From Girardia tigrina (taxonomy: Eukaryota): a DNA stretch of 64,000 nt. Shown piece after piece: positions 1 to 64,000 of this stretch. The notes under the pieces are model-generated. The model worked only from the letters and a program-made list of their open reading frames with translations. It searched no databases and was not told the origin of the DNA. Numbering within the stretch: position 1 is the first letter of the stretch; each line of letters begins with the position of its first letter. The position numbers were made by a program, and so were the translations under genes. The stretch is from positions 8,834-72,833 of the forward strand of contig MQRK01218605.1 of the NCBI GenBank assembly GCA_001938485.1, written 5' to 3'.

Positions 1-687
1 GAAGATCTGCTTGCTGAAATTCGTGCATTTCGACGGGAATTTAGCCTGGAGGTCCAAAAGATTAGCACTGTTTCTGATATCCTCCAGCTATTGGTGGAGT
101 TGAAAATGGTTGCATGTATATCAGAACTGTGTACAGCCTGTGTTCTCTTCATCACAATCCCTGTGACAGTAACAAGCTGCGAGCGGTCATTCTCTAAACT
201 GAAATTGATCAAGACATACCTCCGATCTACTATTTTCAAAGAACGGATGGCAGGACTGGCCCTACTGTCCATCGAAAATGAGCAAGCCAAGATCCTGAAC
301 AAAGATGAACTAATTACGGCTTTTGCTAACAAGAAGTCACGCCATGAAATTTTTTAACCTTTCTATTGACTTATTGCTGAGTGCTGAATATGTTATCAAC
401 TATTCATAATAACTGTGTGTCTGAGAATCTGTTGCGAATAAAAGTTGTCTGACTAGGGTATTTGTTTTGCTTTTCGTGACAGCCTGAGGCTAACAGATTA
501 CCGAACGAAAATTTTCTAAAACAATATTGTTAAAGCTGAAACAAGTGAGAGTAATTATTACAACCATATTTATGTAACGTTCCATCAAAATTAAGTGCTT
601 TCGTGAAAAATTTTGTAATGCGATAGGGGCAATAGGGCCCCACAAGCATTTTGTCCATGGGCCCCTGAGGGGAGCGCTACGCTACTG
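1..687 (+). mobile_element. hAT transposon 3' end (ZMYM1/Blackjack-like dimerisation domain plus TIR)
   Basis: IPVTVTSCERSFSKLKLIKTYLRST...LALLSIE is the hATC domain; the GC-rich end ...GCTACGCTACTG is the reverse complement of a CAG-type TIR. Confidence 0.85.
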
Positions 688-689
688 GC

Positions 690-1280
690 ACCATCCTGCT
701 GAAATTTGTCAAAATTATGAATTTGCATAAATAGCTTCAGTTTATTTTTCAAAACATATTTGTAAGTAGTGGTATTCATGGTTGTTTCTGGAGATACAAA
801 CTACAAAAGACCTCGGCCAAAAGCAGAAAGGGCATGGATGGATGCAGGAAGATGGATGCTTAATACAGTATGGTTTGTATATTGTGTATTAAATTTTTGG
901 CAAACTGGTCTCCTTACAAATGGTCTATAACTCTGAAACAATGAAAAACTAGATTCATCTGAAAACATTACTTTTCACCATTCAGCTTGAGTCCAGTGGC
1001 CATATTTCTTACAAAATGTAATACGATCGGTTCTGTTCATTTTACTCAAAAAGGGTTTTTGGTTACTTTAAAAGCACGAAGTTTAAATGTTACCTGCAAT
1101 CTTCGTCTTATACTTCTGCAACTTAACCAAATTTCAGGTAACTCTGCTTTGACTTCTGAAGCAGAGCAAAATGAATTCGCAACATACATTCTTATAATTA
1201 TACTATCATCTATTCTTGTACTTTGTCAAGGTTTCCAACATCATTTCTTCGTTCAATTTTCAGCAAATTTTTTCAAATTA
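690..1280 (-). mobile_element. Degenerate Tc1-like transposase fragment
   Basis: Minus-strand FQQDGA and FSDES-like motifs, with frameshifts; truncated at the hAT end. Confidence 0.65.
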
Positions 1281-1282
1281 TA

Positions 1283-1317
<35 letters not shown>

Positions 1318-1319
1318 GA

Positions 1320-2555
1320 TTCATAAGTCTGTTCACCCCCTCATATTTTGATTACTTATTTTCTAACTAAAAATTTGACGTCATATTAATTTTGAATATT
1401 TGTTTATATATAGTTTTTTATGCTACACATTTGAATTTATATGTTAAATATTGAAATTTTCATTAATGACTTATTTTTTTAAATTTTAGATAAATTAAAT
1501 GTCAAGAGTATTTAGTGAATTTGAGCGTGGAATGATTGTTGCGCTTAAAATGCAGAAAGTAAATGGAATCAAATAAAGGTCGAACTATTTACAAGATATA
1601 ATAGAAATATTTCAAAACGTGGAATGCAAAAAATATGGGCGAAGTATTTAAAAAAACAGGAGAAGTGAAAGATCAGCCACGTGGAGGCAGACCTCATAAA
1701 CTAAGCGCCAGATCAGAAAGAGTGATTAAACGCATAAGTCGTTTAAACAATGATATTTTCACGTTAAATATTACAGGGATATTTAATTCTTCTTCCTCAA
1801 TAGCCATAAGTAAGTCGAAATTCGAAAGGATTTTACAGAAATATGGAATACGGGAAATCAAAGCTGTAAAGAAACCTTTCTTTACCGCTAAACATAGACA
1901 AAGAAGAATGCAGTGGGCATCATTATATCAGAATTGGGATAAAAAACTTGGTATTCTATTATATTTAGCGATAAATGCATTTTCCAATGTTATAATCATC
2001 GTGGTAGACGTTGTATCAGACGAACTAGAAATGAAAGGCTCAAACTCGGAAACATCCATGAAACCATGAGTCACGGAGCCAAAGTTCATGTCTGGGGGTG
2101 CTTTTCGGTAAACGGGGTAGGTCTTCTTAGAAAAGTAGAAGGTTCAATGAATGCTCAAATGTACCTGGAAACTATAATACATGACATTGATATTATTGGA
2201 AAGTGCTTGGTATTTCCAAAACAACAATTAATTTTTCAGCAATATCTTGCACCATCACACCGTGCACTGTCGACATTTAATTTCTTAAAAAAGAAGGAAC
2301 TCGACCTTTTACTATGGCCAGGAAATTCACCAGACGCAAATCCTATCGAAAATGTATGGGGACTTTCAAAAAAGAAATTAGAAACGATAAGGTGCATATC
2401 GTCAGAACAGCTGTGGGTGGCTGTTCAAAAAATATGGTACGAACTATAAAAGACTATTGTAAAAGTCTTGTTGAATCCATACCTAGGCGATTAAAATGGT
2501 AAAGGACATGAAAGGACATTCAACTAAGTATTGAAAGTTCCACGTAATAAAAGTT
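1320..2555 (+). mobile_element. Degenerate Tc1 (DD34E-type) transposon
   Basis: PRGGRPHKLS, VHVWGCFS..GVG and WPGNSPDANPIENVW motifs spread over frameshifted ORFs 1635-2502. Confidence 0.9.
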
Positions 2556-2559
2556 TTGT

Positions 2560-2612
<53 letters not shown>

Positions 2613-2682
2613 NNNNNNNNNNNNNNNNNNNNNNNNNNNNNNNNNNNNNNNNNNNNNNNNNNATATATATATATATATATAT

Positions 2683-3444
2683 ATATAACATGTATATTAA
2701 AATGTTCACTTTTTGAAAGGTTGATAAGGTAATGGTTGATACAATTAGGGTTACTTTTTATTGCTGTTAAGGTAGATTTGTAGCTTTTTATATACAAATG
2801 GCTGTTCATGAGGTGATTTTGATGGTTGATGGTTGTTAAGGTATATTTGATAGCTGATATGGTACTTTTAATGGTTGATACGATATTGGTTGATAACATA
2901 GTATAACATAATACATATCTATAATATAATATTTGCACACATAATTTTCATATATTCGAAAAGCAGTAGATATCGATTTTTTCAAAAATGTTTTTATTGA
3001 ATCTGACTATTCATATATGAGTTACTTTCCATGTGTTCAAACAGATTTTTCATATTTTGCTTTCTTCACCTTCTGTCTAGGCTATACCCTGTGAGAGTTC
3101 TCTACCACTTTGCACTGTAAAACACAACATCCCAATAATCGATTAGTGTACGTTTCTTCAAAAATCTAAGATCATATTCCGACTATTAATCTATGGGTTT
3201 CTATATGTGTTCAGACAGATTTTCGATATCTTACTACCTTCGACTTCTGCCTCACTTTAAGCTATATTATATTAAAACATGAATATATTGCACTTTGCAC
3301 AATTGTGAACTTATAGATTTTGCACTCCTGCACTAAGCCTAGGCAGCACATGTTGATTGACAAGTGCAGTATTGATTTTTGCACTTTTTGTGTAATTTTG
3401 GTGGTTTTTACATGTTTTCGATGATTTCTAAGGTGTTTTCGACT

Positions 3445-3450
<6 letters not shown>
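2683..3450. repeat. Dispersed repeat with GGTTGAT-type tandem motifs between (TA)n tracts; second copy at ~45520-46300
   Basis: Shared blocks such as TATTCGAAAAGCAGTAGATATCGATTT, TCCATGT(G/A)TTCAAACAGATTTT and CACTTTGCACAATTGTGAA occur in both copies. Confidence 0.75.
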
Positions 3451-3484
<34 letters not shown>

Positions 3485-4088
3485 NNNNNNNNNNNNNNNN
3501 NNNNNNNNNNNNNNNNNNNNNNNNNNNNNNNNNNNNNNNNNNNNNNNNNNNNNNNNNNNNNNNNNNNNNNNNNNNNNNNNNNNNNNNNNNNNNNNNNNNN
3601 NNNNNNNNNNNNNNNNNNNNNNNNNNNNNNNNNNNNNNNNNNNNNNNNNNNNNNNNNNNNNNNNNNNNNNNNNNNNNNNNNNNNNNNNNNNNNNNNNNNN
3701 NNNNNNNNNNNNNNNNNNNNNNNNNNNNNNNNNNNNNNNNNNNNNNNNNNNNNNNNNNNNNNNNNNNNNNNNNNNNNNNNNNNNNNNNNNNNNNNNNNNN
3801 NNNNNNNNNNNNNNNNNNNNNNNNNNNNNNNNNNNNNNNNNNNNNNNNNNNNNNNNNNNNNNNNNNNNNNNNNNNNNNNNNNNNNNNNNNNNNNNNNNNN
3901 NNNNNNNNNNNNNNNNNNNNNNNNNNNNNNNNNNNNNNNNNNNNNNNNNNNNNNNNNNNNNNNNNNNNNNNNNNNNNNNNNNNNNNNNNNNNNNNNNNNN
4001 NNNNNNNNNNNNNNNNNNNNNNNNNNNNNNNNNNNNNNNNNNNNNNNNNNNNNNNNNNNNNNNNNNNNNNNNNNNNNNNNNNNNNNNN

Positions 4089-4225
4089 ACTCAACAAGCT
4101 GTTAGCAATCGCCTCAGGCAGATGGGAAAGATTCATAAGATCGGCCGATGGGTACCATATCAATTGAACGATAGGCAGATGGAGAGTCGCAAAACCACTT
4201 GTGAAAAATAGAAAAAACACTTGAG
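4089..4225 (+). mobile_element. Mariner (Mos1-like) transposase fragment next to a gap
   Basis: Translates TQQAVSNRLRQMGKIHKIGRWVP, the mariner second HTH and WVPHEL region. Confidence 0.8.
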
Positions 4226-4465
4226 TAGGTCACTTAGAATTGTAAAAAATCAACGGATAAATAGATCGATTCAAAAATGTTGAAATTAGTACAAATATAT
4301 AAACAAAAATATTATTCTAAGATACTTAAATAACATTTTTGCATGTTTATAGCTGTATTCTTAATTACCACAGCATAAATTAAAAATTAAGGTTAATAAA
4401 CACAGGCACAAATAGAAATTTATTAATTGATAAAAATTATGGCTAAAACACGACACCAAGACTCT

Positions 4466-4830
4466 AATGTTCGTGTATACGAACAATTTTTTAAGACAAA
4501 AAGTCGATATGAAAAACACAGCTAGTTGATAAATTCTAGTGTGCTATGTTTCTATCAGAATGAACTTTTTTCACAGCGATTATATTTTGATTCTATTCAT
4601 ATTTCAAGAAAATGTAATCAAAAAACGTATTTCTTTAAAATAAACACGTTTTTCATTTTTTTAAGGTTTACCTTAAAAACCCAATGTTCTGCTACCATCA
4701 ACTTTATTTAAAAGAGTAGAGATGTGTATTATACATAAAAACTCAATATTTTCTAAAAATGCTTTATCGTTTTAGTATTATTCTACTCCAAAATAATGTT
4801 CGTGTAAACGAACACTGGAAAAAAGGTTAA
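4466..4830. mobile_element. piggyBac-like MITE remnant (one end: ...GGAAAAAAGG-TTAA)
   Basis: Two palindromic TGTTCGTGTA(T/A)ACGAACA motifs (4468-4485, 4797-4814); terminal GG followed by TTAA. Confidence 0.55.
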
Positions 4831-4884
4831 AGTATATTTACTTAAGAAATGAATGATGAAGTGGTCTTCTAACTATAAAAATGC

Positions 4885-4921
4885 AGAACTGATGATGCCA
4901 TGTAGGTGAAATATGTTTTCT
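4885..4921 (+). ncRNA. Degenerate minimal type I hammerhead ribozyme motif (Penelope-like)
   Basis: AGAA-CTGATGA-T-GCC-ATGTA-GGT-GAAA-TATGTT-TTCT: core boxes, short stem II, 4-bp stem I, followed by AATAAA. Confidence 0.45.
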
Positions 4922-5075
4922 CTAAATAAATATTTAAAATGGCATAAAAAATAAAACTAATAAATTTCATTTTCCATTGGTTTAATGCTTTAATTCAAAA
5001 AAATATTTAAATTATTGACGAAATGCACAAACATTAATCTTAATAATAATTGTTCAAAATTATTAAATATCTTAC

Positions 5076-5221
5076 GGGTCATCTAAAAATTGAAACCATT
5101 CTCTGATACTAACGGCACCCATGAATAGGAAAAAAACCAAACGCCCAAGACATAAAAAATGAGGTGGAGGAATCCAGAGAACAAATTTTAAATAGAATGT
5201 GTTCAATTCCGCAAGTAAAAA
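5076..5221 (-). CDS. PTDSS2: PTDSS2 coding exon 9 ([16 protein letters not shown]...FLDDP)
   Basis: 146 nt after a 49-bp intron with an AAG acceptor; GTAAG donor at 5075. Confidence 0.94.
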
Positions 5222-5766
5222 CTTTAAAAAAAATTAAATGAATATTTAAGATATAATGAATATATTTTACCATTGCCATAAGTATAAGAGCACCAATCCA
5301 ACGCCCTAAACTATCAGCGGGTCGCCAATCAAAGTCTGTCCACCTATGTGGGGTGAATTGCAAAACTATTCGTTTTAATTTTCCTCTAAAAATAATTTAA
5401 ACTACATAATTATATAATATAGACTGAAATATAAATTGAAATTGAATTTTATATTTTTTGTAATTTATTACAATTTTCATTTTTAAAAAAATTTATTTTA
5501 CAAATTTTAAATTATATTAAAACTATAAGTTTAAGAAAATAACACTGAAATGTAATTGTCTGAGACTTAATTGTCGTGACCCCGACTTTTGATAATGATT
5601 TAATAATCATAACAAAAATTATAAACAGTTTACTTAAAAAGTAAAAATTTAATAATTACATTAGATAATATTAATTTACAATGTGGGCTTTTTTCAGTGT
5701 GGGTTTTTTCGATGTGGGTTTTTTTTCAGTGGACTATTTTGGTGTGGGCTTTTTTATTGAAACCAA

Positions 5767-5798
<32 letters not shown>

Positions 5799-8700
5799 TA
5801 TAGTGATAAATATAGTGATCACTATAAATAGTGATTGAAATGTGGAAAAAAGTTTTATTTAATATACGGCAAGTAGTTCTTTTCTCGTTACGCAATACCC
5901 TTTTTCGTGAGTATCCATCGAATGTGAGCAAGAGATGGACGATTGTGACCTGAACCCAACCAGGTATCGGGTCGGATTCGGGTGGGTTACCGATTTGTTA
6001 CTTCGGGTTGAGTCGGGTTGGGTTACAGTTTAGAAAATTGGGTTGAGTTCAGTTTGACAAATATCTGATTAATCACAAAGTTATATAACTTCACAAAGTT
6101 TACATTCGTATTAATTCGGGTTGTTATAAAATACAGTCGGGTCGGGTCGGGTTAGGTACGAATTTGACTCATGAAATTTCGGGTCGGGTTGAGAAACTTT
6201 TTACGATGAACACCCATTTCTAATGTGAACCATACTCAATAACCTGTTTTCTTCCCGATTCACCTACTTGTGATAATACTACTATACTACAAAAACTGGC
6301 ATCTGTATCTAAAATGATAATGTTAGAATCAGAACTGTCACGAGTACTTTCTGCATATTGTGAAAAGCTTTTTCAGGCGTGTCTGTCCATACCAGTTTAT
6401 CTTTGGTCGATCCGCATAACCTTCTAATACACTGACTTTTTTTGAGTATCCATTTATTAATCGTATATAATAACTGCAAATTCCTAGAAAGCTTCTCAGA
6501 CTCTTCACGCAGTTTGGTCTCTGGAATTCTTCAATTACTTTAATTTTGTTCAGATCCGTGTGAATACCTTTTCTATTCACTACGTGTCATAAAAACTCTT
6601 TCTCATCTCTTAAAAAATAACCTAACCTAACCCATCAATTCTTATATTTTAGGCATCTGGTACGCTTGTCTTGACGAAATTTGATTTAGGTAACTGAAAT
6701 CCATAAATAATCTTATAATTAATCTTATCTATGTTCTTTTGAACGCACACACTAGCGGTGTGTTCAACAGCGAATTGCAACGTCAATTTTTGCGTTTTTT
6801 CCAAATTTCTTATAACATCTTCTAGTTTCGTTTGTAGATGTTCTGGTTGTCATCGAGAATTAATAATTATCGGTTTACCAGCCGCTTTGATTTTATGTTG
6901 TATAGGTTATTTCTGCCGCTGTCCCAGTAATTTCCCATGAATATATTCTTGAATTGAGTGATTAACCATTTTAATTTTTTCCCATCTAAATCTATTTTTT
7001 GCTTCGTTTAGTATCTGTTAATCTGTTATTACATCTTAAAATTTTACTTCAAGTTCATAAATCAGGTGAACTTTTTGAAATTCACATTTTTATCTTTCCG
7101 TTAACCGAAACTCTTCTGTAAAGACACACCTCAAATCATTAGTTGCTTTACCAAAAAATAATTTTTTTATACTTTTATACTTTTAATTTAAAGTTTCCGC
7201 CTAAATTTATTATTTATAAAGAAATTTATAAAGAACAAAAAATTTAAATATCAATTTCTCAAAGTATAAAAATTAAAAAATTTATTTTTCAATTAAATTT
7301 ACATATTCGCAATAAATTTAAACAAAATAAGTCAAAGTTTGTTATAGTTCATGCAACATTTTAAAATTATGTATAAAATAAAATAAACTAACTTGTATCC
7401 TGGTATTTTCCACATACTTCGCCAATGATAAGGTTTCATACTAAGATAATTCAGTGTTTTCATTCCTAAATAAATTCCAAACAAATTGCAAACCAAAAAA
7501 TCCATGATCCACTGAAAAAGCAATATATATATATATATATATATATGTAATATGAATTTTATAAATTCAAATAGCAATAAATTATTTGAACAACATATTC
7601 CAATTAAAGCTATTTAATTCATATTTCTCTTATTGTTTTATCGTGTTGTGTATTTAGTAAGTCATTAGACTGATATCAAATTAAGAATAAATATTTTTTT
7701 TAATTTAGTTGCTTACTGTAAAGAATACTAAGTTTGTTTTACTCAATTATTTTTTATATCATAGTGTAACACCAAAACAATCAAAATCATGATTGTACTG
7801 ATCGAAGTGTAATATTGATTGTAATATCGAAGTTCAATAAAATTCAGCTAAAATTAATTCACGAGAAGCCATCATTCCAGATTAATTAAGGAACTTACCA
7901 CCACAGGTGCTGATTCTAAACATTTGCTAGGACATGAAGAATGTTGTGCACGTACATTTTTCTGACTAATCAGTTAAGATTAATTCTAAATACTTCAACA
8001 ATCTTGTAGCAACTACCAAAAGAAAAGGATAAAGTTAGCCGAAATGCCGTATGGCTTTTTACATTAATATGCACAAGGTCACATAGCATATATTTATCAG
8101 ACCGGAATGGAATATATTGGCATGATGCTTCTTTTTCATTGCTGTTATCACCAGATTATACTACCGCTTTGGAAATTTAATGAATCTTCTACAATGGAAA
8201 ATATTTACAAGAGTCAATAAATTACTGTACACAGTCGAAATCATAAAGTATTAAACAAATTTCTTCGAACATATATTTCTGGAAATCCTACATAGATGGC
8301 AGAAATGTATGAATCAAGAGGTCATACATAGACAAGTGAATTTCTACAGATTAGTTTCGTAGCTTATATATCAAAGTAATTATTATGTAATAAATAATAT
8401 CGTCAGGCTTTATTTGAAAATGTTTATTATAGAAGTTGAATATTAAATTTTGATCTTATTAGATTGGGTCTCTCTTTTACTAATCTTTAATATTAATTTT
8501 TAATCGATTATACAGAATTTGAATATTATTTTAATCTATTATCATAGGTGGTGCACCCAATAAGTCTTGAGACTAATATAGAAAAAAAATAATAGTAAAA
8601 AAATTAATACAGACGTATTTAAACTTCAATATATATGTTATTCCGAATTTGTGTAATTGTCGAATTCGTGAATTCCGCAACAGTTTGTTGAAAGTGTAAT

Positions 8701-11700
8701 TGCCGAATTCACGAACTATATGATAAATTTTTATTTTAATATGACAATTTCTCAATTAAAAATGAAAAATTATGTATTTAATATAAAATATCAATTTAAT
8801 ATGAAAAATATTAATTTAATATGAAAAAATCAATTTATTAGATTTTCCTAAAAGTTCCCGGTCAATAATGAAAATACAATTTTTTTAAATTTCTTTTTGA
8901 TATTATTTATTTGATATTGATATATATCGATTTATTTATAGCATTATATGGATTACGAGATTACAAAGCTTGAAATCCGTGTGTTGCTGCGTCACTATTG
9001 GAAGAAAGGCTTGATAACACGAGATGCTGTCAAAGCAATTTGCAAAGTTGAAGGTACACAAACGGTCGGAAAAGGTGCGGCTTTAATTCTTTTTACTTTA
9101 AAATTAAATTAAATTATTTTCAATTAGTAGAAATCAAAGAAAATACTAATCATCCATCTGGGTAGGAGAGACACAATCCGAATCAACATACAACATGCAC
9201 AATATCAACAAACAATTCAAAACATTACTCACAACACGTTATGATTGTTTAAATTCCAATCCAAATCTCATGAAAAACTATATTACTTCTTTGGTATCAA
9301 CTTAAGATTAGTCGAAAAAAATATGTTAAGCATGATAAAATTTCGTAAATTTAATTAAAAAAAATAAAATTATTTAATCGTCGGAAATTAAAAGAAAGTA
9401 AAATGAATTATTAATACTACATTTATTTTTATTATACGGGTTTGAGACTTAAGAAATTAGGAAATAAATAAATTTAATCTCGATTAAATTTGTTTAAATA
9501 AAAGTAATAGACGTTTTTGTGGATTAATAAAACTTGAAAAACTGATGTCGGCTTTTAATATTGACAACGTGGAAGATATTCCAAAAGCATCTAACAGCCA
9601 TCATCAATGATCATTCTACCGGTACAGCGTCGGTTTTGGCCGACACCGGCTCGGCCATATCCGTTTTACTCCGATCGAAAATAAAACTTCCAAAATGCTC
9701 ATTTTTTAACCCAGTGTTGTATTGTTGGGACACGTCCTATCACAAGATGACATCTTTCCACTGCCAGATCATATCTGTAGTGCCCTACTTACTGACACTA
9801 CATGACTGTTTTGTTTGTATGTCTTTTGACCTTTGTGCTGCTTTCGTTTTTTCTTGTACAAAGTCTTGGTTTCGCTAGCTGTTTTTATTTTTTTGTACAT
9901 AAATTTTCCTGTGTGTGATGAATGTGATGTATATTGTTTTTTTTTGATGTTATTTTTGAAAGATTAGTGATTCATTAAGCCAATGATCTCGAGTCTCAAT
10001 TCTTTGTCACAATTAAAGAAAATAAATCAGAAGGAACTACTTAAAGAATTATGTGTGAAAGAATTATGCGAAGGACCTATATTTTCCTTGCCAGAATTCA
10101 AATCATTTTTTTTGATTGAGTTTTGATTTATTATATAGTGATTCTAAGATATCGTCTATGTCAACAGAAATAGAAAAATAGAAAATAGAAATTTAGTTAT
10201 GAAAGCAAAAATGTTTCTTAAATAAATCGAATTCCAATTTTGTTACTGAAAATTTAAAAAATGATATCGATAATAAAAAATCTAAGTCCTTACCCAGTAT
10301 AAAGGAAATTGAACAATGAAAAAGTAATCTTGAAAACGATTTCGTTAATTTTGAAAGACAATATTTTAAGTTTGGATAAATCAAGTAATTTAATAACATC
10401 ATTAAAAAAAAATTACATCAGTTTTAAATCAATGTTCGAAGGGTGATTTAAATATTTTGAGATCCAATGACAAGGGTATTTATGAAGGTATTTGTCACCA
10501 AATTGTTAGTTGGCCTTTAGATCATTACAAATCTANNNNNNNNNNNNNNNNNNNNNNNNNNNNNNNNNNNNNNNNNNNNNNNNNNNNNGATTATTATGTA
10601 CGTAATAGAAATAGGAATGATTCAGCGCAAGACATAAGTTCTTCAAAATATTTTAACAATCAGCTTATTAATGTCGATGTATCCAGAAAAATGACAACCG
10701 AAGAGAAGTTACAATTACATTAAGAAAATGGTTGATAATTATCAAATGACTTTATTAAAATGAAAGAATTAATCAGGAAATCAATAAACTGATATGGATT
10801 AAACAATTAAAAATAATTACTAACTTACCGATGATTATGCGAAAGACGCTGGCATGCATTTGTGGACTTTCACTATCTGTATAAAAAAAATTATTTGAAT
10901 AAGGTGATATTTTTTTTTGTTGTTCCTTTCCTTGTGTACTTAACATTAAAAGTTATTAACTGTTAGCGTTCTTTTATTTAATTATTTCTACTTAGTTGTT
11001 AGTAAGATTTGCTATTTCATAGTTATCGAAATAGTAAATCTTACAATATCAAAGCTATCACCGAGTTTCCCTGACCAGAAACGGTTACCGCCTTGCGTAG
11101 TTTCCTAGGGATGGTCAACTACTGCCATATGTTCGTCTGTCACATCTCAGAGACGTTAACTCTGCTCACGGACATGTCTTGTAGTTCGAAGAAACAACGC
11201 CTAGCCTGGTAAGGAAATGTGATAACGGCTTTCAAACAAATCAAACAATATTTTGCACAGACAACTTCCCTTCACTATCCAGATGTGTCATTGCCGATCA
11301 CATTAACAATAGACGCATCCAGCATCACGAAAGGAGCCGTTTTGACGCAAGTGCGCGACAATAAACCCGAACCTTTAGAGGTTTTCTCACACAAACTCTG
11401 GCCCGCACAGACCCGGTATTCAACATTCGACAGATAACTTTCTGTCGGTAAAACATTTCGAAAGTTCCTCAAGAAAAATTGTTTAAATAATTTTTATTTG
11501 TATTATTAATAAAAATTTGGTGTTAATGAATTATAATCTTGATCAAAAACCCAACATGTCGACCATCACCAGCAGCTCCGAACAACTAATTTCGAGGCTC
11601 ATACCAGACAAATTTAAGCTATAAGATAATGTGAAAACATTCATTTCGGCTTGCGCAAGATACTTCAAAGTGGCCGAAGTATCGGAAAGTATGCAAGAGA

Positions 11701-14700
11701 TATTGGTAATTGGTTTCTGTCACACGAACTTGTACCAATATACGAAAGCGTGGGTCCCGAAGTGAAGGGATATGAAGCCCGTCTACGACAAGCTTTTCAG
11801 ACGAAAAGCACGTTAATGGAGGATTTGATAGAGGCGGTAAACTTCGAGAGATCTGGAGAATCAGTGGAGGAATTTTTCTTAATCATAATGAATTCTTTTG
11901 ATCATAAATTTTATGCAAAACTTATTTATATTTCATTTAAGCAAAGTTTAGCGTTTGTAGCTCTTGGGCCTGTGTAATTATTGAAGACAATCTCGTTGGA
12001 CACTCCAGCAGTAGTTTCTATACAATTTCTATCGTATTAGTTTAGATAGTAGTAGTTTCTATCACATTTCTATACGATTCCCCTGATAAATTTTGCCCCC
12101 TGTTAATAGTATTTACCGAACACTATTTAAAATTAGTTAAATAACAGAAATAATTATAGAAATAAATTGTTTCAACAATTAAAAAATCCAGAAAAATTAT
12201 GTCTAAAAATATGAAATCTATAAGAAAATTAACAAAAATGTTATAATGTTGTTATATTTTTTTAAATAATTTATCACAAAATAAAAAAAAATATTCAAAC
12301 TAACATGGTCCCACCAACATTCAGAAAAGTTAGGTAATTGATGTTCTAGTGTATATTCAAGAAATTCAAACATCAAACTGAGGACATTGCATAGCCAATA
12401 ATCTCGAAGAATAAGTGTTTTAAAATACCATCCAATAAAATGTACAACAACAAAACCATCCATTTTATCCTGTATTTTAAAATATTAGTTATAACGTAAA
12501 AAAATACAAAAAATATAATAAAAAATCAAATTAAGTAGAATTTATAAGATGTAAAATATAAAACATACTTTTTTAAAAAATCAGGCTTACCTTTTCATTG
12601 GATCTGTAATGGAAAAACTTGGAGTCCACAAAGATCAGCTGAAATTTTTCAATAATGATATTCAACAAGTTGTTTGGCTGATCAGGGTCTTATTTGAAAT
12701 GAAGTTTCGTAATCGATGCAAAGGTGTCGATTTTTGGAGTTTGACTATGAAATGTTCCGAATTTTCTACAATTTATTCGATTCGGAGTCGAAATTGCTGG
12801 TCCGCAATTCAAATGAGTTGTCCAATCAAGCCAGTCTGGGTGGCAAAATAACTGACCGGATGAGAGGAGCATTTTCATGTTTTTGGGCATTGTCCAACTC
12901 TGAGATCATGGTAGAATCTTGAACTATAAAGTCTGACTCCAAAACTGTTTAGCAGAATAATTTGGCGCTGATTAGTGATTTTGATAGTTCGGTTTTTGAA
13001 ATGGTATTTCCGTATGTTTCGGAATTTCGAACTAAAATTCTTATTTATAATTTAGTATATTTTTTATATTTCGGTTGTCTCCTTTCTTCTTAACCTAAAG
13101 ACTATCTTTCTCTCTTACGATTAATTTAAAACAGTTTTGAATCTTAAAAGACTTCATTCCTTCTGTGATTATTAAATTTCGTCAATTGAACAATAACGGT
13201 CAGAATGGATGTTTATTTATAATACACCTTTACCACCTTTTTTCACTCGGTAAAACAAATAGCCATTTTTTTCCGTAAATTTATTGTATAGGGTGTTCGA
13301 AAAGTAATGGGAGGAAATTATTTTGTACGCATATCTAACAAAATAAAAGAAAATGCAAAGTTAATGGTACAGTTGTATCTACCAACAAACAGAGAGTGTT
13401 CTGATTGGGATCACATTCGCAGTGGTTTTTCCTGCATGTTTTCCCTGTTCGAACCGCTCATACGCTGCCTTGCATGCTCTTTTGACCATGTCCTGTGGTA
13501 TTTCTTTAATGCTGCACTCGATCTTGCCTCGGAGCTCAGCAATGGTAGCAGGCCTTGTGCGGTGCACATGCTCCTTCAGGTAGCCCCAGAGGAAGTAATC
13601 ACACACAGTTAGGTCAGGCGAACGAGGGGGGGGGCACTCCGGTACTTGAAGGTGCGTAAAGGGTAGGAACCCCGTCATGCTGGAAGGTAAGCCTTTTATA
13701 TTTCGCACAATACCACACAGTTGTTTGCAGCAAGTGTAGATAGGCATCAGTATTGACTGGAGCATCAAAGAAGTAAGGTCCCAAGACACCCACCAAAGTT
13801 ACTCCACACTGTGATACCTCACTTTTGGGTGATCAGAATGTAATCGATTTTATTTTTTTTATCTCTGTATGAGGTCTGTGTTTGATATATTTTCACTAGT
13901 ATGTAATTATTTCTGTTCTTGGTGTACAATGTGCTTGTAATTTTTTTTGGTGATATTTTGAGTGTCTTTTTGAATTATGTTTTCGATTTTATTTTCGTTA
14001 GAAATAAATTGAATCGTAATTTCGTTTCATTTGGACTGTGCGATGTCCAAATGCGAATTTTGTCATTCATGCGTTGAACCTGACAAAAGTCTCACTCTCA
14101 AAATTTGTCAGAACGTATTTTGACATGTATGTTTATATAATTATGTAAGAGACAATCTGAAAGACAAAATAGACCGTTTAGACACTTATAGGAGAACTCA
14201 TCCGAATGCCAAAGTAGACATTCTACGCGAATATATAAGCGACCATTTGAAACCCCAAATAAAATGCCCAAATGAAATGTGTCAGAAAAATATTCCGGAT
14301 CAAATAATTAGAAAATATTTATCGAACGAACAGACTAAGCTCTTTGATACTTTGTCTTGTTTGGCAACTTCCAAAGATTTTAGGAAATGTCTTACAAAGG
14401 ATTGTCCAAAAATTGCGTCTGTGGAAAGTGACCATGAATTAATTTATCAATTATTGTGAACAACTAAACTGTTTAAACGCCAAAAGAGACACTACCCAAA
14501 TGATTATGGAAGAAATGATTTAAATGAAAATGATATGAACCATTCTGCCAGATGATGCTAAATAAAAATTTATTATAAAAAAATAATCATTAAATCGAAT
14601 TGATTATGATTATAGGATAATTATTTACCGTGTTTCTGGATTGAATATATTTGATGACTCTAAATAAAACTTTTTTTGACGAGGTTATTTCTTTTATTTT

Positions 14701-17700
14701 TTTACTGATTCAGGTTTGATTTTTGATTGTTGTTAGACATTCGACTTAATCCAACTGAGACTTATCCGTTGGATTAGGTTGATTTGATATTGTTCGTTTT
14801 GTTTGTATTGGAAGTAAAAATAGTTGATTCATTGGTTTCCTTGGATCAACTATTTTTACACACACCACACCATAATTCCCTGGCGAAAGTTTAGAATCTA
14901 CTCTTGAGAGTGTGGATTCTTTGAACCCCACTGAACATTGTTATGCCGTGACACTGCTCCAGATAAGTGAAACAAAGATTCGTCTGTCCATATTATGTGA
15001 TCAATTAAATGATGGTTAGCGTCGAATCTCTCCATAATCGTTTTGGAAAACTCTTCTCACTTATCAAAGTCACTGAGTATTGGTATGTTTTGCGGACAGT
15101 AGGGCTTAAGATCAAATTTCACAAGAAGGCGGTGCTAGCTCGTTCGTGGCAGATCAAGAGCGGCTGCCACACAAGACACAGAATTTGAAAAATCTGGGGC
15201 GACTAACTTTTGATCTTGGACACGGAAAGATTCTCAACGCTTCCAGTCTGCTGAAATTACTCAAACACTGACTTGATCGTCGTAAACTTAGGATGTGAGG
15301 TAGCGAAATGAAAATGCCACTGTCTTCATCCGCTTCCTAATTCTAGAATTGTGAGTAGAGGAGTACCATTTTAATTCTCTCCTCAAGAGGGCGTCGTGTC
15401 AAGATTTTATTCATCTGTAAATAAATGAGATTAGTCAGTGTTAAAACTTAAATATGAATTTCTGCGAAATAAAATTCCATTCTGGAGATAGATTAAAACA
15501 AACATTTCTCCCATTCCTTTTGAAACATCTTATATCAGTGGTTCCCAAACTGTGTGTCGCGAAAAATGTACAAATGTGTCGCGAGATTTCAGAGAAATAA
15601 TAAAAAAATATTATTTAAATTTTAAATATTAACTTCAAATATTACATTTTAAATTTTAAAATATCATATAATATTTTATTTAATTAAATTTGTTTTAATT
15701 TCAAGTTTTATATTGCGAAGAATCAAAAACATTTTTATTGAAGTAAGGAAAATTAAAATACAGATTTTTAATATTTTTAGTATACCCTTTAGATATGGAT
15801 AAGTTTTTAAGGAAAGCTGACGAGTAAGAAAATGCAAAACGTCAAAGAAAAGTAATTAAGCGAAAATTCAGCGAAGAATATATAAAATATGGGTTCATTG
15901 CATCTGGATCTGATAATGCCCAAGTTCCTTATTGCTTAATTTGCAATACAACGTGGTCAAATGAATCGTTGGTTCCAAATAAACTGAGGAGACATTTGGA
16001 GACAAATCATCCAATACATAAAACCAAATCTAGGGAATATTTTGAGAACTTAGCAACCGAAATTAATCAACAATCGAAAAAGATGACAAACTTTTTGAAG
16101 ATACCTCAGAAAGCTCAAATTGCAAGTTACAAGATTGCCCAATTGATTGCTAAACGCAAAAAACCACATACAGAAGCTGAAGTAATTATCGCGTCAGCAC
16201 TTGCTATTGTTGTCAAAACGATGATCGGACCTGAAGCAGCTGAAAAAATAAAAACAATACAACTGTCAGACAATACAATTTCAAAAAGAATTGAAGAATT
16301 ATCATCTGATTTGCAAGATCAAGTTCGCGAACATTTTGAAACACCTGGAAATAAGCTTTGGACATTTCAAATTGATGAATCCATTGACATAAGTAGAAAA
16401 GCTCAGGTTCTGGCATTTATTCGATTCGTCAAGGATGAGAGTTTTGTGAACGAATTCTTCTTTTACAGGGCTGAAGAGCACTTCAACAGGAGACGATATT
16501 TTTTAGTTGGTTAACGAGAACGTATCGCTATTTAAATTTGAGTGGAAAAACTGTGTAAGTGTTTGTACTGATGGATGCCCATCAATGCGAGTCAAAATTT
16601 TATTACCATTTTCGTCTTCATGGTTTTGTGAAATTGGCTTTTCAGCATTAACTGAAATCAAATCCAAAAAGCGAGAAAGACTTCTTAATGTTTATGATGA
16701 AATGCGAATTTGTTTGTCCTAGGACCCTCGGTGGAGTCTAATTTGTTCTCAGAAGCAAGTTCATTTGTCGCACTGAATAATTTTTTATTATTGTTGTTGC
16801 TTGTTGCCCCAGTTTCTGGTTGTTGCTGCTTTAATCTTAAAGTTTAATTGGTAACCAATGCGGTAGAGAGTCATCCCATTCCGCGCCATTCTATTCTTGA
16901 AGAAAGGTGGCTCAGCTCAATCACAGATTGAATCTAGGAACCTTGTCTGGGAGCAATCTTCTTCTGAGACGGCTTCATATAAGACTAATCCCGTCTGCCA
17001 TGCAATATTGGCGGGCGTCCATTTTGAAATTGAATGAAAACATGGTCTCCGACAGAGAATTCTCACGTCTTCCGTTCCTCCATGTTCATAGACAACTCCG
17101 CATTTTTGTTTAATTCTTTTTCAAGCGCAAAATCCGGACGGATTCTGTCCAATAGGATTCTCAGCTTCCGCCTCATTAACAGTTTAGTCGGACTAAATCC
17201 GGTTGATCTAGCAGAGCCTTCGATATTGCGTTAAATGAAATTGCACCAATCGCTTTTGCCACGAACCGCTTATAACCCTGGTTAAACTATCTTTGGTAGT
17301 TTGATCCACACACTCAGCTATGCCGTAGCTAGCTGGATGATAAGAAAACACCAAGATCTGTCTTATTAGATTTTTGGCCGAGAGCTGACGCAATTTCTCG
17401 GAGGTGAACTGCATGCTACCACTGAGTTCGGTAACTAGATTTAATTTTAACTGAAAGAATCCTGAAAATCATGCATGACAATGCTAAACTCCATATTTTC
17501 AGGATGACAGAAGAATTTCGTAGAGAGAATAACATTGCTCGACAATCTCAGTCTCCATATTATCCGTTATTAAACTTACTGGATCATTTCATCTTTCGTA
17601 AAATGGAATCTCACTTTAGGGACGGTGTATTTGCTGATATCAATAATTCAAGCAGATTTGTTGAACTTTAGTAGACGACTTCTGGCAAGTGAACTGACAA

Positions 17701-17840
17701 AATTCATATAGGAATTCATTGTGGATAAAGGTTTATAGACTGTTTGTAAATTATTTTATTGATATTAATAAAAAAATTTTTATTTTTCTATAATTTATTT
17801 TATTTGGGTATATAAAACTGAATTTTTTATGGGACTACTT

Positions 17841-17877
<37 letters not shown>

Positions 17878-20800
17878 TTATAATTTTTACTAAAATAATA
17901 AAAATAGGTTCATTGCAAATTGCTAGTCGGGTTTAATATATTGTTTTGTCTAATATCCCAATTTCAATGACATTGTTTTTATAAATACTAATTAATTAAT
18001 ATATTCAAAGCATATTTCATGAAGATTAAAAAACATTTTCCATCAAATTTAATTATCACTGACCAATATTTGATAAATAATGAAATTAATTTTTACAAGA
18101 TATTAAAAAGGCTTCTTTAAAAACAATAAATGTTTTTTAAACAAAACAAAATTTTAGAAAATGAAATTAAAACTGTTAGTTATTATTCAAATAATAAAAC
18201 AAATAAATCATATTTCATTTTAAACAAATATTTATATTTTTTAAATGTTTAACTTACCCAAACATTATGAAATGGATCTGATGTATTATTTGGATCATAG
18301 ATCAAACAATTCCCTCCATATTCCTTCTCTTCTAAAGGTTTTCCAAGTTGAGAATCAAAATATTTAAGCATTTTCCTAGCATCTGCTACGTTCTGTAATA
18401 AACAGTAGTAGATAAAAATAAACATTACACGCTTTCCAATATTTATACCAAAATTTATATTTACTTCAGGTAAGGAAATCATTAATTGATAACATTAATT
18501 ATAAAATAATAATAAAAAGTAAATACAACAATAACACTGAAAAAACATCTTTCTTTGAAAGTTTTATCCTTTAATGAAACTCTCTTCGACTTAGCATTTG
18601 TTTGAAATTATATTTCCGGTTGATAAAAATAGTAAGGTATAAGTGCTATATTGATAAATAGCTATATAAATAATTATTAGGTGGCCAACATTTTCATCAG
18701 GCGGGCCAAATTTTAGAGATAAGATTTTTATTATTATTAAAAGCAAAGAAATAAATGTTTTTTAAAGAAGATATAACAAAAATGGGAATTAAACATATTT
18801 ATTAGATTATTAGTTATTAGTTACATACAAAAAATAATAATAATAAAAAATAAATAAAAACGTCTGATTTTATTTCTCAGAACTAAGTGCATCAATGTTG
18901 ACATCGATTGATGTTGTTGCTAGCCGCAAACAGTTTTCTAAATGCTCATCAGTGATCCGTGTTCGGATTAGAGATTTAATATGCTTCATTCGACAAAAAT
19001 GTTTTTCACAATTAAAGTTGCTTTCAAAAAGCGAAATAATCGATAAACCATGTTAGTAAAATGCAGGATGTTTCTCCTTGTCCAAATATGTTTTATAAAA
19101 CTCTTCCAAGCATGTCTGATTAAATTTATCCCATAATTGGGTATGACCGCAAATTTCACAATGTTCCATTTATAAATTCCTGACAAAAAATTAACGTCTA
19201 TGGAGAATGGTGTAGCAAATGCAACAAAAAGCACACGATGCTTTTTTTAAAATCTTGAAATCGGAATTAAAATTCCAAGTTTAAGTCTGATATTAACGAA
19301 ATTTACTTATCCGCAACCATTTGTTTTACATCTGTCTGCAACGATAATGTAAACAGGTGATTGAAGATTTCTGTCCGTAACTGTTGTTCCAAAAGTCCAA
19401 GTTTCGTTTGGAACGCAAAAATAAGATTATAAATGTTATTAATAAGTAGATTTTTCCCCTGTAAATAGTATTAGCCACAGCTAGATGACTAACTATATCG
19501 ACCAGAAATTTAAAGTTGTAAAATCACTCCTTATCTTAAAATTCTGAAATACTTTTTGACATGCTTGCAAAGAATGATTGTATTTCTTTCTTCAGATCAA
19601 ACACTCTTATCAATATTTTGGAACGACTCGGCTTTTGCATTAAATGTAACGTCATTATACTGTAAATGCAAAGACTCGAGAAAATATAGGAACTGAAGGT
19701 AATTCAATCCTTTCGACTAAATAAAGTTCACTGTTTTGATGACCACCTTCATGACGTGATCCATTTTAAGGGACTTCGCTCATAAATTCTCCTGATGCTA
19801 TGAAAAATTAGTCTCTATTAAGAACACCAATATGGTTTTTCATACATTTACAATACGTCCTCAGCCAAGATCTCATAATTACACATCTCGCTAAATTGAT
19901 AACTTTTTATTAATGTCTCGTTAATAAACAATTATTCGAACAAATTTTCATTTTAAATCATTTTCAGATTTTATTTTTATAAATTCTACTTTTGTAATTT
20001 TGTTAATAATTTGATCTAAAAATTAATTTAATTTTAAAATGATTTTTGTTGGGTTCTTGATCAATATTATAATTCATTAACACCAAAAATTTATTAATAA
20101 CACAATTAACAATTATTCAAACAATTTTTAGTTAACAATTTTTTTTAATAAAAAATTGTTTGTCGAGGAACTTTTTCGTTTTCTTTTTGACCAGATTTTT
20201 TATATAAAAAATATGAAATTATAAATATAAATAAACTGATAAGTTATTTTAAAATTGAAAAATTTTTATTCCATTTATTCTGAAAATTTACATTCCACTA
20301 TTTATAAATTAAAACCAACATAATTTTATAGTCATATTTTTAATAAATTAACCATAATGATTTTTTTATTATTTTAGAATTAGTTGAATGTTATTTCTTT
20401 TTTTTGTGAAACATTAATAAAGATTTTAATGTTTTTTTATTATCAATATTTCAGTTTAAAAGCATTTTTTACCTATAATTATTTTAAATACCATACTAAT
20501 TTTAGATACAATTTAAATACAACAAAATAATTTACAATATTCAAATTTTTATTATTATTACGATACATTAATGATAAAAGTCTTAATATTTATTTCTATT
20601 TAAGAAAACTGTTTATTTGTTAAATCTTTAATTTGCAGAATTTCAAACTGACTTTAAAATTTAAAATTATCTGTTTTTTTTATTTTTTAGAATAACTTTT
20701 AAAATTAGTACAACATAATTATCCTGCTCTTTGTATATTTCTTTTAAATCAATTATTTAAAAATCCATTATTTCCCAATTAATTTCATTTTAAATTTTTC

Positions 20801-23800
20801 ACTCTACAATTAAAATTTGATTATTTTCGAAAATAACTTTTTTAAATTAATTAAGATATATATATACATATATTTTACTTAAAATTGATTTAAAAACTTT
20901 TGATTTTAAATATTTAATTATTTTAGAAATTCTTTATAAAAATTAATTGTTTTAAACATTTTAAAATTGAGCCCGACCTTCACAATTATATTTAACGAAA
21001 AACATTTATTTATTGAATTTAAAAATAAGTTAAAAATTATTTACTTCAATCAAATTATTTAATATTCAAATCTTAAACGATTTAATATTTTTAAAGTTTT
21101 TTTTTAATATCTCATGTTAAATTTAAAAGGCAAACTATGCTCGAATAACTATTCATCGCGAACATCCAAAATACCAATTTTCCATCAAGGTAGGAGAAAC
21201 ACATTTCCAAATGCTTAACACAATTAATACTCAACACACATAAATTCAACATACCAAATCTAAAATATTCCTCACAGTCTCGAAGTATTACCAACTTCAC
21301 AGGCTTCATTTTCAATCAATTTTACAAAATCTTCATGTTTTCCAACCATTGCTGGAGCACCATCTGTTTTTAATCCCGATAAATTTTCGAGTTGTAACGA
21401 AAAGCCATTCAATGTTTATGAGACAGCTTCTAAGAAATTTCGAGAGCAGGAAGTGTCCTTAAGTGGATACAGTGCATCGAATTCTTCTGTTTTGTTGAAG
21501 TGCACATCAACATCCCTGATAAAAATCGCACTTTTGCAGTATTTGTTAAATCTTTGCTTTCATCCAATTATAGAGCATAAAATATGAATTTAGATGCTCG
21601 CTTTTTCAAATTGTCTTTAATGTGTTTTCCAATGACGACGATGCCCCTAGTAATACTTTGACGAGACAGGATTATTTATGAGAAATCCCTTTTTACTCTT
21701 CTGGGCACAGAATTTCAACGACACTAAAATATTCCTTAACTATCAGAATATGGCTTCAATTTTTTGCTAGTACCCTTGCCACTACATATAACATGCAGAT
21801 TCCTGAGCTGCTCTAGTATATATTATATAATTAATATATTAATATCTGACGTTGTGCAGAAAGTTTTCTTTTTAATAAATTTACTTGGTCTTGTCGAAAT
21901 AACCCTTTGTACTTATCAAACGCATTTGCATGTTTAGTCTCGTAATGTCGTTTAATGTTATGAGATGTTAGTTTAAATTTTTCAATTCGCTAAATAATTT
22001 ATAGATTTTGTTCAAATTAAAATTGATAAATTAAAAATACAAAATTAAAATTTCAATAAAAGTTATTGAATATGATAAATTAAAATTAGGATAAAATTTA
22101 GGATAATAATTTAAACGAAATTAATTAAAAAGTTGAAGAAATGAAAAATTTCATAAATGAAAATTTGTTTTAAAATGTAACGGGTTTACTGTCTAATCAA
22201 GTATTTCCCACAACTCCATATATTTGTAAATCAATTAAATCTGTAAATCTCGCCTTCATTTCTTGGAACAAAATTTATTAATATAAACCGGGTTTTTTTC
22301 AACAATTAGTTTTAGTGCTTTCCGGCACGTCTGATTGTTTGGGGAATTGAGCGGGGAGCACTGGTTCATCGGGTTTCACGCCAGTACCTCTTGCATTCCA
22401 GGAGGTACTCATAGAATTGCAACCCACAAGTACACGCGCAAGAGTTTCATCTTCAGGACAACCTCTGCAACAGGGTACGTGATATTCCATCCAGGGACGA
22501 TACCTCCCAGGGATCGTGTATGATCTGGCATTACGAATAAATATCCATTCAGAATTTGTAAGTCGACCAGCATACAGTGGTGAGGTGGAATATGCAGACT
22601 TAGATAAGGCAGACAAATACCTTCCAGCATTATTCTGTGCATTTCAATGTACCAGGTATGAGTTCGAAATACAATTACGAAGGGTTTTTGTAAGTCTGTC
22701 CCTATTATTCGGTGTAAAAAATTCACTGGTGTAAATACCCCACACATGTTGGTATACACTCAGCACGACACCCGGGTTGGTATAAAGAAATGTCACAGTA
22801 ATACCGTAAATCTTTTTGATATCACGAAGGGTGTGCTGAGTCTTATGCCACTAACAATTCCGTTCCTCTTTATAATCTCGACTTTATAATCTCAGAAACT
22901 TTCCCTGGCATGGTATTTACAATATTATGCTCAAATTATAGCAAAAGGGAATGAGATTATTATCCATATGACTTTTTCATTGCCAGCTTTTCCATAATAA
23001 TTCATTTCATGTAGATGTCTCATTATGGTCCATTTGGAGACTGTAGGTGTGGTTTAGAAAAGTGATTTGAGCGAGGGATGTATTTCTGTTTCTCTTCATT
23101 ACACCTTTACAATATATTATTAATTAAAAATCTTATGTAACGGAACAAAAAACTTTATAATAATATATTACATTTCTCTGTGCTGGACATAAAGGGAGGA
23201 CGGTCACTTCTGGGAAAAGAAAACACATTTCCTCTCGTTTTGAATGAGTTTATTGTGTCTCTTATAGTAGTTTTGGGGTATTCAAACTGAGATTTTCCAC
23301 TTAAATAACAGCCAATTATGATACCACGCTGAGCTTCCATAAGTTCACAACCCTTCATCTTAAAAAATGACCTCCATGAATTATACTATATTTTAGGAAA
23401 ACTGTATTTTAATAAGGAAACATAGTAAATAATTATTATTTCAATTTTTGATTTTTTATATTTCTTTTGTTATATTTAAACAATTAGATATACTATATTT
23501 TATATTAATACCGGGTATTTGGATACTTTCGCTAGGGCGGTGTAATTTAGATCAATTTTGGTTGCAAATTTACAAGATTATGTTTTGCATTTCTGTGTTC
23601 ATGCATAAGTATACTTTACGTATTTATAATTTTATATTTATAATTTTTATAAGATCAATAGATGTAATGAAATAAATGAATAAACGTATTTATATATTAA
23701 ACGAATCTAAATATTCATAGTTTAAATATAAATATTGATAAGATGAATAAAGGTATTATTGAGTGACCAATGCTATTATTAATTTGTAATAAACAATAAA

Positions 23801-26800
23801 TTTTATAGTTTTTATATTGGTATTTATTTTTTAAAGTTGAGTGAATGTTCGTATCTGGAATTGTAGGTCTATATTATAGTTAGAGACTTCCAAAATAGTT
23901 AAAAAATTACTCCACTAAAAATTATTAAAATAAATTTAATCTACTGATTTGTTTTTTGAATATTTTTACATATTTTTCAAACTTATTTATATACAAGTCT
24001 ATTTTAATTTGTAATTTCTTAATTATGGAAGAAATGTTTTGAAACTGTAAAATCTAATTATAGAATTTTGAAAGTCAGAATTGAAAATATAAAACGTAGA
24101 TTTTTAAAAGTTAAATTTGTGAATATTCTTAACAAAAGTAACAGCAATCAAGTTTAAATATAACAAATTAAAAATTGAAAAAAAATCAAAAAAATAGTTG
24201 AGACTCTTAAACGTATTAAATATTAAAATCTGATATACCAAATAAATTTTAATTATTGTTATAGTTTGTATGTTCCAAGTTATCCTAATTAAAAAATTAC
24301 AAAAATGTATTTTTTATTTTTTTTAATTGATATATAAATATTTATTTTTTACATTAAAAATTGTGTAAATAAATATTTTGGGACATGATCTGAAGACCCC
24401 AAAAAAATTGGTAAATACTTATTTCATAATTGATTTTACTTTTATAAATAAAAATGTTTATAGATTAATTTTCAAATTTTTTTATCAGTATTTTTTATGA
24501 CAAGAATAGTCCAGGACACAATATCGAATTAAATTTTACAATGTTGACATATTGTTGTTTAACTTTGTTGTTTTAAAGTTCTCAGATTTACTTGTATTTG
24601 TTATTTGTGTTGGTATTTTACTTTCTTAATTGAATAAATTGTTAACTAAAAAGGTATTAATCTTTTTATCTTGTTTGTCTTTACAATATTAATAATAAAA
24701 ATAATTACTCTTTTAAGAGACATACCTGATAAATTACTATAAATATGTTTGTGTATGTTAAGACACAGATAATCTCTTTCTCAAAAAGAATTCCTTGCAA
24801 AAATAATTAAAATATAAAATACCAATATTATAGTAAATTATCTCATTTTTTGACATAGAAGATTTTAAAAGATTTGAAAATATAACATTTTGATAAATTC
24901 ATGTAATTTCAAAATAATCAATATTAACATACCTGAAAAAGTAAAAATATGAGTCCCATTTCATATAAAATACTAAGGCACAGAAAAAATCGCCAAAAGG
25001 CTAAAAAAATAAATTAAGTTTGCTTTTGTTATTATTTTATTGTACACTAATTATATAACAGCAAAAAAAATAAGTAAAACATGACCATAAAACAAATTGT
25101 TATTAAAATAAAAATATGTTTAAATAAAAAATTAAGAGCTTTAAATTATGGTATAAAATATTGTACCTATACATATTATTGTAATATTTCGTATATATTA
25201 TTGGATATCCAAGGTCAATAATTATGATTAAATAAATTTCTTTTCCTAAATTTATTTGTTAAATTTATATTTTATTGATGAAAAATATAAATCAGTTAAA
25301 AGGAAATGAATGAAATTCAAAATAATTATAAAAATGTAAATCCTAAATTTTTAAAACAATTTCAATCTAATATAACAATAAAATTATTTCAAAAAAAATC
25401 GAATACATATTTTTTATAAAATAAATACTTTTTTTGAAAAACCGACTAGACAAATACTTTGCTATTAAAAAGTTAACTTTTCTTAACCATCTTTAATTTT
25501 CATACCTTTTAATAACATCTTTAATAATATCTTTTTTAATAACTATAAACCAATCAATAAGAAGTGAGTAGCACCCACCCCACAGAAAGTTTCTTACTTT
25601 TAAGCTCTGTGGTCATGATGTGGTGTACAAAACTATAATGCATGTTGATAAGGACTGCGATCTCTTTAACAGTGACACGTCGATATCCGTCAATAATTTC
25701 CTCGATTGCTTTTGCATTTTCCACAGTTGATGTGGTTGTTGTTGATGAGGTTGTCGCTCCTGGCGTTATCCTCCAACGATTATAGACCATTCTCTAATCT
25801 TTGCTCCCACTTGTAGGCGGAACTTTGGTACATGACTGCATCACCAAATAAGACATAAACGCTACGTAATGTTAACTGGCGATATGCCTTCCTTCTATAG
25901 AAAATAAATGACTGCTCGTTGTACCTGAACTGCGTTTTACGTTTATTCCGAAATAGAAGAAAATGAGTAATTCACAAAACAGCCAACTATTTTGATGCAT
26001 ATAGTCAACCAATTACGTCAATCATATTTTCTAATTGATTGACAACTACAAGACTACACAAAAAAGGCAACAGGTAATTGTAACGCATACATATTCAGCC
26101 AGTGATTTGACTATTTCCACGAACTTTGGATAAGTCCATCGTAATATATTTTTCTCTTTGAAATATTTTCACTTTATTCAAATTCTTTAGATCCTGATTT
26201 ACAAACAAAATACCAGTATGTTTTTGTTCAATAAATATATTTTCTTAAGGGTATTTATTAACCTTCATCCGTCCCTCGGGTCTTTTTCGACCCAAAGTGT
26301 ACAATCTTTTTAGTGTACAGTCGATTTGAGGGACCGATGAAGATTAAGAACATTGAGACGATTCTCATTTGAATTTTTATTACTACAAAATTTAGAGTCA
26401 TTACAACTCTCAGAAGATCTTTCATCGTTTGACATCGCTCTAATTGGTTTCGTTATTTCTATCTTTAATCATGATTATTCGAAAAAATTTTCTAAATCTT
26501 TTAAAAATACATAATTTTTAAAAATATTAATTAAAAATAATAATTTAAATCACTTCTAAATAAAAACACAAAATTATAAAAATTTTATCAAATTATTAAT
26601 TTAAATATTATTAAATTTATTTAAATTTAATTAAATGCTTTTCTTTACTTAAAAAATATTAAACTTAATTTAAATTGTTAATTTAAAAAATAAAAACTTA
26701 TTATTTTAATTATGTTCGAATAGTCAACCACTTTAAATTTAAAAAAATACTAATTTCCATCTGGGTGGGAGAATCACCATTCTAAGTTCAGCATACTCAA

Positions 26801-29800
26801 ATTCACATCAATACATTCACACATTCAAACAATTTAAAATATTCCTCATATTATTAAAAGCCACTTTTAAAACACTGTTTAAAAATAATAATTTTTGAAA
26901 TTGTTCAAGTGTCATCTTTTTCATTGAATAAATTAAATAATGTTTGGCTTTTTATTAACAACTTAGAATCATAATTTCTGGAAAATATGCGACTTTCAAA
27001 ACATTTTTACAATCAGAATGTATAGTCGTGAATGTGACTTTATTACCTTCCCGATTAATTTTTCAATTTTTTACAGTTTTTTATAAGACAAGGCAAATTG
27101 TATTTTACTTTTTATTTTGTTAATTCACGATAAATATAAATACATTTGCAAATAAATTTACGGATCAAGTAAATAAAATGATCCTGGGATAATTTTATTT
27201 ACTAGTGCAATTTGGAGGATTAATTTATTTACTTGTGTAATTTCCGATTTTTAATTATTTTTAATTTTTATATTTGCAGTATTTTTATATTTATATTATT
27301 AAAAATGAGTTCCGATTATGAATTAATTGTGAACCCATTGACCAGTGGTTCAAATATCGATCTCATTATTTTTTTTCAAAACCAAAGTGTTTTAAAATCA
27401 CCAATGGTTTGAGCAACATGTTTAACTAAAACTGTCTCTGTCAACAGATTCAATGTTTCAGATAAATACACATGGAGATGTCTAAACGAACACTGTGTTA
27501 AATAAAAATTTTATATACCTTTAAGAAACTGTAGTTTTTTTAGAAATTTATAAAATTTCGTTAACAAATTGGTTGGAAATTATTTATCAATGGTCAAAAG
27601 AAGAATAAATCTAAAATGTTATGAAAGACCTATCAATATCTAAGCCAACAATTGTTAATATTTTTAAAATTTTCCGGCAATTTTGTACCAAATATCTTAC
27701 TGAAAACCCTATTATGTTAGGTGGTAATGGAGTGATATGTCAAATATACGAGTCTTTATTTTGTCACAAGCCAAAATATCACAGAGGTAGACCAAGTGAA
27801 AATCAAATATGTGTATTTGGAATCGTTGACACTAGTTTTGTTCCTACTCGTGGATTTATAAAAATAGTTAACGATAGATCCGCTTCAACTTAATTTCCAA
27901 TTTTTAAAGAGGTTTGTCAACCAGGAACAATTATAAGAAGCGACCAATGGCGAGCATATCGCGATGTCAAGAAGGATTTTCAACATGAGACAGTAAATCA
28001 TTCCGTAAGCTTTGAGGAGCCTAAAACAGGTGTTCATACTCAAAATATTGAGTCATATTGAACCAAGATGAAAGCTAGAAGAAAATTCATGAAAGGAATA
28101 AGAAAGGATCAATTAGAAAGTTATCTTAATGAATTCATGTGGGTGAATATTTTTTTCTGGGTGAACATTTAAAAAAAAACTTTTGATTTATTAAAATATA
28201 GCTAATAATTTTTTCATTCTACTTAATTTTACTCAGTATTTATTTTTCGTATTTTTTGAGTTTATTTGAAGGATTAATTTATTGACTTGTGTAAATTGGA
28301 GGATAATTTTATTTACTTGTTCAACTTTTGGATCATTTTATTTACTTGACCCAAATTTACAAAAGTCCCCGTTTACCCACAACTGATCATTTACTTTATA
28401 TCACGCCAATTTTAAAAATCTTGAAAATATTTTTTTTCAAACTAGCTAAAATAATCATGGTGTGGAAATAGTATGTGAGGGATCACTTTCAATAAATTCC
28501 ATAGATATTCCTCTAATTTTTCAAAAAAAATTTAGCTAGAAAAAAGAAATTAATTTTCATTTAAATTAATAAAGTTTAATTAATCTTGAATATGCTATTT
28601 CCAGTATACGGAAAAAAGGTACCGGAAAAAAGGGTACATGGAAAAAAAGGGTACCGGGAAAAATCCCACATTATTTAATTATAATTTTTAAGTTAACTTT
28701 TATGGATCTAGAAATTTCTTATTGTAATTTTCTCGGATCATTCACGAGATCATATTGCAACTCGTGAATGATTTTTCCATCATGTCTATTAAGAACATTT
28801 AGACAAGTCGCGTTTGAACTTTTATTACAATCACATTTAAAGTCATTATGACTCTCAGAAAGTCTTTATCGTTTGTCATCATTCTAATTGGTTTTCTTTT
28901 TTTGATTTTTTAATCATGATTATTCGAACAATTTTTCTAAGTCATTTTTTTAAATATATTAATTAATGTTAATTAAAAATAATAAATTTTACCATTTCTC
29001 AATAAATCCAAAAATAATAAAAATGTCATCAAATTATTAAAAATACATTTAATTTAAATTTTACCAAAAAATATTAAACTTAATTTTAATTCTTAAATTA
29101 AAAATATGAACTTATAAAATGATTATTTTAATTATGTTCGAATAGTCAATTACTTTAAATTTAAATAAAAAATACCAATTTCCATCTGGGTGGGAGAATC
29201 ACCATTCTAAATTCAACATACTTAAATCAACATACAGCATCACTACATTTACACATTCAAACAATTTAAAATATTCCTCACAATGTCTAAAGTATATGGA
29301 TGAAGATTCAGGAGCTAGAAATCACAAGCTCTTATCACCATGATGATAACTTCAGAGTTTTTTTTGTGTTATGATGGATGGATTGACCTTCTTGTCACTT
29401 GACTATGTTAAAGAAGGAATGAAGATTTTACGTTCCATCACTCCACCAAATGGACAAGAATTAATAGCATGTAGCAAATGTTACAGGTACATATCCCCGT
29501 GTTAATGATACAGAAACTGCAGCGAAACTTCGTTACATACCTCCACCATTTCCTCCTCCCATTTGGAATGTTCATCAGGTGACCTCTGAAGAAGCTCGAA
29601 CCAACAATCAGAGCGAAGGTTGGAATATTAAGCTATCAGCCCTTTTTTCCTACAATCATTTATTATTTATTCAAATTTAAATAATACTAAAATATTGAAT
29701 GAAATCCAAACTGTTGTAATCTGAGAGCTTATAACTATAATGGATTGAATTTTAAGTGAATTAAAGTTATCAAAACCACAATAGTGAAACTATTTATTTA

Positions 29801-32800
29801 GTTAAATCTTTTATCCCCAAGACCAGTGGGATACGACACCCATTTCACGTATATTTTTTATCCTACAATGGCCTAAAGTTAATTTAAAATTATAATCAAT
29901 TAATGTAGGATTTTTTTCGTTACTTTTTCTATGTACCCTTTTTTGTGGTACCTTTTTTTCCATGTACCCTTTTTTCCTACAATCTATATTTCTATTATCT
30001 TTTTTTGTTCATTATTTAAATAGTCATTACAAAATGCAAGACTTTGTAGACAATATGATATAATTGTATTAATAATCGTTAGAAGTCTCGTGGTTTTTCC
30101 GACATTTCATTCAATTTCTTTATAGTTAGTAATATTTATCATAGATGTAACAGCATAATGTAACGTAGCTTTGTAATGTTGATGATTTATTGTATTGTTC
30201 GAAAGAATGACAATTACAATTAGTATATGAAAGAACTATCATAGAAACATCTATAAGTCAGATTTTAAAAGGTACTGTTTTAAATAAATAATGTTTTATC
30301 AAGCAATAAAATGTTTAACGATTAATGATTAGGAATAATTATTAGTGATTTTGAGTTTTTTTAATACTGTAGAGATTTTTTCGTGTTTTGTCTAAATGTG
30401 AAAAGGTTGATAAAAGTGTGTTGTAAAAAGAGAAGTTATCGATTTCAAAACATATTTAGATATATATTTCAACCAACATTCCCTCTATTTTTTCACGTGC
30501 GCGGATGACTTAAAAGCGTTAGCAGCATCGTGTAATCACTGCGGGAAATATATATTCAGAAACTTACTAGAGCACAGTTATTTAACATCATTCAACCAAA
30601 TACGTTATTAAAGCAATAATTATTACCGTTGTTGTAGTTTTATCGGAAATAAAGGTGGTTTATCACAATTAAAAGATATTATAGCATGTCATTGGTACGA
30701 TAACTCCTTTTATAACTATATAAATGTATGCTTTTGAATAAAAAATGTCTTCTGAAAAATGTTTATTCAGCTTATAAAGAAATGACTTGTGTTCGCATGA
30801 GAAACTCCAGAGGTATATAACAAAAATAAGCTACTTTATATAAAAGTCTCATAATAATTAAGTTTTATTACACATGAAAATCACATTAACTATGTTGTAT
30901 CATACAGCATAGTTGTTGTTGTACTATACACTGTTATACAATTGTCGTTAATTGTATCACATCTGGCCCAAATCTCTATCCGAAATCAATATTGTTTTGT
31001 CGTTGTTGATTTCAAACGTTAAATTTAATTTTGTTAAGAAAAATATTTAGCTGTCTGTGTTTTCTGAAGCAATCAATAAACAGTCAATAAATTAATCTCA
31101 TAAATTAATTTATTTTAAATCCCATAAATAATGAAACAGAGATTAATTTGTTAAAATCCATATATAGAATTTGACTAATTGGAATGAAATGTGTGTCACC
31201 ATTTTGTCAAAGATGTCACGTTAAAGCTTAATGCGCAACGTTCAAAAATTACTGCGCGACAACTTTAAAAAAACTGCGCGGCCACGCAGCCGCGTAGCTT
31301 AGAGGAAACATGGATTTCAACTATTCAACCATTATCGTCATGGACAAAATTGACACGGAATCATGTTATAAAAAATATAAGTTTCAAAATTGTCATATGA
31401 CTGTTCTGTTTTAATTTATGAGAAAATGTGAACTAAAATTTTCATATTGCTTTTAAAACAGACCAACAACCGAATACTGTTTTCATAAAAAAACTTATTT
31501 TTAATTGCTATATCCTATTAAATAAAAATATCAGACCTTGTAATACATTTTAATGTATTTTTTATATACAAGGTGTAAAATTAAAAATCTTGAGAGATGA
31601 TATCTATTCTTCTTAGATGTTATTTTTTTAATTTACATGGATTCAATTCGAAGTCACTGAATTTTGATAGCCAGGAAGATGCATCGAAAGTAGAAACTGT
31701 CATAAAAATGGTAATGGAAAGGGTTAAAACCTCATTGAATATCATTGTAGTTATCAACTTGTTAAATTAAATTTTGCATTCTTACAAAAAAAGTAAAATA
31801 TTATCTTATGTTAAAAAAATTTGCAAATATAAATTTTAAAAATTCCTTTGTTGTTAGACATACTCGTATTTTGATTAAATTCGTATTTCCTTCGATTAAA
31901 ATATAGTTGTATTAAATAATGTTCAAATACTGATTTAAACAATAGTTTTTATCGATTTTGCAACATATTTTAAGTGCACCAATTCTAATTAGATTATGGC
32001 TCAAGTAAAAATTATAAACCATTTGATATTTCTAATACAAATAAATACAATTGTAAATTAAATATTAGGTAAATTATTTGACGTGCTAATTTACTTAAAT
32101 GTTGATTATTAAAAATCTAAAGGTGAGTGTCGAAATAAAATTCTTCAATTAGGATATATATTTAAATTTTTTAACATTTTTTCTATTACGGTTTTAAAAA
32201 ATGTTACATACAACGATTTCTTAAAAGTTTAAACCCGAATAAAGACATATAAAAAAGTTGTCGATTTCAAAACATATTTAGATAAATATTTCAAACATTC
32301 AACCATTATCGTCATGGACAAAAAATTTTATGTCTCTGAATCTTTTCCAGAGTTTTAATAGCGGAATCGGTAATAACTATTTTTTCAGCCGTTACGATGT
32401 TACTGCAGCAGATTGTTTTTTTATTTGGTCATGTATCAGTTCGAAAGCCTGTTCAAAATTATCTCTACTGACATGATCTTCTGCAAGAATTGGTGGTAGA
32501 AAGAATAATGGCTTAGTCAAGTCAGATGCGGCCGGTGTAAGATGAATGAGATTATCGCTATCATGACTTGAATAATCATCTTTCTGTTTAACTAAAGGTA
32601 TTTCGGCGGTCTCAGAAGATCCATATAATATTACATCATTAGATAATATAGTGTTATTTTCATTATTTTCAGAGTTATCATTTTTTCTCGTTAGAATTTT
32701 CTATATTTTTAGCATTGTTTTATATAGTTATGCGCAGCTCGTTAGAGACCGCACGACCTACCCCAGTTATTTCGGGTTTCCGAGAGGAAAATTATTTTTC

Positions 32801-35718
32801 TTCATTTTTTAAAAGAGAATTAATTTCAGTTGATTCAAACAACTGGTTAAATTTTTTCACAATTTTTTTGTTATTTTCTTCATTATTTTTTACTAAATTT
32901 TTATTGTTATCTGTATTTAACTTATCCCCTTTATTTTCATCTTTATTGATTACTTTTCCTTGATTGTTTTTTTTGTTATTTTTTTTGTTATTTTCTTCAT
33001 TATTTTTTACTAAATTTTTTAATTTAACTTATCCCCTTTATTTTCATCTTTATTGATTACTTTTCCTTGATTGTTTTGAACGTAATTAGAATTAGAAAAA
33101 TTAATTTTTCTTTTTTGCTTCTTTTTTACGTTCTCCCAACCATCATCTTCTTCAATTGAGTTATTTATTATAAAATCATTTAAAAGTAATTCAAAAATTT
33201 TGTTTTTCAATATAGAAAATAAAGAATTATAATTATTTTCATCAAGTTCAATTAATTCATTTTTATTAAATTCTATATTATATTCAGTTTTAAAGAATTT
33301 ACTTGATATAAAATTTATAAATATTTCGAAAATAAAATCTCCAAAAATCTTTTTAAAATTTCTTCTATTTTTTCTACTAAATTTTTTTTATTCAATTCAA
33401 TTATTAATCCATCAGTTAATTTTTCATTTATAAGATATTTATTTGTAAAAAAATTATTTACAAAATTGATATCAGCATTATTGTTTTCGATGAATTTATT
33501 AAAGACATTTTTATTAATAAATACGATAAATAATTGATGAAACTTATTGTCAATTAATTCAGATAGAATATTATTTTTATCTATAGAAAAATTTTCATTA
33601 AAGTTATGATAAGTTTCATCCAAATCATTGTTATTATTATTGGTTAATTTATTTATTGATTTTTTAACCAAATTATCGATACTTCTCTCAATCGATTTGA
33701 TAACTCTTCCCTCATCAATCGCCGGCGGATGGGTGTCATTGAACTCGTCTCGTGGCGCTGATTCTGGATTAATTATTTTCTCTCAAATGCTTCATTTTTC
33801 TTCATTTCAATTTTATTTAATTTTTCGATAATTGATTTCACACTTTTCTCGATCAATTCAGCCACTTTTTCTGCATTAATCGGCGGCGGAGGAGTATCAT
33901 TGGATGCGCCTCGTCGAGCTGATTCCGAATCAGTTACTCTCTTCGATAAACTCCCAGAATTGGATTTTTTTCATTCATTTAGTCGGCAATGATCAATTGG
34001 ATAGTTATATTTAATACTTTTTCAATTATTAAATTTAGTGTCATTAAATTTTGCTCGTCTAGGATAGACGACGATATGTTTAACACTTTTTAACATTTCA
34101 TTAGTGAAAGGCGAGAGAGAAGTGAGAAAAAGGCCTTCAAAAATAGTTTCTTTATTTTTGTTCATTTTTTTAAGAGGTGTTTTCCATAGTTTTAATTGCG
34201 GAATCGGTTATTGCTATTTTTTCAGCCGTTACGATGCTGGAAACTGCAGCAGATAGTTCTTTTATTTGGTAATGTATCAGTTCGAAAGCGTGTTCAAAAT
34301 TATCTATACTGACATGATCTAATTCTATGGTTATATATATAGAAAGTAATCTAATAACAAGAATGGAAAAAGAAGGATTTTTATGTTTTTGCTGGCTGCT
34401 CTTGAGATCATATCCAAAATATTCCAGTCTTGCAACACACACATCTATATCGAAAGAAACACCTTTCAAGGCAATACTTTGTTCAAAATTTCCAAAATCA
34501 AAAAGAAATTTAAACTGACATACCTTGTATGAAAATATTTGCTATAAACCTTGCATTTTGCGACACAAATCGGAACGTTATTAAAGAGAATTTATTCATC
34601 TGATGAATTTAAAACATCAATCCATTGATATTCACCATAGTGTTATTAAAATGTGCCTTACACAAAATCATCCTTAATCATTATTTTCATTTTTTATTTT
34701 TAGATTTTTTCACCATTATTCAAAAAAATTATAAAAGATTTAAGACAAATTTAATAACAGAATTAAATGTATAAGAAAAACCTAATAAATTAAAATTAAT
34801 CCTTCGTAACTCAATATTTAAAAAAAATACCACACAATGTAATTGAGAGAGAACTGTCAAATTCATCATCCTACCACCAACGCCACCTGTAGGTACTAAT
34901 AAATCACCGATGTTGTCTAGATTGGTGTGTGACAGATATGCAACAGTGATTTAAAATGTGATATGCTAATAGTTAGAGATCTTGTAAGAGTTACAACGGT
35001 TTGTTACAGAAGTGTCACACCATGTTACAAAGGGTTAAAAATTTGATTTTATGAAAATGAACAGTTGTTTTGTAACTCTAACTGCAAAAAAATCGAAGCA
35101 GGACCTTTGAACACTGGAATGTTTATTCATACATTTTATTCATCATATATATACAAAATATTTTCTAAATGTATAATAAAAAGGAAAACAACTAATCAGA
35201 GACTAATGTTCAGATACCTATTTTACATTATACTAACTTTTTTACATTTTAAAAGTGCATTTTTGTTAATTTTTGTGATTGAATTGAAACCAAACATCAA
35301 ATCACAATCTTTACCTGGATGTGGTCGTCGAAATGGTCCATCCGGTGTGTGAATCACACCAAATAATATGAAAGCTAATATAACAGCCGAAAGACCTCTA
35401 AAATCGGTTTGGTAAAATATGTGTAAAAAAAAGATACCTGTTAAAATTTTCATCAGCAGTATAAGACTTATTACCAAAAACTGTCTCGCATAAAAGAAGG
35501 AAAGAAAATATAATCAAAACGGTTATAGTGTGAGCATTCCTGATGAGATTTCTTATTAACTTAAAATGTTTTAACTAAAAATACCAAAAAAATGACAAAG
35601 AGCCATCATCAAAAAAACTTTTGGATCTATTTTTCTCTTCTTCCCAATCATAAGCTGTTTTGATTTTGCCATTTGAAAGCTTATTTTTATTTGTTTGTGA
35701 TTCCAAAGTTTCAGACAT
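5076..35718 (-). CDS. PTDSS2: Phosphatidylserine synthase 2 (PTDSS2-like), spliced, 3'-incomplete in this window
   Basis: Exons 35718-35585, 35539-35438, 35397-35315, 25000-24933, 18392-18258, 12469-12305, 7511-7393, 5385-5271 and 5221-5076 all have GT-AG boundaries and consistent phases (1067 nt, ~355 aa). The translation carries PSS2-type motifs [59 protein letters not shown] and [15 protein letters not shown]. The C-terminal exon(s) were not found. Confidence 0.95.
5271..5385 (-). CDS. PTDSS2: PTDSS2 coding exon 8 ([12 protein letters not shown]...LMAM)
   Basis: 115 nt; GKxKR..QFTP..W..F.W.PA motif. Confidence 0.94.
5680..5766. repeat. TGTGGG(C/T)TTTTT tandem array, probable MULE-type terminal repeat
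   Basis: About five tandem units of ~15-16 nt ending in GAAACC. Confidence 0.5.
5930..6222. mobile_element. Non-autonomous DNA element with many CGGGT(C/T) subterminal repeats (hAT-like MITE)
   Basis: AGAGATGG...CCATTTCT imperfect inverted ends; repeated CGGGTCGGGT. Confidence 0.55.
6235..7130 (-). mobile_element. Gypsy pol fragments (RT N-terminus; RT-RNase H junction)
   Basis: [23 protein letters not shown] and [12 protein letters not shown]; similar to the copy at 42480-43600. Confidence 0.8.
7393..7511 (-). CDS. PTDSS2: PTDSS2 coding exon 7 (WIMDFLVCN...WKIPGYK)
   Basis: 119 nt, CAG acceptor and GTTAG donor; WIMDxLVCN motif. Confidence 0.95.
8544..9085 (+). mobile_element. Mariner 5' fragment (TIR plus N-terminal HTH), interrupted
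   Basis: [21 protein letters not shown]...AICKVEG at 8948-9070; TIR-like TAGGTGGTGCACCCAATAAGTC. Confidence 0.7.
9085..9233 (-). repeat. TGTGAG-terminal repeat family, copy A
   Basis: Nearly colinear with 46320-46464; homology ends at ...CTCACA. Confidence 0.8.
9545..9720 (+). mobile_element. Gypsy aspartic protease fragment
   Basis: [12 protein letters not shown] motif. Confidence 0.6.
11040..11450 (+). mobile_element. Gypsy RT-RNase H fragment
   Basis: [10 protein letters not shown] and [16 protein letters not shown]...[15 protein letters not shown]. Confidence 0.85.
11556..11880 (+). mobile_element. Gypsy gag N-terminal fragment (frameshifted)
   Basis: [23 protein letters not shown]...LRQAF...[11 protein letters not shown] resembles retrotransposon gag. 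Confidence 0.55.
12305..12469 (-). CDS. PTDSS2: PTDSS2 coding exon 6 (DKMDGF...ECWWDH)
   Basis: 165 nt; highly conserved catalytic region [22 protein letters not shown]. Confidence 0.96.
13289..13830 (-). mobile_element. Tc1/mariner superfamily (DD37D/rosa-like) 3' fragment with TIR
   Basis: [13 protein letters not shown] and [19 protein letters not shown]; TIR TA-TAGGGTGTTC at ~13289. Confidence 0.85.
14043..14560 (+). pseudogene. Intronless RING-IBR (RBR E3-ligase-like) pseudogene nested antisense in PTDSS2 intron 5
   Basis: MSKCEFC...ICQNVF*HVCLYNY...IKCPNEMC (RING1 with a Cys-to-TGA change), then [11 protein letters not shown]...NYCEQLNCL (IBR, frameshifted). Confidence 0.65.
14860..15120 (-). 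mobile_element. Tc1/mariner (DD37D/rosa-like) transposase fragment
   Basis: [30 protein letters not shown]...IMVWC. Confidence 0.75.
15536..16790 (+). mobile_element. hAT Charlie/Buster-like transposon, internally deleted
   Basis: TIR CAGTGGTTCCCAAACT; BED finger (CLIC...[12 protein letters not shown]); [15 protein letters not shown] and CTDG; C-terminal [13 protein letters not shown] joined directly after CTDGCPSMR. Confidence 0.9.
16800..17420 (-). mobile_element. Gypsy integrase fragment
   Basis: QFTSE...[14 protein letters not shown] integrase core. Confidence 0.7.
17440..17842 (+). mobile_element. Tc1/mariner 3' fragment
   Basis: MHDNAKLH...[16 protein letters not shown] is a decayed HDNA/PYSPDL..D. 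Confidence 0.65.
18258..18392 (-). CDS. PTDSS2: PTDSS2 coding exon 5 ([10 protein letters not shown]...DPFHNVW)
   Basis: 135 nt, CAG acceptor and GTAAG donor; [10 protein letters not shown] motif. Confidence 0.95.
18678..21970 (-). mobile_element. hAT (SPIN/GTF2IRD2-like) transposon interrupted by a ~1.6-kb insertion (19625-21276)
   Basis: IKRHYETKH and [10 protein letters not shown] in 21970-21277; [15 protein letters not shown]...[18 protein letters not shown] in 19625-18880; TIR-like GGTGGCCAAC...GCGGGCCA. Confidence 0.82.
19900..21276 (-). repeat. TGTGAG-terminal repeat family, copy B (long AT-rich, candidate LTR)
   Basis: Starts TGTGAGGAATATTTT at 21276, exactly where the hAT coding sequence breaks; the internal segment 20040-20190 resembles 49300-49410 and (inverted) 11455-11555. 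Confidence 0.7.
22290..22650 (-). mobile_element. RLE-type non-LTR retrotransposon fragment (R2/NeSL-like zinc knuckle)
   Basis: [12 protein letters not shown]...[17 protein letters not shown]...WNAR is a decayed Cx2-3C-ETLxHVL-C...RH motif. Confidence 0.65.
22950..23400 (-). mobile_element. Tc1 5' fragment
   Basis: [12 protein letters not shown]...PKTTIRDTI...PRSDRPP. Confidence 0.7.
24933..25000 (-). CDS. PTDSS2: PTDSS2 coding exon 4 ([23 protein letters not shown])
   Basis: 68-nt exon not in the ORF track; AG acceptor and GTATG donor; completes the PHPAFWR motif in frame. Confidence 0.92.
25550..26123 (-). mobile_element. Mariner 5' fragment with TIR
   Basis: [17 protein letters not shown]...LSVGWV; TA-CGATGGACTTATCCAAAGTT terminus at 26123. 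Confidence 0.78.
26262..26343. mobile_element. 82-bp piggyBac-like MITE
   Basis: TTAA on both sides; TIR CCTTCATCCGTCCCTC / GAGGGACCGATGAAGA. Confidence 0.75.
26345..26850 (-). repeat. TGTGAG-terminal repeat family, copy C
   Basis: About 500 bp colinear with 28790-29282; terminus reads TATGAGGAATATTTTAAATTG. Confidence 0.8.
27130..28407 (+). mobile_element. Merlin (IS1016/ISXO2-like) transposon, degenerate
   Basis: [36 protein letters not shown] and VNHS...[11 protein letters not shown]; subterminal tandem and inverted GGATxATTTTATTTACT repeats on both sides. Confidence 0.88.
28604..29984 (+). mobile_element. MULE/Mutator-like element with tandem-repeat TIRs, internally deleted
   Basis: GGAAAAAAGGTAC arrays at 28604-28670 are inverted at 29905-29984; [10 protein letters not shown]...[14 protein letters not shown] motif. 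Confidence 0.8.
28790..29282 (-). repeat. TGTGAG-terminal repeat family, copy D (inserted in the MULE)
   Basis: Starts TGTGAGGAATATTTTAAATTG at 29282; colinear with copy C. Confidence 0.8.
30474..31313. mobile_element. Non-autonomous hAT element with 8-bp TSD
   Basis: TSD ATTTCAAC at 30466-30473 and 31314-31321; imperfect TIR CAACATTCCCTCTA / TAGAGGAAACATGG; empty paralogous site at ~32255-32322. Confidence 0.8.
32350..34320 (-). mobile_element. Decayed N/K-rich ORF, possibly retroelement ORF1, with a 130-bp direct repeat (32350-32480 / 34188-34320)
   Basis: Fragmented frames with [10 protein letters not shown] and [11 protein letters not shown] motifs and internal duplications; no splice structure. 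Confidence 0.4.
35315..35397 (-). CDS. PTDSS2: PTDSS2 coding exon 3 (GLSAVILAF...DGPFRRPHP)
   Basis: Follows a 40-bp intron; conserved DGPFxRPHP motif; GTAAAG donor. Confidence 0.93.
35438..35539 (-). CDS. PTDSS2: PTDSS2 coding exon 2 ([10 protein letters not shown]...ADENFNR)
   Basis: AG/GT bounded, phase 2/2; matches the PSS2 'AHTLTVL' transmembrane segment. Confidence 0.9.
35585..35718 (-). CDS. PTDSS2: PTDSS2 coding exon 1 (MSETLES...[11 protein letters not shown])
   Basis: ATG at 35718 with an AG acceptor 6 nt upstream; GT donor at 35584; 45-bp intron follows. Confidence 0.88.
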
Positions 35719-35888
35719 GATTTTCTGAAAAATAAAATCAAAATTACAAACTCTAAAAATTTTCTTAAAAAAGATAATTGACCGTATAAAAATTTAATTA
35801 AAATTTTATTACGATCTTACTAAAAAATATCAATAATTTTTAATTTTTAGATAATATTGTATCATAAATTCAAACTATAAAATAAGCG

Positions 35889-35955
35889 CACGTGATATGT
35901 AATTTTGAAATTTGTTGTTTAATCTTGTTTACGTGGTTATTAGGAAATAGACGTG
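35889..35955. promoter_or_regulatory. Candidate PTDSS2 proximal promoter with three ACGTG cores, including an ATCACGTG E-box
   Basis: CACGTG 35889-35894, TACGTG 35930-35935 and GACGTG 35950-35955, 170-240 bp upstream of the ATG in CpG-poor DNA. Confidence 0.3.
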
Positions 35956-36307
35956 TTAAATAAATATCTATCAAAATAGAACAATTTTCATAAATTTTCA
36001 TTTTAAATTAATTAACATTTTTCTAATAAATATTTTTTTAAAAACTTAAATTATATTTTGTTAAATACATACAGAATTTTATAATTTATAAAATAAAGTA
36101 TTTTATTTTAATTAAGTTTTTTTGTCCCCAAAAATTTATAATATTCTACAAGAAAAAAATTTATTACACAATCTGTAAAACAGTTTCCTTAGAAAAATCA
36201 ATGTATTAAATAGATCATTGATAATAATCAGAGAGTTACTAGTATAAGAAATATTTAAATGAAATATAATCATCATTTTCATATTTTTTTCGTAATGAAA
36301 TTAAATA

Positions 36308-39163
36308 CCGTAATTTCCCTATTATAAGCCGCACACTAAATGTAAGGATTTTAAGCCAATTTTAAATAAATCAGTTCAAAGGAAATAAACTAATAACACT
36401 ACATAATATATTCACCAAAATATTTTATTAGTTTTCTAAGAAATCATTTAAATTTTCATGATACTCAGAATTGCTATCAGTTACTGCATCTGAATCCACA
36501 GCTTGATTTTTGGTCTCAATTACACCTTGTACGCCAGAACTATTAATAATGCCTGCCTTAATGAAACGGTTAATGATTGTTGATGTTGGAATAGTGTTCC
36601 AACTTTCAAGAAACCATTTAGTTATAGTAACAAAGTCAACTCCTCCCTGTCTACCTGTTTTAGTAAAAGCATGATATCCGGACATCATCCACACTTCCCA
36701 AGTGTCTCTTAATTTGGTTTAAACGATTTATTGACTGAGATATCTAGATGTTGAACAATCTTGGTCAATCCACCCGGGATAACCGATAATACAGTATTGT
36801 TACGTCTTAGTAATGACTTTACAGCTTCGGTAAAATGTACACGCATTGAATCACAGATAAGCATTGAGGATGTGGGGAAGAACCAACCTGGTCTCTTAAT
36901 AAAAACTTCACCAACCTATGCTTGCATTAATTTTTCGTTCATCCATCCTTTTTCATTTGCCTTTACTACAACTCCATCAGGAAATTTACCTTTAGGCAAC
37001 GTTTTCCTTTTAAAAATTACCATTGGTGGTAAATTTAATCCACTCGAAGAACAAGCTAAAACAACATTACAGGATGTTTTTTTCGTTTCCCGTTGTCATA
37101 ATTGGAACTGATGTAGCACCAACTTGTTCAATGGTGTGATTAGCTTACATATCAAAAGGGATAAATACTTCATTCATATTGAAAATGTTATCATGATGTA
37201 TATTCTTCTCTGTAATTTTTGTTTGACAAACTCACGGAATATGCTGGCCTTTTCTTCAAAATCTGCAGGAAGGGGTTGGGTTAATGTCGTTTTGCACCGA
37301 ATCGAAAGATTATTTCGTTTCATGAATCTGGAGCACCAAGATTGTCCTCCTGATAAATTTATAATTCCCAAGTTAGTGTCTTGGCTTTGAGCCGTATAGA
37401 GACCGTTGAAATGCTTCTACCAACTGATCAAATTTCATAGACCTAATTCTTAAGATCATCTTCAAGATGTGCTCATCTTGGAATGTTTCCACGAAAGCTC
37501 TTACGAGATTTTTTAACTTGTCTCAACTCATCTTCTTGCTTTCTCCATTTTCTGATCATTGACTCATTGACATTGAGTTCTAATGCAGCTTTACGATTTT
37601 CATTTGATTGAGCTAATTTAATTGCTCTTAATCCACTCTGAGGTATATGAAGATCGGTTCATGGCTAAAATTGAAATAATTTATTATTAGGTGTACAAGT
37701 ATGAAATGCGGATTAAATTTTGAAAAGAAATACGTTAAAAACAAAAGAACGATAAAAAAAGCTTTATTCAAAATATGCTCCATTACTAATGATACATTTG
37801 TCCAATCTATATCTCAAATTGTGGATACCTTGCCAGTAAAAGTCTTCCTTTGTTTCCATGAACCATTCATCGACCTATTTTTGCACATTTTCGTAAGAAT
37901 CAAAGCGCTGCTGAGCAAGTGCGTGACCCATCGATGCAAACAAATGGTAATCTGAAGGAGCCAAGTCTAGTGAATAAGCCGCATGAGGTAAAACTTCCCA
38001 ATTCATTTCCTCCAACATGGCGCGAACCGGTTTTGATGTATGTGACGAAGCGTTGTCATGGAGAAGAATAACCTTGTGTTGCCTTTTGAGGTATTCAGGT
38101 CTTTTTTGAAGCAGCGAATGGTTTAAATCGACCAACTGTTGTTTGTAACGTTCGGTATTCACCGTTTCACCGGGTTTGTATAGTTCATAATAAATTACAC
38201 CCTTCTGGTCCCACCAAACGCAGAGCATTGTCTTTTTGCCAAAGCGATTTGGTCTGGCTGTCGATGTGGATGGCGTACTAGGGTCTACCCATGATCTTTT
38301 TCGTTTAGGATTATCAAAATAAATCCACTTTTCGTCCCCAGTAACGATGCGATGGAAAAATGACTTCTTTTTGTATCGTGCAAGCAAGATTTCACAAGNN
38401 NNNNNNNNNNNNNNNNNNNNNNNNNNNNNNNNNNNNNNNNNNNNNNNNNNNNNNNNNNNNNNNNNNNNNNNNNNNNNNNNNNNNNNNNNNNNNNNNNNNN
38501 NNNNNNNNNNNNNNNNNNNNNNNNNNNNNNNNNNNNNNNNNNNNNNNNNNNNNNNNNNNNNNNNNNNNNNNNNNNNNNNNNNNNNNNNNNNNNNNNNNNN
38601 NNNNNNNNNNNNNNNNNNNNNNNNNNNNNNNNNNNNNNNNNNNNNNNNNNNNNNNNNNNNNNNNNNNNNNNNNNNNNNNNNNNNNNNNNNNNNNNNNNNN
38701 NNNNNNNNNNNNNNNNNNNNNNNNNNNNNNNNNNNNNNNNNNNNNNNNNNNNNNNNNNNNNNNNNNNNNNNNNNNNNNNNNNNNNNNNNNNNNNNNNNNN
38801 NNNNNNNNNNNNNNNNNNNNNNNNNNNNNTATCAATTTATGAGTTACGTATGAGACACTACATAATTACTTAATATTATGACATCATTGCCTAACCATTG
38901 ACCTACTTTTTGCATTGTGCACAATCCGTTTTCTGAAATCCGCATTTCCTACTTGTACACCTAATATAACGTAAATTAACCGTAAAATAAAAATATACCG
39001 TAAAAAATTTTGAATTATGACTTGTTTAAAGAATATTTAAACAAATATTTAAATTAATTTAAAATATTTTTTGAACACTTAAAACATTAACGTATAAGTC
39101 ACAACTCTTAAATTATGACTCATTTCAGTTTTTTAAGTGCGACTTATAGTCCGGAATATACGG
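36308..39163 (-). mobile_element. pogo-family (POGK/Tc2-like) transposon, degenerate, with a nested mariner
   Basis: TA-flanked TIRs CCGTAATTTCCCTATTATAAGCCGCAC and (reverse complement) CCGTATATTCCGGACTATAAGTCGCAC; MNRSSYT...MIRKWRKQ Brinker-like DBD, WCSRFMKRNNLSIR and VIPGGLT..Q.LD. Confidence 0.9.
37687..38964 (-). mobile_element. Full-length mauritiana-subfamily (Mos1-like) mariner, transposase inactivated
   Basis: 28-bp ITRs TTAGGTGTACAAGTA(T/G)GAAATGCGGATT, TA TSD, ~1.28 kb including the gap; IVTGDEKWI, LLHDNA and AYSLDLAPSDYHLF (DD34D); premature TAG at 37875. Confidence 0.95.
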
Positions 39164-39719
39164 TAATTAAAATGTGATTAAGAGTAAAATCAAATTTTTA
39201 TATTATTAAATATTATTACTGGGAATAAAGTAATTAATCAGTAAAATATTTTATATAACTTATTCTGTAAAGTTTCTTAATATTCAATTAGTACTGCATT
39301 ACAGAATAGTTTGATGAAAACTAGAGTAAGAATACATTTTTTGTTATTAAAACATTTACAAGGGCATCTTAAATTAAAGTTTCATTATTTTACTAGCAAC
39401 TAAAAAGATGTTATTCGTCGTTTTGAGAAAATTGAAGTAATAATTATGTTATGATGTTGCTTCTAATTTAAAAAAGCAAATGAATCCATTCTGTTTAGCC
39501 CTTATTAACAACACAAACAAATTCATCTTTATAACAATTTTCAGTAACACCATCTTCAACAAGTATTTTCATTGATTGATATATTTTTATTTGTTTATTC
39601 AAATCTTGATTAATGAATGAGATTTTAAAATTGATAATTTATAATTTCTCATAATTTTATTGGGTAAGAATACACTAAGTAAATTTTAAAGTAAGCATTA
39701 ACTTTTTAAATTATATTAA

Positions 39720-41620
39720 ATGTAATAAGTTATATAATAGCACTTATATCTCAGATGCAAGTCATTACAGCCCAACTATCACCTCTAAGTACCAGAAATC
39801 ACAGAGAGCACCGTCTACAACAATAGCCGATCAAACGCAACTAATCACGAAGCACAAATCTTTGTTGGTACCACTCGAAGTCTGGAACCCGAGAGCGAAG
39901 ATGTCAATCCGGATGCACATGGAAAGGTGACACAGCCGAGTTCCATCTACATAATATATACATTTACCACTCCCGTTATGGTAACAAGGCAAAACGCTGT
40001 GCACCCGGGTGTTCTTTTCAACAACAAAAAAACTGAGATCGTCTTCGATCTTCGCCGCCGATAGAGAAGACGACGACAATTGGTACGGCATTTTTGTTTG
40101 TAATGCCACTATCAACGGCCAGGCCACCTCGTCAACGTCGTTCTTGACCGACACTGGGTCTACCATTTAGATTTTACCAAGATCTTTTAAGACACACATA
40201 AGTCCTACTTCCCGCTATCTCTAAGCCGCTAATAGATCAGTCGTCCACACATATAGAACAATGCAATTATCGTTCAAGCTCGTTGGCATAGTACAAAAGT
40301 CGTCGTTTTGAGATGTCTTCCGCATTTCTTCTGGGAAACAAGATCGGATTGTGACATATGATAAGAAGTGGATTCTCTACAACAATCGGCGAAGTTCGGC
40401 ATAATGGTTCGACCGCGATGAGGCTCCTTACCACTTTCTGAAAACGAAACTCTACCAAAAGAAGGTTAAGGTGACTGTTTGGTGGTCTACAACCGGTCTC
40501 ATCCATCACAGCTTTCTGAATACAGGTAAAACGATCACCGTAGAGAAGTACTGCCAACAAATTGACAAAATGGATCACGAGCTCTGAAGTATGTGTCCGA
40601 TGTTGGTCAATATGAAGAGGCCGATTCTCCTCCATGACAACGCCAAGTCACACATCACAAAATCGACCATTCAAAAGCTAAACAAATTGGGCTACGAAAC
40701 TCTGCCTCATCCACCCTACTCACCGGACCTCTCGCCCACTGACTACTATTTTTCAAGCATCTGGACAACTTCCTCCCGGAATAAATGCTTCAAAAACAAA
40801 GATGACGCCAAAGATGCCTTTAACGCTTTCATAGCATCCAGAAATCCGGTGTTCTATACTAGGGGCATCAGTAAACTTGTTTCTCGTTGGCAAAAATATA
40901 TTGATTCTGATGGTTTTTATTTCGATTAATAAAATGTATTAAGCGCTGAGATACATTTGTTTAAAGTTTAGGTTCAAAAACCTCAATTGTTTTTGCAACA
41001 ACATAATATCTTGTTCTAAAGAGGCAGTGAAAGCTTTCCAACAGACAAAACTGGATATCGTGTCGACCACCAGATAGCTCACTACGAATCACATTAACCA
41101 TAGACCCACTGAAAGTCACAATTGGAGCGGTCTTGACGTAGGAACGCGATAAAAAATCCGAACCTTTGGAATTATACTCACATCAACTATTTCCCAACCA
41201 AACACGGTACACTATCTTCGATAGAGAACTTCTCAGTGTGTTCCTATCGACCAAACACTTTGAACATTTGTTAATAGGCCGATCGTCGATAATTTACACG
41301 GATCACAAACAGCTGCTTAAATATTTCAGATGAAAAACTCATCACCTCACCAGCAGAGAAAAATCAGTTATCTGTCTCAATTTAATTAAAATTACTTTTA
41401 GGAACCAACAATGTCATAGCCGATTGTTTTTCACAAATTGAAATGGTATCATTGAACTTCAAACCATTATTTACTCAGGAAATTTTAGAAAAAAATTCAC
41501 CATCTGACAATGATTTGGCTAGCTTCAAATAATGACCGACAGCCTGCGGCCAAATTTACTTCGACACCTCTATCATAGATTATTTACGGCTGTTGTCTGT
41601 GACCTTTCCATCCATCGAGC
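39720..41620 (+). mobile_element. Gypsy gag/protease and RNase H fragments, split by a mariner
   Basis: CWYHSKSG knuckle, FLTDTGST and FDRELLSVFLSTKHFEHLLIGR..IYTDHK. Confidence 0.75.
40270..41006 (+). mobile_element. Cecropia-subfamily (Hsmar1/Dtmar1-like) mariner, 5'-truncated
   Basis: QKKVKVTVWWS..GLIHHSFL, PILLHDNA, LPHPPYSPDLSPTDY and SRWQKYIDSDGFYFD; 3' ITR ...TTTTGCAACAACATAA followed by TA. Confidence 0.92.
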
Positions 41621-41815
41621 GCAGTGATGAGCTATAAGGGGCTCGCGGGGGTTCGCGCGAGAACTTTGGTAAACGGTTCTATAATTTGCGTACCCCTTGT
41701 TCTTTTCGATAACTACTTGTATTTTTTCAAAATGAAAATATAATACCTTAAAAGTTTTAAGGTATAATTTGTATCTATTATTTATTGCATTCATTATTAA
41801 TATATATTTTGTTTT

Positions 41816-41930
41816 TGTGAGGAATGTTTTAAATTGTTTGAATGTGTAAATGTATGGATGCTGTATGTTGATCTAAGTATGTTGAATTTAGAATGGTGAT
41901 TCTCCCACCCAGATGGAAGTTGGTATTGGT
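41816..41930 (+). repeat. TGTGAG-terminal repeat family, copy E, joined to Gypsy pol
   Basis: TGTGAGGAATGTTTTAAATTG...TCTCCCACCCAGATGGAA; reverse complement of the copy C/D ends. Confidence 0.8.
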
Positions 41931-41944
41931 ATGGAAGTTGGTAT

Positions 41945-44905
41945 GGAAGTATACAACAGATTAAAGGGTCGACCAAGTATCAGAGTCATGATAGAGGACA
42001 CATAAATTGAATGCCTATTAGATATGGGAGCAGCCTTAAACGCGATGACAGAAGAGATACTTAAGAAATTAAAGAGCACACGAATGGAACAAACAAATCA
42101 GAAATTGACAACAGCAAACGGATTAAAAATAGATATTAGAGGAGTAATATAAAAACTGATAAAAACTGGGAAGAAATCAGAAAAAATAAGATTTATAATA
42201 GTAAATAATTTAAGACGAGACATGATTGGGGGCATGCCATTAATGAAAGAATTCGGAATAGAGCTACAATGGAAAGAAGATAAATAACAGGATACGAGTA
42301 AAATTAACATATGTGAAATCGAGGCAAAGTTTGGGAAAGGAATCGCAGACGAAGAACGAGGAAATGAAGCATTGAGAATGATCGATACGCGAAATGATAA
42401 AGCACTAGAGAAAATAATCCACCAATATCAAGGCATATTCATGGCAGACGACTGATATATCGACTGTACAAATTTGTTACGACACAGAATAGAAACAACA
42501 GGGGGACCTTTAAACATAAAACCGAGAAGACAGCCAGTACATTTAAATGACAAAATTGAGGAAGCAATAAAAAATCTATAGGAAAATGGAATAATTAAAC
42601 CATGCAATTCACAATGGAACACACCAATAGTATGTGTTTGGAAAAAAGACAAGGACGAAATCAGACAATGCCTAGATTTCAGACAGTTAAACCCAATTAC
42701 GAAGAGACAGGCATTCCCAATGCCAAATATAGCGGAAATGATGGATATGTTACATGGAACCAAATATTTTAGCACAATAGACTTGGGAAACGCGTACTAC
42801 CAGGTAGAATTGGACAAGGAATCACAAGAAAAACGGCCTTTTCAACTAAATCAGGACAATTCTGTTTTAAACGAATGCCTTTCGGGATAGCAGCAGCACA
42901 AGGAATATTTTAGGAACTAATGAACAAAGTATTAAAACCGATAAAGAAGGGAGCATCAGTTTATCTGGACGACATATTAATAGCAACAAGCACTAAGGAA
43001 GAACATTATAACGTAGTGAAAGAAGTATTTGGAAGAATAAAGGAGACAGGATTAAGAATCAAACCATCGAAATGTACAATATTACGACAATAAGTAAAAT
43101 TTTTCGGACACGTTATAAAGGGATACAGACAGACCAAGAAAAAATAGCAGCAATAGAGAATTTCCAAAGATCCTCATGTATCAAAAATTTAAGAATTTGT
43201 CTAGGAATTTGCAATTACTACAGAACGCGTACTACCAGGTAGAATTGGACAAGGAATCACAAGAAAAACGACCTTTTCAACTAAATCAGGACGATTCTGT
43301 TTTAAACGAATGCCTTTTGGGATAGCAGCAGCACAAGGAATATTTGCGAAATGAATATGCGAAGAAAGCTAAAATATTGGAAGGATTGTGTGACTCGAAT
43401 AAAGAAAAATAATTTGGACAGATCCATGTGAAATAGCTTTTCAGAATATGAAGAAAGTATTGATAACGGCACCAATATTGAGTTATCCAAATTTCAAAAA
43501 AACAGTTTATTCTAGATAGAGACGCTAGTTTCGACAGCATAGGGACGGTTCTATCGCAGATAGGTGAATCAGGTAAGGAGCAAGTAATAGCATATGGATC
43601 ACATTCTATGTCAGCACACGAAAAAGGATATTACATAACCAGAAAAGAACTTTTCGTAATTATTTACTTCTGCCAACATTTCAATCATTACTGGTACGGG
43701 AAAATTTTAAACTGAGAACGGACCATAAAGCTATAATGTTCATGTTTCGTACAAAGAAACCATTAATAGCTCAATTTCAAACGTGGATGAATTACTTGAG
43801 TAGTTTAGATATAGAAATAGAATACTGGAAAGGAGAACTACACAAGGATATGCTATCAAGACGGAATTGCGACACGTGTATCCAGTATCAAATGGAACAT
43901 GAAGAAGCTAAAAAGGGTAAGAATAAAACCAGATTGTTAGCAGTGACTACGAGGAGCCAAGCGAGAGCAGGTTAAAAAGAATGGATACTTAAAGAAAAAC
44001 GGAACGATTTAATCATACAGACACATAAATTATTGTGTCATGCAGGAGCAGAAAAAGTATACGAATATTTGATGGACAAGTTTGACATGGAGGAAGAAAG
44101 GAAAACTGTAAATGAGGTAATTGGAACATGCATGGATGTGCCAAAAAACAAAAACAATGACAACGAAGACAAAGGAAGAAAACGTTAAAATAACAGCGTC
44201 AGAAATATTTGAAAGGGTTTATATAGAAATATGTGGACCGTGGCATGAGACAGTAAGAAGGGAAAGATACATTCTCGGAATGATAGATCACTTTATCAAG
44301 TATATCAGCTTGACGGCAATCAAGAGACAGGACGAAGAAATAATTTTTCAAACAATATTACAAAAATGGATATTAAAATTTGGTGCACCAAAGTAGATAC
44401 ATGTTCATTGTGGTAAGAGTTTTGAGGCAAAAAAGTTAGAGAAATGTTGGAGATTAGAGGCGTTAAAATAATTTTCTCCAGTCCATACCACCACAATACA
44501 AATGGAATAATCGAAAGACAATTCAGGACCATACGAGAATTCATTCAAGCAAGTCTGAAGGAAAGGAATGCCATGAGTTGGGCCGATATATTTCCAGATG
44601 TTGAATTCACATTAAACGCAACAAAACAAAAAACAATAGGGTGCAGTCCAGCGGAAGTTGTGTTTGGTAATAAAATAGACAGACAACAGTGGTACAATGG
44701 AAGCAAAATAAACCGAGAGGATATAAGACAAAGAATAAAAGAAAAGAACATCCCGGAAGTAAATGAGACCGAAAGAGTATACAAGGTTGGAGATATGGTC
44801 TGGATACAGAAGGAAATAAGAACAAAAGACGAAGACAGATTTGAGTGACCATATGAAATCATAGAAAAGATTCATGATAGGAGTTATAGTTTGAAGGATA
44901 CTGTA
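41945..44905 (+). mobile_element. Degenerate Gypsy pol (PR-RT-RNase H-IN)
   Basis: CLLDMGA, CLDFRQLN, FSTIDLGNAYYQV, VYLDDILI, DAS..IGTVLSQ, H..LCHAG and SSPYHHNTNGIIERQFRT, in Gypsy order with many stops and frameshifts; 120-bp internal duplication. Confidence 0.93.
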
Positions 44906-45519
44906 GAACAACAAATTTGTCTTCTTACCCTAAGTTGACAAATCTATCGTTCTAGCTTTAGTTAATTTAGGACTAGACTAACCTAGAAGAATAATAAGTT
45001 AGTCTAGTTAAGCAAATAAAAATAAAGTAGTATAATATCCAAAAAAATAAACCGAAATGATCACCAAATAACTTTTAATATAACGAAAAAAATAACAATA
45101 ATCTCTAAACGCAACGCAATCTACTTGACAAGTCTAATAGCCAATAATCAATCAGAAAAAATGTCAGCAAGTCACGTCAGATCATAGAACGTAAACGAAA
45201 TAAAAAAATTTCCGTCTTTCATTAAATTAGCAGTGATAATAATTTAATTCTGGAATTGATATATTTTTATTGCTTGTTTTTTAAACTTTCAATTTTAAAT
45301 ATCCATGGACGATAATTAGCATTATCATTAATGTTCAGTTGATCTCACCCGTTATTTAAACGAAATCAGTAATAATGGTAAATGACGACGATGCTCTTCA
45401 ATATTCGTTTATCGATTCATATTCCGAATGGAAAGATATTTTGCTTGACAGTGATTATGATATAAATCCGAATTTCTTCCGAATCGAATATCCTTTTTGT
45501 ATTTACTAATTGATAATGA

Positions 45520-45848
45520 ATATGAAATTTAATGGTCGATGATATACTTGATGAGGTACTTTGAAGGTTGATATTGTAATTTTGATGGTTGCTGAGACAC
45601 ATTTGATAATTGATGATATAGTTGATAAGGTATATTTGATGGTTGAGAGTATGATGGTAATGGTTGATAATATAGTTCTTTTAGTATTTTATATATTATT
45701 CAGTATTTTCTTTATTTTTTACATGTTCTGCGGTGCATTGACATGATGGATGCAATACGTTGACATGATGAATGCATGCCGATATCACCTTGGATACGGT
45801 CACTTTTTGAATGGTTGATACGATAATGGTTGATAACATAGTATAATA

Positions 45849-45897
<49 letters not shown>

Positions 45898-45947
45898 NNN
45901 NNNNNNNNNNNNNNNNNNNNNNNNNNNNNNNNNNNNNNNNNNNNNNN

Positions 45948-45983
<36 letters not shown>

Positions 45984-46300
45984 TACATACATAATGCGCA
46001 TATATTCGAAAAAGCAGTAGATATCGATTTCTTCAAAAATGGAATATGTTTATTCATATATGACTTACTGTCCATGTATTCAAACAGATTTTTGATATTT
46101 TGCTTCCTGGGACCTCTATACCCTATGGGCATTTGACACCATATGTGGGCATTCTGCCTCACTGTGAGCGTTCAACATCACTTTCAACTATATTATATAA
46201 AAAACATAAATATATTACACTTTGCACAATTGTGAATTTATTGATTTGGCACACTTGCACTAGGCTGCACATGTGCAGTATTAATTAGGACATGTGCAGC
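45520..46300. repeat. Second copy of the GGTTGAT/(TA)n-associated repeat
   Basis: Colinear with 2683-3360. Confidence 0.75.
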
Positions 46301-46319
46301 ATACATTCAAAAATTATTT

Positions 46320-46464
46320 TAAATCTTTTGACTTTAAAATTAAATTATTTTTAATTAGTAGGAATCAAAAAAAATACCAATCATCCATCTGCTTAGGAGA
46401 GCCACCATCCGAATTAACATACAACATGTACAATATCAACACACAATTCAAAACATTCCTCACA
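46320..46464 (-). repeat. TGTGAG-terminal repeat family, copy F
   Basis: Starts TGTGAGGAATGTTTTGAATTG at 46464; closely similar to copy A. Confidence 0.8.
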
Positions 46465-46499
46465 GGAATATAATATTAAGATAATGCCTTTTAATGTTG

Positions 46500-47060
46500 G
46501 TTTTACAAGAGCGTGCGCAATAACGTTGCTGCTGCACTGTAGCTTTTGTGGGATGTCCTTGGGTTGTGAGTGGATGTCTAGTTGGTGCGAGAGCGGGAGC
46601 AGTGGATATGTAGTTGCGATGCCTCTAGGTTGAGGGGTTGACTAAGGGATAAATTTAATTTTGTCCCACCCGAAAGTCTCATGATGAGCCCGGCCCTCGT
46701 CATGCTGACTCCCGTGTCGATCAGAGTGAGAGTGCCAGCACCTGAGATGATTTTGATCATTAAAATGTTCCGATGAATATAGAGGAGGAATTTGCGTTCA
46801 ACCTGAACTTTTTCCGGCTGTAATTTAAAGCCGCATTTTTTCAGTAAGTCACTGTTGATTATCTCTGAGACAGAAACCAACTCGAATCCGTTTCAAATAG
46901 TATGCTAGATCTTCTGCACCAAGCGTAGCGTTTTCGATGCGCGTTTGGCTTAATAATTTTCCGATTTTTGCAGCGGTCAAGGAGAACTTGTTTTCATCAT
47001 TGAATACTTCCCTAACGACTTGGGAATCGATTTCTTTACCGATCAGTGTCATTGGAGAAA
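46500..47060 (-). mobile_element. Gypsy gag/protease fragment
   Basis: GC-richer block; TLIDTGVS protease-like motif. Confidence 0.5.
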
Positions 47061-50000
47061 GAGAATTCGGTAAATCCTTTAACTAATTGTCGTAATGATC
47101 ACAAAAGTAGTTTTTCTGTGGAATTCGAATGATATTTCGAATCATCGACTTTTCTCGATCTGAGTTTATTTGCGAGCCATCACAAATACAAATAACTTCT
47201 TTAAGATTCAGATTCATAATTTAATTACAAGTTTCGATTAAAAACAGAAAAAACATCAAAAATCAACAAGATTTATTTTTTTGTGCATTTTTTAATTACA
47301 GTTTGATTCATAAAAACAAATTTTTACAGTTCTAACATTTTTTCAAAATTTTTAATTTCTTTTACAAGAATCGATTTTTTTACATATAATATTTAATTTT
47401 TTAAAAAAATAATAAAGAATTGTAAATAAAATAAAAAAAGCATAAATCATCAAAATTCACCAATCAATAAAAATCTTTGACAAAGAAATTTATACGAACT
47501 TTATAGAAATCATTTGAAACTATATTTTTTATGTATCTTTGAAATGATTAGTGATCCGCACATTTTTTTAATACTCCGGGAAATTCTATTCCAAAAAATT
47601 ATTGAATTTCTTCGATTTTGTTCGACTATATAGATTAATTTCATTGAAATTCGAATGAACTTGACAGTCATAAATATCGGTCAATTAACGATAATCGACG
47701 AAGCGGAATTAATTCCTCGAGTGTTTTATTTTCCACTGTATTTTCTGATACTATTTGTAAGTATTCTTCCATTTGAATTATCCATTAATCATTTTTTACT
47801 CCCCACGCGGTGAATAATCTCGCTCGGCGAACACTATTTCTTTCTCATTCTTGATCATCTTTCTAGCTCTGGCAAGGTCCAATGGATATGTAATAAAAAA
47901 AGTTATTTTTGCCAACGATACATGGATAACATCTTTAAAGATTTTCTTTTTTGATGGAAGATTGTTTTCGTTTCCGTTGAACTGGGTACTATTAATAATC
48001 AACAACAGTTTGTAGCAAGCATCAGATGTGAACGGAATATTTGTAGATTGATCGATATCAGGCTTTTGATAGACACTAAGACTATTGTTCTCCTAGTGAA
48101 TATCAGACATGACATAGATTTGATTAGGTTCATCATCACTCGTCTGTGTTTCCCGACAAATTTCGTGACCATTCGTTCTCTTTTCCACTTTATTATTCGA
48201 AAGCTTCTGCTCAGATTCTGACTGATTTCCTTCAATAATTTCAAAATTATTGAAGTCGTTATCGTTATTGAGTAGCGATTTCAAATGTTTTTACTAATTT
48301 TATGTTTAAGATTTTCAACGTGATGACCCGTTTGATTTTTATGAGACATGAGGAACTTTTTGTACGCTGGACAATCATAACCCGCTGTGCGGTCGTCTCT
48401 GGTAATTGTTGGCCATTTTGTTCAAACATTTAAAATAAAATACATCGTAGTAAATCAATCACTTTGCAACTGCATTTCGAAAAATATGGCAAATTGAATG
48501 ATAAACACTGTTTTCCAACCGTTGAAAAAACGATTTCACAATGCATTTATCCGGATCGGTTACGAAACGATTCTCGCAAACAATGACTTTATGTTAGAAA
48601 CAGAACAAATTCATACTTTCAATTCTCAAAAGATGTTTTGTATTTATCGAACACGGAACTTGTTTAACTTTCCATCTGATAAAATGATAGGTAATTATTT
48701 TAAAAGTACACTTTCCACCAGATAAATAATTCCAATTGATTTGAGTTTGATTTTCACTATTGTTTTTAAAATAATCCCAATTAGAAGACTAAAGAAGTCC
48801 ATACAAATGAAATTTGTGAATCTCCGCAACAACACTAACATTTTCCCATTTATTACAACAATTTTTTCAATTTAATATTTATCAGCTCAATTCACTTTCA
48901 AATAAAGCACTGAACACTTTTTACGAAAAAAACAAATCCCAATTTTCAAAAATGTTGTCACTAAAAATTTCAACTCAATTGCAATTTATTTCAACAATTC
49001 TCGGCCCAAAAACTCAACAACGTCGTTCACAAATTTCAATTCAATCGAAACAGTTTTTTGGCGATGTCATGAATTTTTTCTTAGTTTTTTAAAATTTCAT
49101 TAACAGTAATATTTTAATTTTTTAATCATTAAAAAAATCCATTTTATCTTTTAATTCAAACCTTTTGTACTATTGCTTTTTGTTTATTTTTTTATTTAAA
49201 TAATTAATTTATTATTTTTTTAATAAAAATCCTTTTACAATTAAATTTGAAATAAAATACAATTCAAAAACATCTAATAATCTGTTCTTTTGAATGCAAC
49301 TATTGGTTTCTTGATCAAAAGAAGTTGTCATTAAAACAAAACTTTATTTCTTCCATAATTTAAGTTTTTTAAACAAATATTTTCGAGTAACTTTTGTCCT
49401 TTCTTTTTACACAAACCATTATAAATAAGAATTGATATAAATATAAATATGTTTATTGTATTTTTCACGAATTAAAATTCCATACGTTTTTTTAATAAAA
49501 AATTATAAAGTGAATTTATTAAAATTTTGTCACAAAGATTTTTTTGCGTCTTTTATTAAATTTCAATTTTATTGTACATTTAAATTTACCTGTTTCTCAA
49601 TTAAATTTCCCAATTCTATACAATAGCATTTTTCATTTCGTTTACATAATAGTTTTAAAATTACTTTAGATTTAATAAAATAATGTTTTGAAAATAGAAT
49701 TTAAAATCGCAATTTCGTTTAATTTAACAACTTTTAAATTACCCCTTTTTTATATAAAAAATAAAATTCTATTTCCATTAATAATTACGTTTTCCAAAAT
49801 AAAATTAAAATCGCATTTTCATTTAAGTCGATTTAATTGTTTTACAATTATATTTTGATTCCAATTACAATTTCCAAAAATAAAATTATAATTGTGAATA
49901 AATTTTAAAAAAATTGGCAGATTATTAAAATCAAAATTCGAAAGCCAATTGAAAATATTTATTAATTTCGACGGTTTAACCGCCATCGTCAGAACAAATG

Positions 50001-50574
50001 ATTTTTCAAACGAAATTTAGTTATAGTGCAGTAAATGATTATGTAATCAATGCGTAATCAGTACATCATTTAAAAACTCTCAACAAAGTTATAGAGAGTG
50101 CAGTTTGAACGTTAATTTTAGGATCCAAAGATCTTATATATAACGCTTCACATGTCACTCTCTCCCAAAAATTATAATTATATTTTTAATTTACTTCGAT
50201 TTAATCGTGTAAAATAAAAGTTACAAAAAATAGTTTAGTTTATTTTCATTTCGCAAATAAAATATTAAACTTTATATTACTTTTGATTTTATTTCAATTA
50301 AATATTTTCATCAAAATTGAAATTAATTTTTTAATTTATAATAAATCTTTGCATAAATCTTTTAATAAACCTATCGCAAAATTTATTTTATTTCTTACAT
50401 AAATTAATTTTTACATTAAATTTCTGAAAATCTTATTTTAACATATCTATAACAATATTTTACGGAATGTAATTGTTTAATTATTAATTTGATAAGATTG
50501 TAAATTCAAAAATTTTATGAACTCAACAACGCTCCCAACAGCAACAATATACGATTATAAAGATTAATGTACAT

Positions 50575-51152
50575 TCTAATATATATTATAAAAGTCCAAG
50601 TCACTCACTGCTTCACTAACGCTGACGTAATCAAGCGAGATAAAAAACCCGAGTGTGTCGGGTAGTATATATATCCGGCACACTATAAATAACCGATACA
50701 CTGCACACACGACACACACTTTTACGCGCACACAATATTTTAAAAACACCTACCTTTATTCTATTTGATTACATTTTGCACAATCACTATTTGCTATAAT
50801 TTTATATACCAATTCGAATATTTTATTTAATTTTGATTGTGGAAGAACCCCGAATGAGGTAGTAATTGCCGTTTCATTGTCTTTATTATTTTTATTTTTT
50901 GATTTTGTCTGTTTCATNNNNNNNNNNNNNNNNNNNNNNNNNNNNNNNNNNNNNNNNNNNNNNNNNNNNNNNNNNNNNNNNNNNNNNNNNNNNNNNNNNN
51001 NNNNNNNNNNNNNNNNNNNNNNNNNNNNNNNNNNNNNNNNTTACAGCGTTAGTGAGGCAGTGAGGCAGGCAGTGAGTTACTTGGGCTTTTATAATATAAA
51101 AAAAATTGAACCCCCGGCAAGAGAGGGCCGCGAAGCGGGCCGAGCGCGCTAG
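50575..51152 (+). mobile_element. Helitron-like non-autonomous element
   Basis: 5' TC; 3' GC hairpin GGCCGCGAAGCGGGCC then CTAG|T; a ~45-bp inverted copy of the 5' end lies near the 3' end. Confidence 0.7.
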
Positions 51153-53735
51153 TAATCTAATAAAAGTTCAACTCATCAGAATAATGATTCCTAGCTCGAT
51201 ATTCTTTGATTCACTGGAAGTAAAATCACTAACATCGACTTGATTTTATGAAATTTCGGTGGCTGAAAACTGAATTCCAATTTCGGGATCATACTCTACA
51301 CGCTTTCTTCAAACACTCAAATACACTTTTAAACTAGAACCAAACACAACAATGTAATTATATGCTTAATACTTCTCATCAACAATCTCAGGCTCATTCT
51401 CCGTGACATTCATTCATCCAACATTAAGATGAAAAGCTGCTCATGCAAATGACCGTTGTTAAAAAATGACATCTTGAGGGTCATTTTAACTATACATTAT
51501 TTTTCCATGTGTTTAATAACAAATAAATAACATATATTCATGAATAATGGTTACATAATGTAACCATACTCCATGACGACACACCCACACTATAATATAT
51601 TAAGCTGTTCTTGTTGAACATTTAATTTATTCCTATTACAGCATTTTTCATATTTTGTGCCCTGGTTTATAAAATAAGTAATTTATAAAATTATTTATAA
51701 AATAAGTAATACCGGAATTATTCTAGGATAATACCTGGATTTTAAGATGTGTATTTGGTTCTCATATTCAGGGATGCTGGGATTCGAGGCCCTAACTGCG
51801 ATTCATATGATTTTTTTTCGTTCGTTGAAATGACACTTGAATTCACTTTCGTGTAAATGCTTCATTTCAAATTTTTACTAATATTGATTTTCAAGCATAT
51901 TTAAGGTCAATTTGTCCAAGACAACTTTTCCTCTTTAAGACATGTGACATGCACATCAACAATGTATCTTCGACAACTTAGTTATTTTGTTATACAAACA
52001 AGATAAGACTATTCGTTGTAAACTTTTCCATTGGGACTTCTTTTATTTTGTAAATAACTTATAAAATATAATTTATCACCAATATTATTTCTTTGGAGAG
52101 ATATGTGGCTTCTTAAAAGAAAACATAAAAATTTAAGGAAACAAAACAATTTTTATTTAATTCTCAGTGCCCCATTCATCACAATTGATATTTTTAAGAA
52201 TATTGTTTTCTTTATTTTTCAAATCATTTTAACAATATATTAAATATTTTTTCTATGAATGGATCCTGAAAATAGCAGTATATCGCGAAATTCTTCCAAA
52301 TTCCATGGAAATTTATATGTTTAATATAAAAACCTTAAGTGCAGTTTCATCAAGATCGGATGATTTTTCTCAGAAAATTTAAAATCTTGATAAAGACTTT
52401 GAAATTGTAACCTTTTGATGTGTTATATCTTGTGTCATTCGAACAATTGTAACCATTATATTTAAATAAGATTATGAATATCTTTTATATTATTTTATTA
52501 AAAAACAATAAATACATTCGGATGTTTTTATGGGGAATTTTTTCATGCATCTACAATTCGTAAATAGATTTCCCATGCAATGGTTTCTTGAACGGCTATA
52601 AAACTAATGATACTTCTAGTACTTGCCCTGAACTACATAAAAATTGATTTCAAATTTAGTTTACTTTAACTGGCGTCTCTTGTACTGAACTTTTTGTTTA
52701 AATCTCTAGAACAACGTTTTGCTAAAAAATATTATGTTCTTCTAAGCACAGACTATTGTTTTCAGTTGTATTTATCCACATACTTCTAAAAAAATTAGAT
52801 GAAAATGGAAGTTAATGTCGAGGTAATTGTATATCCATAATTACCAAGCCTTTTAATTGTATCATTTTTTTATTAAACCGAAATAAATCTTTATTTGTGA
52901 AGAACAATATGTAAATAGATTTATTAACCTTTTTAAATGAACCTTACTTCAATAAGGATATTGAATTTGAAGAACTGTTGGACAACTCCCTTACATTCTG
53001 AGCAATAATCAAGACTAAAAAAGCCAATTGGTGGAGGAAAATTACGCAAAATTGACATACCTTTCACCATAGTGTAAAGACAATAAAACACATTTAAGAT
53101 TTTAAATTCTACAAGCCGCATAAAGCCAACAAGCTTACTAGAAATTTGAAAATTAGAGAAAAATCGATAGAAAGACCTATTCACCATTCTTTAATCATAA
53201 TAAAACATTCTCATTCAATTTAAAGATCTTTACAATTTTAATCTTGAAGAACTTAAAAACTGCTTGAATACTTTTCGGTTGCCATAACTTAATTTCAAAA
53301 GTTTTTGAAGATTTTCATTGTAATTTTGCGATTCTCTCTTAAAGGCATATTTTTTAATTAAATAAACAATTGAATAAATTGATCCACAAAAATCAAGCAT
53401 ATTATATAATAAAATGTTTAAAAAAACAGAAAAACAAATATCAATTCCGCTTTTATTTTATTCTCTAAAATTTAAAATCATTTTTAAAAATAAAACAAAT
53501 CATCAAAGCGTATTTCAAGTATCTAAAATATGAAATTGAAAAAAAACATCGACTCAATTTATTCAAAAATTAATAAAGCAATTAATCAATAAAAAACTTA
53601 TTGACATTAATTAATAAAAATTGCTAATTGCACATTGTTTAAAATTTACAAAAGATTAAGTACGAATAATAGAAATCAAATCGTTTTAAGAAAAATAAAA
53701 AAATATGTACAAAATCATTGAAACTGTCAATTACT

Positions 53736-53967
53736 TTAATGGTGATATTTCAAATGGTTAATAAAACAATACAGTTGATAATGTTTGAAATTACATTTCG
53801 GACAATTGAATCTCGCCAAATCTGATGAGGAATAGTGAAAATTTTTGTGAAAATCTAATTTTCCCTGTATATTTGTAACAAAATTGCAAATATCACACTT
53901 TAAACTACTACTTATTTCTTTGGTTCGATCATAAAATCCACTTACTTCAGATAAAGTGTGTAATAAT
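53736..53967 (-). CDS. Zinc-finger gene last coding exon (LLH...CDIC...CPKC...HLKYHH*)
   Basis: 232 nt, absent from the ORF track; two more C2H2 fingers and a TAA stop. Confidence 0.9.
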
Positions 53968-56900
53968 CTAAAATAATAAAATGAATTATAAAAATAATAT
54001 TTATGAATTAATTTTTAATAAATTTACAATTATCTCCCAACTAGTTCATAGATAGGTTCTATGGTTTTTTTCATAAATTATTTTTTGATGAATCGAATAA
54101 ATGAGTTAGTCATATTTCTTTTTAATGATTTAACATTTTTTCCACAAACATAGAAGCATAAAAACCAAAATTTACTCTCAAAAATATTTTTACATTAAAA
54201 CATTTTATATAATACCAAAGTATAATTCTACTAAATCATTTATAGTAATATAAAATGAAACTGTAATTTTTATACTAAAATGTTAAAATTTACTAATATG
54301 TATGCTTATTATATTATTAAAAAAGTTATATTTTGGTATAAAATTATTGTTTCATTTTTAAGCATATTTATTAATTTTATATTCTATAAAGGATTTAGTT
54401 GAATTTAATTTTTGGTATTATATAAAATGTTTCAATGTACAATTTTTGTTTTTAACCCTTTATCTCGTAGTGTTGTTTTACAACAACATTAAGTTTACAT
54501 GTTATTTTTAATCACACTCCAAGCGTGAAAACATAAAATTAATTCATTCAAGTTTCCCTAAATCAATATAAATATTCTCAATGTTGTTGTAGCACAACAC
54601 TAAAATAAATAGCGGAATTTCTGTCGCTTAAAATTTCTCAGTTAATAAACTTAATGTTGTTGTAAAACAACACTGCGAGAGAAAGGGTTAAAATAACATG
54701 TTCTTTTCATTTTTAAGTAAATAAGGCTTTTTTGTGTTTTAAGTTTTAATATTTATATCCAATCAGAAATCTGACAAATTTTCCGTGTTTGATACATACT
54801 ACTCATTTGATTTTGAATATAATTTTTTAATGGACCTGATGATGTTCTGAAAAGAACGAAACATGTCGTGAATTTTAGTCAAATAATAAATGTTTACTCG
54901 GATTATAAATACTTATGAATTAAATCATGCAAATCCTTTTGGAAATATGGATTTAGGCTACTTTAAAAACTGAGATTAATTGAAAGAATGAAACAAAATA
55001 TTGGGGACTCAAATGGTCAAAAAGATTTATGTTATTTAAAGGTTTCTTATTATTTACAAAAGTATTTCATAAAATGTCTTGTGAATACTAATTTGATATT
55101 ATTTATAAATATTTCAATCAAAGCTTTTTTGAAAACATGATCACAGTTTTCTTACACAATCGTCAATAATTATAAATTTACATAGAATTACTAAAAATAA
55201 TAAACAAAAATGGTAATATGTTAAAATTAAACGTTAGTAAATATACTATTGGAGAATTATGACAAAATTTTTAGATAAATATTTTATGTAGCGAGGGGTT
55301 TTTAATTATTTAGTTTTATAAAGAATAAGATTCATCGATTCATCAAAAAATAATTTATGAAAAAAGCCATAGAACCTATCTATGAACCAGTTAATTATTT
55401 AGTTTTACTCAAATAAAAATTAAAAATTGAAACTATTATTTTTATTAAATCAAAATTTTCGTTAGTAATAATTTCAATTATTTAAGAAATAATCCAAACT
55501 AAGATATTATTCCATAGTAAAATTGATAAGTATAAATATGATTTAAGTTCTTACTCGTGATTTTTCAATTCTTTATCCGATTGTGTACTGTAGATGCATA
55601 ATGAACATTTATGTTCGAAATTATCATTATTGTTGTTCATGTGCTTCATTAAATGCATTGTTAATTGGTTTTCTTCGCGTGTTATAAAACCACACTCATC
55701 ACACCAATATCGATTAGTTTGAAAATCAATGTTCTTATAAATCGAAAGAGAATTTTCGTCGAACATCAGATTAAAATTTTTTGTTGATTTAGAATTTATA
55801 GCAGTTCGACAATTTTTTCGATGTTTCTCCTGATAATGAAGACGTAAATGAAAATAATGTGAAGTTTTAAAATAACATTTGTTACAATGAACTGTAGAAG
55901 ACAAGTTTTTAGATAAATTCTTATTTGATATATATTTAAAATTATTAATTATTGCTGAAGATTTATCGATCTTTTCAGAACTTTTAGGACAGCTTAGATC
56001 TTCTGGTTCTTCTGTTTGAAAATTCATGGTTTTTCTTGCATCAGGTCCTACATTATGTCCTGACAGATGATTTAAAAGGAATTTATTATTGCTTGCCTTA
56101 TAGTTACAATGCGTGCATCTAAACACGTAATGACACATTTCAGAATGCTGAAATTGATGTATTTGAGCAGCGTCTTGGTTTGTAGTAACATAATGGCACA
56201 TTGAGCAAGAATGTTTCACGAATACTGAATTACTATTTTCATCGGAAGACTTAGGTTTTAAAATTAAATACATTTCTTCATCTGATGATGCATGATTAAT
56301 TGCTGTATGTTGAAATAACTCTTGAAATGAATTAAAAAGTTCTCCACATTTTAAACACACTGTGGAATTAGACATATTTTCTATTTGATCAAAGTTTTCA
56401 ATTTTTTCAACTGAAATTGGTTGCACTTTAACTTTACTAAGATTTTGGTCCATAACTCCATGTATTGAAGTTACTTTGTGTTTAGCTTTAACATGACGCA
56501 ATAATGAATTACGATAGTCAGTTCCGTATTGGCACAGTTTGCAGTTGAAAGGTCGTTCTGGATGATGGTTTTTGGTAATGTGATGAGAGACTTGTATCTT
56601 TTCTCGATGACTAAATTGACATAAATTACACTGCCAAAGTTTTCTCTGTTGATTATTTATCTGTTCATTAACTCCGTTTGATATTTGTGAACTTTGCTCG
56701 TTTTCATTATCAACATTTTCGACTTGCTTTAAATTTTCACTCTGTTGTTCATCATTGTTAGTATAATCTAATAAGACTACATCGGATAGAAATACAACAG
56801 ATGCTAAATTGTCATGCTTTCTACGAATATGTCGAGAAATATCACTACGATAATTACTACGATATCCACAGCCATCACATTTCAATCTTTTCAATCTTAA

Positions 56901-59900
56901 AGTGTCAATTCTAGGATTTTGTGATAGATTTGTTGATGTAGTCGGAGAAGTCATTTGAGATATTGTAGATGTATTCTCACTCTTCTCTTTCTCAGAGCTA
57001 TTGTCAAGAGAAGAAGTATTCTCCATTGGGCTATTGTTTCCTGACTTAGTTTCTATAAAAGTATTGCAAGTTAAAGTATTTGAAGTTGAAGAAGCAATAT
57101 TTCCTCCTAATGAGCTCAAACCAGCAGTTCTTCTGCGTCGTTTATACTGACATATTGTACTTTTAGCTTCCTCCATAGTAAGGGTAATAACTTCTGCTTG
57201 TCTTTGATGTACTTGCTTAATATGCTTGTTTACATCCCATTTCCAGTTACTTCTATTAAAAAAATTATCAATCATACAATGAGCAATCTCAATTTTACCT
57301 GTGTCCACAAGAAGAACATTTATAAGGCCTATAATAACCTTCTTCCGATTCAAACGAATTATGAGATCGAGCTTTGTTAGCCTTGGTTGAGTTTAAATAA
57401 CTTTGCAGTGTTGCTTTAGCATCTTCATAACTCAATTCTAAAGTGGTTATACCATCTCTTTCAGGATGTGCAACCTACAAAACTTTGTTTTAATTTCAAA
57501 ATTTATTATTAAAAAATTAATTTGTAAAAATCACTATAAATTAAAATTTGTAAAATTTAAATAAAAAATCAATTAGTTAAAAGCTGAGTGAAAAAGTTAA
57601 TTTTGACTGAATATTTACTAGAATTATTAAACGAGATACAATTGTATAGGTAATATAATTTCTCTAACTATTTAATATTTTAATTTTTTATTTTTGATTT
57701 CTTTAAAAATCAAATCTAATATAATCTTAAAGCTTTTCTTTTTAATAATTTTTTAAAATATAAAATATTTTTATTATAAAACTTAAAATAATGAGACATT
57801 TTAATTTTTAATTAAAATTGATTATAAAGCAAAATTTTTATTTTATTAAAAATGATGAATATTGTTTTGATAATGCAAACTTTGGAAACAACTATTTTTA
57901 CAAAATTAGATTCTTTCAAATTACAGTTTCAAATATTAATTGACGTACTTTGACGTTTGTATTTACAATTTGTATATTTGTATATGATTCCATAAGATAA
58001 TGTTAGCGATATAGAAAGTTAAAAATTATATACATGTCATTAATTTTATCAAGTCCTTTAAAATAGTAAGTTTAGATACATAATTATTTAATTGATAAAG
58101 GAAAAACCTTTTAACACTTGGACTGCGGACAACGTACTTTTACGTTTTTTTGCAGGTTTGCCAAAGGAACGCGTGTTACATAAAAAACACGTAATAAGTA
58201 TATTTGTGATGAAGAGATGTATCGTATAATTACGATGGATACACGTTCTATGTGAGTTATTTACTTTGTTAGATAATGCTTTTTAGTATTCCTTGCAAAA
58301 AATTTCATTCATAAAAACAAAAAAGTTCTCAATTTACAAAAATTTTACTGAATGATCAAACTCCAGCGCGATTCACAAAAAAACGCGCGCTGTACGCGCA
58401 ATTTGGAGGTGAAGTATACCAACAGTCCAAGTGTTAAAACTTTATTTTTACTTTTAGAAAAAAATTTACAATTTAACATATATTCAAATAAACCATAGAA
58501 AATGTTAAACAAATATTCTAAATTTCATCAAAAAAAGACAATGTTACTCTTCAGACAAAAACATTTTGGCAAAATAATCTAGAAACATAATAATATTGGA
58601 AATGTAATATAATATGAAACATTCGAGGTAGAAAAAATTAATAAATTTTTAGTTTAAAATAAATCAAATTAAAACTGTTACATTATTTAAAATTAAATAA
58701 ATGAAAAATCAGGTGTTACTTTGTAAATTCTCTTTTTAACTTAATCAAATAAAAATGTCAACCGCATTTATATTAGCAAAAATTGAGATTCTTCACATTT
58801 AACTCACTATTTTACGATAAAATTATGTTAGTTTTTCAGCCAACCCTCATTTGAAAATAAAAATTTGCTTATTCAAATTTCACTTTAAAATGTTAAACAT
58901 TAGTTATATAAACACCTAGGATTTACTGATATCTCTTAAATTATCAAAACAAACTATGAAATATGCATGATTCCAAACAAAGTTCAGATATTTAAGAAAT
59001 TACTGTTAAAATAATTTTAAAGATTTAGGTCTACTTAACTCCAAAATATTTGAATTATTACATACTCAACGAAGGCAAATTAGGGTAGTCATGACAAAGT
59101 TCATGTTATCTAATAAGTAAGTAAGCTATTTAATTGTAATCTTTTATACTCTTCTTTTCTCTACTTTAATCAGTACATAAAATGTTAAACAACAAATAAT
59201 CTATATTTTATTACTGATAAAATTACTAGTATCTAAAATTATCGTTTCTTAATGATCTCGATTCACTGAAAGTATTACAAGAATTTTTCACTGAATAAAA
59301 TAACAGAAAGAATTTAAATTTGAAGTTATGCATCTTATTTAATCAAGCAGTTGTTGTCATTGTCGTATTACCACAATTATAATTAACAACCTGTGTAAAT
59401 TGGACTACACTATTTCTTAAACCAAACTTATCTAAACAATCTATACTAATTAATTTTCTTACGAATTTGATATTACACATAATATCATGTGACTCCAAAC
59501 TTTTAATTAATTAGTTTATTGATTAGAAATTTTAAAACTTTGTCTTCAAACAGTAAAGTCTTTTGTTAAGGTATTGAGACACAGAATGAATAATGAGACT
59601 TGTAAAAATATTTTGGAAGCAATGCTTTTATTTTATAGATTTTTTTCCATTTAACTTATGAAATAAAAATTCAAAAAATATAAAGATAATTATCAAAACT
59701 ATTCTATTAGTAAAATGGCTTATTACTTTAATATGTTTATTTATATCCCATTTCCAGTTAGATCTGTGGCCGCAAGCAGAACATTTAAATCTTTTCCAAT
59801 GTTCCTGGTGTGAATTTATTAATCCATTAGTATTTTCTTTATATTTAACTTCATTGTTTAACAATTTTGGAGTAGAAAATATCCCGTTGGTATTTTTAAA

Positions 59901-62499
59901 TTTGTCTATTTCTAAAATATTGGGTTTTGTTGGAATAGAAAAATCAAATTCACCATTCGATGTAACGATGTCCTTCGGATTTGAATGAAACGTTGGTGCA
60001 ATTTGTGGATTTATCAAATTAATACCAGAAGTTCCTGTTGAGTTTATGCTTAACATATTCGGCGTTGATAAGATTGAAGTTGCAGGTAAAAAACTATCAG
60101 ACTTCATGGATGTTCCGATTAATTGAGGATGAAGAAGTGCATTTGTCATTATTGGAGCAGTCAAAACTCCATTTATATTATTGAAAATTCTGCTGACAAA
60201 ATCATTGAATGACAAATTACTTTGTGATCCCATTACGGAAAGTAATTCGTTTTTCATTCCTTGTATAAAACCAGGAATTGGATGAGAATTCTAGATTAAA
60301 AAGATTCAAATTATTTAAATTTCAAATTTTATTCAATATTCATGCAATTTATATCATTAAACTTAACTTTATTCTAATACATCCAACAATATCATCACAA
60401 AAAACACTATAAAAAGGTTATGGAGCATACAAAGACAACGCTTATGTATTTTAACTTTATTATATTTACTTACTTTTCAAAATTTTGATATCCAAGTCAC
60501 TAAAGATGAATTTCACTAAATATACAAAATATTCAATACTTCTGAAATTTACGAGTATAATAAATAGAATAAATTTAAAATGGATTAATTCATTTCTGGA
60601 TTTTTAGTCATTTAATTTTAATTTAATTTTTTTTAGCCTGTTAAATATTTTTAGGTGATGATACACGCAAACATAATCAACTGTCACCTGGAAAAATAAG
60701 GATAATCTCTTTTATCATTTTGGGGTAAAAAGTCTAAAATTATAAAACACAATATACTGTGAAATCCGATATTATTAATTCGTGTTTCATTACTATTACA
60801 ATCAATTGCGAAAGAAACTTGGTAAAAGACAGTCATAGTTAATTATCGATTATTTTTCTTGAACAATTTCGTTACAAAAGTCATTATGTTTATCTAATAT
60901 TTATAGATGACGCAATGCTAAAGATCGGATTTTGTTTCAATAATTAGAGCAAGACACCGACTGTTTTACAGAAGACTATCTTATCGTTCAGGTTGTGTTC
61001 GTGTGTCGCTTTCAAATAGACTGTGTAAAGCAAATCAGTAGAAATACACGTGAAAATGTTGAAATCGCCATCTACCATTAATCAATAATGTTTGTCAAAT
61101 TATAAAATTAAAATTAGTACAATTAAATTTTGCATTATTATTTTGCTTTATTCAAATATTATAAATCAGTTAATTATTTATCTTTACCGAAATATCTGGT
61201 AAACTGGAAATACCAGGTGTAGTTTTAAGAATAGATTCGTTGATGGAAGTTGTTGATTGAAAATATTGATTGTTATTGATTTTCGAAAAACTGCTTAAAG
61301 GGTTGAAGGTTGTTGGAAAATTAATAACTTCAGTCGGATTACTACTAATTGATAAATTCAAACCGATTTCTGGTTGTGATATCGACGGTTCATTGTTTTT
61401 TTTTTCATCAGGTGTCGAATATAAATTCGTACTTAAATTTGTTATTTTACACGTTAATTGATGTTCTTTCAGTTGATACTGTTTTGTTGTGATAAAATTA
61501 CATAACTCACATTTAAATGATTCGTTTATTTCATCGGTTTTCGTTTTATCAATTACCATTGAAATTATATCATTTACATGATCTCTTGTTTGATTGTTTT
61601 GAACTTGAGTGGGTAAAAGATCGGAAATGGTGTCTTCTTCATTAATTTCTTTTATATCAGTCCCAGCATTGTTTTTATACTGTGACATGATAGATGCAAG
61701 TTCTTCCTCAGAATTAAAATGACCTCTATGATGTGATTCAATGTGTCTCTTAAGGTCACCTTTCCAAGCACTTCTGTACTTACAAAATACGCACCCGAAT
61801 GGTTTTACGCCCATATGTAGTCTACGATGACGCTTAAGTTCACTTTGATATTTCGCCACATACATGCAATAAGAACATTTGTAGCTTCCTGCTCGTGTTT
61901 TTGCCCCATCTCTACTCGCTTTCTGGAATCCATGAACTTCACTTAAATGTGCGGCCAGATCACCATGCCAAGGAAATGTCACAGGACAAATATTGCATCG
62001 ATATCGGCGCCGTGAATCGGAAATTTGTCTCACTTGTTTATTTGACGATGAACTCATAGGTGATCCTCCATCTCTTGATTGGCTATCTGTAACGCTATTC
62101 GTGTATAATTCTGATTTCATTTCCATAATTCCATATTCCTCGTTATTTTCAAGTTTTACAGCCGTAATTGGGGTTCGCGTTTGTTTGTTAGTTTCATCAA
62201 ATTGAATAAAATTATTATTTTCTCCATGTTCTTGTTCCATATGACAATCAAGTAATTGAATACTCGATGTAAAATAATTGCATTGAGGACAAATGCTCAA
62301 AACTGAATCGTCTATTGCAGACATATTTTCTAATAAAAAACTTAAAGTTTATAATATTAAGAACTTTAACATACCTCTTTCGTCGAAAATAACTGACTTC
62401 GAAGTATTGATAAATTGATTTGTTTTACACTATAACAAAAAAGTTATTGATTGTCGAAAATTAAATTAAATTTACAGATGAATTACTTTCACTTTTCAT
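53736..62499 (-). CDS. Large multi-C2H2 zinc-finger protein (~1296 aa, ~18 fingers), putative transcription factor
   Basis: Exons 62499-62476, 62429-62375, 62329-61188, 60290-59727, 57474-57299, 57252-55555 and 53967-53736 join in frame with GT-AG introns (3891 nt ending in TAA). Fingers split by introns are completed correctly, e.g. ...NKHIK|VAH, CSSCGHR|SNWKWD and LKNHE|LLH. The two small 5' exons and the start codon are less certain. Confidence 0.9.
54456..54687. mobile_element. 232-bp piggyBac-like MITE
   Basis: TTAA TSDs; ~42-bp TIR CCCTTT(A/C)TCTCG(T/C)AGTGTTGTTTTACAACAACATTAAGTTTA. Confidence 0.88.
54829..54874 (+). ncRNA. Minimal type I hammerhead ribozyme motif in a Penelope-like pLTR remnant
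   Basis: AATGGAC-CTGATGA-T-GTTCT-GAAA-AGAAC-GAAAC-AT-GTC|GTGAATT: intact core, perfect 5-bp stem II, palindromic ACATGT stem III, stem I with 2 mismatches; AATAAA downstream. Confidence 0.72.
55555..57252 (-). CDS. Zinc-finger gene large exon (~10 fingers)
   Basis: 1698-nt open frame with repeated C-x2-C-x12-H-x3/4-H; GTAAG donor at 55554. Confidence 0.93.
57299..57474 (-). CDS. Zinc-finger gene exon (VAHPERD...RPYKCSSCGHR)
   Basis: 176 nt, absent from the ORF track; completes one finger and starts the next; 46-bp intron follows. Confidence 0.9.
58115..58433. mobile_element. 319-bp piggyBac-like MITE
   Basis: TTAA TSDs; TIR CACTTGGACTG / CAGTCCAAGTG. Confidence 0.85.
59727..60290 (-). CDS. 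Zinc-finger gene exon (NSHPIPG...CSACGHRSNWKWDINKHIK)
   Basis: 564 nt, phase 0/0, AG/GT bounded. Confidence 0.9.
61188..62329 (-). CDS. Zinc-finger gene large exon (5 fingers, including tandem CSYC...H-MGVKPFG-CVFC...H)
   Basis: Long ORF in the track; acceptor at 62330-62331; donor GTAAAG at 61187. Confidence 0.92.
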
Positions 62500-64000
62500 A
62501 GAAATTGCAATGTTGGAAAATCTGAAATTAATTTTTCTTGTTGAGATATTTATTTAACTTTGATTTATCCAAAAAAAATTATAAACATGAGAATCTTTCA
62601 CCTTGAAAGTTAATGGATTGTGTAAAAATTCGATGTCTATTGAATTTTTATATTTGCATGTATGTAATCTTAACTAATATAATTGGCTAATGGTAGTTAG
62701 CTGTGTGCGTTCATTTCTTTTATCAGCGCACGCTTCTCACACTGGTTGGTAGCTTATGTCAAGAGGGCCGAATATGAGAGATAATAGTTCTATAAATTCA
62801 GGAAGAGACGCGTTTGTATTTTTACATATTATATTAGCGTTATTAGTATACTGATAATATATGATTATCTCTGCTACAACACTGATTTTTTATCAATTTC
62901 ACTTCACTTACGTATCATTTTTTTTAAAGAGCGAAGTTCAATTTGCTTTTTTAAACAGTTGTAATATTATTTTAGTACGTTTTATCAATTTTGGTTTCCA
63001 AGCTATGTTAAAATGAAAGTAATAATTGATAGCATATTTCAAATAATTATGTAAAACGAAAGTAATTATTCCACATTATCAAATGAAAAAATTACTATTT
63101 TATGAGATTTTAATTTTAATAATATTTTATTTAATAGTTGTATTGAAAAATTATTTGTTATTGAATTTTTAAATTTTAGTTTTAAAATCTTCCAAAAAAA
63201 TCAGTTTAAAATTTTAGTATACTGTTGAAATAAAACGTACATGTTCGCACATCATACTAGTTGATATTGTTGCTACTTAATGATAACAATGTACAAGTGT
63301 TTTTTTAATAAATTCTATTATCAGAAAATTGGCTCTTATTACAAATTGTTTAACATCCACCTTTATCTATCATAAACTGCATTGTTTTATTGTTCATTCG
63401 AATCTGGCCAAACTTTACACACCTACTTTTAACACGCGTACAAAATTTAAATCAAATATGTATGTATATTGTGACTAAGAATTAACATGTTGAACAAGTG
63501 GCTCGATGCTTATGTATTATGTATAGAGAAACAATGATATTTAAATTATATCATGAATAATATAGGAAGGAAACCGAATTACCGTACACATCAAAACCAG
63601 TAATGATTTGGCTAAATAAATTTCTTATATATTCTATGTACATCGATCTAGGTAATGTCATATACCATTAACATCATGTTCCATAGAACAGAGGTTAACT
63701 TATCAACACAAGCTAATCGTTCAACACACAACCCACTTATTTCTGATCTTGTTATTGATTTTATTTTAAGAGGCTGTTATTGTGTGAATTGTATAGAATA
63801 AGTATAAAAAACATTCTACAGTATTACATCTGATACATAATGTTGAACTTTGATATTTGTTTCAAATGTAAAATATTGATATTTCTATTCTATTCAAGTT
63901 TTAAATTTTTAAATCCAAGAAATTTAACCTCAATCTTTACTTTTTGTGTGAATTATTTATATTTAGTATTAATATTAATTAACTAATTTGCCATAAAATT

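Follow-up and report, generated by a model that had tools for sequence, protein, structure and literature searches.

The six dispersed repeats analysed here were identified as solo or truncated LTRs of a compact Ty3/Gypsy family of about 5.2 kb, whose ends number more than 30,000 in the genome of Girardia tigrina, a reading to which a probability of about 95% was assigned. The window, the whole stretch of 64,000 nt that was analysed (MQRK01218605.1, positions 8,834 to 72,833, forward strand), provides all coordinates used below. A preliminary description of this DNA had assigned the repeats to the 5' ends of LTRs from an abundant Gypsy family, which was confirmed, and had further proposed a very long LTR and a giant element, neither of which was found.

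The coordinates, strands and readings of the six TG termini in the preliminary description were all correct, and the shared terminus and inner motif both exceeded expectation. The terminal 15-mer gave 6 matches at no more than 2 mismatches (1.06 expected, largest shuffle 4), and the inner motif gave 6 matches (0.08 expected). The proposed subfamilies were also recovered, with A and F 87.5% alike, B 70-73% alike to C, D and E, and the values for D/E and C/D listed in Table 1. Alignments between copies stopped at the TG and the flanks beyond it were unrelated, apart from a chance likeness of 12 bases between B and D. The full length of a subfamily-A LTR was about 385-433 bp, and no far end was detected in copies A, E and F. 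In copy C, both terminal dinucleotides were altered and no duplication was left. The suggested erosion from the far side held for the truncated copies A, E and F, and did not hold for the full-length LTRs B, C and D. The estimate of one copy per 10 kb was right for the window, whereas genome-wide the 31,990 exact left ends occurred once per 45 kb.

Table 1. Copies of the TG...TA family and neighbouring Gypsy sequences in the window
Feature	Position	Strand	Remarks
Copy A, truncated subfamily-A LTR (first 152 bp)	9082..9233	-	96% to L039, a solo LTR with TSD, positions 1-152
Copy B, 3' part of LTR, ends TA	19816..20046	-	followed by duplication GAGAC at 19811-19815
Solo LTR (938 bp) of sister Gypsy family, TG...CA, nested in copy B	20047..20984	-	
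Copy B, 5' part, subfamily-B solo LTR, positions 1-292	20985..21276	-	89% to solo LTR L074
Copy B, left duplication GAGAC	21277-21281		
Copy C, full-length 509-bp LTR, older branch	26342..26850	-	77.6% to D, 526 columns
Copy D, complete 496-bp solo LTR, TG...TA, inside MULE-like element	28787..29282	-	exact 5-bp duplication GACAT
Copy E, truncated D-type LTR (first 112 bp) joined to foreign pol	41816..41927	+	95.5% to D
Decayed PR-RT-RH-IN of sister (TG...CA) Gypsy family	41962..44900	+	Pfam RVT_1, RT_RNaseH, rve_3
Copy F, truncated subfamily-A LTR (first 163 bp)	46302..46464	-	91% to solo LTR L051

Based on the extension of 87 genomic copies, the LTR, which starts with TG, was found to end at 385-566 bp, except in copies with insertions. 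Among 79 non-redundant loci, which were the best matches to three queries and therefore favoured young copies, both ends were present in 56 and the far end was missing in 21. A CA far end had been expected; the far end was TA in 52 of the 56 loci with both ends and CA in none. An exact 5-bp duplication was carried by 31 of 49 flank pairs (0.46 in shuffles), or by 40 of 49 within one mismatch (2.65 in shuffles), and nine of the 79 sampled loci had both ends without duplication. The LTR copies were mostly solo, with a PPT before the LTR in 7 of the 79 loci and a PBS after it in 2. Genome-wide, LTR-PBS junctions numbered 2,712 with TA versus 24 with CA, and the TG...CA termini that are usual, not obligatory, in Ty3/Gypsy were not those of this family. 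A 6-bp duplication with a TAAT end was rejected, as the base outside the left duplication was A in only 5 of 31 cases. A separate CA-ended subfamily was also rejected, as its just 24 junctions were scattered over several subfamilies; most of these look like scattered changes, and three near-identical ones (L182, L183 and L189) may form a small branch. The solo LTRs and truncated pieces likely arose by LTR-LTR recombination within inserted elements and by later deletion, and the integrase would join ends that differ, TA-3' at U5 and CA-3' at U3.

The order of the whole element was LTR-PBS-gag-PR-RT-RH-IN-PPT-LTR, with an internal part of 4.1-4.3 kb; an example of 5,193 bp had LTRs that were 98.0% alike. 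The direct LTR pairs around gag-pol with TSD, PBS and PPT, proposed earlier as a check, were thus found, and no window copies paired in inverted orientation into one element. Both outer ends and the duplication were present in 4 of 32 loci chosen by RT likeness, LTR pieces flanked both sides in 8 of these 32 and likewise in L163 and L167, and no whole element with both outer ends and duplication was detected among 20 and a further 20 junction loci. Two CCHC knuckles were present in gag, and the 10 natural fragments scanned contained only gag, PR, RT, RH and IN domains. The best match of the RT among solved structures was Ty3 (E 3e-53); among the 120 homologues listed, close pol relatives were without clade names and related pol proteins measured about 1,000 aa. 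The gag and pol genes lay in different frames, in the overlap of which a conserved GGGAAAC heptamer was located (15 of 20 copies holding the motif, from 67 stretches examined), a candidate slippery site for the -1 ribosomal frameshift by which pol would be expressed. Both whole copies with mapped frames (n = 2) were broken. Contigs of four runs, three of which were guessed to be of RNA origin, covered 30 of 30 element bins, although contigs cannot show transcription.

The gag ATG consisted of the last LTR base and the first two PBS bases, and the PBS doubled as gag codons 1-6. Of 30 junctions, 27 matched tRNA-Arg in the PBS over an unbroken 7-11 bases, and the pairing reached 11-12 bases when one bulge was allowed. 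The native PBS was short: in 18 of 30 junctions the contiguous match covered just 7 bases, and 7 of these junctions gained nothing from the bulge. Genes for tRNA-Arg(ACG) were present in the genome, including tandem tRNA-Arg genes; minus-strand synthesis would be primed by the host tRNA-Arg(ACG) on this short PBS, and plus-strand synthesis presumably at the PPT. Self-priming instead of a tRNA was weighed by eye and dropped once tRNA-Arg copies appeared.

The complement of tRNA-Arg(ACG) was borne by 68 junctions, 14 of which had no upstream match to the LTR set used. Among 46 independent ones, 39 stopped at 16-19 nt (mode 18, A58), 5 at 37-39 nt (G37) and 1 at 26, and 1 comprised the whole tRNA including CCA; a wrong base stood opposite A58 in 4 of 7 read-throughs. 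These stops coincide with the expected places of m1A58 and a modified G37, and the rare primer-inheriting copies may record the sites at which the reverse transcriptase stopped on modified tRNA. An inosine-34 reading of the sole full-length copy was set aside because a genomic gene has the same letter. After in-register replacement of the PBS, gag was in the +1 frame in 9 of 9 cases. Since the PBS constitutes gag codons 1-6, primer inheritance shifts gag out of frame, and the family therefore probably propagates without inheriting the primer, like Ty1 and Ty3, in which the primer sequence is not inherited (PMC5371799).

Alternatively, the element could be as described while its tRNA junctions came from tRNA-gene recombination or LINE-made tRNA retrocopies and not from its own plus-strand synthesis. 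The tandem tRNA-Arg genes are consistent with such an origin, as is the GCG anticodon of one of them, because of which the full-length copy cannot show inosine. This origin was nevertheless judged quite unlikely. All 68 junctions began with the CCA complement exactly at the LTR end, a placement partly built into the search, whose pattern required the LTR end plus 16 nt; moreover, CCA was absent from the tandem genes, the stops clustered at 17-18 nt and again at 37-39 nt, and A58 was faced by wrong bases. We lean towards the view that this animal Gypsy lineage of more than 30,000 ends, with its fixed asymmetric TG...TA site and coding-trapped PBS, has failed corrections that document in genomic DNA, readable without RNA, the modification of A58 (as m1A) and G37 in a flatworm tRNA-Arg(ACG).

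Copies B and D had been described as true insertion ends, and uninterrupted relatives of both hosts indeed had the two flanks side by side. The flanks of copy B, which interrupts a transposase, were contiguous in 6 of 7 loci with uninterrupted relatives, and adjoining flanks of copy D were clearest in L258, L259 and L260 among 9 loci; in the first two of these, the flanks share the 5 bp that were duplicated. The host of copy D, named a MULE earlier, was MULE-like, with a Pfam MULE match only at E 0.007 in its relative L261. The host of copy B was interrupted as described and looks like hAT by its motifs; one weak match (E 0.006) linked it to another hAT piece of the window, and Pfam gave no match for 3 of 3 host fragments. 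The reported 1.4-1.6 kb of copy B corresponded to a span of 1,461 bp, which was not one long LTR, as 938 bp of it were a nested foreign LTR. The latter had a 5-bp duplication with one mismatch, and its best match to the sequence after integrase and PPT in sister-family copies reached 91% over 903 bp. Copy B itself is an ordinary solo LTR in which a sister-family LTR is nested.

The TG start, the AT-rich body, the flatworm host and the span of copy B had suggested that a giant Burro-like element left the 5' ends of multi-kb LTRs, which then lost sequence from the far side. This explanation was refuted and retains practically no probability. The similarity between copies stopped at about 500 bp, copies B, C and D were full-length LTRs in which both ends were present, the far end with its 5-bp duplication was already reached at 385-566 bp, the extra length of copy B was foreign, and whole TSD-flanked elements measured about 5.2 kb. 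The roughly 1,000 aa of the related pol proteins also stand against the 4,873-aa ORF given for Burro in the accessible part of its description (PMC6431247).

Copy E as the 5' LTR of the adjoining pol was rejected, because other copies of that pol end in another LTR: none of 29 close copies elsewhere continued into a TG...TA LTR start, and what follows in close copies is a PPT and then the sister LTR. The protein identity between this pol and that of the TG...TA family was 28-62%. A non-autonomous, MITE-like DNA transposon with weak terminal inverted repeats, in agreement with the imperfect inverted repeat that the two LTR ends form together and with copies that mostly stand alone, was refuted to the point of near impossibility by the direct pairs around gag-pol, with PPT before and PBS after, and by the 2,712 LTR-PBS-gag junctions; the inverted termini without PBS or PPT of a TIR DNA transposon, MITE or Polinton were not found.

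Compared to Ty3 of yeast, the TG...TA family has the same PR-RT-RH-IN order, PBS, PPT, 5-bp duplication, length of about 5 kb, short PBS and primer that is normally not inherited, and differs in that it ends in TA, would use a tRNA-Arg primer, has a PBS that overlaps the start of gag, carries two CCHC knuckles and has a candidate -1 slippery site, the frameshift of Ty3 being +1. In the Drosophila 412/mdg1 group, the tRNA-Arg PBS starts with TGGCGACC, as does the tRNA-Arg primer-binding site of the family; 412/mdg1 elements are longer and have a leader between PBS and gag. The accessible text on HIV-1 describes plus-strand strong-stop synthesis on tRNA-Lys3 with a main stop before m1A58, a minor one at 37 and a rare whole-tRNA copy (PMC13191261). 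The tRNA-Arg copies of the family show the same stop pattern; unlike HIV-1, they are integrated genomic retrotransposon copies, in which copying of the primer to the PBS disrupts the gag frame. With Burro/GYPSM1 the family shares Gypsy affiliation, a flatworm host and thousands of copies. Burro, as far as its accessible description extends, exceeds 30 kb, has an internal region of up to 25 kb and carries accessory domains (PMC6431247), whereas the family measures 5.2 kb, had none of the BIR, ankyrin, MATH and env-like domains in the 10 fragments scanned, and has gag and pol in separate frames instead of a single huge polyprotein. A link to microsporidian elements was rejected, as the planarian cases in the accessible part of that source concern Merlin, not LTR elements (PMC4202319).

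TG...TA ends as such are already known in plants, where they occur with a 5-bp duplication in LTR elements; the available text of that survey counts 870 non-TGCA elements of all seven types versus 83,368 canonical ones, 89% being Copia (10.1101/137141). Unlike these rare, mostly Copia elements, the present family is an animal Gypsy whose ends exceed 30,000. A survey of annelids gives other non-TGCA motifs, TGTA not being among them in its accessible part (PMC8220671).

With the giant-LTR idea fallen, the remaining value of the family is practical and modestly mechanistic. It may make up about 1% of the genome, and LTR finders set to TG...CA would miss or mis-bound it. These results also show that a Gypsy integrase of an animal can do well on a TA end, and that primer-overshoot copies identify the primer tRNA directly and mark reverse-transcription stops on it, which makes the family a natural test of why some retrotransposons retain an imperfect PBS.

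The six dispersed repeat copies (A to F), read in the preliminary description as starts of a very long LTR, were all found in the window at the positions and on the strands it had given. The terminal 15-mer gave six matches with no more than two mismatches, against 1.06 expected by chance and a maximum of 4 in 100 shuffles, and the inner motif also gave six, against 0.08 by chance. The observation was confirmed, and the interpretation was partly supported. Copies B and D proved to be true insertions, as the empty site was visible in relatives of both host elements. Of the hosts originally named, the MULE broken by copy D appeared MULE-like on a weak Pfam match in a relative, and the host of copy B is possibly hAT-like, judging by its motifs. 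The 1.4-1.6 kb proposed for copy B agreed with its span, but 938 bp of this was a nested TG...CA LTR.

Features of the window (positions and strands; for copies B to D the higher coordinate is the TG terminus; "decayed" marks DNA transposons) and whole elements from the genome (lengths)
Feature	Position or length	Strand	Remarks
Copy A	terminus 9233	-	first 152 bp of LTR
Copy B	19816-21276	-	solo LTR, duplication GAGAC, foreign LTR inside
TG...CA LTR, 938 bp	20047-20984		nested in copy B
Copy C	26342-26850	-	full-length LTR, old; ends altered; no duplication
Copy D	28787-29282	-	entire solo LTR, duplication GACAT
Copy E	terminus 41816	+	first 112 bp of LTR
Copy F	terminus 46464	-	first 163 bp of LTR
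pol after copy E	41.96-44.9 kb	+	belongs to sister family
Sister-family LTR 3' end with gag-like frame	11460-11630	+	LTR end (CA) directly abuts the frame
C2H2 zinc-finger gene exons	55551-62348	-	flatworm gene; 54-73% identity to trematode and cestode proteins across the fingers
hAT dimerisation end	1-354		decayed
Tc1-like	1605-2446		decayed
BED-type hAT	15828-16900		decayed
Merlin-like piece	27615-27890		decayed; presumed from a motif; no Pfam match
Mariner-like piece	40588-40926		decayed
Open stretch	32343-34541	-	duplicated, very AT-rich, 122-155 aa pieces; no Pfam match
Whole element 1	5,193 bp		LTRs 98.0% alike, exact duplication
Whole element 2	5,165 bp		duplication with one mismatch
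Whole element 3	4,837 bp		with a gap
Whole element 4	3,173 bp		internally deleted

The best 29 genomic matches to each of copies D, A and B were collected, and 79 loci remained after removal of 8 same-flank duplicates, by which two B loci with exact duplication were lost and a cut-off twin was kept instead. Likeness among genomic copies reached its limit at about 500 bp. Both LTR ends were present in 56 of the 79 loci and the far end was absent in 21, while a polypurine tract (PPT) preceded the LTR in 7 and a primer binding site (PBS) followed it in 2. LTR lengths were 385-433 bp in 12/16 A loci, 473-504 bp in 20/21 D loci and 516-566 bp in 18/19 B loci, with five outliers above these ranges and one below, so that the proposed multi-kb LTR was not borne out. 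Nor was its CA-ended far end: 52 of the 56 two-ended LTRs terminated in TA and none in CA. Because 2,712 LTR-PBS junctions genome-wide carried TA and 24 CA, TA is the fixed state of the right LTR end. The suggested short target duplications were recovered at 5 bp, exact in 31 and with at most one mismatch in 40 of the 49 loci having both ends without PPT or PBS, compared with 0.46 and 2.65 for shuffled flank pairs.

Direct LTR pairs around gag-pol, another proposed check, were sought in 32 of 40 listed loci, chosen by RT likeness. LTR pieces flanked both sides in 8, and both outer ends with the duplication were retained in 4. The internal region measured 4.1-4.3 kb where undeleted, and natural fragments carried a CCHC knuckle, aspartic protease, RVT_1, RT_RNaseH, Integrase_H2C2 and rve in Gypsy order. 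Ty3 was the best RT among solved structures (E 3e-53). A threshold of E <= 1e-30 was passed by 911 longer proteins, of which the top match was about 1,000 aa long and 87% identical. A GGGAAAC heptamer lay about 1 kb past the LTR, at the gag/pol frame overlap, in 15 of 20 motif-holding copies (67 stretches examined); from established knowledge of such heptamers, pol would be reached from gag by a -1 frameshift there. Reading frames were broken in both whole copies mapped. With a probability of roughly 95%, these results point to a Gypsy family that is compact, very abundant and fixed for TA at its right end.

In the host assembly (1.43 Gb, 255,254 contigs, some of them duplicates), 31,990 exact left ends were counted, one per 45 kb, against 6 for the reversed control. 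Taking about 0.5 kb per end, we estimate that the family makes up roughly 1% of the genome, a figure pushed down by truncated copies and up by diverged ones. The host was a flatworm, as the best named relatives of the zinc-finger gene were in trematodes, cestodes and Macrostomum. Among the listed pol homologues (P0001-P0120), relatives of up to 87% identity occurred in environmental assemblies, and the LTR was also present in runs bearing the labels of four organisms and in metatranscriptomes from leaf litter.

Membership of the giant Burro elements was rejected because these exceed 30 kb with a 4,873-aa ORF (PMC6431247), against whole elements of 5,193 bp and less here. Copy E as LTR of its adjoining pol was also ruled out: the TG...TA LTR start followed none of 29 close copies of that pol, and the inspected copies continued into a PPT and then the LTR type nested in copy B, that of a sister TG...CA family. 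As in the TG...TA family, the ATG of the gag-like frame in the window was made of the last LTR base and the PBS. This PBS was similar to the complement of tRNA-Arg(ACG), apart from one bulge and a mismatched third base; locus L104 had the same junction.

In plants, TG...TA is among seven non-canonical motifs, whose elements are rare and, unlike the present Gypsy family, mostly Copia (10.1101/137141). TG...TA was absent from the motifs in the accessible part of an annelid survey (PMC8220671), and abundant planarian Gypsy was mentioned without family detail in that of another report (PMC11410931). No description of the family was found in the literature, judged mostly from listings; it may already be catalogued in Repbase or curated planarian libraries.

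The sequence after the LTR started TGGCGAC, and the gag ATG was composed of the final A of the LTR and the TG of the PBS. Genes for tRNA-Arg(ACG) were present in the genome, and its 3' end was matched over 7-11 contiguous bases in 27/30 junctions, 17 of which matched over 11-12 bases with one bulge; the remaining three were longer tRNA copies. A pattern that joined the LTR end to 16 nt complementary to the tRNA, to which stops below 16 nt are invisible, yielded 68 tRNA-bearing junctions in 46 independent groups. All 68 were retrieved, and 14 of them had no upstream match to the LTR set. Stops fell at 16-19 nt in 39 groups (mode 18, directly ahead of A58), at 37-39 nt, directly ahead of G37, in five and at 26 nt in one, and one group held the entire 76-nt tRNA with CCA. 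A wrong base stood opposite A58 in 4/7 read-throughs. G37 is presumably m1G, the modification made by Trm5. The same stop classes, m1A58, position 37 and whole tRNA, are described for HIV-1 (PMC13191261).

Some junctions had further features. The whole tRNA-Arg copy with CCA, fused to the LTR end at L242 (G000:C118957), was scored by ARAGORN as a tRNA gene; copies of this kind can therefore make tRNA counts too high. Eight junctions (L235, L236, L240, L241, L246, L281 twice about 520 bp apart, and L300) had in common the LTR end, a 17-nt perfect tRNA complement and one sequence other than gag; they may represent a small derivative, non-autonomous or tandem, that multiplied with its PBS perfect. 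In L221, L230, L266, L275, L284 and L285, the sequence passed directly from the tRNA copy to the stretch immediately upstream of the PPT where integrase ends, which made these TRIM-like minimal elements.

After the tRNA copy, gag resumed in register in nine junctions, with a +1 shift in all nine; because these spanned several subfamilies and junction types, the shifts were not one event. The primer sequence is not inherited in Ty1 and Ty3 (PMC5371799). In the TG...TA family, we infer that the gag overlap selects against primer inheritance.
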